Source of the DNA: Stegostoma tigrinum
Lineage: Eukaryota
Direction of reading: 5' to 3'
Length of the DNA: 64,000 nucleotides
Assembly (NCBI RefSeq): GCF_030684315.1
Contig: NC_081369.1
Span: 45,491,598-45,555,597 of the forward strand
Each line of letters begins with the position of its first letter. Positions within the stretch are counted from its first letter, which is position 1. The translations under genes and the position numbers were made by a program. Of this stretch, positions 1-64,000 are shown one piece after another. Under the pieces are notes generated by a model. It did no database searches. It saw only the letters and a program-made list of their open reading frames with translations, and had not been told where the DNA came from.

Positions 1-3000
1 GGGGGGGAGGGGGGAATGGGCGTGGGGGAGGGGGGAGGGGGATGGACGTGGGGGGACGGACGTGGGGGGACGGACGTGGGGGGACGGACGTGGGGGGACG
101 GACGTGGGGGACGGACGTGGGGGGAGGGGGGTGGACGTGGGGGGAGGGGGGAGGGGGGGGTGGACGTGGGGGGATGGACGTGGGGGGAGGGGGATGGACG
201 TGGGGGGAGGGGGCATGGACGTGGGGGGAGGGGCGGATGGACGTGGGGGAGGGGGATGGACGTGGGGGGAGGGACGTGGGGGAGGACGTGGGGGGAGGGA
301 CGTGGGGGAGGGACGTGGGGGAGGACGTGGGGGAGGGACGTGGGGGGAGGGACGTGGGGGGATGGACGTGGGGGATGGACGTGGGGGGATGGACGTGGGG
401 GGATGGACGTGGGGGGATGGACGTGGGGGATGGACGTGGGGGATGGACGTGGGGGGATGGACGTGGGGGGATGGACGTGGGGGGGATGGACGTGGGGGGA
501 TGGACGTGGGGGGATGGACGTGGGGGGATGGACGTGGACGTGGGGGGGAGGGGGATGGACGTGGGGGGAGGGGGATGGACGTGGGGGGAGGGGATGGACG
601 TGGGGGGAGGGGGATGGACGTGGGGGAGGGGGATGGACGTGGGGGGAGGGGGATGGACGTGGGGGGAGGGGGATGGACGTGGCGGGGAGGGGAGGGGGAT
701 GGACGTGGGGGGAGGGGGAGGGGGATGGACGTGGGGGGTGGGGGAGGGGGATGGACGTGGGGGGAGGGGCGGGGATGGACGTGGGGGGAGGGCGGGGATG
801 GACGTGGGGGGAGGGCGGGGAATGGACGTGCGGGGGAGGGGGGAGGGGGGAGGGGGATTGGACGTGGGGGGAGGGGGATGGGGGGGAGGGGGACTGGGGG
901 GAGGGGGATGGGGGGAGGGGGATGGGGGGAGGGGGGATGAGGGGGGGGGGGGATGGACGTGGGGGGAGGGGGGAGGGGGGATGGACGTGGGGGGAGGGGA
1001 TGGACGTGGGGGGAGGGGGATGGAAGTGGGGGGAGGGGGATGGAAGTGGGGGGGGGAGGGGGATGGACGTGGGGGGAGGGGGGATGGACGTGGGGGGAGG
1101 GGGATGGACGTGGGGGGAGGGGGATGACGTGGGGGAGGGGGATGGACGTGGGGGAGGGGGGATGGACGTGGGGGAGGGGGGGATGGACGTGGGGGGAGGG
1201 GGGGGATGGACGTGGGGGGAGGGGGGGGATGGACATGGGGGAGGGGGGGAGGGGGGGAGGGACGTGGGGGGATGGGGATGGACGTGGGGGGATGGACGTG
1301 GGGGGAGGGGGAGGGGGATGGACGGTAGGGGGAGGGGGATGGACGTGGGGGGAGGGGGATGGACGTGGGGGAGGGGGAGGGGGATGGACGTGGGGGAGGG
1401 GATGGACGTGGGGGGAGGGATGACGGGGGGGAGGGGGATGGACGTGGGGGGGAGGGGGGATGGACGTGGGGGGATGGACGTGGGGGGATGGACGTGGGGG
1501 ATGGACGTGGGGGGATGGACGTGGGGGGAGGGACGTGGGGGAGGGACGGTGGGGGGAGGGACGTGGGGAGGACGGGGGGAGGACGTGGGAGGGACGTGGG
1601 GGATGGACGTGGGGGAGGACGTGGGGGAGGGACGTGGGGGAGGGACGTGGGGGAGGGGGGGATGGACGTGGGGGGATGGACGTGGGGGGAGGGGGGGATG
1701 GACTGGGGGATGGACGTGGGGGGAGGGGAGGGGGACGTGGGGGGGAGGGGGGGATGGACGTGGGGGAGGGGGGGGATGGACGTGGGGGAGGGGGGGATGG
1801 ACAGTGGGGGGAGGGGGGGGATGGACGTGGGGGAGGGGGGGAATGGACGTGGGGGGAGGGGGGGGATGGACGTGGGGGGAGGGGGGGGATGGACGTGGGG
1901 GGAGGGGGGGCATGGACGTGGGGGGAGGGGGAAGGGGGGGGATGGACGTGGGGGAGGGGGGGATGGACGTGGGGGGAGGGGGGGATGGACGTGGGGGGAG
2001 GGGGGGATGGACGTGGGGGGAGGGGGGGATGGACGTGGGGGGAGGGGGGGATGGACGTGGGGGAGGGGGGAGGGGGGGGACGGACGTGGGGGACGGACGT
2101 GGGGGGGACGGACGTGGGGGGACGGACGTGGGGGGAACGGGGGGGACGGGGGACGGGGGGGGAACAGGGGGGACGGGGGGGAACAGGGGGGAGGGGGGGG
2201 GAACAGGGGGAGGGGGGGAACAGGGGGAGGGGGGGGAACAGGGCAGGGGGGAGGGGGGGGAGGGAACGGGGGGGAGGGGGGGAGGGGAACGGGGGGAGGG
2301 GAGGGGGGGAACGGGGGGAGGGGGGGAACGGGGGGGGAACGGGGGAGGGACAGGGGGGGGAACGGGGGAGGGGGGGAACGGGGGGGAACGGGGGAGGGGG
2401 GAACGGGGGGAGGGGGGGAACGGGGGAGGGGGGGAACGGGGAGGGGGAGGGGGGAACGGGGGGGAACGGGGGAGGGGGGAGGGGGGGAACGGGGGAGGGG
2501 GGGGAAACGGGGAGGGGGGGAACGGGGGGGGGGAACGGGGGGGGGGGGGGAACGGGGGGGGGGGAAGGGGGGGGGGAAGGGGGGGGAGAAAGAGGGGGGG
2601 ACGGGGCGGAGGGAGGACGGGGGGGGGGGGACCGGACGGGGGGGGGGACCGGACGGGCGGGGGACCGGACGGGGGGGGGGGGACCGGACGGGGGGGGGAA
2701 CCGGACGGGGGGGGGGAACCGGACGGGGGGGGGGAACCGGACGGGGGGGGGGAACCGGACGGGGGGGCATGGATGGTCGGGGGGAATGGATGGTGGGGGA
2801 GGAGGGGGGAATGGGGGAGGGGGGGGGGGGGGGGAATGGGCGTGGGGGGGAGGGGGGGAATGGGCGTGGCGGGGAGGGGGAGGGGGATGGACGTGGGGGG
2901 ACGGACGTGGGGGGACGGACGTGGGGGACGGACGTGGGGGGACGGACGTGGGGGGAGGGGGGTGGACGTGGGGGAGGGGGGAGGGGGGGGGTGGACGTGG

Positions 3001-6000
3001 GGGATGGACGTGGGGGGAGGGGGATGGACGTGGGGGGATGGACGTGGGGGGATGGACGTGGGGGGATGGACGTGGGGGATGGACGTGGGGGATGGACGTG
3101 GGGGGAGGGGGATGGACGTAGGGGGGAGGGGGATGGGACGTAGGGGAGGGGGGATGGACGTGGGGGACGGACGTGGGGGGACGGACGTGGGGGGAGGGGG
3201 GTGGACGTGGGGGAGGGGGAGGGGGGGGTGGACGGGGGGGGATGGACGTGGGGGGAGGGGATGGACGTGGGGGGAGGGGGAGGACGTGGGGGGATGGACG
3301 TGGGGGGATGGGAGGGGATGGACGTGGGGGAGGGGGGATGGACGTGGGGGAGGGGATGGACGTGGGGGGAGGGGGATGGACGTGGGGGGAGGGGGTTGGA
3401 CGTGGGGGATGGACGTGGGGGAGGGGGAGGGGGATGGACGTAGGGGGAGGGGATGGAAGTGGGGGAGGGGGATGGACGTGGGGGGAGGGGGGGGATGGAC
3501 GTGGGGGGAGGGGGGGGATGGACGTGGGGGGGGAGGGGGGGGGATGGACGTGGGGGGGGATGGACGTGGGGGGAGGGGGGGGATGGACTGGGGGAGGGGG
3601 GGGATGGACGTGGGGGGAGGGGGGGAGGGGGGAGGGGGGGGAGGGGGGAGGGGGGGAGGGGGGGTGGACGTGGGGGGGAGGGGGGGAGGGGGGGGGACGG
3701 ACGTGGGGGGAACGGGGGGGACGGGGACGGGGGGGGAACAGGGGGGAGGGGGGGAACGGGGGGGAGGGGGGGGAACGGGGGGGAGGGGGGAACGGGGGGG
3801 AGGGGGGGGGAACGGGGGGGAAACGGGGGGGAGGGGGAAACGGGGGGAGGGGGGAACGGGGGGAGGGGGGGAGGGGGGGGAGGGGGGGAGGGGGGGGGAG
3901 GGGGGGGAGGGGGGGGAGGGGGGAGGGGGGGGGGAGGGGGGGGAACGGGGGGGCGGGGGGGACGGGGGGGAACGGGGGGGCGGGGGGGAACGGGGGGGCG
4001 GGGGGGAACGGGGGGGAACGGGGGGGGAGGGGGGGAACGGGGGGGAGGGGGGGGGAACGGGGGAGGGGGGGGAGAACGGGGGAGGGGGGGGGGAGGGGGG
4101 GAGGGGGTACGGGGGAGGGGGGGAGGGGGGGAACGGGGAGGGGGGAACGGGGGAGGGGGGGGAACGGGGGAGGGGGGAGGGGGGGGAACGGGGGAGGGGG
4201 GAGGGGGGAAACGGAGGGGGGAGGGGGGGAAACGGGGGGGGGAACGGGGGGGGGAGGGTGGGAACGGGGGAACGGGGGGAGGGGGGAACGGGGGGCGGGG
4301 GGGGAGGGGGGGANNNNNNNNNNNNNAGAGGGGGGGGGAAAGAGGGGGGGGGGAAAGAGGGGGGGGGGAAAGGGGGGGGGGAAGGGGGGGGGGAAAGAGG
4401 GGGGTGGAAAGAGGGGGGGGACGGGGGCGGAGGGGGAGGGACGGGGGGGGGGGGGGACCGGACGGGGGGGGGGGGGGACCGGACGGGGGGGGGGGAACCG
4501 GACGGGGGGGGGGGGACCGGACGGGGGGGGGGGGACCGGACGGGGGGGGGGGGGGACCGGACGGGGGGGGGGGGGGGACCGGACGGGGGGGGGGGGGGGA
4601 CCGGACGGGGGGGCATGGATGGTCGGGGGGGAATGGATGGTGGGGGAGGAGGGGGGAATGGGGGAGGGGGGGGAATGGGGGAGGGGGGGGAATGGGCGTG
4701 GGGGGGAGGGGGGGGGAATGGGCGTGGGGGGGAGGGGGGGGAATGGGCGTGGGGGGGGAGGGGGGGGAATGGGCGTGGGGGGGAGGGGGGAATGGGCGTG
4801 GGGGGAGGGGGAGGGGGGATGGACGTGGGGGGACGGACGTGGGGGGGACGGACGTGGGGGGACGGACGTGGGGGGACGGACGTGGGGGGACGGACGTGGG
4901 GGGAGGGGGGTGGACGTGGGGGGAGGGGGGAGGGGGGGGGTGGACGTGGGGGGGATGGACGTGGGGGGAGGGGGATGGACGTGGGGGGAGGGGGATGGAC
5001 GTGGGGGGAGGGGGATGGACGTGGGGGGAGGGGGATGGACGTGGGGGGGGGAGGGACGTGGGGGGAGGGACGTGGGGGGAGGGACGTGGGGGGGAGGGAC
5101 GTGGGGGGGGAGGGACGTGGGGGGAGGGACGTGGGGGGAGGGACGTGGGGGGATGGACGTGGGGGGATGGACGTGGGGGGATGGACGTGGGGGGGATGGA
5201 CGTGGGGGGATGGACGTGGGGGGATGGACGTGGGGGGATGGACGTGGGGGGATGGACGTGGGGGGATGGACGTGGGGGGGATGGACGTGGGGGGGATGGA
5301 CGTGGGGGGATGGACGTGGGGGGATGGACGTGGACGTGGGGGGAGGGGGGATGGACGTGGGGGGAGGGGGATGGACGTGGGGGGAGGGGGATGGACGTGG
5401 GGGGAGGGGGATGGACGTGGGGGGAGGGGGGATGGACGTGGGGGGAGGGGGATGGACGTGGGGGGGAGGGGGATGGACGTGGGGGGGAGGGGGAGGGGGG
5501 ATGGACGTGGGGGGAGGGGGAGGGGGATGGACGTGGGGGGTGGGGGAGGGGGATGGACGTGGGGGGAGGGCGGGGATGGACGTGGGGGGAGGGCGGGGAT
5601 GGACGTGGGGGGAGGGCGGGGATGGACGTGGGGGGAGGGGGGGAGGGGGGGATGGACGTGGGGGGAGGGGGATGGGGGGGAGGGGGATGGGGGGAGGGGG
5701 ATGGGGGGGAGGGGGATGGGGGGAGGGGGATGGGGGGGGGGGGGGATGGACGTGGGGGGGAGGGGGAGGGGGGATGGACGTGGGGGGAGGGGGATGGACG
5801 TGGGGGGAGGGGGGATGGAAGTGGGGGGAGGGGGATGGAAGTGGGGGGAGGGGGATGGACGTGGGGGGAGGGGGATGGACGTGGGGGGAGGGGGATGGAC
5901 GTGGGGGGAGGGGGATGGACGTGGGGGGAGGGGGATGGACGTGGGGGGAGGGGGATGGACGTGGGGGGAGGGGGGGGATGGACGTGGGGGGAGGGGGGGG

Positions 6001-9000
6001 ATGGACGTGGGGGGAGGGGGGGGATGGACATGGGGGGAGGGGGGGAGGGGGGGAGGGACGTGGGGGGATGGGGATGGACGTGGGGGGATGGACGTGGGGG
6101 GAGGGGGAGGGCGGGATGGACGTAGGGGGAGGGGGATGGACGTGGGGGGAGGGGGATGGACGTGGGGGGAGGGGGAGGGGGATGGACGTGGGGGGAGGGG
6201 GGATGGACGTGGGGGGAGGGGGATGGACGTGGGGGGAGGGGGATGGACGTGGGGGGAGGGGGATGGACGTGGGGGGATGGACGTGGGGGGGATGGACGTG
6301 GGGGGATGGACGTGGGGGGATGGACGTGGGGGGAGGGACGTGGGGGGAGGGACGTGGGGGGAGGGACGTGGGGGGAGGGACGTGGGGGGAGGGACGTGGG
6401 GGGAGGGACGTGGGGGGAGGGACGTGGGGGGAGGGACGTGGGGGGAGGGACGTGGGGGGAGGGACGTGGGGGGAGGGGGGGATGGACGTGGGGGGATGGA
6501 CGTGGGGGGAGGGGGGGATGGACGTGGGGGGATGGACGTGGGGGGAGGGGGGGGATGGACGTGGGGGGAGGGGGGGGATGGACGTGGGGGGAGGGGGGGG
6601 ATGGACGTGGGGGGAGGGGGGGGATGGACGTGGGGGGAGGGGGGGGGATGGACGTGGGGGGAGGGGGGGATGGACGTGGGGGGAGGGGGGGATGGACGTG
6701 GGGGGAGGGGGGGGGATGGACGTGGGGGGAGGGGGGGGATGGACGTGGGGGGAGGGGGGGGATGGACGTGGGGGGAGGGGGGGGATGGACGTGGGGGGAG
6801 GGGGGGATGGACGTGGGGGGAGGGGGGGATGGACGTGGGGGGAGGGGGGGGATGGACGTGGGGGGAGGGGGGGGATGGACGTGGGGGGAGGGGGGAGGGG
6901 GGGGGACGGACGTGGGGGGACGGACGTGGGGGGGACGGACGTGGGGGGACGGACGTGGGGGGAACGGGGGGGGACGGGGGGACGGGGGGGGAACAGGGGG
7001 GGGACGGGGGGGGAACAGGGGGGAGGGGGGGGAACAGGGGGGAGGGGGGGAAACAGGGGGGAGGGGGGGAACAGGGGGGAGGGGGGGGAAACGGGGGGGA
7101 GGGGGGGGGAAACGGGGGAACGGGGGGGGAGGGGGGGGAACGGGGGGGAGGGGGGGAACGGGGGGGGAACGGGGGAACGGGGGGGAGGGGGGGAACGGGG
7201 GAGGGGGGGGAACGGGGGGGAACGGGGGGGAGGGGGGGAACGGGGGGGGAGGGGGGGGAACGGGGGAGGGGGGGGGAACGGGGGAGGGGGGAGGGGGGGA
7301 ACGGGGGGGGGAACGGGGGAGGGGGGGAGGGGGGGAACGGGGGAGGGGGGGGAAACGGGGAGGGGGGAACGGGGGGGGGGAACGGGGGGGGGGGGGGAAC
7401 GGGGGGGGGGGGAAGGGGGGGGGGGAAGGGGGGGGGGAGAAAGAGGGGGGGGGACGGGGGCGGAGGGGAGGACGGGGGGGGGGGGGACCGGACGGGGGGG
7501 GGGGGACCGGACGGGCGGGGGGACCGGACGGGGGGGGGGGGACCGGACGGGGGGGGGAACCGGACGGGGGGGGGGAACCGGACGGGGGGGGGGGAACCGG
7601 ACGGGGGGGGGGGAACCGGACGGGGGGGCATGGATGGTCGGGGGGGAATGGATGGTGGGGGGAGGAGGGGGGGAATGGGGGAGGGGGGGAGGGGGGGGAA
7701 TGGGCGTGGGGGGGAGGGGGGGGAATGGGCGTGGGGGGAGGGGGAGGGGGATGGACGTGGGGGGACGGACGTGGGGGGACGGACGTGGGGGGACGGACGT
7801 GGGGGGACGGACGTGGGGGGGAGGGGGGTGGACGTGGGGGGAGGGGGGAGGGGGGGGGGTGGACGTGGGGGGATGGACGTGGGGGGAGGGGGATGGACGT
7901 GGGGGGATGGACGTGGGGGGGATGGACGTGGGGGGATGGACGTGGGGGGATGGACGTGGGGGGATGGACGTGGGGGGAGGGGGATGGACGTAGGGGGAGG
8001 GGGATGGACGTAGGGGGAGGGGGATGGACGTGGGGGGGACGGACGTGGGGGGACGGACGTGGGGGGAGGGGGGGTGGACGTGGGGGGAGGGGGGGAGGGG
8101 GGGGGTGGACGTGGGGGGGATGGACGTGGGGGGAGGGGGATGGACGTGGGGGGAGGGGGATGGACGTGGGGGGATGGACGTGGGGGGATGGGGAGGGGGA
8201 TGGACGTGGGGGGAGGGGGATGGACGTGGGGGGAGGGGGATGGACGTGGGGGGAGGGGGATGGACGTGGGGGGAGGGGGATGGACGTGGGGGGATGGACG
8301 TGGGGGGAGGGGGAGGGGGGATGGACGTAGGGGGAGGGGGATGGAAGTGGGGGGAGGGGGATGGACGTGGGGGGAGGGGGGGGGATGGACGTGGGGGGAG
8401 GGGGGGGATGGACGTGGGGGGAGGGGGGGGATGGACGTGGGGGGGGATGGACGTGGGGGGAGGGGGGGGATGGACGTGGGGGGAGGGGGGGGGATGGACG
8501 TGGGGGGAGGGGGGGGAGGGGGGGGAGGGGGGGGAGGGGGGAGGGGGGGAGGGGGGGGTGGACGTGGGGGGGAGGGGGGGGAGGGGGGGGGACGGACGTG
8601 GGGGGAACGGGGGGGACGGGGGACGGGGGGGGGGGGAACAGGGGGGAGGGGGGGAACGGGGGGGAGGGGGGGAACGGGGGGGAGGGGGGGAACGGGGGGA
8701 GGGGGGGACGGGGGGGGAACGGGGGGGGAAACGGGGGGGAGGGGGGGAAACGGGGGGGGAGGGGGGGAACGGGGGGAGGGGGGGGAGGGGGGGGGAGGGG
8801 GGGGGAGGGGGGGGGGAGGGGGGGGAGGGGGGGGAGGGGGGGAGGGGGGGGGGAGGGGGGGGAACGGGGGGGCGGGGGGGAACGGGGGGGAACGGGGGGG
8901 CGGGGGGGAACGGGGGGGCGGGGGGGAACGGGGGGGAACGGGGGGGAGGGGGGGAACGGGGGGGAGGGGGGGGGAACGGGGGGAGGGGGGGGAGAACGGG

Positions 9001-10612
9001 GGAGGGGGGGGAGGGGGGGAGGGGGGGAACGGGGGAGGGGGGGAGGGGGGGAACGGGGGAGGGGGGGAACGGGGGAGGGGGGGAACGGGGGGAGGGGGGG
9101 AGGGGGGGGAACGGGGGAGGGGGGAGGGGGGGGAACGGAGGGGGGAGGGGGGGAACGGGGGGGGGAACGGGGGGGGAGGGGGGAACGGGGGAACGGGGGG
9201 AGGGGGGAACGGGGGAGGGGGGGGAGGGGGGAACGGGGGAGGGGGGGGAGGGGGGAACGGGGGAGGGGGGGGGAGGGGGAACGGGGGAGGGGGGGAGGGG
9301 GGGGGAGGGGGGGAACGGGGCGGGGGGAACGGGGGGAACGGGGAACGGGGGGAACGGGGGAGGGGGGGGACGGGGGGAACGGATGTGGGTGGGGGGGAAC
9401 GGATGTGGGTGGGGGGGGGGGAGAACGGATGTGGGTGGGGGGGGGAGGGGGGAATGGATGTGGGGGGAGGGGGGATGGATGGGGGGGAGGGGGGGATGGA
9501 TGGGGGGGAGGGGGGGATGGATGGGGGGGAGGATGTGGGGGGGGGAGGATGTGGGAGGGGGAGGATGTGGGAGGGGGAGGATGTGGGAGGGGGGGATGGA
9601 TGTGGGTGGGAGGGGGGGATGGATGTGGGTGGGAGGGGGGGATGGATGTGGGTGGGAAGGGGGGGATGGATGGGGGGGATGGATGTGGGGGGGGAGGGGG
9701 GGGGGAGGGGGGGGATGGATGTGGGGGGGGAGGGGGGGGGTGGGGGGGGAGGGGGGGGGAGGGGGGGGAGGGGGGGGGGAGGGGGGGGGATGGGGGAGGG
9801 GGGGGATGGATGTGGGGGGGGATGGATGTGGGGGGGGATGGATGTGGGGGGGGAGGGGGGGATGGATGTGGGGGGGGGATGGATGTGGGGGGGGATGGAT
9901 GTGGGGGGGGATGGATGTGGGGGGGGAGGGGGGGATGGATGTGGGGGGGGATGGATGTGGGGGGGGATGGATGTGGGGGGGGGGAGGGGGGGGATGGATG
10001 TGGGGGGGAGGGGGGGATGGATGTGGGGGGGGAGGGGGGGATGGATGTGGGGGGGGAGGGGGGGATGGATGTGGGTGGGGAGGGGGGGATTGATGTGGGT
10101 GGGGGGGGATGGATGTGGGTGGGGGGGATGGATGTGGGTGGGGGGGATGGATTTGGTTGGGGGGGAGTGGGGGATGGATGTGGGTGGGGGGGAGGGGGGG
10201 GGATGGATGTGGGTGGGGGGGGAGGGGGGGGGATGGATGTGGGTGGGGGGGATGGATGTGGGTGGGGGGGATGGATGTGGGTGGGGGGGTGGGGGGGATG
10301 GATGTGGGTGGGGGGGGTGGGGGGGATGGATGTGGGTGGGGGGGAGGGGGGGATGGATGTGGGTGGGGGGGAGGGGGAGATGGATGTGGGGGGAGGGGGG
10401 GGGGATGGATGTGGGGGGAGGGGAGATGGATGTGGGGGGAGGGGGGGATGGATGTGGGTGGGGGGGAGGGGGGGATGGTTGTGGGTGGGGGGGGAGGGGG
10501 GGATGGATGTGGGTGGGGGGGGGAGGGGGGGATGGATGTGGGTGGGGGGGGAGGGGGGGATGGATGTGGGTGGGGGGGGATGGATGTGGGTGGGGGGGGG
10601 AGGGGGGGATGG
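1..10612. repeat. Extremely G-rich composite minisatellite array in CDK10 intron 1
   Basis: Ordered sub-arrays of GGATGGACGTGGGGG(GA), GGAACGGGGG, ACCGGACGGG and, from about 9380, GGATGTGGG(T). The plus strand has essentially no C or T runs. It ends about 60 bp from the CDK10 exon 1 donor. Confidence 0.97.
4314..4326. other. Assembly gap (13 N)
   Basis: Run of 13 n characters. Confidence 0.99.
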
Positions 10613-10619
10613 AGACAGG

Positions 10620-10880
10620 GTGCTGGGGCTGCTCTCTCGTGGATCGCGACTGCGCGTTCACCAGCGCTACCTTGTCCTCTGTGGGCACCGTGAAGCTGCC
10701 CTCGTATTTCAGCGACTTCAAGCGGATTTGATCCGGTCCGTCATTCACATCCGCCATGATCCGGAGCAGCTTCTCTCCCAGTGAGCCGGTGGCCGATTAT
10801 TCACTCCCCCGCTGTTAACCCGCGGCTTGATGGCCGACCATAACCTTCCAGAGTGAAGGAGCAGGAAACTGCGCCCCCAT
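10620..10880 (-). promoter_or_regulatory. CpG-rich CDK10 promoter / first-exon region
   Basis: Local CpG enrichment around the start codon against an AT-rich, CpG-poor background to the right; YY1-like ATGGCGG overlapping the ATG. Confidence 0.55.
10671..10757 (-). CDS. CDK10: Cyclin-dependent kinase 10, coding exon 1 (rest of gene lies left of the window)
   Basis: Minus-strand ATG at 10757 gives MADVNDGPDQIRLKSLKYEGSFTVPTEDK, then a GT donor (AAG|gtagcg). Matches the remembered human CDK10 N-terminus (QIRLKCIRKEGFFTVPPEHR), has the same 29-codon length, and fits the CDK10-SPATA33-CHMP1A synteny. Confidence 0.88.
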
Positions 10881-12199
10881 CAAAATACCCAGAGAGAGGC
10901 CAATACTCACCCTCAAAACTGTAGCTCAACGCTGAACACTAATGCTGCTCAAAAGTTATTCTGTGTTGATCTTTGGGGTTGTCAATGTTAGGAATACACC
11001 TATGGTGCCGAATATGTTGTATGTTTTCACTTAGCTATTCAGATTCTTTAATTCTCTTTTCCCATCGTCAACTGCAGAATTCCATTCTTTTTCCTTAATG
11101 CAGACTAGATGAAAAGTTTGCCTTGTGGATACAGCATTGCAGTCAAGGTTGTTGTAGACATGGAGCAGCACACCTGGCCCCACCCTTCACTTTCCATCCT
11201 CCATCAATGTCAGACTGAACCCAAATTGAGATGAAGATCATTGTGTGTGTCTGCATCATGGTCTGCAAAGACCAGGTCATCAGTGTGCAAGCACTTAATG
11301 TCTCTTCATTCACTGAGCTTCTATCTGCCCTCATTATGTAAAAAATAGGTTTGATCACGTTGACACAGAACATTTCATTTAGTTAGACCATGCTCTGTTA
11401 TTGTGGTACTAATCTTGGAATAGTTTGAGTGCTGTACCATAGTTCAGAGAAGTTTCTCAAGTCTAAGATCTTTATAACTGTGATTTTTATTCAGCATGAC
11501 TATTACTCTATAATTATTTGTACTCTTGGACCTCAATCCATGGCAAACAACAGTACTTCTCTTCAGACTCCCTCCATCATGTGATCTTCTCCATAATTAC
11601 TGATGTAACTTACTGTTACATATTTGAGTATTAACCCTTAGTTTATACATTGCCACACCACATGTCACTCCTAGAAAGATTTGTGCAGAAAATCTGAACA
11701 CAAGATCATCAGGTTAAAATATCATGTAATGTCTTTGAAGCCCTTTGAAGGAGATGGTGGATTCCATAGGTCATTAGCAGAACATCTCACCAACAGAACT
11801 TACAAATCAAGACACTGCTTACATGATGACATGAAGGGTTCTCCCCGTCAAATCCTTCACGCACACTAACTACAGCAAATGACAGGAGCACAGCAATTGA
11901 GCTTTCTTATGTCATGACCACAGTTCTTAATTTAAATATCTGAATATATAAGAAGTCTGAGCAAGGGGTCCAGATTGAAACAGAACACCAGAAACTGGAT
12001 AAAAGGTTTTGCTGTGCAGAGGGAAGACTACTGGCCAAATCAGTGGGCAAAGTGGTGAAGGTGATTGTGGAACATGTTAGCACACTAGTGAGGGAATAAA
12101 GGGATAAGGCCACTTCTAATGCTATGTTGCTCAGGTCAGAGAGGGGAAGGTTGGAAGGTGATTCACTTCAACCTGTCTCACTTCGAATTTGGTTCATTC

Positions 12200-13460
12200 T
12201 TTTCTCTTAGATATGACCATAAATTGTCATTAAACCTGCAGACAAAGGTAGTATTATTGTGTGGTGAATCAATCTCTAATCAGTGCAGGCCAAATGCCAA
12301 TTATCTCCTGCCTCGCTCTGGATCATGATTCCATTAATAAACCTCAGGCCATTGTTTTCAGGACAATCACTGGTTTCATCTCGAGAGATCTTCCTCCATG
12401 GCATTGGACTTCATCATGTCCAAAGAATCAAATGACTTCTTCCAGCTCCTTCCCAATACTCACAAACATGACTGCTCTAATAGACCTACTGTTTCAGCTG
12501 TCCCTGCATCAATGGTTTCAATTAATTTCCACTTACTTTTTTACACTCGAGCTGTCTGTTCCCACCTACATCTATGACTCATCCAATGTCCTCTTTTTGT
12601 CTAATTATTTCCAATTTCCTGACCCTCGATGTCCAGTTTCTATACAACTCCATCCCCTAAGGGATACTGAGAGCTCTCCATGGCTTTCTTCAATGAAGAC
12701 TCAACCAGTTCCATCCACCACCACCCTCTTATGCCTGACTGAAGTTCTTCTCACATTGAGAGATCTGTCTTTTAAATGCATTAACTTTCTTCAAATAAAA
12801 GATGTTGCAACAACTGAATGAATCTTTTTTGAGGAAAATGTGTAAAATGTCTTGTTCCTGTCCTAAACAGGTCCCTTCCCTCACCTCTTTTTCCAGCACA
12901 AGTAATTGGTGCTATTAACCGACATTGCTTCCAATTTCCATTCCTTTCCTACCTTCACAAGGTTGATTCACGATCCTACCTTCCTTTCTTTGACTTCTTT
13001 TCCATTTCTGGAGACTGAATATCATCAAACAATTCACTATAAGCCCACTGACTCCCACAGCTGCCTCATCTACACCTACTCACTGATAGTAGGAACTGCA
13101 GATGCTGGAGAATCTGAGTTAACAAGGTGTAGAGCTGAATGAACACAGCAGGCCAAGCAGCATCAAAGGAGCAGGAAAGTTGACGTTTCGGGCCAAGACC
13201 CTTCTTGAGAACTGCAACTCTCTTGTATCTCTCTCCCACTGCAACTCTCGTACTATTCCTGAAGGGTCTAGGCCCAAAAGCTTTCCTGATCTCTGATGCT
13301 GCTTGGCCTGCTGTGTTCATCCAGCTCTACAGCTTGTTATCTCTACACTTACTCATAGCCTGCTTCCACAGATTTCATTCCTTTCATTAATTTCTCTGCC
13401 TCAGCTACATTTGTTCTGAAGATTCAAATTTCCATATCGGCACCTTTGACATGCCTTCCT
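12200..13460 (+). mobile_element. Degenerate Penelope-like retroelement RT fragment
   Basis: Peptides such as LDHD, PSTTTLLCLTEVLLTL and IHYKPTDSHSCL parallel the element at 43080-45790; many stops and frameshifts. Confidence 0.75.
13083..13342. mobile_element. Fold-back Penelope-derived miniature element nested in the older PLE fragment
   Basis: Inverted arms (gaacacagcaggccaagcagcatca ... tgatgctgcttggcctgctgtgttc), flanked by ctacac(c/t)tactca at 13070-13082 and 13343-13355. Confidence 0.75.
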
Positions 13461-13594
13461 GAAATGTCAATTGTTAATGCAGCCTGTAATATTAAATGTA
13501 GTGAAGCAGAGTGTCACATAACATCTGAAAACCTGAACTGTTTGCACTTTATGTATCAAATTAGAACAGTCTGTTACAGGAATAGAATGTTACA

Positions 13595-14240
13595 CATAGA
13601 ACATATAACAGTACAGCATAGGAACAGATTCTTTGGCTTATATCTGTGCTGACCATGAATCTATTCTAAAATAATCCCCTCTGCCTGCACGTAGTGCATA
13701 TCCCTCTATTGTCTGCCTGTTCACGAATCTATCTAAATACCTCTTAAATCTTTCTAACATACCTGCTTCTACATCTCCTCCAGCAGTATGTCCCAGACAC
13801 CTACTAATGTTTGTGCTAAAGCTTGCCTTGCACAGCTCCATTAAACTTTCTCCCACTCACCATAAACCTATAGCCCCCAGTTTTTGACATTTCCATCCTG
13901 AGAAAGAGACTCCAACTATACACCTATCTATGCCTTTCAGAATTTTATATATTTCTATCAGATCACCTTTTAGCCTCCATCACTCTGTCGCGAAAACAAT
14001 CCAAGTTTGTCCAACTTCTCCTTATAGCTTATACACTCCAATGCAAGCAACATCCTGGTAAACCTCTTTTATGCACCCTCTCCAAAGCCTCCAAATCCTT
14101 CTTACAGTGTGGTGACCAGAACTGTGGACAGTACTCCAGTTGTGGCTTAACATCTTATACAGCTGCAACATGACTTCCCAACTTTTATACACAATGCCCC
14201 AATTTATGAAAGCAACAGTCCGAATGCCTTCTTTATCACC
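13595..14240 (-). mobile_element. CR1-type LINE 3' fragment
   Basis: Minus-strand peptide LERFKRYLDRFVNRQTIEGY resembling the CR1 ORF2 C-terminus; short tandem tail (catagaacat). Confidence 0.75.
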
Positions 14241-15112
14241 TCTTATAAAGTGCTTTTTAAAAAAAATTTAGGATTAAGTGAGATGATCCATTGTTTTGTG
14301 CAAAAGAAGTTTGGAGAAACTTTTGGTTATTTGAGAGGTAAACAGTGACACTGGGACATAAGCCAAAAAATATTTTTTCCAATAATTGATACTTAAGCTA
14401 AATGAGTAAATTTTAGTGAGATACTGACCTGGTCTGTTATGAAGAACAGACTGTGCAGAACAGAAACTGCTTTATTACTCATGGTCATTACAGCCAACAT
14501 AAAATTGAATTAAATAATATTTGTAAAATAAAGTCAGGTTTTGGGGATACAATATATAATTCCAACTCAAGAAGCAGCAAGAATGTATTTTATTGTTTTA
14601 ATATTTACATTAACAAATAAGTACTTTAAATACAAATAGTAGAAGAAATTTAACAAATGCCATGTTTCTTATTGATTTCTGGAGATTATTTGCATATAAA
14701 ATGCGTACATTCCAAAAGAGCTTTGAAATGTACCTATGATATGAAAGTCACCGGCAGAACTACTTCTGGATGTAAAGTAAATTCTTGTAGTCAGGCAGCA
14801 TCTATAAAGAAAATAAAATATTAATGTTTCATTGTAATCTGAGATTGCAAACAAACAGTTTAAGGGGGAAGTAAAGTCACCACAGTCTTGCCAGACCATA
14901 GAGCTGCTCTTTCATTCGAGAGAGAGGAGAGACAGAATAGGAGCTAGTTTGATCGGAAGTCACCACACTTCAGATGAGGGGGTAGGTTGCGGAGGAGAAT
15001 CCCTTACAGTAATCTCAGCTAGTGCAGGAATTGAACTGTTGGTGTTGCTCTGCATTATAAACCAGCCATCCAGCTAACCGATCATTAATCACAAAAAACA
15101 ACTGTTAACTAA

Positions 15113-15211
15113 TTTTTTCTGAAGAAGAGTCGAGATCCAAAATGTCAGCTTTCCTGCTGCTCTGATGCTGCTCGGCCTGCTGTGTTTATCCAGCTCTACA
15201 TCCTGTTATCT
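15113..15211 (+). mobile_element. Short Penelope terminal-repeat fragment
   Basis: Shared terminal-repeat sequence with a decayed hammerhead core; near-perfect direct repeats ctgtt(a/c)actaa at 15102-15112 and 15212-15222. Confidence 0.6.
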
Positions 15212-15314
15212 CTGTTCACTAACTGAATGTGCACACAGTGTTATAGTCAACTGGTTTCATGCACGTATTTTGTGGCCATAAATAAATACTTTAAGGTGGA
15301 CTACCATTTTGGAG

Positions 15315-15540
15315 CAAAATAAGAACTGGAAGAACTGCAGCTGCTGTGAATCAGAGACAAAAACAGAAATTGCTGGTGAAGTTCAGGTCTGGCAGCATCT
15401 GTGGAGGGAATCAGAATCAATGTTTTGGGTCAAGTGATCCTGTTTGAGGAAAGGTCACTCGACCCGGAACATTAAGTCTGATTGTCTACACAGATGCTGC
15501 CAGACCTGCTCAATTTTTCCAGCAATTTCTATCTTTGTTG
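15315..15540. mobile_element. Fold-back Penelope-derived miniature element (second family)
   Basis: Inverted arms aggtctggcagcatctgtg / cacagatgctgccagacct around a decayed TGAGGA...gacccggaac core. Confidence 0.7.
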
Positions 15541-16637
15541 ACCATTTGCAGCACTTCTCTAGCACTGTATATTTCTAAAACTCAGCTAATTACTCAACTC
15601 CTGAGAGGGCAGTCGGGTCTTTAATTGTACATGTTACAGTTAGTGAATTAGAATATATGCAGATTTTTTTTGAATTATATGAATTACATCCAACTCTGAT
15701 GTTTTATGCAAACTATTTTGTTAATTGCAAAACATCTAGATTAAAATCAGCCTCAATTAAGTTTTAGCAAAAACTTTCCACGGCCAAAGTAGGTGTGTCC
15801 TGGTGTAAAGGGCTCCAAGCTTTGGTCAGGACACCAGGGGATAAGGTCAGTCTCCTGACTGAAGAAACAGATGCCTAGTGGTGAGAGGGCAGGGCATGAC
15901 TGGGGCAGGCTCTAAGAAGGTCTGTCTTGATCCTCTGGGACTGAGCTTCAGTAATTTTAGACATTGATAAACTCTCTCACCCTGACCTGTCACACCCTCA
16001 CCACACCTAATGGCCTCATGTCAGTTTCATAATGTCCCAAAAAATGCCAAGTCCTCTAATATATCAATACCATCTCTATGCCCACATGCCTGCTACTCAT
16101 ACCGCTTTGCCACCTCATGCCCCACTGCCACTCCCTTTATCCACTCATACACCCAAGCTACCTCATACTATATGCCACTCCCATAGCCATTCAACCAGTA
16201 CTCACCATGGGAAACCTCAGAAGCCAAATGGAGATAAAAGATAATAAACTTCTAACACATTTGTACAGTTCTCATTCATGCATTTGATAGCAAAAAAACT
16301 CCCATTCAGCACATAAATCTCAAGTGCTTATTTTCTTATAAAAGCAAACAAATTTCTACTTAGACCCTACAAAGATAATTAATCCTTTCATAACCCCTTT
16401 AAACTCAGTCACACTGAGATAACTGAAGCTTTTGAAACTCAACCAAGCATTCCTATAAAATCTTCATGAAATGCCAATGAATATCTCTATTGAAACTGCA
16501 CGGGATGGTATTCCTTTTACTAACCTCTATCAAATAGCATGTCAATAAAAGCTATCAGTTTTTTTAAGCTCTCACCAACAGTCTCAGTTTATTTCCTTCT
16601 ATGTTTAAGAACAAAAGACTTAGAAAAACTTCAGATT

Positions 16638-16925
16638 AGGTGTGGTACTGTGGTCAGTAGTGCTGCCACGTAGTGCCAGGGACCTGGTTTGATTCCATCC
16701 TCGGGTGACTGTTGGTGTGGAGTTTGCATATTCTCACCATGTCTGCTTAGGTTTCCTATGGTTTCCTCCCACAGTCCAAAGATGTGCAAGTTAGGTGGAT
16801 TGCCATGCTAAATCATCTCATAATGATGTGTAGGAATAGGATAGGTGGGGTCTGCATATCGGGTATTCTTTGGAGGGTTGGTGTAGTCTCAAGCTGCCTA
16901 CTTCCACACTGTAGGGATTCTATAA
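16638..16925 (+). mobile_element. HE1-like V-SINE
   Basis: tRNA-like head (agtgccagggacctggtttgattcc), V-domain (gtgtggagtttgcatattctc ... ggtttcctcccacagtccaaagatgtgc) and LINE-like tail (ttccacactgtagggattctat). Confidence 0.8.
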
Positions 16926-17237
16926 TTTTTTTAAAACACAAAAGACTTTACCTACTCTTTAAGAGAGCTTACATCTCCGCAATATGGGCAGCAGCCAAAG
17001 TGGATTCTGTTTGAACTCATCACTATGCTCAAACAGCACTACTGAATCACATTTCCTGTATGTGAATTATGGCCCATCTCTACCCTCCTGACAGATGTTA
17101 AAAAGATTTAAATGGGCGCAGGACTTTGCATTCAAGTCCCTTCTACCATTGTTAGGAAATATTTATGTCACTCTGTTCAGATACATGTCATGGCAGATTG
17201 TACTTGAACCTGAGCTTTCTCCCCAGACATGAGACCC

Positions 17238-18490
17238 TAAGACACAGGAGCAGAAATTAGGCCATTCAGCCAGGGTCTGAACAACCATTCAATCATGGCT
17301 GATAATTTTCTCAACTCCATTCTCCCACATTCTCCCTGTAACCTTTGACCTCTTTGACAATCAAAAACCTATCTATCTCTGTCTTAAACATACTCAATGA
17401 CCTGGCCCCCACAGCCTTCTGTGGCAATGAATTCCACAGATTCACCACTCTCTGGCTGAAGATGCTACTCATCATCTCTGTTCTAACAGGTCTTCCCTTT
17501 ATTCTTAGGCTGTGCCCTCAGGTCCTAGCCTCTCCTGCTAATGGAAACACCGTCCCAACATCCACTCGGTCCAGGATATTCAATACGACATAAGTTTCAA
17601 TTAAATCCCCCTCATCCTTCTAAACTCCACCAAGTATAGATCCAGAGGCCTCAAATGTTCATCATATGTTAAGCCTTTCATTCTGGAGATCATTCTCGTG
17701 AACATCCTCCAGACTTGCTTCAAGGCCAGTACATCCTTCCTCAGGTATGGGGCCCAAAATTGCTCACAACACTCTAAATGCGGTCTGGGCAGAGTCTTAT
17801 AAGGCCTCAGAAGTACATCCCTGCTTTTATATTCTAGTCCTCTCGAAATAATTGCCAACATTGTACTTGCTTTCCTAACTACCAAGTCAAGCTGCAAGTT
17901 TGCCTTAAGAGAATCCTGGACTAGGACTCCCAAGCCCCTTTGCACTTCAAATTTCTTTTGCCTCTCTTTTGCCCTTTATATATCGAAAGAAACTCTTGCA
18001 ATTATAGGCTTCCCAATCTGCTCGCTTCTCAATGCTCTTTGCCACATTATATGTTTTCTGTTTTGCTTTTATGCTGTCCCTGACTTCTCTAGTCAGCCAC
18101 AGTTGCCTCATCATCCTTGTACCATGCTTCTTTTTCCTAACAGTGAATTTTTGCTGTGTCTCCCAAATGACTCCTAGAAACTCCTGCCATTGCTGTTCCA
18201 CTGCCTTTCCTGCTAGGCTCCCCTCCCAGTCAATTCTAGCCAACTTTTCCCCCATGCCTCTAATTGCCTTTATTCAACTGTAATACTGTTATATCTGATT
18301 GGAGCTTCTCCCTCTTAAATTGCAGAGTAAATTATGTCATATTATGGTCACTGCCTCCTAAGGGTTCCTTCACCTTAAGTTCTCTTATCAAGTCTGTCTC
18401 ATTTCACAGCACTAAATCCAGAATTGCTAGTTCCCTAGTGAGCTCCACCACAAGCTGCACTAAAAAGGCTCTTGTAGACATTCCACAAAA
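17238..18490 (-). mobile_element. CR1/HER1-type LINE, internally deleted
   Basis: Minus ORFs with ISRGLEYKSRDVLLRPYKTLPRPHLECCEQFWAPYLRKD and KSFFRYIKGKR, typical of CR1 ORF2. Confidence 0.88.
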
Positions 18491-19512
18491 AGGGAAACGT
18501 GCAGTGCACCACAGGAACTTTTCCACCATTTTAAATTTTAAAATATGTTTTGGCCTGTTTCTTTAAACAACCTGTTTACAGCTATTATTACACACCTCTG
18601 GAAGAGATAGGACTTGAAGTATATGCACAAAAATCCAGCACCTGCTTTCAGTTGCATTTTTAGTGTCATTACAAATACTTGTAATTCCACAGACTGGAAT
18701 TACAATTGTACTAAGAATGGATTGCAAGAATAATTGTATAATTGAAACTGAATCAACTGGTGTTACTAAATATGCAAAACAATTTAAGTCATGATCATGT
18801 CAAATCATTGAAATACTTGGGCAGCAGACTCTGTAATTTTTTAAAGCAATAATATGTTCATGTACCCTCTTAAAATGGTTTCCCAAATGTCAGGTGATAT
18901 TTGTTCTGTAGTTTATGCACAGGCAGAGACAAAATGTCTGGGAAGTTACTTAAAAATACAAACAACTTTCCAGATGCATATTGGCTGACCCTCACCATTT
19001 CAACAGAAGAGATTTAAAAGGAAGGCTGCAAAGCCCACTGGCACCAAGAAAAAGGAATTTCAAATAATAGCTTTCAAACAGTTAAGCATAACTGTACACA
19101 AATGGGATCTCAATTTCCACCTTCCCCTCATACGTACAGATTATCTCATTGCCAAACCATTATGCAGACAATTGGACATCACATGACCAAATCCATCTGG
19201 GGAGGTTGTTAACACCTTTTTATGCCATTAGGGAACACAGCAGGGCAGTCTGAGAGTAACTGCCCTCTTTAGTCTTATAACCAATCAGAAGGAAAAAACT
19301 CTGCCTAAAATCAGTAGTAAACAGAAAATTTGTTTCAACTACATGATCATTTCTTTGCTACCAAAGCACAGCCACAATGTTATCTAACATAGGTAGAAAA
19401 TTTCCAACTTCCACTGTCTTTGATGCTTTTCATTTTAAAGGACTGTTTAAGAATACATGGCTTGAACATGTTACTATGCTAATAATCTAAATGCATGCTT
19501 CATCTCTAAAAT

Positions 19513-19651
19513 TCATCTTTTCTTGTAAATGTGTTTACGTGTTTGAAAGTGTGGGTACTTCATGTTGACAAAAGTTTCTTTTGACAAAAGCTTCCTCGGT
19601 ACATGTTTGTGTCTATTCTTTAACGTCACAACAAACAGGTTCAAAGATCTC
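19513..19651 (-). other. Candidate next exon of the SPATA33-like locus
   Basis: Acceptor aatttcag at 19652; the frame matching the phase-2 donor at 20119 is open (RSLNLFVVTLKNRHKHVPRK...KKR*). Confidence 0.3.
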
Positions 19652-20119
19652 CTGAAATTACATTTCATTACAGTCAACTTAGAAGTTAGAAAAAAATGAT
19701 AAAGTGAGCCCACCACCTCTACCATCTGTAACAGCTTGAAAATATGCTTTAACTGGAAGTTTTTAAGCTGAATATCATGGTGACATAAGTTGTTAAATGT
19801 GGATAGGCTTAGTGGAATCTGTATCGAACAGCAGCACTTTAACAGAGAGCAAGTTAGAATGAACAGTTTTAAATAAAAAGAACTACAGGCTCTGGAACTC
19901 AGAAACAAAAACAGAAATTGCTGGAAAAACCCAGGTCTGGCAGCATCTATAGAGAGAAAGTAGAGTTAACATTTTGGGTCCTGTGACGCCTCTTCAGAAG
20001 TTCAGTTCATGGTCACCATGGACAGAGATGAAAATACTGATTGACTTTTGCATATGTTTTATAAAGAACTGCATTTTGAATTATGTAATTTCTTCCCATA
20101 ATGTGTAACTTCAAGTTAC

Positions 20120-20362
20120 TTTTATCTCCCAGTACTGGCAGTGTAATGTTTTCTGGCAGCATCTTTTCTCTTCTCTTTTTGACCGGGTGCCATTGAAGTC
20201 GGATAATTTCTCCAATTAAGTTTTCTCTTCGCTTTTTGACCAGGTACCTTCAAAGTTGAATTCTTTCTCCAATTAGACGTAGATGATGAAGGTGTAACTA
20301 TAATTGTAGGATGAGGAAATATTTGTCTATGCTGTCATCCTTTTTTGGCAGGGGGATTTTAT
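20120..20362 (-). pseudogene. Candidate SPATA33-like exon (frameshifted or pseudogenised)
   Basis: Acceptor ttctttag at 20363 and donor gtaact at 20119. Reads DKIPLPKKDDSIDKYF, then after a 1-nt shift PHPTIIVTPSSSTS-NWRKNSTLKVPGQKAKRKL-NWRNYPTSMAPGQKEKRKD-AARKHYTASTGR*. PxIxIT-like motif at the syntenic position and strand of SPATA33. Confidence 0.5.
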
Positions 20363-22289
20363 CTAAAGAAATTATTTTTAAAAGAGTAATCAAAGTCCAA
20401 GCGTGGGAAAATAAGAGGTTCAACAAAATTCCCTAATAAATCAAAAGTTTGGCCTCTGGCTTTATATCTATTCTATGATTTGTACTTCTCTCCAGTTTTG
20501 TTTGACCAACTGCACTATAACCCAAAAACCACACAACATTGGAATTGGCAATTCCAATTTCAATATTAATATTGGCATGAATCTATACTTATATGGTTTA
20601 GTCCAAGTTGTGTTGAGTTTTATTGGTGGGGGGGGGGGGAACGGTTTGGCAAGAGGCCCAGCAGGTTTTCTCACCATCTTACTCAACTGGCTGCATTAAT
20701 TAGCTACCCAGCTCTGATGATATCTCTCATATTTGATTCCTTTTCTCATCCTAATCCTTGGGGAAAAAAAAAATCAGCAAACACTCTTTTTCTCTGTTCC
20801 CTCACACTTACTCTGTCTCGGAGACTGCACCCACCTCCCGCAAAGGCACTTTGAGCACTTTCAGGATTGCATTCAATGCCTTCCCTCATTTGTTCTCTTC
20901 AGTCTCCAACACCAATAACTCTATACACCTCCTGCTCAGAACTTACCACCTCATCTCCCACTATAATCTCACTCATTGCTCCCATTTTGCTCAGAAGAAG
21001 TCAGCCCACAAGAGATCAGAAAGCCCAAATGGTGAAGGGATGTAAGACATCTGTCTCTTCACTCCCGACACAGAAACGATCCTGGCCCTTGCAAGAGAAG
21101 GCTGGGAGCACTCCTGAAGGATGCAGAAACACACAGGTCTCACCAAACAACTAAGTACTATGTTTCATTCCACAGCAACTCTTACCACTGCCCGCAATCT
21201 TTGTACACACTTCTAACCATAGGCCACGACATCTTCTCCCTCTTTTGTGTTGCAGGTTCCATTAATCTCCTGCTCCACGACTCCTACAGAGAAGGAGTAG
21301 GCTCCAAGAGAAGCCCCATTCTCAACCTGAGAGGATGAGATTACGAAGATCTCAGAGAAAGCATCACCTAGGTCATCTCCTACATCTCCCAACCAGTCCA
21401 GATTGTGACACCTTGGAGCGAATCATAACATTGAGAGACAGTGTCTGTACATAGTCTGGTGAGCAGCTCACAGTGACAGCTTCACCAGGCCAAGGAATTA
21501 AAGGCCCACACAGCTGGCAAATGAAGGACAACCAGTGCCAACACCATGTGATTTTTAGTAATCAGAGGGGCATCACCCGACGATGACAGGCATATGGGAT
21601 GCAATGGACCCCACATTGCTAGAAGCAGTATCAGTGCAGAGAATCCTGCCATCGTCTGTCTTCTTCCATGAACAGATTGGCACTGCCAAGAAGAATGAAA
21701 TCCAGTATTGTCAGGGACTGCGGAGGTGCACCTATTGCTCTATCCATTGATCCTCAGGACCAGAACCATGTCAAAGAGGAGGGATGCTTCACCCCAGTTC
21801 AAGTGGCCCGACCTCATGAGGAGACAGGATGGTGCCAGGTGAAGCCCATCCAGAGACTGTACCACGTGCGCACACACGCACATGCACACATAGAGGACAT
21901 TGCAGAGGTGGCCAGAGTCTTCAACTCCACCCTGCCTCCCTACTCTGACATTTGGACATTCAAGGCAGGGGGGATTGGCCTGTCTCCGCAAGAAGACCCT
22001 TGTCATAGCTGGCTGGCAGCACCCCTGGAGTCATCCCACCAAACCTCCAGAGCCAAATGGGGCACAACAGCTGACCAGGCTCCCTCAACCCCAAGTGCAG
22101 AACCAATTAATGCACTGAGACATAGTGGGAGGGAACAAAGAGAACCTATTGAGGGCACTTTTGGGGCATAGGTGAAAAAGATATGTCCATGAATAATACT
22201 TTCTGCATTAATGCTCCTGATGTAAACAATCATGTGCTTGGGAGTCTCTCTCTGTGTAGGCAATAAACATGCATTAACACCTTCCATCA

Positions 22290-22960
22290 GCACTTCATGG
22301 TCACAGACTAGGTTCCATCACTGCTCACAATGTGGTCTCCTCTACATTGAGAAATGAAGCATAGTCTGGGTGACTGTTTCATAGAATACCTATGTTCTAT
22401 CTACAAAAATGAACCAGAGCTTCCAGTTCGCAACTTCCAGTTGCCTGCCAATTTAATACACTACCTTATTCCCTGGCCAACACCTCTATCTCAGGCCTGC
22501 TACAGGGCCCCAGTGAAACTCAGGACAAGCTGGAAGGACAGCAACTTATTTTCCATTTGGGAACACTGCAGCGTTCTGAATACAATACAAGTTCATCAAT
22601 TTTAGGATGTGAGGCACCTTCTCCCACTTCCTTACCCCAGTACCCACTCAAAAGGCCTTGTTATCACATGGTCTGCTATTGCACACCAACCATTGATAAT
22701 CACTAATAGGCCCCATTAGCAGCTATTCATCCTTTTTGACTGACCTTGATCTGTCCAACTGTTCTCTCACTTTGGCTCTATCTCCACCTATCATTTACTC
22801 CATTTCCCCCTCCCCACCCTATCTTCTGTATTTAAAAAAACCTTTTTCCAAGCTACCATCACTTCTGAGGAAGGGCCACTAGACCCAAACATTAACGGAT
22901 TTCTCTCTACGCATGCTGCCGGACCTGCTGAGATTTTCCAGTAATTTCTGCTTTTGTTTC
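22290..22960 (+). mobile_element. Penelope-like element 3' fragment (GIY-YIG remnant plus terminal repeat)
   Basis: CSQCGLLY..., LGDCFIEYLCSIYKNEPELPV; then a pyrimidine-rich tract and a CTGAGGAagggccactagaccc hammerhead remnant near 22865. Confidence 0.82.
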
Positions 22961-24185
22961 CATGGATGGAGGACTGAGCAGGGACTTATTGAACCATCTG
23001 GGAGAATGAATGAAATAAAGTGGAGACAAAGCATTGGATCATAATGACACCTTTGTCCCTCCCCAGTCAAAACACTACATTTGGCTTTCTGTGGGTGCAA
23101 AGGTGTAAATCTCAAAGAACTGTTTACCAGTTACTGTGCCACGGTGGGACAATGCGCAAACAGCTTAAATGCTATGGGATGGTCAGAGATTCAGGAGCCT
23201 ATGTGAGGTGTATACTTACTTCAGTCTGTGACGTATGTTCTTTCCCTTTGTAAGTCCAATGCTCAGTTTTTGTTGCAGCCCATTCCCCAATTATAGGATT
23301 TGAGGCACCTTGTCCCACTTCCTTACCCCAGCACCCACACAAAAGACCTTGTTATCACAGGCAAAGTCACTGAACCACCAGCTCAGAGTTTAGCCACTTT
23401 TCTTCGAACACACTGCATATTCAGATTCTGCATGGTGGAAGGTGAAAGATGGCACACCTCTGCCAGTGACTTCCAGTCTCAACCTGAATGTGCTAGCGAG
23501 ACCCTACACACCACATCCCCTTCCTAGTATATCATCCCATTGATCCCACAGGGTTCACACTTCCCCAAGTCCGCAATCAAGCTGCCTACCTGAGTCTACA
23601 CTGCTCAGCTTCCGCACCCAGCCCCTGGCAATATGAGGTGAGCATGCTAGGCATGGTCATTCTGTGATGACTCCCTTCCCATTTGAAGCAGGGTGCTTCT
23701 AACCATAGACAAACCTCTCCTCCCAGCTATGCTTTACGATGTCCTGCTAATACTGCTTTTACACTCCCCATCCCCCACTGCCCCCCCACCACTGAAATAA
23801 CTGCACTGTACCTGTGGCTACAGGCTGCAGCTCCTAGTCCCAAACAGCAAATGTCAAGGCTCAGTCACCTGTTTTGTCTCCAACTTCCCTTCTCCCTCAG
23901 TCTCTGTGGGTGGTTCCAACTAACCATAATCCACATCCTTGACTGACATAGCCAGACAGTCATGTTCAAAACATGCCTGGACCCCCTGGCTTATGCTTAT
24001 ACATGTCCCCAAACACTTTAGGGGCATCCTTCCCCTCCTCCAGATTTGCTGCTTCAGAACCAATGCACTGACTGTGACCCACTCTCTGGATTTGTACAGG
24101 AGGATGCCCTTGATTTATTGTGCCCGGACCCCCTGTCTGAATCAATTGAGGATTACTCTCCCAGGAGTAGGATACATGGCTACCT

Positions 24186-24238
24186 AGATAATAAAATGTG
24201 AGGCTGGACGAACAGCATCTGCAGTTCCCATTATCTCT
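24186..24238. mobile_element. 53-bp collapsed Penelope-derived insertion
   Basis: Only the outer tips of the terminal-repeat arms, flanked by gatacatggctacct at 24171-24185 and 24239-24253. Confidence 0.8.
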
Positions 24239-24354
24239 GATACATGGCTACCTGCTTACTGCACATGTATTGTCTTTTCCATGTAAGGTGCTTACACGTG
24301 GTGCAGATCTGAGATTGGCATAATGCACTGCAGTATTGTGCAGAAGGTCAAAAG

Positions 24355-24725
24355 GTGGCCTTATGAAGGTTTGTAAAATTATGAGAGGTATAGATAAGGT
24401 GAATAGTAGGTGTCTTTTGCCAAGGACGAGGGATTCAAAGACCAGGGGACATATTTTTAAGGTGAGAGAAAGATTTTAAAACATATAAGGCAACTTTTTT
24501 TTTGAAACATGGAGTGTGGTTTGTTTGTGAAATGAACCTCCTGAGGGAGTGTTGGATGCAAGTATCATTACAATGTTTAAAAGACATCTGGGTAAGCATA
24601 TGAATAAGAAATGTTTGGAGGAAATTGGACCAATCTCAGACAGGTGGGACTAGTTTAGTTTGGGATTATGGTCAGCAGGGGCCAGTTGGACCAAAGGATC
24701 TATTTCTATGCTGTATGACTCTATG
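24355..24725 (+). mobile_element. CR1-type LINE 3' fragment
   Basis: Degenerate KIMRGIDKV ... TRGH ... FKRHL coding remnant and a ctatgactctat-like tail. Confidence 0.75.
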
Positions 24726-25556
24726 TGTACCCCTCTAGACTGAGGATTACTTAAAAGCTTTCATGACTGCACTCATTGGTAGTGCAAGGCCAGCAGGGAT
24801 GCTACAAGTATGGAGTTAAGTGAGCGCTAAGTAAGCAAGTGTGCTAGACTAGTCTCTGATCTGGGTGCTCCAGCAAAGCGTCCCCAGTACAGTCTTTCAA
24901 ACCTGGATGTTGGTGTGCCCTGCAATGCAAATCTGTGCTTTCAGAGTGCAATGCCAATCAGCAGAGGAAGAGGCAGAATGTATTGACAAATCAGCTGGCA
25001 AAGTCTGTGACTGAAGATGTACATGCCTGGCACATGTAGACCATGCCCCGAGTGTTTTTGACCAGTGTCTAACATGAAGATCGATCAGAGCAATGGTGAG
25101 CTGAATCCACTAGATGCATACTCTGGTTTCCTTGTTAAGTATTCAAGATGTCTAGTTTGCTTGGTGAGTTTCGTGCAGTGAGAGTTTGAATATTAATGAG
25201 GTGAGCTGTGGCGTTAAAAAGGCAATTAACAATCAATAATGAGCACCAACTGGCATCTCACTGCTGCCAAGTGAGAATCTGGCCATTGCAACCCACTTAG
25301 CACAAGTACACCCACAATACCATCAGGGAGCTCCGCAGTTCTGTCCCAACAACACTGACGGAACATTAGTAAATTTCCAAGTAAGGATGGTGAGTGGTGA
25401 CTGGTGGCATGAATTACCTACTCCTGATTCTATGTTGCTATGTTCCTAAAATTTTCACTTCTTTGTATTCCAGACCCCTTTGGGTGAAGATTAATTTTCT
25501 TTCCCTGCAGTAGAATTCCATGTGTACATGTCAAAGAACTAAGAAATGGCCATGAA

Positions 25557-25882
25557 TTAAGAAAGAGTTAAGAAATCCAGAACCAGAGGACACAGTTTAA
25601 AAATAAGGGGTAGGCCATTTAGAACAGAGTTGAGGAAAAACTTCTTCACCCAGAGAGTGGTGGATATATGGAATGCTCTGCCCCAGAAGGCAGTGGAGGC
25701 CAACTCTCTGGATACTTTCAAGAAAGAGATAGATAGAGCTCTTAAAGATAGTGGAATCAAGGGTTATGGGGATAAGGCAGGAACAGGAAACTGATTGTGG
25801 ATGATCAGCCATGATCATAATGAATGGTGGTGCTGGCTTGAAGGGCCGAATGGCCTACTCCAGCACCTATTGTCTATTGTCT
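25557..25882 (+). mobile_element. Young 5'-truncated CR1-type LINE with 13-bp TSD
   Basis: Open KSRTRGHSLKIRGRPFRTELRKNFFTQRVVDIWNALPQKAVEA; (tctattg)n tail; aaatggccatgaa at 25544-25556 and 25883-25895. Confidence 0.9.
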
Positions 25883-26461
25883 AAATGGCCATGAAAGGAG
25901 AGATGGGATTCAAAGGATGAGATTCTGCTTCATGGTTCACAGTCCATAGGATTTCAATAGAAGGATTCTTGCTAATGCATATGTGAGATCTAAGCAGATA
26001 CTACTTTCAGGATTTTACTATGGAAACTGCATCTGACAGAATATACTCCAATAGCTGACATAACAAGAAATGGAGAATATTCCATCACGAAATGCATTTT
26101 ATGAATGGTAGAGAGTCAAGGGCTTACTTGTCACTGAATTCCCAGATGTTAACCTGCTCAGGTAGCCATAATATTCATATTGTTGGTTCAGTTAAGTTTT
26201 TGGTCCATGGTGATTTCCCATAATGTTGACATTAAGGGATTTCAGTGATGGTGATATTACCATCAAGGAAAAGATTATTCTGTCTTGTCAGTGTGGTAAC
26301 TACCACCTGTGATGCAAATATTACTTTGCAGCACAATCCTGAGTGCTGTTCAGGTAGACCACATGGTCTAGTCCAATAATAGGGAACACCTGGTATGACA
26401 AGTCAAGTTATTTTCATTTGGGTCCAGATAATGCTGAAAGCTAATTACCCTAATGGTTCAG

Positions 26462-26575
26462 AGATAATGGGAACTGCAGATGCTGGAGAATCCAAGATAA
26501 CAAAGTGTGGAGCTGGATGAACACAGCAGGCCCCGCAGCATCTCAGGAGCACAAAAGCTGACGTTTCGGGCCTAG
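26462..26575 (-). mobile_element. Penelope terminal-repeat fragment with 15-bp flanking direct repeat
   Basis: gagataatgggaactgcagatgctggagaatcc... flanked by accctaatggttcag at 26447-26461 and 26576-26590. Confidence 0.82.
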
Positions 26576-26966
26576 ACCCTAATGGTTCAGTTGGTTCTCA
26601 AACAATGAACAACTTCAAAATTGTCAGAACTACATTCTGCTAAAGTGATGGGTAACTTTTGGTTGCGAACTGCAGCTAGGTATGTGTCATTGGTCCTTCG
26701 CTGGTTGGTTGTCCTAGATACTTTGGTTTAATGACCCTTGGGACTGAGTGCAAACAGATGTCCCCTTGCTTGTACAAAATTCTCAGCAACACAATGGACA
26801 TAAATAAGCAACTTACAGACGAAAGTGCAGATTTCCACAGGTTGCTTAAAAAAACATCAATGGTCAGAAGTAAAAATTGTACGTGGAACAAAAGCAGGGA
26901 AGAATTTAAAATTAAACTGCAGCACAATTTTTTAAAAAATTAACTTTGTGCCCACTGAAGACTAAC

Positions 26967-27016
26967 TCTTGTACTTTATCCTTCCGACGTTTCCAGTAGC
27001 TGCTTGAGATACCCAT
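26967..27016 (-). other. Candidate first coding exon of the SPATA33-like gene, head-to-head with CHMP1A
   Basis: gtcATGG context, MGISSSYWKRRKDKVQ, donor GA|gttagt at 26966. A phase-compatible 28-nt exon follows at 26817-26844 (ttttttaag| ... |gtaagt; DNLWKSALSS). Confidence 0.4.
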
Positions 27017-27059
27017 GACGACCAAAACAAACAAAAGCCTAATGTGCGGCTATGAACCA

Positions 27060-27350
27060 ACAGAGTGCGCTACCACCGACCGACAGCACTGTCAGAAGAG
27101 CCCCTGTGACGTCACCCGGCGGTACGTCCGCGTCACATGACAAACGCGGGCGGCGTGGCCATGACGTCACCGGGGTACCTCGCGAGAGTTGGGAGCGGAG
27201 GTTGGGGCCTAGCTTGCCGGAAGAAGGAAGCAGCCGCCGCCGTCGCTGCTCAGGGAGACCATGGATGGTAGGCTCGTTCAAACCCGACAGCTCCTTTCAC
27301 CGAGGACACGGCGCTGCGCCCCGCAGTATTGTTCACTCGCTCGGTTTCGT
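27060..27350. promoter_or_regulatory. CpG-island promoter of CHMP1A, probably bidirectional
   Basis: High CpG density; CRE TGACGTCA at 27107-27114 and 27162-27169; GTCACATGAC at 27132-27141; CCTCGCGAGA at 27178-27187; ETS CCGGAAG at 27217-27223. Confidence 0.8.
27261..27267 (+). CDS. CHMP1A: Charged multivesicular body protein 1A, coding exon 1
   Basis: Kozak accATGG; ATGGATG|gtaggc; phase 1 joins exon 2 to give MDDTLFQLR. Confidence 0.88.
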
Positions 27351-27553
27351 TTAGCTGGGGTTGTCAGGCTTTAGTTTTGACCTGGACACGGATGCAACAG
27401 CGTTAGCCATAGTGGGAAGTAAATATATGAGGGTGTGGAGTAAATGAGGGGAGAGGAGTAAATCAGGGGTGTTGGGGCGGGAAGGAAAGTAAGAGGGTAG
27501 TGAGAAGTGGGATTGGTAAATGTGGGGGCAAGTAAATAAAGGGGGTAAGGGTA

Positions 27554-27662
27554 GAGATAATGGGAACTGCAGATGCTGGAGAATCCGAGATAACAAAGTG
27601 TGGAGCTGGATGAACACAGCAGGCCAAGGAGCATCTCAGGAGCACAAAAGCTGATGTTTCGA
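27554..27662 (-). mobile_element. Penelope terminal-repeat fragment in CHMP1A intron 1
   Basis: Same gagataatgggaactgcagatgctggagaatcc... unit. Confidence 0.8.
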
Positions 27663-27969
27663 GGGTGGATGGGATGTGGGTGATTAGCTGGAAGTGAAGC
27701 AGAACAGGGGACCCTCATCTGTCCCTGTGCACCAGGTACATGTAGAAGTGAAGAGGTCACCCCTGATTAGGGCCCTAAGTGGAGGTGTTTGATACATACT
27801 AGCAAAGGGGTATGGCTTAAAGGGATTCAAGTGAAAAGGAATAGCTTACATTTGTAAAATTGCTTTTGTTTCCTGTCTGCTTCACAGCTAATGAGTTGCA
27901 TTTGAAGGGTAGACAATGTTTACTTGTTAGTTTGTGAAGAGAGAAGATAGAAAGCGGGACATAACAACA

Positions 27970-28066
27970 CCAGCGCTTCATCAGAGGCTGACTGATGATG
28001 TTACCTAGAATGGTGACGAAATGTCTGAAAACTAACCTTCGAGCTCAGCGAGCAAACTCACATCCA
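27970..28066 (+). ncRNA. Hammerhead-ribozyme-like motif in a third Penelope-type terminal fragment (CHMP1A intron 1, sense)
   Basis: CTGATGA (27992-27998), stem GTTACC-tagaat-GGTGAC, GAAA (28018-28021), TGTC. Confidence 0.55.
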
Positions 28067-28539
28067 GACAATCATAAGCAGAAATAAATTAAATGAACAG
28101 ATCATCTTTGTAATGATTGAAGGTTGTGTTAGACAAGACAGACCCTTTGTTTACTTTTCTAAATATTCTAAATCATGAGGGGACTGGTCAGGGAAAAACT
28201 TGCAGTTGGTGAGATGTTTGAGACCCAGGTGTTTGCTTTCTTTGTGAAAGTCAACAGCATGGAAAGCTGTCTTCTGCAGTGAATAGTTAAGATCTGGTTG
28301 GGCATGTACTGCCTGTAAAGATCAGTGCAGGTTCAATTATGGCTTTCTGAAAAGAATAGACTAATTATCTCAAGATAAATGTGCAAGGCTGTCTGGGGTG
28401 GGGCGGAGTGGGGGGGGTGGTGGGGGGGGTGGGGGTGAGAAGGACAGTAGCACAAAGTGAACTTCTTCACAGACCCAGCACAAATGTAATGGGCAAAGTG
28501 GTCTGCTTCTGTGCAGCAAATGTTCGATGACCTTGGTAG

Positions 28540-28695
28540 GCTCTCATCTTAATGCCTCATTGGAAAGGCAAAACTATCTCATTACTGCACTACAGTGTCA
28601 GCCTCCCTTAAATGCTTGATAATTTAATATGGGGGTAGCTAACCCATGCCTTTCTGGCTGAGGACAGCACGTGAGCCATTGAGCCAAGACTGACT
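28540..28695 (-). mobile_element. Decayed tRNA-headed DeuSINE/SacSINE1-like element
   Basis: Reverse strand gtcagtcttggctcaatgg ... aggctgacactgtagtgcagtaatgag ... atgaggcattaa resembles the remembered Deu-domain SINE head. Confidence 0.45.
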
Positions 28696-30892
28696 GTAAA
28701 AGACAGCAACTTGTGTTCATTTAGTTCTTCCAACTAAGAGAATGTCGAGGTACTACACAGGCATAATGGAAAAATGAACAATGAGCCAAAGAATATGGCA
28801 TTGTGAAAGGTGACCAAAAATTGGTTGAAGTTATTTTAAGAGGGATCTTAAAGCTGGAAAACATAGTGATTTAGGAAGAGAACCCTAAAATGGGGAATTC
28901 AAATGTTGTAAAGTGTGGCCCTCAAAAATGGAAAGAAAGAAATGGGACATCCATAAGAGGCTAGAGTGTAATCGGGTGTTTCCAGAAAGGATTTTCTCAG
29001 TGAGAGAAATATATTGAGGGGGAGGAGTGAGCCCATGAAGAAATTTAAAAACAAGGATAATATGAAATCTGACCTATTGGAAAACTGGTGTAGATCAGAG
29101 AGGATAAGGTTGATGCTTCAGCTGCAGGATGGGATGTAGGCAGTAGAACATTGAATGACTCATTTATTATGGGTGGAGTTCTGTCAAGGACAGATTTGGA
29201 ATATGGAGTGTGCAGGTGACAAAAGTACAAGTAAGGGCTTCAATTCCACATGGACTTGGGTATTGGGAAAATGGGTGACCTGGGATTGGAAATGAATGAT
29301 TTTTGTGATAAAAAGAATGTGAAGTTGTGATTCTCTGGGGGTTGAATGAAATGCCATGTTGGCAACCTAATAAGGTTGTTATAATTAGTCTGCTATGGCT
29401 CATTTTCTATATTTAATTCTCATTCTCTAATGAATCTCTTGACAAACTTGTACTTGCAGCATCAGTTAACAGGATTAAATAGGTGTGATTCCTTCAGATA
29501 GCACCCTAGAGATTGTGAAATTCTATTGTCCAGTAGTGAACAATTCCAACCTGGGGATTTGGAGGGCATTGTCATAAAGATCAGATTTTTAAATTCATTC
29601 ATGAAATGAGGATGTTGCTGGTTCGGCCAACTTTTTTTATTGCCTACTGCAGTAGACCATTAAGAGTCAACAACATTGCTGAGATTTTGAGTTTCATGTA
29701 GACCAGGTAAGGTTGGCAGATTTCTTCCCTTTGACATTACTGAATCAGATGGATTTTCCTTGTTAATCGACAGTGGTTTCATGGTCATCGTTAGATTCAT
29801 AATTCCAGATTTTGAATGAATTCAAAGTCAACGACTGGAATTGAACCCAGGTCTCTGGATTAATAGTCCAGCAATAATACCACTAGGTCATCGCCTAGCC
29901 TTAAATGGCAAAATATTGGAGTGTAGTTGGGTGAGAGAAGCTGAACTGCATGCAGTTGAGCAATATAATTAACATATAATTTTTAGGGTTAACGATCTTT
30001 CTGTGGTCTTAAGAGGGCCACAGCTTTGCTGTACTGTTGGGCTAGGCTCATCTAGCTTTGCCTGAAAACTAACTAGTGACTTAAAAATTTAATGTGATTT
30101 CCGAATCTTTAACACACGTTGTGGCTGTTCAAGACAGCAGCTCAGTGCCTTCTCAGTGATAAATAGGGACAGATGTTAAACACTGGCCACAAGAGAATTT
30201 TTAAAAACTCACGTGTTCTGATTGAGTTCATGGGCCTGGCACCAGAGAATGACTTAATTGAATTCAACCTCGTCTTTAAGAAAAATGTGTAGCATTTTTT
30301 GACTAACATTGACTTTTCTGGGTTTGGATTTCCAACTTGACATGTTAGACACTTCCTGGTTTCAGTCTGAAGCCACACCCTGTAAAATGAGGTGATCAAC
30401 ATATGACATCACTTCACGTTGTTAGAATACTTGGGAAGATCTACAGTATAACATTTGTTCCTACAATAGTCCCTTTTTATGAATTTTCATGCTTCTTACA
30501 GTATCCAAATTGCTTCTCTATATCCAGTGCAAGTAGATTCAAAATACTTTGTCTCACTCTAAAATAAAAATTGGAGGTAAAGAAATGTATATCAAGATTT
30601 AATGGAGAGAAATTTCAGCAAACTGGGTGTTTTGAATTAATCAGTCTAAGTATTGAGGTTAGGTGTACAGAAAGCTGATTCTGGGTATCACTGATTTCCT
30701 GTTTAGATAATGCATTTATCTTTGAAAATATGAGTTGTACTTAAATCTTTTAAAAAGATGGCCATGAAAATCTAGTGTCGGCAATGTGATGCCGTTAGAT
30801 TGAAGCTGGAAATCATGTTTGCATTCCATTATAGGTAGTTAATGTATGGACTCATGTTGATCTGCAGTGTGGTTGATGATCCAAAGTGTGAA

Positions 30893-31255
30893 AACATGAA
30901 CGTGGACTTTGAGTAGGCCACTTGGCCCTACAGCCCCCTGGTCTGCCATTCATAAGGACATGGCTGATCTGATTCTAACCTCAACTCTGTTTGTGCATTT
31001 CCCAGATAAACTTTCTTCAACTTGGTAATCAAGAATCTATCTACCTTTGTCATGAAAATATTTAGCGTTTCAGCATCTGCTGCCTTTTCAGGAAGAGAAT
31101 TTCAAAAACTCTGAACCCTCGGAGGAAAGAAAAGGTTTCTTTTGTCTCCATTTTAAATGGGTGACTCTTTAATTTTAAAATATGACCTTAATTTTAGATT
31201 CTCCCAAAAGAGAAACATCCTTTCACATCCATGTGGTCAAGTCCCCTAAGAATCA
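30893..31255 (-). mobile_element. CR1-type LINE 3' fragment
   Basis: LRGLDHMDVKGCFS remnant and CR1-like 3' UTR. Confidence 0.7.
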
Positions 31256-31661
31256 GCTGAAAAAACATTGTAATTTTTGAACTTTCTGTTCCAGTCATCA
31301 ACATATAGATATACTGATGATGCTGTGTGGAATCGGCCTTATGTATTTCTTCTGTTGGTTTCCTCATTTTCTTTTCACTTGACATTTGAAATTGGGCAAC
31401 ATTTGTGAGGCTGTATTTGTAGCCAGTTCACAACTTCATGTTGTGGGATTTGAACATGCAGCTTCAGTGTTGCTGCCGGATTAATGACTATTAGTTTATA
31501 ATAATGTCCTGAGGTTAGAAAAGGATGCTGTAGATGAAAGCACATGCCTTCTTGACAAATTGACTTGTACAAGTAAGATGCACATGTTTGACACTTGATA
31601 ACAAATAAATGTCAATAATGCTGATTTGTGTTTAATTGTCTCTTTTTGTTTGTTGTTACAG

Positions 31662-31681
31662 ATACTTTGTTTCAGTTACGG
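31662..31681 (+). CDS. CHMP1A: CHMP1A exon 2 (20 nt)
   Basis: ttacag|ATACTTTGTTTCAGTTACGG|gtaagg, encoding DTLFQLR. Confidence 0.92.
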
Positions 31682-32144
31682 GTAAGGACCAAAAATCTAA
31701 TTTGTTTTTCCTGTTTTAGAAATTTACTAGCATGTTAATTTACAAATTTCACATTGCCTATGATGCAATTGCAGTACAGTAGTGTGGTAGGATTTCTCAT
31801 TGAAACCTATACACAAACTATACATGCACACAGCCTATTTACAGCAAAAGGATCAATCAATTTATTGTGCTCTCTCATCTCTCCTCTATGGCCCACTACC
31901 TGTGGAGCTTCTTATGTCATGTGTTCTCTGCCCTTCCCTTCCCCATCACCAGTACCATGACTGTCACCCCAGGGTTTAAAAAAAAACAACATGCTCACAG
32001 ACATAGAAGCTCAAAGAATTGATTTCTGGTCTTTCTAAGTTAGCTAGTATTAACCAGAAAAAGTGGACAGCCCCATTTGTCAATAATTGGAAAGCAAAGG
32101 GCAGGACTTCCCCTTTAGCTCATTATCCAGCAATTCTTATCCTG

Positions 32145-32325
32145 TACTGGAAAACAAATGCTGGAGAAACTCATTAGTTCTGGCAGCATCTGTGGATAGA
32201 GAAACATTTATGTTTTGAGCCCAGCGTGACTCCTTCTCAGTTCTGAAGCAGATGCTGCCAGATTAACTGAATTTCTCCATTGGTTGGTTTTGATCTCCAG
32301 CATCTATAGTGCTTTGCTTTGATTT
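32145..32325. mobile_element. Fold-back Penelope-derived miniature element
   Basis: Inverted arms tctggcagcatctg / cagatgctgccaga and tgctggaga / tctccagca. Confidence 0.65.
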
Positions 32326-32583
32326 GATTATCGTTTCTCTTCTACTTGCCACTAGAACTAGGTTTGGGTGTTTTTAAATTGCTGTGGGACATTTCTGATG
32401 CTATCTGTTTATTGACATTCATTGTTCAGGATCACATGAGAAAAATCACCTCTAGAATGATTTACTAAGGGAACATGCCCAAAATTTGGGGCAGGGAAGA
32501 CTCAATACTGGAAGAATTACTTTGCTGCTTTTTTTATACATATTACATCGAGGTATTTTATCATTCTTTTGAATCTCTTACAG

Positions 32584-32661
32584 TTTACATCAAAACAGCT
32601 GGAGAGATTGGCTAAGAAGGCAGAAAAGGATTCCAAAGCTGAGCAAGCTAAAGTGAAGAAG
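32584..32661 (+). CDS. CHMP1A: CHMP1A exon 3
   Basis: [26 protein letters not shown] with AG/GT boundaries. Confidence 0.96.
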
Positions 32662-33077
32662 GTTAGTGTTTGCTTTGCATATTTTCAGTTGATGATTTCC
32701 TGAATATAACTACTTATTACAGTGCATATTCTTATAATTTTGATCTCGTGCCAGAATGAGTAAACTTGATAGGCTAGGTAGTATTTTCATTGGTTTTGTT
32801 GCTTGGTAATTAGATCCCATCTGTAACTGTTGGAAGTAAGGCAGAGCTGTCACATGTACTGACTTCTATGATTCACAACTATTCAAATAATTGTCACCTG
32901 TTGATATGTTACTGTCACTTTTAGGCTACTTAATCGTGCCACCCACCCACCCAATTTTATTTTGGCTTTTATCAATAATTGTGTTCCAAATTTTTACCTG
33001 TATGCTTCCAGTCTTAAGTGGTAAAGTGAGAAGGAGGATTATGAGAATGATAATCACTTTTTCTTCTTCCACCCAAG

Positions 33078-33224
33078 GCTCTTCAACAAAAAAACATTGA
33101 AGGAGCAAAGATCTATGCCGAAAATGCAATTAGAAAGAAAAATGAAGGACTGAACTGGTTGCGAACAGCTTCCCGGGTAGATGCTGTAGCATCGAAGGTG
33201 CAGACAGCAGTCACGATGAAAGGG
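33078..33224 (+). CDS. CHMP1A: CHMP1A exon 4
   Basis: [49 protein letters not shown] with AG/GT boundaries; Snf7-family sequence. Confidence 0.96.
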
Positions 33225-33921
33225 GTATGAAATAACTGCTGGTACTTCTCAAAGAACTTCATTCCTGTGCTCCATGTACCGGACTTATTACAAATTGTTG
33301 AGAATGTTCTGCAGATGCACAAATAATGCTGATCAGACCTGGTATGCACAGGATAGTTGCCCATCTTTCTCGTCTCTGTCCCTCTTATGTAAATCTTTGA
33401 GTCAAGGGAATTGTTCGTGGATTGACTGACAAGATGAAATTGTCCTTTTTGTTTTAGTAAGCCTTACTTCACAATGCAAGGACTACTGGATGAATAATCC
33501 CAATTTAAAGAAGCAGAAGTGGCATGATAATACATATTAGAATATTGGTGAAGCAAAAGGTAAAGAGAAAGCACAAGATCCTTAAGGCAGTTACTGAGGT
33601 GGATAAACTGTGAACAGTCATGTGCACTTTTATAAATTTGAAGTTGTAGTACTATTATTGTGCTGACTCAGTATGTATCACAGAATCTACATACTCTGTG
33701 ATAAGAGGGTGTAATGGAAGCATATTTAATTGTGGAAAAATTAAAACCAATGATGTGCATTTAGGCTAAGTAGATAGAATGGATCCTGGAATGTGTACAA
33801 CATGCTGTGGCCTTAATTGATAATCAAGACCAAGGTAACAACATCTATATTTTATTTAATGAGATGGATCAATCTTTTGACAGATTTCAGACTTTGATTT
33901 ATTTTTTACTTATATCTCTAG

Positions 33922-34050
33922 GTTACAAAGAATATGGCGCGTGTAACACAAGGATTGGATAAGGCACTGAAATCCATGGATTTGCAAAAGATTTCTGCTG
34001 TAATGGACAAATTTGAGCAACAGGTTCAGAACCTTGATGTCCACACTTCA
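33922..34050 (+). CDS. CHMP1A: CHMP1A exon 5
   Basis: [43 protein letters not shown]|gtaagt. Confidence 0.96.
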
Positions 34051-34240
34051 GTAAGTACTTTTTCCACTGTTGAAGACAACTGATATTTGTGTACATCTTT
34101 TTGGATCCTTTATTCTTCTTTAAATGTTTTAGTTCGTTGTACATAGATATTTGGAATCGTTTTATTGTTTCCCTTGTATTTTCTGCCTGTCTGTATTGTT
34201 AAGTGCAAGTTGTTACTAAGTGGCACATTTTTATTTACAG

Positions 34241-34434
34241 GTGATGGAGGACTCGATGAGTTCTGCAATGACACTGACCACTCCTCAAGAACAGGTTGAT
34301 AGCCTCATCATGCAGATTGCAGAGGAAAATGGGCTGGAGGTCATGGACCAACTAAACCAACTTCCAGAAGGTGCAGCATCCCTTGGTGAATCCTCTGTAC
34401 GTGAACAGGATAAGGAAGACCAGCTTTCAAAAAG
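34241..34434 (+). CDS. CHMP1A: CHMP1A exon 6
   Basis: [64 protein letters not shown], phase-2 donor. Confidence 0.96.
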
Positions 34435-35504
34435 GTGGGAGCTATGGGACACTTACATTTTAAACTGTTTTAATATAACATTTGTAAATGGATTATAAAC
34501 TTTAAATCTTATTGTAGTGGATATGAGAGAAGTAATGCAACATATGAGATGCAATTCAAATGAGTTTCCCTGGCTATTTCCAGCAGCACTGTGAAATAAC
34601 TATAACAAATCTATTTACTTTGGAATTTCCTGCCACAGTTCATTTAGAAGTCTAATGTAAGCCTTTTCTGTGATTGGAATGCTAGTTTAAAGGAGTTTTT
34701 CAATGGAATGTAAATGTAATGTTTGAGTAGGAACAGGGTGGCTTGGTATCCTGGTTTATTGAACTCCTCTGTCAATCATCTTATTAAAGGTGTGCATTAA
34801 TTTTTTTTTAAGTTTCCCCGTGCCCTTGTCCGTAAAATGATCAGACCTTCCTCCCATCCCTTTCTATCTCCGAGATGGATGCCTCTGTTTTATATCCTCT
34901 CCATCCCAATTCCCTGGTCCACCATTTATTCAAAGGCCTCTTACTTTTTTCTGGTCTACTGTCTACCCGCTGTCTGATATATTTATGTTATTACTGTCAC
35001 AGTCTTCATCCTTTTTCTTTTAATAGTCCACCCAAAATCTCCCTTGCTTCCACAGCCATGGCTGAGGTCTTAAAATAGTCTCGCTTTTAAAGTGCAACAA
35101 AATTCAAGTCAGTCATTTGATATGCTCTGATATGTGTAGCTTCTTGCAGCTATTCATTAAAGTGTAACTGATTTCGGGTTGATTAGAACTTGATCTCAGG
35201 TAGATATGTTAGCATGGCAAAACCACCAGTTACCTGGTGTCTGCCAGATGACTGGCAGTTATCTTGCAAAGTTGTTCAAGTTTAAACCATCATTTGATGG
35301 GTCAAGGCATTGTCCTGAGTTGTAAACTGAACAATGTTTGTCATCTTTTAGTTAAGTTGAAACAGGCACAATGCATATGCACTATTTCTGTCTGCAATAC
35401 AAGGGTCCTTTGTATTAGTGTATGTAGGTTTTGATGTACGCCAGTGCTGACTGACAATCTTTAGTTGTTAATATAATTTCTGGAATACTTAGGATTATTT
35501 AGCA

Positions 35505-36735
35505 AACACAGAAGTTTAGTAGCAAAAGTAAACCACTTAGCCATTTAATAAGATCATTGCTATTTGAACATTGCACCTTCCCTGTTAACAAAGTGTGGAG
35601 CTGGATGAACACAGCAGGCCAAGCAGCATCTTAGGAGCACAAAAGCTGAATTGGGATGGAGAGGATATAAAACAGAGGCATCCATCTTGGAGATAGATGA
35701 AGGGTCTAGGCCCGAAACGTCAGCTTTTGTGCTCCTAAGATGCTGCTTGGCCTCCTGTGCCCATCCAGCTCCACGCTTTGTTATCTCGGATTATCCAGCA
35801 TCTGCAGTTCCCATTACCGCTGCGCCTTCCCTCTTGGCTTAACCTTTCACTGCCATGCCTATCAAGAATCTATATGCCTATCTGCCTTTAAAATTATTCA
35901 AAAACCCTGCTTCTCATCATCTGTGTCTTAAATGGGCTACCCTTTATTTACAACCAGCCAACACCAGCTCTTTTCACATACACCCTGTCAAGACCCTGCA
36001 GGATTTTGTATTTCGATCAAGTTGCCACTTTCTTTCCTAAACTTGACCCTATCCTGAGCAATCTTTCCTCCTAATACAGCCCACCCCAGGTATTAGTCTA
36101 CTACATCTTCTGTGAACTGTGACCAACATGCTTTTTTGGTCTCCTTATTTAAGGAAGGCTGTAACTTTGCAGTACTTCGGGCGCGGTGTCATCAATGCCC
36201 TGAATAACTGAAGCATAATCTCTCTAGTCTTGCATTCAGTTCCCCTCACAATAAGCAATAGTATTCTGTTGGCTTTCCAAACGACTTGCTGTACCTGCAC
36301 ACAAATCTTTTATGATTCATGCACGAATATACCCAAATCCCTCTGCATTTTAAAAGCACTGCAACCTCCTTACAATTTAAATAATTTTTTGCCAAAATGT
36401 ATAACTGTCATCTTCCCACAGTATACTTCATTTGACATAACCTTTTCATTCACGGAAGCTCTCTTAATCCCTTTGCAGTGCCCATATGTTATTTTCACAA
36501 ATTACCTCCCTCGTCTATCTTTTGTCATCTTCAAATTTAACAACTGGACCTTTTGGTCCCGTCAGCCAAGTCAGTTATAAAAATCTCTGAGACACACCAT
36601 ACGTTACACGTTGCCAACCAGAGCATGGCCCACTTGTGCCTATTTCCTGCTTTCTGTTAGTTAACTGATGTTCAATCCATGTTAGTATGTTACCTTCTCA
36701 TACTTTGAGTTTTTATTGTCCACAATAACATTTGT
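35505..36735 (-). mobile_element. Old CR1-type LINE fragment in CHMP1A intron 6, interrupted by a Penelope-derived element
   Basis: Degenerate CR1 RT/C-terminal remnants; nested element at 35584-35820 flanked by tgc(a/g)ccttccct (35572-35583, 35821-35832). Confidence 0.7.
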
Positions 36736-36987
36736 GGAATCTCAAGCGTTGTCCAATGTGAAATTGCATCTACTGTTGAATACATCATTCTGTACTTGTT
36801 TGCTTTGGTAAAATGGTCAGCGGCATGGCCATAATGTACCCAATCCTGCGTGTGGGAAAAAATATACAACCAAATTTATTTGTTGTAATCCTGAGTTCAA
36901 ACTTTGTAATTTTAAAATGTTTAAACAAAGTGTGTATGTAATTTTGTTTTCCTGGTGCTCTCATGACTTATCAATGTTCTTTTCCAG

Positions 36988-37009
36988 GTTGGCTGCTTTG
37001 AGGAATTGA
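36988..37009 (+). CDS. CHMP1A: CHMP1A exon 7 (C-terminus and stop)
   Basis: ttccag|G TTG GCT GCT TTG AGG AAT TGA = RLAALRN*, completing the MIM1 motif. Exons sum to 597 nt (198 aa plus stop). Confidence 0.95.
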
Positions 37010-39288
37010 AAGTGGAGTTTGCTTCTAATCCCAGCTGATGGACTGTGTATGACCCTGTGTCACTTTTGTACAATGTGTATAATGGCCAAAAATGTTTACT
37101 TTCATTATACATACATTAGTATGATTAACTACTTTCACTTTAAGCTCTTATAAAAGCTAGTCTGAATTTAAAAATATGTATATTAGAGGGTTAACTATAG
37201 ATTCTCATAGTCATGACTTTTATCACTGAATCTGAAGTAAAACTTTCTGACAAGCCCTTTATGCTTTTATGTTAATATGATGTACACACTCAAATTAATT
37301 TGTAGCTTGCTTCAGAACCATACTGAAAGACTGCAAACTTGTCTTCATTCTTGATTCTGAGACCATTCTGGTTTGGCTGATCTTGGGGCAATATGCAGGA
37401 TAGGTGGCCACCTGAAGTTTTATTAAGTGTTTCAGAGTTCTGGAAGGATTTTGCTTTTTCAGAGTATTGATTTGCTGAATTTTGCATGTGTCTACCTGGA
37501 CGGAATGCTATCTGAGGATGAAATATTCTTCTATCTTTACCTTATGAAGTGAACTTGTATCAGTTGGTAAACTCTTCCTGTAGGCTGCTGTTTCCAGTAA
37601 GGTGTGCTGACTTCTGTGCAACAAGCAATTAGGTCAAAACAGTAGGAAATGAGATCTCTTTACCTTTTCTACAGTTGAGAATAGAATGATGGCATGCTTT
37701 AGCCACACATGATTTTGGTTCACATATATTGTCATAAACTCTGACAGCCAATCGGCTGTCTCCTGTGAGTGGACCTAGAGTCTCTGATATCATTTATGGG
37801 ATGGGGATTTGTTACCTTTGCTCTGCCAACTAAGCAAGAATAATGTTACAACTGCAACTGTAGATGCAATCAAGAATTTGAAACAATCTGGCCTTATTTT
37901 AAAAAGTGCCTCTTTTGTGTGCCCTGGTTTTTTCTTAAAATGATATTAATTTGCAGAAATTAGTTATGCGACTACTCTGAATTCAGTAAGCAGTTGATTA
38001 TAACTTCAAGTATGCTCACTGGAATACAAGACAATGTACAAAATATATTTGTGTATACCTTTCAAGTTGTACCTTGAACATATGCAGTTCGGACTTATTG
38101 GAATTAGACCATTTAGACTAGGAGAAAGAAGGATAGGACATAAAGTCCTGAATTGTGTTAGACTGTCAGTCTGAATGTTCAGCAAGATAATAAGCACACA
38201 ATCACAAGTTTTGTAATCGTGTATTTGGGAATTACCTTCAGAAGTTAAACTTTTTGGAAATGCTCACTGTCATGTGGAAGTTGCACATTATCGGTTAAAA
38301 TACTTCACTCCTCCATGTAAAATTTTGTCATAATTGCTTAGCAATTTGTATGATTTATGGTGTAGCCTTGATTTTAAACTAAAGCCAATTATAGCACGTG
38401 GCCTAAATTTTTATCCAGGTGTGCTTTAACTATTTCAGTAACCTTTAGATTGCAATGTAATTAAATTGAAATGCAACCAAGTTCATTCCAACACAATTTT
38501 TGCCTCATTAATGAAAACAGCAGCATTAGGTATTCTGTAATTCAGTGGTCTATCAAATTTAAACAAGGACTCCATGCTAATGCAGTGCACTCTACATATT
38601 CACAGGTTGTTGTTGATTTTTTTTTTCTATTTTTAGCTATTTAGATCAAATGCCTGTATGATTCCTTATCCAAAACAGGCTGCAGTTTTGAAAATTTTAG
38701 GTGGTTAAAACAATCAGGTAATTTGTTCTGCATTATCACCAAACCCGTTTAATAACACATTAATATCTCAAAATAGTGACACTGAAGTTGCTGCTCATGT
38801 GCTAAAAAGTTCCCCCACAGCTTAATTTAGCAATTAAAGCCTTTAAATTACTTACTTTCTTACAGTGGTGCCTGAATGCTGCTATAAACTAGAATGTTCA
38901 CAGACCATGAAGATTAGAGCTACATGCTGAAAAATACAGCGAGCTAGACTACCTAACTATGAAAGTTGTTTTAAAAATACTCAGCCAAAATTTATGAAAT
39001 AAACATAAATATGGAAAGTTCTCAGAAGTTCAGGCAGCATCAATGGAGAATTAGAACTAACAAGAGGTTGGTGACCTAAAATGTTAATACATTTTCTTTA
39101 TGGATTGCCAGTTGGTATTTCTAGTATTTTCTGTTTTCACTTCAGTTTTCAACAAATGCAATATTTGGCTTGTGTGTGCTTTAATTCATTCTTGTATTTT
39201 AAGTATGTAATAGCAATAACAATGTTTGCTGTTTAGATTCTTTGAAACACTTGAATAGGTGCCTGGAAATGTTTTATATTCCTTTCGA

Positions 39289-39447
39289 AATAAATATTTT
39301 CTGTTGCTATACTGTGTGATTGATTTTAATATTTGTTTTAGTTGGGCTGTGACTTTTTTGTTTGGGTAATGTGATTATTTATATGCAGATTAATGTTGAA
39401 GTTATTTTCAGATTTAGTTTTAATGTGATTTGTATTTTTGAAATAAA
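39289..39447 (+). terminator. Probable CHMP1A polyadenylation signals
   Basis: AATAAA at 39289-39294 and 39442-39447, each followed by GT/T-rich sequence, at the end of a repeat-poor stretch of about 2.3 kb after the stop codon. Confidence 0.5.
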
Positions 39448-39509
39448 GGATTTAAATTATCTCATTTCCTGTTGTCTGTTAGAAGGAATAGAGATTGCTA
39501 CACAAAATA

Positions 39510-40305
39510 AGAGCACACAGTGCAGGAGATAACATTATCATGGATAAGAGTATTGTACATGAGCAGGGAGCAGAGATTAAAGATAGATGGGTCATTTTTG
39601 GCTTGGGAAACTATAACTAATGGAATGCCACAAGTATCAGTGTTGTGGCATCAGGTATTTACTATCTGTAATAGTGATTTGGATGAAGAGCCGAGCATGG
39701 TAACTTGACACCAAGATGGGGATGTAAGAGTCTACAAAAGGGCAAAGTTGGGCTAAGTGATTGGGTTAAAAAGTCGGCAGATGACATCATTATGTAGGAA
39801 AGTGTGAACATGTCCATTTTAGCGAAAAGAATGGTAAAGCAGCATACTGCGTTTTAAATAGGAGATTACTCTACAAAGGGACCAGAGTCAGAAAGATTAT
39901 TATGCCAAGAATTTAGGAATGTTGAGGTTTATTGCAAGGGCAATGAAATATAAAAGCAGAGAATCTTTGTATGAAGCACTGGTGAAGTGACATCTGGACT
40001 GTCTACAATTTCTTATTTGAAAAAAGGACATAAATGTTTTAGTTCAGAATATTCACAACTCATTCTGTACGTGAAGGGCTTTTCTCATGAAGAATTGAGC
40101 TTATTTCCAATGTTTTTTGTTTTGGATTTTTTTAGGTTTGCAATGCATTTTGTTGATCTCTCCACCTCTATCCTTCCCAATTTCCAACTGGTTCAGAAAT
40201 CTGACTCATAGCGAGTTCTGGGGTAAAGGGTAGAAAAGCGCAGTTGAGACTAAGATCTGCCATTCTTTAATCGAAGGCCTAGAAGACCAATGGTTTACTC
40301 CTGAG
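39510..40305 (+). mobile_element. Decayed CR1-type LINE
   Basis: WETITNGMPQVSVLWHQVFTICNSDLDE is a degenerate version of the RT motif GVPQGSVLGPxLFxIYINDLD. Confidence 0.78.
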
Positions 40306-42019
40306 TTAGTAGCATCCTACCACTAGGTGGTGCACATGTAGCATTCCTGAAAGGCTTCAATTAATTTTGACAATGACAGTCAGTCCAAGCATTAACACAA
40401 GATACTAGATTAGAAGAGCTATTTGGAGTACAGCCAGTACTTGGTGTTTGGCCAAGTTTTGCTTTTCCATTCACAATATCACTCATGATTTATATTTTAT
40501 AAATCTACACGATGTATTTGTTTAGTGTCTCACGATGGTGACTCAGATTTTATTTCCGTGTGCTTCAAGGATCTACTGGGTTACAATGTAGGATGAGCAT
40601 TCTTCATATCTGTTTTAACAGGCTGTCACCAAAAGGTTGGAGATATCAAGGTGTCCAAAAGTTTACCAAAAAAAATAGGTTACTGGATGTTAAACTGGAG
40701 TGGGATGAATTCGGTATTCACAGTAAAATACTAATTGCAGGAATTTCTTGCATCCTGTAAAATGAAATATAAAAAATTACACTTTTGGCATGTCAAGCAA
40801 AGGAAAAGTCTTATTTTAATTTTCCATGTTACATTTAACACTGATTTTGTAGGATTTAGTTTGCCCAACATTTGATCCCTATCTGTAATTGCCCGAGCAG
40901 ATAGTATTAAGATGCCTTCTTGTATTGTAATCTTGTGTTTTTTATTCTCTTGTATGATGTGGGCAGTCAGCTGGAGCAGCGCTTATTGCCCATATCTAGT
41001 TATCCTTGAAAAGGTGGTAGTGAGCTGCTGCCCGTAACTGTTGCAGTCCACTTGTAGCTAGAGACACAATGCCTGTAGGGAGGATATTCCATGTTTTTCA
41101 CCCTGTGATAATGTAGGAAGGCGCTGCTTGGTGGCACTGGTGATGGTACTTTCCATCACCTTACCTTTTGATTGCGAATAAACTGACAGGGGGGTAATTG
41201 GTTGAGTTCATCATGTTACTTTTGTGCACATGACTAACTTGGGCAAATTTCCAAATTTGTGGGTGGATGCCAGTGTTGTAGCTGTACTGGAACAACTTGG
41301 CAAGTTTTTGGAGCACAAGTCTTCCGTTCTGTTGTCAGAACGTAGTCAGGGCCAATAGCCTTTGTTGTATGCAGTGCCTCCGTTTTTTGATACCATGTGG
41401 AGTGAACCAATTAGCTGAAGACTGGAGTCCAAGATGACTCGTGCATATCCAGCAGTTTTGGCTGAAGATTGTTGCAAATGCATCAGCTCTACCTTTTACA
41501 CTGTTGTGCTGGGCTCTTCCATCATTGAGGATGAGGATATTTGTAGAGCTGCCTCCTATGAGTTATTAAATGGTCCACCACCATTCGTGGTTGGGTGTTT
41601 CAGGTTTGTAGACCTTAGATCTAATCCATTGGTTGTGGAATTGTTTGACTCTGCCTAATTGCTGGCTGCTTACACTGTTTGACACACAATAAGCCAGTTT
41701 GGTAGCTTCATCAGGTGTGATTTATGAGTACACCCACAAGGCTGTGAGGAAGGAGGTTTTCAGGATTTTGACCCAGTGACAGTGAAGGAACAGTAATTAT
41801 AGTTTCAAGTCAGAAAGGTGTGCAGATCGAGGGGAACTTGCAGATGTCAGTCTTCCAATGTGCCTGCTGTCCATGTCCAAGATAGTAGTGGTAATGAGTT
41901 TGTAAGGTGCTGTCGATCTTGTAGCTAATATACAATGCTGCCACTGTGCACTGTTGGTGAAGTAAATGAATATTTGAGACAGTGATGTAGAGATATTAAG
42001 TGGATTGCTTTGAGATAGT

Positions 42020-45000
42020 AAAAATTGAGAGAACTGCAGATGCTGTAAATCTCAAACAAAAATAGAGACTGCTGGAAAAGCTGAACAGGCCTGGCAGCAT
42101 CTGTGAGCAGAAATCAGAGTTAACGTTTTGGGTCCAATGAGCCTTCATGAGAAGCTCCTCTGCTGATTGGCCTGCTGTGTTCATCCAGCTCTACACCTTG
42201 ATATCTCAAAGCTAGGAAAATGTCAGTTTATATGCAGAAGATTGGGTGGAGGGAAGGAGTCAGGAGTAAACGATAGGTGGGGAGGAGGGGTAAGGATTAA
42301 ACAATGAGTGGGGATATAGCCCAAAGAGAGAGAGAGGAACAGTTAGACAAAGGTTTGGATAACGATCTGTCCAGTAGGTTGAATAGCTATTCATGGGAAC
42401 AAAAACAAAAATTATTTGAAAAGCTCAGCAATTCTGGCAGCATCTATGAAGAAATTCAGAGTTAACGTGTCAGGTCCAGTAACCGTTCCTCAGAACACTT
42501 AATGGGGCTGTTGGTAGCTCACAACAGGTAGTGTGGAATGACAGACTGTGATGACAAGGCCTGGTGTGTGGAGTTGGGGGCTAGGACATGGGAGTGTTCA
42601 GGCCCTAAAATTATTGAATTCGATATTGAGTCTGGAGAGCTGCAGGGTCCCCAGGTGGAAAATGAGGTGTATTTTCACTGTAGCAATCCAGAGATACAGC
42701 TGTTGGCCAGGGAATAGGGTGGTATGTTAAAGTGGCAAACAACTGGAAGCTCGGGGTCTTTTTTGTAAGCAGAATATAGATGTTCTACAAAGCAGTCACC
42801 CAGTTTACCCCCAGTTTCCCCAATGTAGAAGACACCACATTGTGAGCAGCAAATATAGTAGTCAAGGTTGTATGAAGTGCAGGTAAAGTGCTGCATCACC
42901 TGGAAGGTATGTTTGGGCCCTTAGCTAGTGAGGAGGGAGAAAGTAACAGGGCAGGTGTTACACCTTCGGCAGTTGCAGGGGAAGGAGCTGTGGGGCTGAG
43001 GGATGGTGTTGTGAATGAAGGAAGTGTGGACCAGCGTGTCTTGGAGGGAAACAGTCCCTGTGGAAGGGACCTTTTCCTTTCAGGCATCAAGGCATACACG
43101 ATGTAACAACTCGGGGATAACCACAGCCGTCTGTAAACTTCCTCTTCCCTTTCCTCTGACTCCATCTCCTCCCTCAATTCCACCTCCTGTCATGTATTGA
43201 ATATCTCCTAATCTTCTGCTCTTTGATGTAGAACATTCTGTATTCAGCAAAGGTCTCAGCTTTATCTCTCTGCATCCCCATCTTAATGAATTTTGGGCAC
43301 GACATGACATCAAACTCTTCTTCAGTCGTCTTTGCCTCCATGCCCATTTCTTTGGACAAGATCATCCTGCGGTCCAACAGACCCCTTTGCCCATCACCCA
43401 CACTCTCCCTCCACCGTGACCCCTCCCACTGGGCTTTTACCTGCACTCAACCTGTTCATTGACATGACATTGGTCACCTCAATATCTCTGCAACCCCACC
43501 ACCACACAATCCAACCTATCTCTCTCCAAATTGACTGCACGCCAAGCACTTAGATCTAAGCCTGACTGTGTCATTAAGCCAATCGATGAGGGTGGCACTG
43601 TTGTAGTCTGGTGCACTGACTCTACGTTGTGGAGGCTGAGTACCAGCTCTCAGATACCTCCCCCCTCCTATCTTCCCCTGGATCATGACCCCACCATGGA
43701 AGATCAGGCCATTGTATCAACTACAGTAATTTCATCTGGTGATCTCCACCCCACCCCCAACCTCACGTAATGGCTCGAAGCTGAAAGTTCCCCAACCCTT
43801 TGCAGGTCGCTTCTACCTCCTTCGGAAAATTGACAAACAGCACTGCCCATTGTTTCGGTCTGCTCCTGTCCCACAGAACACATCTCTTCCTATCTTGACT
43901 TGATGTTTGCTCCATAGTCCAGTCCCTGCCCACTTACATCTGCGATTCCTCTGACACTTTATGCCAGTTTTGGAATTTCCAGTTTGCAGGCTCTAGCAGC
44001 CTCCTGTTTACCTTGGATGTTCAATCCCTTTACACTTCCATTCCCCAATCAGGATAGTTTCAGGACTCTCCACTTCTTTCTGGAGCAAAGGCCTGAACTG
44101 GCCCCATCCTCTGCCCCCCCCCCCCCCCCCCCCGCCACCTTCCTCTGCTTGGCTGAGCTCCTCCTCACCTTGAACAACTTTTAACTCCTCTCATTTTCTT
44201 CAGGATAGTGGGGTGGCTATAGGTTCTCACATGGGCCTCAGTTATGCCTGTCTCTTTGTGGGGTACGTGGAACAATCCTTATTCCAGTCCTATTCCTGCT
44301 CCCAGCCACAACTCTTTCTCTGATACATCAATGACCTTGTCAATACTGCTTCCCTCTCTCATCCAGAATTGGAAAAGTTCATCGATTTCGCTTCCAATTT
44401 CCACCCCACGCACATTTCCACCTGGGCTCTCTCTGACTCCTCCCTTCCCTTCCTTGACATTTCTGTTTCCATTTCTGGAGACAGACTGGCTACTAATATC
44501 CACTATAAACACACTGACTCCCACAGCTACTGGACTATACATCCTTGCACCCTGCTTCTTGTAAAGTCTCCATTCTGTTTTCCCAGTTCTTCCATCACCA
44601 TTCTTGCATATGTTCAGATGAGGCCAACTTCGACAAGGGACCCTTTGAAATGTCCATCTTCTTCATCAACTGGGGTTTTCCCAGCACCGTTGTTGACAGG
44701 GCCCTCAACCAGGTCCAAACTATCTCCCACACTTCTGCCCTTACCCCTTCTCTTCCGTCACACAAGAGTGATCCATCATCAGACACCATTTCCGCCACCT
44801 CCCGCAAGATGCCATCACTAGACCACACATTTCCCTCTCCTCCCTTGTCCACCTTCCACAGGGACTGTTCTCTCTGGGACACCCTGTCCATTTTTCCTTC
44901 ACTCCTCAGCCCCACAGCTCCTTCCCCTGCAACCGCCAGAGGTGTAACACCTGCCCAATTACCACCTCCCTCACCACTATCTAAGGGGCCAAACATACCT

Positions 45001-45790
45001 TCCAGGTGAAGCAACGCTTTACCTGCACTTCACAGAATCTAGTCTACTACATTCGCTGCTCACAATGCGGTCTCCTCTACACTGTGGAAACGAGGTGTAG
45101 ACTGGCTGACTGCTTCAGAGAACATCTACGTTCTGATCGCGAAAAAGATCCTGAGCGTCCAGTAACCTATCACTTTATCACACCGCCATGTTCCCTGGCC
45201 ATCATCTCTGCCTCAGGCTTGCTGCAGTGTTTCAGAGAACATCTACGTTCTGATCGCGAAAAAGATCCTGAGCGTCCAGTAACCTATCACTTTATCACAC
45301 CGCCATGTTCCCTGGCCATCATCTCTGCCTCAGGCTTGCTGCAGTGTTCAGCTTGTGCTGACTTTCACTCGGAGGAACAACACCTCATTTTGCACTTGGG
45401 GATCCTACAGCCCTCTGGATTCAATATTTACTTCAATAATTTTAGGGCCTAAACTCTCCCATATCTTAGCCCCCTATCCTACACACCAGGCTTCGTTATC
45501 ACATAGTCTGCCATTAAACACTACCAATTGTTATTTTAACAGGTATTTACCCTCCGAGCCAGAACGTTATCCATTCCTTTGTCAATTCAACTGTTCTCTC
45601 ACTTTAGGCCCTACCCCACCTATCATTTCCTTCTTCCACCTCAACCCTATTTTCTGCATATAAACCAACATTTTCCTAGCTGATATCAGTTCTGAGGAAG
45701 GGTCACTGGACCTGAAACGTTAACTCTGATTTCTCTTCACGGATGTTACCAGACCTGCTGAGCTTTTCCAGCAATGTCCGTTATTGTTTC
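42020..45790 (+). mobile_element. Penelope-like retroelement (RT plus GIY-YIG) with inverted 5' copy of its 3' end and 14-bp TSD
   Basis: Frameshifted RT remnants (VIKPIDEGGTVVVW, GVAIGSHMGLSYACLFVG, SLPFLDISVSISGDRLATNIHYKHTDSHSY); GIY-YIG remnant FTCTSQNLVYYIRCSQCGLLY...RLADCFREHLRS; about 42200-43070 is an inverted homologue of about 44860-45790; tgctttgagatagt at 42006-42019 and 45791-45804. Confidence 0.9.
45688..45725 (+). ncRNA. Minimal type I hammerhead ribozyme motif in the Penelope 3' terminal repeat
   Basis: AGTT-CTGAGGA-A-GGGTC-ACTG-GACCT-GAAA-CG-TT^-AACT: stem I AGUU/AACU, 5-bp stem II, palindromic ACGU stem III. Confidence 0.7.
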
Positions 45791-46484
45791 TGCTTTGAGA
45801 TAGTGTTGAACTTCTTAAATGTTGTTGGAGCCATACTGACCCAGACAACAGGAGAGATTCAATTACACGCCTGACTTATAATTTGCAAACAATGAACAGA
45901 GTTTGGGAACCAGGAGGTGATTGGCTTGTCTCAGAATTGCCAACCTCTGTCTTGTTGTTATGATATATAAATAACTAGACCAATTGAGTTTATGGCTTTC
46001 TTTTTTGACTCTTTCACCTGATATGGGAATCACTGACTAGCATTTAGTGCCCATGGCATCCAACAACCACAGCCACTTTCCTTTGTGCGAGGTATGACTG
46101 TGACCACTGGTGGGTTTTCTGTCTCAATTTCCAAGGCCTTCAATTTTGCCAGAGTTCTGCCATGCCACACTTGGTCAAATGCTGTTTGATGTTGAGGATA
46201 GTAACTTTTACTTTTACCTCCACCTCTTGAGTTCAGCTCTAATGTCCATGCTTAAGCAAAAGTTTATAATAAGATCAAGTACTAAGTGTCTGTGAGCAGG
46301 GTATTACAGGGCAAGTGCCATCTGACAGCACTGTTAGCAACATCCTAAATCAATTTGCTGATGCTCGAGAGGATGCTGGTGCAGATTCGCTTGTCCTGGT
46401 CTTTGTGGGTAGGACATTTGTGCACATTTCCCACATTGTCGATAAATGCTGGTATTGTTGCTGCCCACAATAGCTTGGTAAGGG

Positions 46485-47103
46485 AACAAAATGTGAGGCT
46501 GGATGAACACACCAGGCCAAGCAGCATCTCAGGAGCACAAAAGCTGACATTTCGGGCCTAGACCCTTCATCAGAGAGGGGGATGGGGAGAGGGAACTGGA
46601 ATAAATAGGGAGAGAGGGGGAGGCGGACCGAAGATGGAGAGAAAACAGCCCAGTTCGTCCCCTCCCCCCACTGCACCACACAACCAGCCCAGCTCTTCCC
46701 CTCCACCCACTGCATCCCAAAACCAGTCCAACCCGTCTCTGCCTCCCTAACCTGTTCTTCCTCTCACCCATCCCTTCCTCCCACCCCAAGCCGCACCCCC
46801 ATCTACCTACTAACCTCATCCCACCTCCTTGACCTGTCCGTCTTCCCTGGACTGACCTATCCCCTCCCTACCTCCCCACCTATACTCTCTCCACCCATCT
46901 TCTTTTCTCTCCATCTTCGGTCCGCCTCCCCATCTCTCCCTATTTATTCCAGAACCCTCACCCCATCCCCTTCTCTGATGAAGGGTCTAGGCCCGAAACA
47001 TCAGCTTTTGTGCTCCTGAGATGCTGCTTGGCCTGCTGTGTTCATCCAGCCTCACATTTTGTTGTCTTGGATTCTCCAGCATCTGCAGTTCCCATTATCT
47101 CTG
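46485..47103. mobile_element. Penelope-derived fold-back element with long terminal inverted repeats
   Basis: About 160-bp inverted arms, each with a hammerhead-like core; atagcttggtaaggg at 46470-46484 and 47104-47118. Confidence 0.88.
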
Positions 47104-48186
47104 ATAGCTTGGTAAGGGGTTAGTTTTGGAGCACAAGTCTTAAGTATCATTGCTAGGATGTTGTCAGATCCCATAGTCTTTGTAGTTTTCAGTTCCTTTA
47201 GCCATTTGATGCTACATGGCGTGACTCAAATTAACTAAAGACTGGTATTTGTGATACTGGGAACCCTAGGAGGCAGCCAAGATGGATCTTCTATTTGTTT
47301 CTTGCTGAAGATGGATGCAAATACTTCAGCTTAGTCTTTGCACTGATGGATTGGGTTTCCGCATCACTGAGGATGGGAATATTTGTATATCTGCCACCAC
47401 CCGTAAATTGTTTAATTACCCTCCTCTATTCACAGTTGGAGGTGGCAGGACTACAGAGTTTTGATCTAATCTATTAGTTGTGGTATCCCTTGGCTCTGCC
47501 TAATGTATGTTGCTTCCATTTTTTTAGCTCACAAGTAGTCCCGAATTGTTGCATCACAATGTTGACACATCATTTTTATCTAAGCCTAGTGCTGTTCCTG
47601 GCATTCCTTCCTGCACTCTTTATTGAACCAATGTTCAGCACTTGTGTTGTTGACCGTTGTAGCGTGGGAATGAGTTTATAGACTCTGATTGAACCTGATG
47701 CTGATGGTGGTGGCCCACTATAACTTATGGATGTCCAGTTTTGAGAAATTAAATCTGTTGTAAATTTGTCCATTTAGCACAGAGGTAATGCCACAGAACA
47801 CATTGGAGTTTTCCTAAAAAGAAGGATCATGCACTGGTGATATCAAGGGATACTGTCGTAGACAGATGTATCTTCAACAATTAGTGAGGATGAGGTCTAA
47901 TAGGTTTTCTCCTCTAGTTGTTCCATTACCACCTGACATTGGTCAGTCTGGCATATTTGTCCTTCAGGGTTCAGTCAGTAGAAGTGCTACCAAGCCATTG
48001 GAAGTCCCCCCACACAGAGTGCATTCTGAGCCTTTGCCACATTCATTGCTTACTACAAGAAATGTTCAACACAGCAAAGTACTAACTCATCAACTGTGGG
48101 TGGTATATAGTAAGTGATAATAGGTGAAAAGGTCTCCTTACCCATGTTTAAGCTCATTTATTGAAACTTCATGGAGTTTGGAGTTA

Positions 48187-48973
48187 GACCATAAGACATA
48201 GGAGTGGAAGTAAGGCCATTCGGCCCATCGAGTCCACTCCGCCATTTAAATCATGGCTGATGGGCATTTCAACACCACTTCCCTGCACTCTCCCCGTAGC
48301 CCTTGATTCCTTGTGAGATCTAGAATTTATCGATCTCTGCCTTGAAGGCATCTAACGTCCCGGCCTCCGCTGCACTCTGTGGCAATGAATTCCACAAGCC
48401 CACCACTCTCTGGCTGAAGAAATGCCTCCTCATTTCCATTTTAAATTTACCCCCTCTAATTCTACGGCTGTGCCCACAGGTCCTAGACTCCCCACCTAAC
48501 GGAAACAACTTCCCAGCTTCCACCCTTTCTAAGTCATACATTATCTTGTAAGTTTCTACTAGATCACCCCTCAACCTTCTAAACTCTAATGAATACAATC
48601 CCAGGATCCTTAGCCATTCATTGTACATTAAACCTACCATTCAAGGGATCATCCATGTGAATCTCCGCTGGACACGCTCCAGGGCCAGTATATCCTTCCT
48701 GAGGTGTGGGGCCCAAAATTGGACACAGTATTCTACGTGGGGCCTAACTAGAGCTTTATAAAGTCTCAGTAGCACATCACTGCTTTTATATTCCAACCCT
48801 CTTGAGATAAATGACAACATTACATTCACTTTCTTAATCACGGACTCTACCTGCAAGTTAACTTTTAGAGAATCCTGGGCCAACACTCCCTGATCCCATC
48901 GTACTTCTGCTTTATGAATTTTCTCACCGTTTAGAAAATAGTCCATGCCTGTATTCTTTTTTCCAAAATGCAA
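48187..48973 (-). mobile_element. Young 5'-truncated CR1-type LINE
   Basis: Two abutting in-frame ORFs (48641-48973, 48320-48640) separated by one stop: GLEYKSSDVLLRLYKALVRPHVEYCVQFWAP ... FFSQRVVGLWNSLP; gagtta at 48181-48186 and 48974-48979. Confidence 0.92.
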
Positions 48974-49480
48974 GAGTTAATGTTGATGGCTCCCAGGGCA
49001 ACTTATTTCTGAATCTACACAATTAATACCCTGACAGTGGGACTTGACAGAGATGTGGCGATGATGTCTTGGTCATTGGTTGTAAGGTATGGTTCAGTGA
49101 GTGTGATTATGTCAGGCTACTGCTTGACATCTCTCCTGATTTTGGTACAAGACCTCAGATATTAGTGTAGAGGGAGGACTGGACAAGATTGACAGGAGAA
49201 ATGGAGATGTACTGTTGATCCTTCATTGATGTAAGATTTTCGGTCAGCTTTTATTCCTTTTTGAACTTCCTTTAGTGGTTTGGTACAACAGTATGTCATT
49301 ACTAGGACATTAAAGAGTCCACCACATTGTGTGGTCTGGAATTGATGTAAGCTCAACCATGTAGGAATGGCAGGTTTCTTGCCCTGAAGGATTTTAGTGA
49401 ACCAGGTGAATTTTCTTTAACAACAACTGAATATAATTTCATGGGACCATTGCTGAAACCAACCTTTAACTCTATCCTGA

Positions 49481-50091
49481 AGCTGACGTTTCGGACCTTG
49501 ACCTTTCATCAGAGAGGGGGATGGGGAGAGGGTTCTGAAATAAATAGGGAGAGAGGGGGAGGCGGACCGAAGATGGATAGAGGAGATGATAGGTGGAGAG
49601 GAGAGTATAGGTGGGGAGGTGGAGAGGAGAGTATAGGTGGGGAGGTGGGGAGGGGATAGGTCAGTTCAGGGAGGACGGACAGGTCAAGGAGGCGGGATGA
49701 GGTTAAAACCAGCCCAGCTCATCCCCGCCTCCCTAACCTGTTCTTCCTCTCATCTATCCCCTCCTCCCACCTCAAACCGCACCTCCATTTCCCACCTACC
49801 AACTTCATCCCGCCTCCTTGACCTGTCCGTCCTCCCTGGACTGACCTATCCCCTCCCTACCTCCCCACCTATACTCTCCTCTCCACCTATCTTCTCCTCT
49901 ATCCATCTTCGGTCCGCCTCCCCCCTCTCCCTATTTATTTCAGAACCCTCTCCCCATCCCCCTCTCTGATGAAGGGTCTAGGCCTGAAACGTCAGCTTTT
50001 GTGCTCCTGAAATGCTGCTTGGCCTGGTGTGTTCATCCAGCTTCACACTTTGTTATCTTGGATTCTTCAGCATCTGCAGTTCACATTACCT
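49481..50091. mobile_element. Penelope-derived fold-back element with 17-bp TSD
   Basis: About 200-bp inverted arms; core CTGATGA (49966-49972) ... GAAACGTC (49986-49993); ctttaactctatcctga at 49464-49480 and 50092-50108. Confidence 0.88.
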
Positions 50092-51464
50092 CTTTAACTC
50101 TATCCTGACTTTCATCAGCTGAATGCATTTAAATTTCACCAGCTGCCCAGGTGAATTTTAACCTGTTAGCTCACAAGTATTAGTCTTGATCACCAGGCCA
50201 GTGACATTACCACTAGCCCATTATCTCAGAAAGGAATTGTGTCTTTACATTGCAATTACATCATTACCGACCAGATTCATGGACAACAGTCGCAGCCCCC
50301 CCACCCCCTCCGCAAAGTACAGTCAAGGGAGTTGAGCTGGTGTTAAATGGCCTGACCAAAATGCATACAGTGCTAAACAGTTTATCAAGTTCCCTATCAG
50401 GGTTTTGTTAAAGAAAACACGTTCCCTCCCTCTCGATTCAAACATTTTTAATCCCTCCACACTGACTCATTTCCTTCAACTTATTAATTTTATACTTTGC
50501 AATAGCAGTACCAGGAGACATAATTTTATTGATCAACCTTACAGATAGATTAGTATTAAAATAATTTGCATACAAACTCCTAGAGTGACATGTACTTATT
50601 TATGGTAAAGCAACAACATCCTTTATTTTGCTCCAATAGCGTCCAGCGTGAAATTGGGCTCATTTTAATGGCTATGAAGCAATTATTATCGTTCACTCTG
50701 ACAATACTTCGTTAGGCCAAAGAACAAAATGACCTAAACTCTAATACATTCAAAGTTATAAAATATTGATGAGTTAGAATACTGTGAGTAGAACAGAATT
50801 CCAATCAAGTTGTTATTTGTTCCTAAATATTGCTTCACTGAGTATTGTGATTGATTTAAATGATATACAGAATAGGAAAGAAGTATGCATGATTTATTTA
50901 CAGGTGCTACACATTGGCTTATATCTATAGAATGTGATGTATGATCAATGTAATACCAGCAATGTCACTGAAATAAATATTACAGTTTAAATAGAGTGAT
51001 TGAGTGGAAGTGTCATCCTCACTTTCTAACGTTCAGATTCAAACTTAGAAATTCCATGGGCCATCCAGTGAACAGCCAACTAGTACTCTAATCTCATTTT
51101 TTTAAACCAAACTGCATTTATAGTGTGTGCCAATCAGGTCAGAGAAGTGTTCATTCACCTCTGACACAGTTGGAAGTCAGATGACTAATCGGCTCAATTA
51201 AAACTTTTTTGTTAGGTGCTTAATAGTCAGGAAAAATAGCAGTTTGATGAGATGTCAGTTTTGCAAGTTTGGTTATAATTCCTGCTTCACAGAACAATTT
51301 GAGGACACAGGTTAAAAATGGAGACAATAAATTAATTATTCAGATTTGTGGAAAGGAAATGACTACTTTCAATCTCGTTATTAGTGAATTTTGTGACTTT
51401 ATAAAACTTAGATACTGAGAATTCAGGTAAAATAAGTTAATACTTTGAAAATGTCAATTTTTTT

Positions 51465-52720
51465 GAATCATACAATATTATAAATTTACAACACAGAAGG
51501 AGACATTCTACTTATCATTTCAATATGGCTAGCAAGTTGCCATCCAGATTATATCCACTTTTCAGCTTTTTATTGTAGCCTTGAAGTGTATATCCAAACA
51601 CATTTTAAATTTTGTATACATTCAAATACATTTTAAATCTTACGAGTGATTCTGCCCTTAACATCTTTTCAAGTAGTGAGTTCTCACTAAATTTCTCTTC
51701 CCTTAATTTATGTCCCCAGTTAAGGACCCTGCTCTTTGAGGAATAGGGCCTTCTTATCCACTCTTTCAAAATCCTTAATTTTATACAATTCAGTTATGTC
51801 TCCTTCAGACCAACAAAACAACTCTGGGCCCATCCAGTCTTTCCCCATAAATAATATTGTTCAGTCCAGGCAGCATTCTCCTACATCTCCTCTGCATGCT
51901 TTCCAGTGCAATGATGTCATTCCTATATTGCGGTGATCAAAGCTTCAAGCCTAACTAGTGTTGTGTAGTTCCAGACTCATGTCTTGGTTCTTATATTCTC
52001 TGCCTCAGCTAATAAAGGCAAAGATCTGAGAACATGAACTCCAAGGGCCCTTTATACTGCTACTTTTTTCAGTATTCTACCGTTAATTATTGTCTCATTA
52101 GACTTTCCCAATTGCATCACCTCACCGTTCTCCAGATTTATCTCCATTTACTAATGTTCTACCCACCTGGCTTATCTTTTGTTTTTCTGTAGTCAACAGC
52201 TTTGTTCTTTATTGCCAACTTGTATATTGTTTGTAAACTTCTCAATCAACCACCTATATTTATATATAGCGAGAGATGTAGTACCAAGCCCTATGAAACC
52301 TAACTGGAAACAGCTTTCCACAGACAAGAACACCCATTGACAATCGCCTTTTGCTTACTACTTCACAGACAGTTTTGGATCCAACTTGCTACATTGTCCT
52401 GTATCCCATGCCTTTTTACGTTTGTGACTAATCAACCTTGTGGGAATGTATCAAAATCCTTGCTAAAATATGTGCATGACTTAATGAAATGCACAACCTT
52501 TATCAAAACTCATTGTTATATCTTCAAAGGGGTCAGTGGTGTTCGTCAAACATCACCTTTGCTTAATAAATACGTCCTGGTTAGTTTTGATTCGTTCACA
52601 ACATTTTAAATGACTTTATCCTGTCCCTCTGAATTTTTCCAGTTATTTTGCTATCACCAAGTTTATGATAACTGGACGACTTGGTCTATCCATTCCTAAA
52701 CAAATCTACAATGCTACCTG
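51465..52720 (-). mobile_element. Old CR1-type LINE fragment
   Basis: Minus-strand DFSKDFDTFPQG (decayed DFSKAFDKVPH) near 52440-52470 and a CR1-like 3' end. Confidence 0.7.
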
Positions 52721-52779
52721 TTCTAGATGGAAAGACTATATTCCATTTTTCCAGTTTCTACTCTTTTGTTGCATCTGTT

Positions 52780-53160
52780 CCAATTAAACTTTCTTTCACA
52801 ATGTTTAGGACATGCCTTCCTTTACCTTCAACCAAGGATCTCCCTCTCCCTGTTAAACGGGGCCCTCAGCACTGTCAAGAGATAATGGGAACTGCAGATG
52901 CTGGAGAATCCAAGATAACAAAGTGTGAAGCTGGATGAACACAGCAGGCCCCGCAGCATCTCAGGAGCACAAAAGCTGACGTTTCGGCTTTTGTGCTCCA
53001 AAGATGCTGCTTGGCCTGCTGTGTTCATCCAGCGCCACACTTGGTTACCTCAGCTCTGTCCATTCATTTTCCAAATTTCTGCTCTCAACGCTTCATTTAC
53101 CTCCCTGGACCACAATCGGGGTCACCCTCTCTTCACCAATTCATGGCTCAACCTTCGGAT
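52780..53160 (+). mobile_element. Penelope fragment with nested collapsed fold-back element (52877-53047)
   Basis: Terminal-repeat arms in inverted orientation, flanked by cctcagc(a/t)ctgtc at 52864-52876 and 53048-53060. Confidence 0.7.
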
Positions 53161-53899
53161 AAACGATGACTAGAGAAAAGACAGATTTATTCAATTCACA
53201 GAATTTTAAACTCCTCAGCAACTGGCATTTCCAGATCGGTAAACCGGTCACCGGTGGAGTCAGACGGGTTTCGGACTGAAACGTTCCCTGCTCCGGCGGA
53301 TGCTGTCCGACCTGCTGTGTTTTTCCAGCCCCACGTTTATTGACAGCAACATCTCAGTAATGTTGCTGCTGTAGGTGGACAGCTCAAAATGCTAACCGTT
53401 GTTCTGAGTAAGGCGAGGAATCTGACAGGTATCAATCTTTGTTACTTCAGGTTTCAGCTGGTGTGGGATGGTTCTGATCGGTTACACACACCTAGCTCCT
53501 TACTGACCCTGCACCAGAGAAACTGGTAAGTTACCTTTCTGGTTTTTCAGTGAGCCAGAGCTTATTACAAGCAATCGGACATAGAGTCATTTTATTTCAT
53601 TCAGTCACTGGGACATGTTGAGGGATCAGTCTGCCCACCAGCAAGGGATTGCAGCATATTTCTGTTAACATCCAGATCGAGTAATGTAGAAGAACACGGC
53701 GGGGTGGGTGGGAATTGAGCACTTGTGGTAATGTAGATAAATCACAGGGTCAGTGCAGAACCGCCCCATCGAGTCAATCGTTCCGGCACGCATTGCGAGG
53801 TTGTTCCAAAGTGAGTGTTGGGGTGTGCAGCAAACATGGTATTTACAGGAACACCTGCTCAAAAATAAAGCAAAACAAAACAAACGTGTGGCAGAAAAG

Positions 53900-54183
53900 T
53901 GAACGATTCTAGTCGTCCGATAATCTGTGGGCAGAAAGCACAAATTCTCATTGCGGACTGACGTCTGCTTTGATTTCAACTTTTTCTCCGTCGGCGGGAC
54001 AGTGAGCCAAACAGACTTCGCCACACCCCCCCCACCCCCCTCACCACCACACCCCGCGCGAAACTCGCCTCCTCGGTTCGACGAGTTGTACAAAAGGGAA
54101 GCGAGACAGACTTAAGAGAGAGAGAGAGTTGGTCAAGTACAGGCGCCGGAACAGCAGGGTCTGAGCCCTATTCTGCTGTCACC
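53900..54183 (+). promoter_or_regulatory. CpG-enriched BCO1 promoter / 5' UTR
   Basis: Raised CpG content, CACCC/C-rich boxes, TATA-like TACAAAA at 54089-54095. Confidence 0.45.
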
Positions 54184-54247
54184 ATGCAATCGCTGTTCAC
54201 AGGCAACAAAAGGGAATGTCCAGAACCCGTCAGAGCAGAAATTGAAG
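54184..54247 (+). CDS. BCO1: Beta-carotene 15,15'-oxygenase 1, coding exon 1
   Basis: accATG; MQSLFTGNKRECPEPVRAEIE, G|gtgaga. Confidence 0.9.
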
Positions 54248-55226
54248 GTGAGAAAGTATTGTGTATTACTATGTAACTAAGAACTGCGTGTGACTCGGTT
54301 TAGTGTTAACTGCTCGACGCTTCAACAAAAACAAATAAATGAGACAATGGGAATGATAAAGAGTTTCCTCTGCCAATTTGCCAGACTGGTAACGTGAAGA
54401 TCCCAGAGATGTTTTGATCAGGCGCTGAAATATTTATCCCGTGTTTGTTTACAGCAGTAGCGGCGTTTGCTGCTCTCTGGAAACCTCGTTCTACCGCAGG
54501 GCGCTGGGAGGTGGGAGCTGCTGCTGTGTTTAGTTTGTGAGTCCCGGTAGTGCTGAGGGCTGGAAGCTGTAGGATTAAGGTCCCACACCAGGCCAACTGC
54601 AGGGAGAAGCTCTGGAAGAAGCAGTTGTGCTTCTTTTCACATCGGTTGCATTTAGCCGGCACAAACATAACGCCTGGGTGAAACTGCATGATCAGCACGC
54701 GCATTGAAGAAGTTGGTCTCAGTTCCCTGTCACATTCGCATATTTTTTTCTAAAATAAAACAAGCCTGTAGGTTCCGCCTGAAAACAATATGCACGCACT
54801 GCTGCAACCATGTTATGCATTCTTATTTAATGAAAATATGCATGAATTTTGTTCTCCTTTCTGCCTGAACTGACGACGGTGACTCAGGTGAGTGTGCGAG
54901 GATTGGTGCCTGGGTATGTGCAGACTAGGTCGATTAGCCAAAGGTAAATGTAGATTTACAGCGATAGGGTAGTGAGGTGGGTAGGGTCGGTGTGGACTCG
55001 ATGGACCAAATAGCCTGCTTCTGCAGTGTGGAGGTTCTATGATCGTATTAGGAACATAAAGTATATGGTGGATTTTAAAGTTGCTACCTTGGGATGGATT
55101 TTATTTCCATGGGTGGCGCAGACTCTGCAAGTCCTTTGCTGCTTCACGTGAACATTGCATTAACATTGCATTGTTCTTCACAGCATAAAACGGATTTTAA
55201 CTGTTGTTTATTTTACGTTTAAATAG

Positions 55227-55355
55227 GTCACATTCCACAATGGCTGCAGGGGACACTCATTCGAAATGGACCAGGCATGCACAAAGTTGGTGAAACTGTC
55301 TACAATCATTGGTTTGACGGGATGGCCTTGTTGCATAGTTTCACATTTCAAAATG
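55227..55355 (+). CDS. BCO1: BCO1 exon 2
   Basis: GHIPQWLQGTLIRNGPGMHKVGETVYNHWFDGMALLHSFTFQN (RNGPG and HWFDG carotenoid-oxygenase motifs). Confidence 0.95.
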
Positions 55356-55957
55356 GTGAGTTAGTGTAGGACACTTTTCACCTCTTTCCAGACGAGGAAA
55401 TAATACTTATAAAGAATGTCAATATGACATTCCCTTCTTGGTTTGATATGCTATGCATTTTTCATCAAGCATGTAATCTGCAATCAAAATCAGTTTGAAC
55501 ATTATTTACAAATGACCTGTCAAACACAGTGAATAGAATAGAAATTTATTGTCATGTGTACTTTTACATGAAAAACTGAAATGTTTTATACGTCACCCAC
55601 CACAACACCTACATTAATGACAGAAGTCATACATAATAATTTTAAAGAGTAAAATTAAGATAAAATTCATCACAGTACAGTTAACATCTTAGTGGTAGGT
55701 TGTTTGGTCACACAGCTTTCACTCATTTTTAGTTTTGAAAGCCATTAAGCAGCTGATTAAGTGAGTGAGGATTCATGGGAATTAGTCCCTTTTCCTCAAA
55801 TACTTTCTCACAAAACTTCTATTCTCCTCTTAATGTATACAGTGTCCTTTAAAGTAAAGACTACCTAGAGGGGTTTTCAGTGCGGGTTTCATTTGGTGGC
55901 CCAGACACATTTAAAGTAGGATTTTGCTTCCATGTAGAGTGTTCTGCTGCTTTGAGA

Positions 55958-56262
55958 TTATAGAATCCCTATAGTGCAGAACAGGCCATTCAGCCCATCA
56001 AGTCAGCATGAACCTCTGCAGAAAATCCCTCCCCCCACTCTAACTCCTGTTATTTATGACTAATCCACCTAGCCTGCACATTGCAGGGCAATTTTTAGCA
56101 TGACCAATCCACCTGACTCGCACATCTTTGGACTGTAGGAGGAAACTGGAGCACCTGGTGGAAACTCATGCAGACATGGGAAGAATGTGCAAAGTCCACA
56201 CAGATAGTTGGCCAAGGCTGAAATCGAACCTGGCACTGTGAGGCATCAGTATTAACCACTGT
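55958..56262 (-). mobile_element. HE1-like V-SINE
   Basis: Reverse complement of the V-domain (gcacatctttggactgtaggaggaaactggagcacc...) and tail. Confidence 0.8.
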
Positions 56263-56454
56263 ACTATTATGAGACCAGTGACTGGTTAATATAACATTAC
56301 AAGAGCAACACTAAATTAATAAATATGCTTTGGATAGTCTGACAGTTTGTGTTTAGCTGCTGGCAGCAGAGGGAAGAGATTCTGAATTATTTTCAACTTA
56401 CAACTGAAATAAAATTATAGGCCTTGCTATTCCAAGTATTTCACTTTTCAGTTA

Positions 56455-56910
56455 TAAATGCAAGCTTCACCCTCAGCTTCCAATGGTCGACTATCCCTAT
56501 CTTTTACTGGTTCTATATTAACTATACCAGCGTCCACTTCCACTGGCAGCTTATTCCATATGCACGGCATCCTCTGCATGAAAAATATGTCCCTTTTAGA
56601 TCTTTCCCCTCGCGTCTTAAACCTATACCCTGTAGTTTTGGATTCATCCACTCTGGAATAAAGATCTTGACTATTCACCCTATCTACGCTCCTCATGATT
56701 TTATAAACTTTTGTAAGGTCGCCCCTCAGCCTCCAAAGTTTCAGGGAAATTAACCCCAGCCTATTCGGCCTCTTCCTGTAGTTCAAACCCTCCGACCTCA
56801 ACAACATCCTTGTAAATCTTTTCAGCACCATTTAAAGTTTCACAACATCTTTCTTGTAGTGGGGAGCCCAGAATTGAAAGCAGTATTCCAAAAATGGCCT
56901 CACCAATCCT
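56455..56910 (-). mobile_element. CR1-type LINE fragment
   Basis: KRFTRMLL...RLGLISLKLWRLRGDLTKVYKIMRSVDRV. Confidence 0.85.
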
Positions 56911-57233
56911 CATAGGAATATGAAATGCTGCCTCAAAATGAATTAGGGAGTGAAAATCATTCCAGCTACAGATAAACAAATACATAACTGACATTAATGT
57001 TATTGCATTAATCAGACACAGTGATTTCCAAATCTGAATTGGATGAACTTGCATTTGGAAGGAAGATCACTGGTGGCTAATGAATATAGTGCAGCTCCTA
57101 TAAAGCTGTAAGATACAACGCGAATAATCACCACACAATTCAGCTTCCAAGTTTCCTAGACAAGAATGGGTAATTGGAAATTGATTTCTACTAGCCACAG
57201 TGGTAACTAGCTTTTTTATATTCTTAAACCCAG

Positions 57234-57363
57234 GTGAGGTGTTCTACAGAAGTAAGTATCTTCGCAGCGATACTTACAAGTCTAACATAGAAGCTAACAG
57301 GATTGTGGTGTCAGAATTCGGCACAATGGCTTACCCAGATCCGTGCAAGAATATTTTTTCTAA
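57234..57363 (+). CDS. BCO1: BCO1 exon 3
   Basis: GEVFYRSKYLRSDTYKSNIEANRIVVSEFGTMAYPDPCKNIFSK (PDPCK motif). Confidence 0.96.
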
Positions 57364-57479
57364 GTAAGCATGAAGTGAGCTACTGATTGTTCCTATTTAC
57401 TTTGGTTAACAAATTGATCGTTGTCGCAGAATAATTGAAATTTGCAGCACAAAGTGAGGCAATCACGCCTGTTTGCAAT

Positions 57480-57677
57480 CAGAGATAATGGGAACTGCAG
57501 ATGCTGGAGAATCTGCGATAACAAAGTGTGGAGCTGGATGAACACAGCAGGCCAAGCAGCATCTTAGGAGCACTAAAGCTGACGTTTCAGGCCTGGACCC
57601 TTCATCAGAAAAATTTCTGATGAAGGGTCTAGGCCTGAAACATCAGCTTTTGTGCGCCTAAGATGCTGCTTGGCCCA
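57480..57677. mobile_element. Hairpin Penelope-derived element with 11-bp TSD in BCO1 intron 3
   Basis: cccttcatcagaaa-aa-tttctgatgaaggg centre; hammerhead-like cores back to back; ctgtttgcaat at 57469-57479 and 57678-57688. Confidence 0.88.
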
Positions 57678-60098
57678 CTGTTTGCAATGCCGACCCTTTC
57701 CTGGAGCAATCAAAAACTTATATTACTATTCTATAATATTCTTATAGCCTTCTACCTTTATTCGTTTCAAAATGAAGTCTGTTTCACCTGAAGGAAGTAT
57801 TAGGTTTCGTCTCAAGTCAGTTCCAGTGGCAAGCGCTCCATTTTCACAACAGACCACAGGCAAATGCCTTTGATTAGATTCCCTACAGTGTGGAAACAGG
57901 CCCTTCGGCCCAACAAGTCCACACTGAACTAAACTACTGTTTCTCACTTCCTAAGTAATGATTTTAACATGTCGCATTTTATCATCAACTTCCCAAATAG
58001 AGAAGCCAGTCTGACACGATTCACCCTATTAGAACTTTTTACAACTTAACAAACTTATATTGCATATATTATAGCCTTCTATTTTGCAGTGATAGTGGTA
58101 ATGGTTTCTCAAGTATCTCCTTAAACTAAAATGCCTCAATGGCTTTAATGCCTTTAATAGGAAAAAGTGCCCACAACTGTACACAGCACTCTAAAACTGT
58201 GATGTAACAACATTGTTATTTAAATTCATCATTACTTTATACCTCTTCCACTCCATGACCTTATTTATAAACCAATATTCAAGTTATGGCTTTACCTATC
58301 TACACTGGTATTTTTAAAAAAATAATTCATGGGAAGTGGACATTGATGATTGGGCCAGCATTTATTGTCCATCCCAGTTTCCCTTGAGAAGGTGACATTG
58401 AGCTGCCTTCTTGAACCACTCCACGAATTTAGGTAGACCCACAATGTTGTTAGGAAGGAAGTTTGTATTCCTAGACCTTTGCCCACCTAAACAAATAGTC
58501 TTGAGAATCCTTGTACCAAGTACAAATATCTATTCCTTGTTAATTTTCTTCCATACATTATCATTGAATGTCTCTGCACATGACATTGCATCATTTATTA
58601 TCTTATCCATTCCTTCCTTAATTATTTTATAATCATTTGCATTGTTTTATGAATCTTCTTCTCCTTTTGTAACATTAGCAAATTTGGAGACTTATTCCTT
58701 GCAGCCGCAATTATCTGGTCATACCAAGGACAGGTCTTAACCCATTATTGAAGATTCACCACTTCCTGTAGTTACAGCAAAACTCAGTGATCCTAATGTT
58801 TTATTTCTTGGCTGCCACGTTTGTGTCCTTGCATTTCCTCATATTCCATACACCTGAATTATTCAGATGGAATTATTAAAAATCTTCTGATAAGTTATAT
58901 TCAACACCTCTGCTGAGCACTTTTTATCTCTTGTTATGGAGAAGGGGAGGTTGAAGAAATTCCTGATACTCCCCATTATAGGTAACAAGTAACAATTTAT
59001 TTATTTAACTGTAATCTAACTGAACACATTAACAGAACTACTATCAAACCAAACAATTTCTCCCTAACTCCTAATTATTCCCTAACTGAACTAAATTCTA
59101 CTGGTGTGCTATTCCAATAAACTTAAGTCCCATATTTATAATCCAAGTAGTAAGAAAAAAAACTTAGTCAGTCAAAGTTGTCATTCTTCTGAAATGCCCT
59201 GCCTTCTTCACTGTCTCTCCAGTCATAAACGCCTTTCTTCTGCTGTTCTTCAATCATAAGCACTTTTCTTTCACTGATCCTGCTGTCAAGGATGTTCTCT
59301 CTATGAAGACCCTTAGTTAGAAGTGTTGTGGTATCTCTTATGGATAAGATGGTGCTTTCTTAGAGAGCTTAGTGATTTCTTGTGAGAACTAGGTATTTAT
59401 TTCTCAGATGGCAGTTCACTCTGACACTGATTTTCAAAAACCCTGTCCTCAATTACCTTGGATGACATATCAAATTTAAATTCAATTGTCTTTCAATCGC
59501 TAAGTGCTTGGTTTAAATTAATTGGCTGATTCCAGTTTGTTGCCAAAACATCAAACACACCTAAGATTTCCAATCACATAGCCAATTGATACAAGTTTCC
59601 ATTTTAGAACTGGCTGTACACCTTCAGCTATGTAGACACTTTCTTTTTCTGTATAAATCTCTAAGCTTAGAAAAGTAATTGATCTCTTAAAGAAATCACA
59701 TACTCTACAGAACTTCATAATACTATCCGATCTGTAATTTCTGTAATCTAGCTGGTAAATTCATAAAGCCCATGACTTTATTACAATTTTTGACAACCTC
59801 CCTGCTTCTAATTTATCTAGTCCCTTCATAATTTTACATGTTTCTATTAGAAAACTTCCCCTCCACCCCTGCTTCATTCGTCTAAGCCTTCAAAATCTTT
59901 ATTGCCTCTTTTCTGACTTCTTTCAACAACCCCTAGTACATATCAGTTGGGTCCAATAACATTTGCAGCTTAAGTTTCACCAACTTTGCAGAAACAATTG
60001 TTTTTGTACATTCAGCTGTATAAATTGTTTCATTGCACTTTGCCTCAAAATGGGAAACAAACACAACTATGTAACATGTCTTTGTTTTTATTTTACAG

Positions 60099-60246
60099 AG
60101 CAGTTTCCTATCTTGCAAATGTTATTCCTGATTTCACTGATAACTGTTTGATTAATATAATTAAATATGGTGAGGACTTCTTTGCTTCATCAGAGACCAA
60201 CTATATCAGAAGAATAGACCCTAGAACACTTGAAACATTGGAAAAG
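60099..60246 (+). CDS. BCO1: BCO1 exon 4
   Basis: AVSYLANVIPDFTDNCLINIIKYGEDFFASSETNYIRRIDPRTLETLEK. Confidence 0.96.
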
Positions 60247-60319
60247 GTGAGATTTATTGCAATTAAACTCTGTTGGGACTCTTATGGTTGACAGCTCATT
60301 GAACAATTGTGTTTACATG

Positions 60320-60558
60320 AGAACAAAAACAGGTTACTGGAAAAGCTCGACAGGTCTGGCAGCATCTGTGAAGGGAAAAGCAGAGTTAATGTTTCGGGTC
60401 CGTTGACTCTTCCTCAGAACTGCGATTCTGAGAAAAGGTCACCGGACCCGAAACTCTCTTTTCTCCTTCACAGACACTGCCAGACCTGCTGAGCTTTTCC
60501 AGCAGCTTTGTTTCTGTTCCTGATTTACAGCATTCACAATTCTTTCGTTTTTTTAATT
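60320..60558. mobile_element. Fold-back Penelope-derived element (second family) with 13-bp TSD in BCO1 intron 4
   Basis: Inverted arms around ctcagaac-tgcga-ttctgag; ttgtgtttacatg at 60307-60319 and 60559-60571. Confidence 0.85.
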
Positions 60559-61276
60559 TTGTGTTTACATGGGAATGGTTGGCAATGTTTAATTAACACA
60601 CTGTCAACAGTTGAATATTTTAGATGTCTTTAGGATAAACTGGTTGATCAGGAATGCTTTTTTTAACTTTTCTCCTGAATTAAATTATTGCCCCAGTGGC
60701 TTTCAACTCCATGCTTTGGAAGGAGCGATGTCTATGTTATTCCCTCACAAACATCTATGGTATCACTTGTGTGAGTGAATAGCCAAAACACCATGCTACT
60801 CTGCTTGATTCATCCCGTTGAGTACCCCTGAGCATTTCATCCTTCCTCTGAGGAAGTATCTAGATTTCACATGATAGATTTTACTTTGTAGTGGAACAAT
60901 TATACCAGAGCCTTGAAATATAGTACACATTTGTTACAGTGCAGAAGAAAGCCATTTGACTGATTGGCTCTGCATCAGCTCTCCAAATGAGCGTCTCACT
61001 TAGTGGAGAAGACATTGGAAGTCATCTGAAAGGCCGTTTCTGTCATGCAGTAAACTGAGTTTTACGGTACAATACCTTAGGCTCCAGAGTACTGTGTCAC
61101 CAGTTTTGTGAGCAGAATCTTCATTAACAGCTTTAGGTTTTAATTTCTTGTGTTCTAATACTCTCCTATTGAATTTCTTCTGTGACATTTTTATATGCCT
61201 CAACAATGAGGATATGTGTGTTGCTAAAACAACAAGATGAACAGTGACATCAGTTATCTTTGGTATATTTATGTAG

Positions 61277-61424
61277 GTTGACTACACAAAGTATGCTTCT
61301 CTGAACTTGGCGACATCTCATCCACATTATGATGAAGATGGAAACACTTACAATATAGGCACCTCCATCGCTGAGAAAGGCAAAACAAAATACATGATTG
61401 TGAAGATACCAAATACAAAGCCAG
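61277..61424 (+). CDS. BCO1: BCO1 exon 5
   Basis: VDYTKYASLNLATSHPHYDEDGNTYNIGTSIAEKGKTKYMIVKIPNTKP (HPH motif with the first iron-ligand His). Confidence 0.96.
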
Positions 61425-62899
61425 GTACTTTAATGGAGATTTATTATGTTGGGAAGCTTGAAGACTGGTTTTGATTTTAGTTTACATGTATAATTCAATG
61501 TGATGTTGATAATTCCTTTCACCAAAGTGTTTTGTCAGTATTTTTATATCAATAAATTATTATTTAGAGCAGTAGCATCTAGTTGCAATCTTTTGATTTA
61601 TCTTTTTTCTCCTTCCTACCTCCCACTCATTACAAGTCAGGCTCAGACACCAATGTTCTCACCGTGTAATTGTGGTAGAAATAGGAATCCAGATCAGAGT
61701 ATTTTATAACTCAGTACAACACCATATGGTTCATTTGTTGACTAAGCTATTTTTAGTGTCTGTGTTGCCCAATATTCTGAAGGTTGTGAAGTATTCAAAT
61801 TTTCTCTATTTGAGGTCTTTGTTATTTCTTTACATCAGGGTGAGAAAAGGTAAGGCTTATTGAAATTACTTTGGCCAAAAGAAGCATCTGGAAGTATAAG
61901 GAGAGAAGGAAATTGCTTTCATATAGCACATTATAATGTGCTTGGGGTGTCACTTTAGATTACATTTGTGGTTCAGTTACTGTTCTGCAGGCTCATCACC
62001 ACCTTCTCAAGGGCAGTTAGGTTTGGCCACTAAATGTTGTCCTTGCCAGCAATGACCATATCCCCTGCATTAATGATGTTAGTTGAAAGAGGATAATTGA
62101 ACTGAAGTCTCACTGCTCTTCTTCAGATGACTATGTGCAGGCTTAAAAAGTGTAGTTCTCTTGAATTGGACTCTCATCCTGGTGTGTAGATACCTCAAGG
62201 CTGACAATACCACCAGGGAACATTGGTTTGCTTGCTTCCTCAGGATAGTTATTATAGTGATCTTACGCTGGCAGTCATGATCCCAGAGACAGCTCAGTGG
62301 TTGTGGTGTGTTATTATAGTGGGATGGAGGCATTTGGTGGAGAGAATTGCGATAGAAATGACAAGATTGGTCAGCTTATCACCTACATTTCCTGGAAAGG
62401 AGGCAGACAATTGGGAGGACTGGAACAGTGGCTGACAGTAGGCCTTAAGATTTATTTATAAGCTGGGAGTAGACTTCCTGAACTTCTTCGCTCTGTGATA
62501 AGATAAACTTCAAACTTGCCTTTCAGGTATCAGTCTTCAGAAGTCACTGGGGCATGTTGAATGATTGGCAATTCAATTTCACAAATAGGTCTAAAACCAG
62601 CTGAGACCCCTGATTTAGATATGCATAAGATTTAACAGTGAACTGATTATGAGTTGACTTATAGGTCAGGAGCTAAAGGAGTCACTTGGGTTTCACTGAA
62701 ATGTCAGCATAGATCATAGTCGATGGTCTCTTCTAAATTTGTCTGAATCTGGAATGTATTGACCTTGACACGAGAGGAGCAGGTTGATGCTTTTATGGAA
62801 GCTAGAACATATCAGCAGTAAATGACAATTACATCTTTAGTTCAATGTTATTAATTTCTGTAATTAGATTAAAGTGCTGACAAATTTGCTGCAGCTGAG

Positions 62900-63155
62900 G
62901 AGGAGCTGAAATGAGGAGGAATTTCTTTGGCCAGAGGATGGTGAATCTGTGGAATTCATTGCCACAGAATGCTGTGGAGACCAAGCCATTGAGTGTCTTT
63001 AACTCAGAGATAAATAAGGCCTTGATTGTTAAGGGATCAAAGATTATGGAGAGAATGCAGGAGAATGGGGCTGAGAAACATATCAACCATGATCAATTGG
63101 TGGAGCAGACCTGATGGGCCAAATGGCCTAATTCTGCTCTTAAATCTTCTGGCCT
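62900..63155 (+). mobile_element. CR1-type LINE 3' end
   Basis: MRRNFFGQRMVNLWNSLPQNAVE. Confidence 0.85.
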
Positions 63156-63589
63156 AGATATTTAATTACATAACGGTTGAAAGTCAAAGGCAGGAAATTA
63201 TCCAGTTCCAAAATCAAAACCTCAAAATAGGGCAATCTCAGTTGGGCAACACTGGAGCAATCAGATGAAATATTAACATTCCCAGGGCGTTATTAAGGTA
63301 TCCTGAGGCCCCGTGCAACAAGATCATTTGGACAGTATCTGCAAACAACTCAGCTCTGTGCAATTTCAAGCACAGGACTGCACCATTTGCTGCATTCATT
63401 AAAACAGACACACAACAAAAAAGAGAAACAATAAAATAGCCATTGTATGTTTTAGGGGCTCTGAGGTTTAGAAGTATTTACTTCTGGATTTAAAGTCCCA
63501 AATTCTTAGTTAATGATACTCTGTTGTGGTTGACTTAGCATCGTACAAGCAATGAGAACTTTTGAATCAAGTGGAATTTAATAAGCAAG

Positions 63590-63872
63590 ATAATGTTTAA
63601 GGTGGAGAGGGGAAAGATTTAAAAAGGACCACGTTTTCATGCAGAGGGTGGTGCATGTATGGAATGAGCGGTCAAAGAAAGTGTTGGAAGCTGGTACAAT
63701 TATAACATTGAAAAGGCATTTCGATGGGTACATTAATGGGAAGGGTTAGTGGAATATGGGCCAAATGCTGGCAAATGGGACTAGATTAATTTAGGATATC
63801 CGGTCAGCATGGATGAGTTGGACCAAAGGGTTTATTTCCGTGCTGTTTAACTCTGACTCTATAACTCTATGA
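63590..63872 (+). mobile_element. CR1-type LINE 3' end
   Basis: FKVERGKI ... FMQRVVHVWNE remnant and (actctat)n tail. Confidence 0.8.
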
Positions 63873-63978
63873 TAACGAGGTTGAGATACCTGCATATGAA
63901 CCATTGTTGGTATTTCTGAACCTCGTCTGTCTCCGTTTCTGGCATCAGTAACTTTACCTTCTTCCTTTATTTTGAAAG

Positions 63979-64000
63979 AAACAGATGAAGAGAAGAAAAA
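63979..64000 (+). CDS. BCO1: BCO1 exon 6 start (cut by window end; acceptor may instead be at 63985)
   Basis: Polypyrimidine tract, then aag| or cag|; both give phase-1-compatible (ET)DEEKK. Confidence 0.6.

Follow-up and report, generated by a model that had tools for sequence, protein, structure and literature searches.

The window analysed here is a stretch of 64,000 nucleotides from Stegostoma tigrinum. All nine short inserts named in it by the original prediction are present, each with flanking direct repeats (TSDs), which supports the view that they are separate insertion events. These repeats measure 11-17 bp at eight of the nine sites; at 60320 a 21-bp stretch shows 4 mismatches around a 13-bp core. 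Eight of the inserts are head-to-head and one, at 26462, is a single arm. Positions within arms are numbered with the C of CUGAUGA as 0; an arm is called tailed when its outer end lies near +127 and tail-less when it lies near +92.

Inserts and their flanking repeats

The head-to-head insert at 13083..13343, of an older type of family A, has a tailed arm (-2..+124) on the minus strand, a tail-less arm (+5..+91) on the plus strand and a 14-bp TSD with 1 mismatch (13069-13082 / 13342-13355). The filler at its centre corresponds to the beginning of the full element's ORF (+217..+283). The smallest insert, 24186..24238, joins a tail-less arm (+64..+95, minus) to a tail-only arm (+103..+128, plus) within a 15-bp TSD (24171-24185 / 24239-24253) and is a non-overlapping twin-priming form. 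The single tailed arm at 26462..26580 (minus strand, +7..+127; 15-bp TSD at 26447-26461 / 26576-26590) is missing the core. At 35584..35820 a tail-less arm (+26..+88) faces a tailed arm (+2..+127) within a 12-bp TSD; flanking DNA at 34863-34912 supplied the 50-bp filler. Two head-to-head inserts belong to the long class. The first, 46485..47103 (15-bp TSD), combines a tail-less arm of -72..+88 with a tailed arm of -325..+127 and has hammerhead cores at 46573 (minus) and 46975 (plus). The second, 49481..50091 (17-bp TSD), has cores at 49512 (minus) and 49966 (plus), a right arm of about -260..+127 and a left arm ending at +32, which is neither priming site. The core is also missing from the head-to-head insert at 52877..53047 (tailed arm +18..+127, tail-less arm +26..+88; 13-bp TSD). 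Both arms of 57480..57677 start from about -4/-3, one being tailed and the other ending at +64 (11-bp TSD). The insert at 60320..60555, head-to-head as well, belongs to family B, with arms of -5..+97 and -2..+131 and a minus-strand core at 60417 that has a 4-bp stem I.

Instead of the single family that had been assumed, two are mixed among the named inserts, A at eight sites and B at 60320. The density of one insert per 5 kb proved too low, given the further copies found. These include an older single arm of family A starting at -4 (15115..15213, plus strand, 11-bp TSD), a family B head-to-head copy with a weak TSD (15330..15553), a single tailed arm of family A without a convincing TSD (27553..27661, minus strand, +19..+127) and copies at 19878, 42020, 42396 and 53263. 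A long broken family B copy (43589..45792, plus strand) retains remains of reverse transcriptase (RT) and GIY-YIG, has a 3' hammerhead at 45692 and shares 65-70% identity with family A. The copy at 27945..28065 (plus strand, hammerhead at 27992) represents a third family, C, with the same core, a different stem II and a reversed pair 1 of stem I. Of the named inserts, 57480 and 60320 could be placed in introns, both of an RPE65-family gene; no exons were detected among the ORFs scanned from 11 to 55 kb. No empty site was found among the joints listed when contigs of four runs were compared with window positions 45900-55900. In a 1.35-Mb sample, TSDs of 8-18 bp (mode 15) were recovered for 66 of 84 head-to-head pairs, whereas a control of mismatched flanks gave 2 in 229 pairs; only 22 of 100 single arms yielded one.

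Source element and hammerhead motif

Penelope-like elements are the retroelements closest to telomerase. The proposed Penelope-like origin of the inserts was borne out: they are 5'-truncated ends of an abundant Penelope-like element, putatively of Neptune type, and not retrozymes. The Neptune-type assignment is read from a C-X4-C-X2-C linker before GIY-YIG, which fits the CX2-5CxxC of Neptune and is shared by Nematis. Extending arms upstream gives a reading of RT, CxxC and GIY-YIG, the three parts of a 3.6-kb source unit; insertions of this element, mostly truncated, number about 150 per Mb in the 1.35-Mb sample. One 557-aa frame holds RT together with GIY-YIG at the C-terminal end. Pfam matches to RVT_1 and GIY-YIG were both below the gathering score, Atlas neighbours at 0.96 carry RT and GIY-YIG, and a PDB sequence search gave no matches. 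Two full-length copies were found, with the 3.6-kb unit, TSDs and hammerhead-containing pseudo-LTRs that are direct in one (L226) and both direct and inverted in the other (L227). A tail of 30-40 bp at one end accompanies the TSD, as in EN+ Penelope-like elements. EN+ Neptune and Nematis elements likewise have pseudo-LTRs and a single ORF with RT, a CX2-5CxxC linker and GIY-YIG at the C-terminal end, and share frequent 5' truncation, an inverted 5' copy, the one-end tail and TSDs (PMC8557442; PMC3846280). They differ in that the short class here, bounded by a fixed start, makes up about two thirds of arms, and in TSD length, which is 8-10 bp in rotifer examples (PMC8557442; PMC3846280) and greater here (mode 15 bp).

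Arm lengths are continuous, the longest extending 2.7 kb and into the RT ORF. This, the lack of tandem arrays among the named inserts and the lack of private alleles in short arms speak against calling the inserts retrozyme-like. Non-LTR retrozymes are by definition arranged head-to-tail in tandem, with two or more successive units each carrying a complete ribozyme (bioRxiv 10.64898/2026.07.22.740005); no head-to-tail tandem units with complete ribozymes occur in the window. The inserts resemble non-LTR retrozymes, as described there, in being non-coding, derived from pseudo-LTRs and equipped with a type I hammerhead, but they are single or head-to-head and mostly miss an intact ribozyme.

The motif of core, stem II, GAAA and CG-U(C/U) is real, with 81 strict matches in 1.41 Mb and none in the reversed control, but CUGAnGA is kept in only four of the nine named inserts (46485, 49481, 57480 and 60320). 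Among the nine, the strict descriptor passes only both arms of 46485, the ACGU palindrome being decayed in each. Young arms spanning the hammerhead kept the core in 58 of 74 cases and core plus CG in 47 of 74. The Infernal/Rfam check that had been suggested returned no hammerhead at E<=1; the matches were miRNA-like hairpins only, all below the gathering score. The predicted minimal type I hammerhead with loopless ACGU is recognizable by its core, extra base, G10.1-C11.1 and palindromic stem III. These features, including the extra base after A9, are those of the minimal hammerheads of metazoan Penelope-like elements, which also occur genome-wide, either singly or as two motifs on opposite strands 100-700 bp apart (PMC4209133); in family A, stem II is shorter (4-5 bp) and stem I measures 2 bp. 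Placing the cleavage site upstream of the core, as in a type III reading, was dismissed on visual inspection, as no stem-loop is present there.

The anticipated covariation was found between families A, B and C in stems I and II, although the scan demanded three of four stem II pairs and stem I of family A comprises 2 bp only. The commonest pair 2 of stem II is G-C in A and B and U-A in C; pair 4 is U-G, U-A and A-U in A, B and C, respectively. In stem I, pair 1 is most often U-A in A and B and A-U in C, and pair 2 is C-G, U-G and U-A. A MAFFT alignment was set aside, family C being misaligned and a stray filler row lying inside it. The family A monomer is predicted to fold into an inactive hairpin with its foot at +29. 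Most inserts are predicted to be unable to form an active ribozyme. Hammerheads do lie on both strands in the letters, but the core appears buried in the long duplex of the folded head-to-head RNA (57480, 60320). Long hairpins, also foreseen, are supported provided that the inserts are transcribed.

What the ends of the arms record

Outer ends among 273 arms cluster at +86..+99 (119 arms) and +120..+135 (111 arms), a TTATCT motif being common to both positions; family B has the same two outer ends and the same 5' edge as family A. The supposition that RNA ends are set by ribozyme cleavage fails for these outer ends, located beyond the cleavage site by ~65 and 100 nt, and may apply to a small share of the inner ends. 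In 74 of 76 classifiable head-to-head pairs (p=4e-20) one arm ends at ~+127 and the other at ~+92; the remaining 2 pairs are tail/tail or none/none. An arm at neither site occurs in 8 of 84 pairs, and 8 of 84 consist of a tail-only arm and a body. The one-each pairing and the tail-only/body pairs fit twin priming on one RNA. Points against the explanation favoured below are the pairs with other end combinations, the low share of single arms with a TSD, and how seldom arms continue beyond the tail into 5' UTR sequence (4 of 52 short versus 0 of 22 long arms with at least 5 matches).

Self-priming, in which one cDNA or antisense template loops back to be copied from itself and an optional tail is left by endonuclease trimming at one end, has been put forward for Penelope elements of rotifers on the basis of palindromic sequence at inverted junctions (PMC3846280), and the tail has been ascribed to endonuclease resolution (PMC8557442). 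Here, too, arms usually overlap and share letters, and palindromic joints are common. However, in 33 of 74 pairs the tail-less arm extends beyond the 5' limit of its tailed partner, by more than 10 nt and up to 2.8 kb, and thus is no copy of it; conversely, a tail could not be copied from a tail-less arm. The tail-only/body pairs and the extra G described below, which indicates a capped sense template, argue against it as well. Self-priming is therefore considered highly improbable, and the counts favour twin priming on capped sense RNA over an antisense self-priming route.

Pairs are also internally alike. Subfamily letters mismatch at 8.9% within 36 young pairs compared to 19.4% after shuffling, and only 6 pairs are discordant in long or short class where 29 were expected. 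A protein dimer carrying two RNAs, one primed per target strand, with different start sites imposed by an asymmetric complex, could derive the shared letters from one source locus and would account for the overlap of arms with no need for displacement; for the lizard protein, which extends both strands, a dimer is predicted (PMC11167929). It predicts neither the long/short agreement nor tailed arms that stop where the other arm starts (8/84), and it is judged very unlikely. The arms of most head-to-head pairs overlap, which under twin priming on one RNA is explained only by putative strand displacement.

The main inner end lies 4 nt upstream of the core. Arms ending at -8..-1 number 56 against 7 at -48..-9, and genome-wide 7,812 stops fall at -4 compared to 63 at -10. 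A spliced exon as the cause of this edge was rejected, no common sequence being found before -4. An extra G precedes -4 (TTG:TTA = 168:25 in clean contexts; background 1.0-1.3). Much of the raw G excess at -4 (82 of 100 matches listed) can come from G|CT sites of the partner arm, but G is still in excess beside partners in which this trinucleotide is absent. The extra G is likely a cap signature, and together with the edge it suggests that the minis are likely internally primed copies of the mRNA 5' leader.

A fixed capped start would also be compatible with the short class being a self-propagating, SINE- or retrozyme-like non-autonomous family, transcribed from -4 by an internal promoter and mobilised in trans. 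The Penelope pseudo-LTR does hold a start site and an internal promoter (PMC8557442), and animal retrozymes were proposed to be derived from pseudo-LTRs (bioRxiv 10.64898/2026.07.22.740005). Against this, no private alleles were seen among 61 short and 60 long young arms, one column differing (p=0.015 uncorrected; limited power), junctions vary from copy to copy, and head-to-head RNAs would form duplexes. In addition, the filler of 13083 indicates that its template ran into the ORF. Such a family is regarded as quite unlikely.

A second, smaller peak lies at the cleavage site. Genome-wide stops at +26..+30 number 172, 469, 3,182, 407 and 492, with 441 at +18; the +28 search pattern allows the native G at +25 and excludes T there, and therefore does not fully correspond to the patterns used beside it. 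Of the first 100 matches listed at +28, about 60 are palindromic AAAAGCTTTT joints and 9 more show AGG microhomology, which leaves a clean excess of no more than about 2.5-3-fold. G:A before +28 is 66:36. In the 273-arm sample +28, with 7 arms, is no more prominent than +18 or +5. At the ACGT palindrome, 5 nt off, 100 fold-backs were counted; a GGCC control, poorly designed as its listed matches were mostly point mutants, gave 7 (up to 20) in the first 100 matches listed, or ~120-350 genome-wide. The +28 stop may record self-cleavage in vivo, inflated by palindromic joining; the 2-bp stem I and the inactive monomer hairpin of family A count against this.

The peaks at -4 and +28 might instead be RT pauses at RNA structure with microhomology joining, and not RNA ends. 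The foot of the monomer hairpin is at +29, AGCT is palindromic and the partner arm has G|CT sites. Yet +29 and +30 show no peak genome-wide, and the control AG site at +73 has only 38 stops versus 28 at +74 (non-palindromic joints only). A pause at -4 further predicts edge/long pairs, of which 1 in 84 was observed, and would not account for the G excess beside partners without the trinucleotide. Pausing is thus held to be unlikely.

The full best explanation, with a probability of roughly 70%, is that the inserts are truncated Penelope copies made by two primings on one capped RNA. The element protein would nick both target strands ~15 bp apart, and reverse transcription would be primed at two internal positions of a single sense RNA, near +127 and +92. 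The distal RT would displace, or stop at, the proximal cDNA, and the two cDNAs would be joined 5'-to-5' via microhomology or short fillers. The same priming sites are presumed to lie in the 5' pseudo-LTR at the mRNA start, so priming there would copy only the ~130-nt leader, running off the capped end at -4. Leader priming would yield the 90-250 bp minis, and priming at the 3' copy the long class. Somewhat less surely, although still probably, some RNA templates were already self-cleaved, giving copies that start at +28. The genomic minis themselves are probably inert by-products.

Known systems and meaning

LINE-1 has a variable second priming site and arms without overlap, unlike the fixed second site and usually overlapping arms found here, where poly(A) is also absent. 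An inverted 5' part with a TSD and an untemplated cap-derived G at full-length 5' ends are shared with LINE-1 twin-priming inversions (PMC4859970). The green anole Poseidon element PAc is similar in having two adjacent internal RT start sites that bound the tail, target strands that are both cut and extended, and a hammerhead upstream of the tail (PMC11167929). PAc belongs to another clade, its first Met lies inside the ribozyme, whereas that of the present ORF lies downstream of the tail and outside the ribozyme, and capped-leader mini-copies are not described in the main text (PMC11167929). According to the same work, PAc insertion does not need cleavage; PAc used the same start sites on both strands in vitro and its RNA-seq gave no reads ending at the cleavage site, two results that weigh against the explanation above (PMC11167929). 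Circular RNA templates were proposed for metazoan minimal hammerheads (PMC4209133), whereas the inserts here probably stem mostly from uncleaved linear RNA.

Truncation, the inverted 5' copy, the 30-40 bp tail and minimal hammerheads have been published for the Penelope-like class (PMC8557442; PMC3846280; PMC4209133). For EN+ Neptune and Nematis elements the tail was called optional and the inversion ascribed to self-priming or endonuclease resolution (PMC8557442; PMC3846280); here the pairing of tailed with tail-less arms is near-strict. Searches of the open-access literature gave no paper on this family, on Penelope twin priming or on capped-leader copies; supplements, Repbase or Dfam may list the family. 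What the insert ends record of copying is likely new. It bears on questions left open in earlier work, namely the origin of Penelope inverted repeats and one-sided tails and hammerhead cutting in vivo (PMC8557442; PMC3846280; PMC11167929; PMC4209133).

We tentatively suggest, at a little under even odds, that several hundred thousand intermediates lie frozen in this genome and display the Penelope cycle base by base. A single RNA with two fixed primings, one per strand, would explain both the inverted pseudo-LTR and the one-sided tail; the SINE-sized capped-leader copies would be a new class of insert without a family of their own; and the GUC peak would for the first time document in vivo that a minimal metazoan hammerhead cleaves the RNA of its transposon. 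The exact positions -4, +28, +92 and +127 are testable with the existing in vitro assay. Many of the dispersed 'solo hammerheads' and 'monomeric retrozymes' of animal genomes may be inert by-products of this Penelope twin-priming route.

Inserts in the window and in the genome

All nine predicted inserts (window 13083, 24186, 26462, 35584, 46485, 49481, 52877, 57480 and 60320; window coordinates correspond to G000:C19:45491598-45555597 of the 3.2-Gb genome) are present, and the direct repeats claimed as target-site duplications (TSDs) flank all nine. Eight consist of two head-to-head arms, each a copy of a Penelope-like element end, and 26462 is a single arm. The location in host introns could be upheld for 57480 and 60320, because RPE65-family exon frames were found at window 55262-55366, 57185-57364, 59974-60288 and 61277-61471 (forward strand, frame matches); no host gene was found for the other seven among the 147 frames scanned, 4 of which were of the RPE65 family. 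The four exons outline a carotenoid oxygenase gene of this family (window 55262-61471, +), which may be BCO1-like. A non-repeat segment upstream of the first detected exon (window 54442-54726) matches a contig of another organism with 22 differences in ~285 bp and is possibly a promoter or first exon. A G-rich tandem array, degenerate and built of ~7-24-bp units, fills the first 10.6 kb of the window (1-10613). The head-to-head pair at 42020-42207 has one B-like and one A-like arm and no convincing TSD. The filler of the 35584 insert (35648-35697) repeats, in inverted orientation, 50 bp of host DNA located ~735 bp upstream (34863-34912), which suggests a template jump onto nearby DNA.

Family A, to which eight of the named inserts belong (60320 is family B), was counted in 27 hand-chosen 50-kb blocks at round coordinates on large contigs (1.35 Mb). 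Among arms ending at +55 or beyond, ~202 insertions were found, a few of them family B cross-hits, and 84 were head-to-head. Allowing for the cross-hits, density is roughly 130-150 per Mb, which extrapolates to several hundred thousand copies genome-wide. Whole head-to-head inserts in this sample measure 86-3,932 bp (<250 bp in 63/84), and 66/84 have a TSD versus 2/229 controls; just 22/100 single arms do, versus 2/198 controls.

Hammerhead core and source element

The strict hammerhead motif occurs 81 times in 1.41 Mb and never in the reversed control. Its core is kept in families A, B and C, with position 7 and H17 variable. The proposed stems are supported by compensatory pair types in both stem I and stem II between the families, in a scan that favoured a paired stem II. 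Family C, a third hammerhead family (window 27945-28065 and 18 further sample matches), has a 6-bp stem II and a reversed first pair in stem I. This pattern agrees with the minimal hammerhead of PMC4209133, a text that already records isolated motifs scattered through genomes as well as pairs lying close together on opposite strands. Ribozyme activity is improbable for the genomic copies: stem I of family A has 2 bp, the predicted monomer fold hides the core, the core is buried in a long predicted duplex in both head-to-head inserts with printed folds, and core letters are missing in 5/9 named inserts.

Upstream extension is very uneven among 30 loci; the longest enters an ORF that encodes a reverse transcriptase (RT) and a GIY-YIG domain, together with a C-X4-C-X2-C motif. 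Upstream walking yielded two full-length copies with hammerhead-to-hammerhead units of 3,616 (L226) and 3,587 bp (L227), TSDs of 13-14 bp each and a broken ORF in both. The pseudo-LTRs of L226 are direct; those of L227 are direct-plus-inverted, the classic form, with the tail (~+92 to ~+127) confined to the inverted arm. The protein matched Pfam RVT_1 and GIY-YIG, both below cut-off, and 154,447 genomic candidates were obtained with a GIY-YIG query from the window. The linker motif suggests an element of Neptune/Nematis type (PMC8557442). A family B copy carries a perfect 117-bp tandem duplication in its broken GIY-YIG region (window 45114-45348). In another locus (L011, G000:C15:77339999-77343132) both arms were copied from one internally deleted template, since they have in common an ORF-start/3'-region junction at ~-87. 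The inserts are a known kind of element with known architecture. The retrozyme-like family of the original prediction was not retained; no private alleles were found in the short arms.

Outer ends and arm pairing

Positions are numbered from the first C of CUGAUGA (0), which places the predicted cut between +27 and +28. Outer ends of arms scoring at least 50 fall at +86..+99 (119/273) or +120..+135 (111/273), and TTATCT closes both sites. One arm with and one without tail are paired in 74/76 pairs with both ends classifiable (p=4e-20); a further 8 pairs have an arm ending elsewhere. The outer ends are therefore not made by ribozyme cleavage, which had been put forward as a possibility for insert ends. 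They match two internal RT start sites seen in vitro for a lizard element (PMC11167929). Family B likewise has two ends (~+96 and ~+132), paired mostly as in family A. Ends at +32 (window 49481) and +64 (window 57677) correspond to neither site, with clean TSDs nonetheless.

In 8/84 pairs a tail-only arm accompanies a body arm, the tailed arm halting near the start of the other. Simple fold-back copying of one arm from the other is ruled out, because the arm extending further 5' is the tail-less one in 33/74 pairs and the tailed one in 25/74. Mismatch at diagnostic subfamily columns is 8.9% in young pairs versus 19.4% in shuffled partners; across all columns it is 9.1% versus 9.2%.

Inner ends at -4 and +28

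Among the 273 arms, 56 start at -8..-1 and just 7 at -48..-9; in the young subfamily, an exact count over the whole genome gives 7,812 arms starting at -4 versus 63 at -10. A pause of the RT at -4 would be expected to mix short arms, stopping there, with long ones within pairs. Only 6 pairs are discordant where 29 were expected, and one edge/long pair was seen, so that -4 behaves as a template end rather than a pause. Among the first 100 starts listed, a count by eye gave 82 with G immediately before -4. Partner-arm G|CT sites can explain part of this excess through microhomology; therefore TTG and TTA, both absent from the partner, were compared, and gave 168:25 against a background ratio of 1.0-1.3. 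In L1 and SVA an untemplated 5' G is taken as reverse transcription of the cap (PMC4859970), and the Penelope transcription start site is located in the pseudo-LTR (PMC8557442). We infer from these sequence patterns that a capped transcript would begin at -4 and be primed at sites within its own 5' leader. One short arm continues 15 nt into the 5' UTR, and the 13083 filler derives from +217..+283, the ORF start of the element.

Genome-wide starts at +26, +27, +28, +29 and +30 number 172, 469, 3,182, 407 and 492; +18 gave 441 with a longer search pattern. Of the first 100 listed matches at +28, ~60 are palindromic AGCT joints, often scored on both strands, and 9 show microhomology at AGG. The ACGT palindrome has 100 fold-backs, and a control AG site (+73) gave 38 starts versus 28 at +74. 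The clean excess at +28 is ~2.5-3-fold, the peak being indistinct in the small sample. The G:A ratio before +28 is 66:36, with some loci duplicated; this is a much smaller bias than at -4, which is what an uncapped end should give. It is rather more likely than not, on these counts, that +28 starts record ribozyme cleavage of some templates; most templates were uncleaved, in agreement with PMC11167929. At G000:C53:16813528-16813753 and C4:123608253-123608401, a fragment beginning at +28, without core, is repeated head-to-tail in short tandem units spaced 62-67 bp apart.

Neither the capped-leader class nor the use of the two priming sites once each was found in the literature searched. Together they render a long-standing mechanistic question testable.

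Follow-up and report, generated by a model that had tools for sequence, protein, structure and literature searches.

SPATA33 is expressed in the testis, binds calcineurin and VDAC2, and in mammals lies upstream of CDK10 on the same strand. The mouse gene has three exons, with a PxIxIT motif and the stop codon in the last of them and an exon boundary that we take to fall at D62. Published primers place MGQSKS, followed by KPREK, at the start of the mouse protein and SEDKPE at residues 60–65. The gene has been called conserved in mammals only (PMC3699523; PMC7937689; PMC8536318), homologues having been found in mammals alone as of 2013 (PMC3699523), and none of the papers listed by our literature search dealt with SPATA33 outside mammals. 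In humans, a single deletion takes out exon 1 of CHMP1A, its promoter and the entire SPATA33 (PMC10544971). A comparable protein is calcimembrin (C16orf74, MICT1), described as a disordered microprotein with myristoylation at Gly2 and a PxIxIT motif followed by Pro (PMC12612047).

The window analysed here, a stretch of 64,000 nucleotides from the carpet shark Stegostoma tigrinum, contains an interval flanked by CDK10 on the minus strand and CHMP1A on the plus strand (Table 1), the coding exons of the latter starting at 27261, 31662, 32584, 33078, 33922, 34241, and 36989. The candidate locus has CHMP1A as a divergent neighbour and lies upstream of CDK10 on the CDK10 strand; in position and strand it agrees with the human locus, and mouse and human SPATA33 (C16orf55, DUF4609) likewise stand head-to-head with CHMP1A. 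An Rfam scan of 10500–64000 gave no matches. With little more than even confidence, we read the locus as a non-coding relic (unitary pseudogene) of a SPATA33 orthologue in this carpet shark. A pseudogenised SPATA33 had been proposed in the initial annotation and is still the best reading, drawn from several weak positional signals, but no match to the family was found; several of the tests were picked after the sequence had been seen and they are not mutually independent.

Table 1. Coordinates within the window of the candidate locus and its flanks.
Feature	Position	Strand	Remarks
CDK10 coding exon 1	10671–10757	-	synteny anchor; 29/29 residues identical to Stegostoma tigrinum CDK10, 27/29 to Rhincodon
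Further exon of the initial annotation	19513–19651	-	unsupported; probably 3' flank; acceptor at 19651 scores -6.5
Putative last coding exon	20122–20362	-	phase-1 start D-K-I-P, frame break between 20334 and 20310, PTIIVT, stop TAA 20124–20122
Old in-frame tandem duplication, 57 bp (19 codons)	20164–20275	-	period 57, 2.0 copies, 81% matches
PTIIVT, candidate calcineurin-docking motif of PxIxIT type	20293–20310	-	sequence match
Putative first coding exon	26980–27016	-	MGISSSYWKRRK; Gly2/Ser6 myristoylation pattern, basic patch, strong Kozak context
9-mer also in mouse Spata33 5' UTR primer	27076–27084	-	weak, post hoc find
CpG-island promoter shared with CHMP1A, head-to-head	27100–27300	.	22 CpG per 200 bases, GC 0.66
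CHMP1A	27261–37007	+	synteny anchor; best PDB match CHMP1A, E 1.5e-22 and 4.7e-26

The minus-strand ATG at 27016, 245 bases away from that of CHMP1A at 27261, reads MGISSS…, just as initially annotated. It resembles the start of mouse SPATA33, which has Gly2, serines at positions 4 and 6, and a predicted N-myristoylation site; the pattern MG.S.[SR], which captures this MGxSxS-type N-terminus, fits 2 of 2137 ATGs. By summed score against the published mouse start residues the shark ATG ranks fifth of the 2137, the second half of this match being weak and equalled by 148 ATGs. At the DNA level 10 of 17 bases are identical to the mouse primer, a degree of identity also reached at 84 of the 2137 ATGs. 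No good splice donor follows the putative exon, the donors within its open frame scoring -1.5 or lower.

The putative last exon is preceded by an AG and followed by a GT at 20119. The frame entered from the 20362 acceptor (frame A) hits a TAG at 20300–20298, whereas the frame spanning 20334–20125 (frame B) runs for 70 codons without a stop and carries both PTIIVT and RKHYTAST, the two motifs that had been noted in this stretch; no match to HR.PS, standing for the HRxPST-type motif named alongside them, occurs in the interval. PTIIVT and the PQIIIT of SPATA33 are both of PxIxIT type, and PTIIVT also fits the loose PxIxIT consensus (bioRxiv 10.1101/632547). It is the sole strict PxIx[IV]T among about 128,000 six-frame codons of the window. 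The strict motif appears at least once in 20% of 300 shuffles of the interval strand, and PTIIVT on its own is not beyond chance. It is followed by 56 open codons, comparable runs being found at 647 of 11,270 positions (5.7%), and the content of disorder-promoting residues in the frame-B ORF, which looks disordered, is equalled by 3 of 242 ORFs. Both SPATA33 and the shark candidate are short and serine-rich, and in both a D-K pair stands soon upstream of the motif region (SEDKPE in mouse, D-K-I-P in the shark). As in mouse, an AG yields this pair, here 52 bases upstream of PTIIVT; sites with AG followed by AYAAR number five in 16.1 kb, two of them no more than 52 bases before the motif. The two copies of the tandem duplication differ by 3 synonymous and 7 non-synonymous changes over 18 codons (pS 0.29, pN 0.16), a difference resting on 10 changes, too few for testing. 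An origin of the PTIIVT exon from a repeat was rejected because the depth over 20048–20263 is that of single-copy DNA. The TAA in front of the GT is present as the initial annotation had said; more probably it was the normal stop codon of a last exon than the lesion it was taken for, a simpler explanation because mouse Spata33 carries motif and stop in the last of its three exons.

In an intact SPATA33 three coding exons in an unbroken frame would be expected; the shark locus has splice sites that score poorly, a frame broken upstream of the motif, an exon with a 19-codon duplication and no middle exon above chance. Scored with an approximate matrix, the 20362 acceptor reaches -4.8, and 356 of the 1261 AGs in the interval do equally well, far below the five true CHMP1A acceptors (3.9–7.6). 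The description of this exon as splice-bounded is thus right as to its AG and GT, but the acceptor is ordinary among AGs. The micro-exon that was placed between first and last exon, given without coordinates, does not rise above chance, as the minus strand of 20400–26950 gives 14 candidate exons for such a micro-exon or middle exon against 25 on the control strand. Neither does the next exon proposed at 19651–19513, whose acceptor is no better than chance; the ORF there had no match in Pfam, and its upstream part crosses a high-copy repeat at 19886–20047. Both exons are unneeded for a SPATA33 reading because of the three-exon structure of the mouse gene.

It had also been suggested that the frameshift could be a consensus error of the assembly in an intact gene. 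One extra base near 20320 would indeed merge frames A and B, but the T run there is just three bases long, and contigs from all four public runs span 19955–21000 with no differing letter and no gap; the runs represent at most two samples of one study, possibly the assembly's own source, and contigs lose rare alleles. The frame break upstream of PTIIVT is seen in 4/4 runs, and such an error is very improbable. We also rejected a programmed -1 frameshift at A AAA AAG in frame A, since the shifted frame reaches a TGA at 20337.

Searches with the 70-residue frame-B ORF were negative throughout: phmmer against 1.84 billion representatives gave no match at E 0.001, a word search proposed 29 longer candidates, of which none was confirmed at E 10, and offered no candidate of similar length, the PDB gave none at E 10, two ESM Atlas searches gave no usable match, and none of 600 pattern stretches in metagenome contigs was confirmed. 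A degenerate scan of metagenome contigs for the SPATA33 motif was also empty, and no homologous annotated protein was found in a collection that contains CDK10 of 12 cartilaginous fishes. Unlike SPATA33 the candidate matched no family profile, none of 118 minus-strand ORFs of at least 34 residues hitting DUF4609 in Pfam; this result is weak because 0 of 3 true CHMP1A exons matched at E 0.001 either and the Pfam copy may not contain DUF4609. The two short C-terminal segments published for mouse and known from primers, RTIREH and AYDVHNTE, are missing from the shark sequence, reaching at best 12/32 and 8/45 against frame B, short of a match. In its plan, a lipid anchor combined with a docking site for calcineurin, the candidate resembles calcimembrin. 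Calcimembrin has a composite LxVPxIxIT and S-acylated Cys7 and Cys14 (PMC12612047), whereas the shark reads FPHPTIIVT and has no Cys among its first 14 residues, so that neither hallmark is found. The gene for C16orf74 also lies at a locus other than the CHMP1A–CDK10 interval.

It is possible, but rather doubtful, that SPATA33 is absent from this shark or specific to mammals and that start, motif, and ORF are coincidences in repeat-rich intergenic DNA, noticed because the search was made at a place where a gene had been anticipated. The frequency of the strict motif in shuffles, the ordinary 20362 acceptor, the failure to match any protein, Pfam, PDB, or ESM Atlas entry or the mouse C-terminal segments, and the mammal-only homologues of 2013 all agree with this, as does the count of 21,791 loose PxIxIT matches in the human proteome, almost all of them non-binders (bioRxiv 10.1101/632547). 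Chance would nevertheless require several coincidences, all with the strand and order anticipated for SPATA33, among them the rank of the start, the length of the open frame, its composition, the D-K acceptor, and a duplication with a period of an exact number of codons.

A functional short gene without annotation, in which exon 1 joins an acceptor already in frame B to give a myristoylated microprotein docking calcineurin on a membrane, appears unlikely. Short ORFs are frequently overlooked by annotation, and two joins, donor 26974 to acceptor 20331 (phase 0, 83 residues) and donor 26966 to acceptor 20326 (phase 2), leave no stop between the ATG and the TAA, with PTIIVT in frame; the Kozak context is strong, Gly2 and Ser6 are intact, and frame B is open even across the old duplication. 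The acceptors needed score -10.2 and -15.9, however, lack a pyrimidine tract, and are outscored by the upstream AGs at 20362 and 20339, while the donors score -2.9 and -1.5, the pS/pN contrast counts few changes, and an annotated homologue was not found. Just as improbable is a reading in which SPATA33 goes back to the ancestor of jawed vertebrates, where it was a myristoylated calcineurin anchor next to CHMP1A, and in which this shark still makes a version of about 83 residues through an unusual acceptor, missed in all the annotated chondrichthyan proteomes searched.

On the preferred reading, a decayed SPATA33, the CpG promoter shared with CHMP1A would once have driven a short minus-strand transcript, whose first exon would have encoded an N-myristoylated basic N-terminus serving as membrane anchor and whose last exon would have encoded a disordered tail with a PxIxIT-type motif docking calcineurin, as mouse SPATA33 does at sperm mitochondria. 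Today the 20362 acceptor leads to the stop at 20300 before the frame of the motif is entered, and therefore no calcineurin anchor would be made. The start, the motif, the frame break ahead of it, the poor splice sites, and the in-frame duplication are observed, whereas the orthology of the shark locus to SPATA33, the order of the exons, the loss of a middle exon, and the lack of a protein today are things we infer. The more modest claim that SPATA33 is of ancient origin and that the gene is broken in this shark is reasonably probable. A real relic would shift the origin of SPATA33 back to the jawed-vertebrate ancestor and imply that one or more shark lineages have lost it; it would also suggest that the lipid anchor and calcineurin motif, not the mammalian C-terminus, are the oldest parts. 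Public gene databases may already contain SPATA33 from outside mammals, in which case the find would be less new, and if the resemblance is due to chance it has no consequence.

As for the 9-base match to the mouse primer upstream of the start, 96 of 5000 shuffled versions of the 110 bases preceding the ATG give one as well, and six such matches occur across the window. The CpG-island promoter itself carries two TGACGTCA palindromes, at 27107 and 27162, which are the only TGACGTCA sites of the window, and the ATG at 27016 is the first beyond the second of them.

The locus lying between CDK10 and CHMP1A is, on balance, best read as a unitary pseudogene of a gene whose product would have been a myristoylated, disordered calcineurin anchor, and it is plausibly a new, broken member of the SPATA33 family. 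In human a single deletion takes out CHMP1A exon 1, its promoter and the entire SPATA33 gene (PMC10544971), and because this places the two genes side by side, SPATA33 is expected in the 16 kb between shark CDK10 and CHMP1A. The CDK10 exon is also identical to whale shark at 27/29 positions and to bamboo and epaulette sharks at 25/29; no further CDK10 exons were found within the window. The satellite (about 10.6 kb) begins directly past the donor of this exon, with a GC content of 0.76-0.80, a GC skew above 0.8 across 1-10000 and 13 N at 4314-4326, and produces very long plus-strand frames without stops. Downstream of CHMP1A, the RPE65-matching ORFs are exons of a carotenoid-oxygenase gene, and no exon of the dipeptidase DPEP1, described as adjoining CHMP1A in human, was found among 117 ORFs of at least 62 aa.

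Features of the interval and its surroundings
Feature	Position	Strand	Remark
G-rich tandem satellite	1-10620		
CDK10 exon 1	10757-10671	minus	29/29 identity to Stegostoma tigrinum CDK10
MG.S.[SR] start	16984	plus	
High-copy short repeat	19886-20047		
Putative last exon	20362-20122	minus	
Putative exon 1	from ATG 27016	minus	MGISSSYWKRRK
CRE-type palindromes	27107-27169		two perfect TGACGTCA
CHMP1A	start 27261	plus	best PDB match of two exons is CHMP1A
RPE65-matching ORFs	59974-61471	plus	two; Pfam E 5.4e-7, 6.3e-5

The initial annotation had proposed a start 245 bp from the CHMP1A ATG, and this is confirmed by the ATG of putative exon 1. Two minus-strand ATGs closer to CHMP1A (27162 and 27138), within the CpG island, each reach a stop within ten codons. 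Against the mouse start in published primers, MGQSKS then KPREK (residues 60-65 being SEDKPE; PMC7937689 supplement), the shark ATG ranks fifth of 2137 by summed score. The likeness is carried by the first six residues (7/2137 ATGs score equally); the next six are weak, 148 of the 2137 scoring equally. A 9-mer common to shark and the mouse 5' UTR primer arises in 96/5000 shuffles. By approximate textbook matrices, exon 1 donors score -1.5 or below, whereas the true donors of CHMP1A and CDK10 reach 1.2-6.0. The sole other MG.S.[SR] start in 11000-64000 is probably due to chance; SPATA33 would be expected on the other strand. The palindromes, 55 bases apart in the promoter shared with CHMP1A, are the only two in 64 kb; CREM binds CRE-type sites in spermatids.

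Mouse Spata33 has three exons and 132 residues (PMC3699523; PMC7937689), residue 44 being encoded in exon 2 (PMC8536318). From D62 to the C-terminus mouse has 71 residues, versus 238 bases from the shark 20362 acceptor to the TAA, 57 of them a tandem duplication. As mouse exon 3, which we take to open in phase 1, presumably holds both motif and stop, the TAA is better read as the natural stop of the last exon than as the proposed lesion before a donor. The micro-exon (by the approximate matrices the minus strand yields 14 candidate exons, the control strand 25) and the 19651-19513 exon (acceptor score -6.5) thereby become unnecessary. Between the two copies of the duplication there are 3 synonymous and 7 non-synonymous differences, too few to show selection.

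Position, start and motif agree with SPATA33 at the sequence level; the mouse C-terminal segments (neither RTIREH nor AYDVHNTE has a counterpart in the shark exon) and an intact frame do not, so the proposed pseudogenised SPATA33 stands in part and family membership is not established. DUF4609 gave no match in 118 minus-strand ORFs, a Pfam search that also missed 3/3 true CHMP1A exons, and no homologue of the PTIIVT ORF was returned by phmmer, word search, PDB or ESM Atlas. The protein collection includes CDK10 from at least 12 species of cartilaginous fish (the CDK10 cluster has 32 members, of which 19 were listed), so a close orthologue, if annotated, would be expected to turn up. Passages of three papers describe SPATA33 or its motif as mammal-conserved (PMC3699523, PMC7937689, PMC8536318), and none of the matches listed in literature searches was a non-mammalian study; gene databases may already list such orthologues. 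The mouse protein ties calcineurin, via PQIIIT, to VDAC2 on mitochondria, human SPATA33 likewise binds somatic calcineurin (PMC8536318), and any shark product would act similarly. Calcimembrin/C16orf74 is of similar design (PMC12612047), but the shark sequence is without LxVP and an N-terminal Cys, and this identity was rejected. The significance of the locus is modest until it is aligned against other shark genomes.

PTIIVT is present as claimed and is the sole strict PxIx[IV]T in six frames of the window, but when the interval strand is shuffled 300 times, 20% of the shuffles contain one; loose PxIxIT matches are common and mostly non-binding (bioRxiv 10.1101/632547). The frame runs open for 56 codons past the motif (equalled at 647/11,270 positions), its richness in disorder-promoting residues is matched by 3/242 ORFs, and two of the five AG|AYAAR (D-K) sites in 16.1 kb lie at most 52 bases upstream of the motif. 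These chances were left unmultiplied because the tests were partly picked post hoc and are mutually dependent, and it is possible, if less likely, that the whole resemblance is fortuitous.

The phase-1 frame from the AG before 20362 translates as DKIPLPKKDDSIDKYFLILQL and then stops. No stop interrupts the PTIIVT frame between 20334 and its TAA at 20124, and a TGA lies immediately upstream of this open stretch, so the break falls between 20334 and 20310 if the 20362 acceptor is used; this acceptor scores -4.8 (356/1261 AGs equal or better), true CHMP1A acceptors 3.9-7.6. A working form of 83 residues spliced at acceptor 20331, or a comparable product using 20326, would avoid the break but is improbable because these acceptors score -10.2 and -15.9. 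That an assembly error made the break is very improbable: contigs of 4/4 runs span 19955-21000 with zero alternative letters and zero gaps, which disfavours the suggested consensus error. The runs stem from a single study with no more than two samples, may be the assembly's own source, and contigs lose rare alleles; even so, a random consensus error is unlikely. In the same comparison depth over 20048-20263 is that of single-copy sequence. The adjoining short repeat reaches a summed contig depth of up to about 4e5 and has copies elsewhere in the window.
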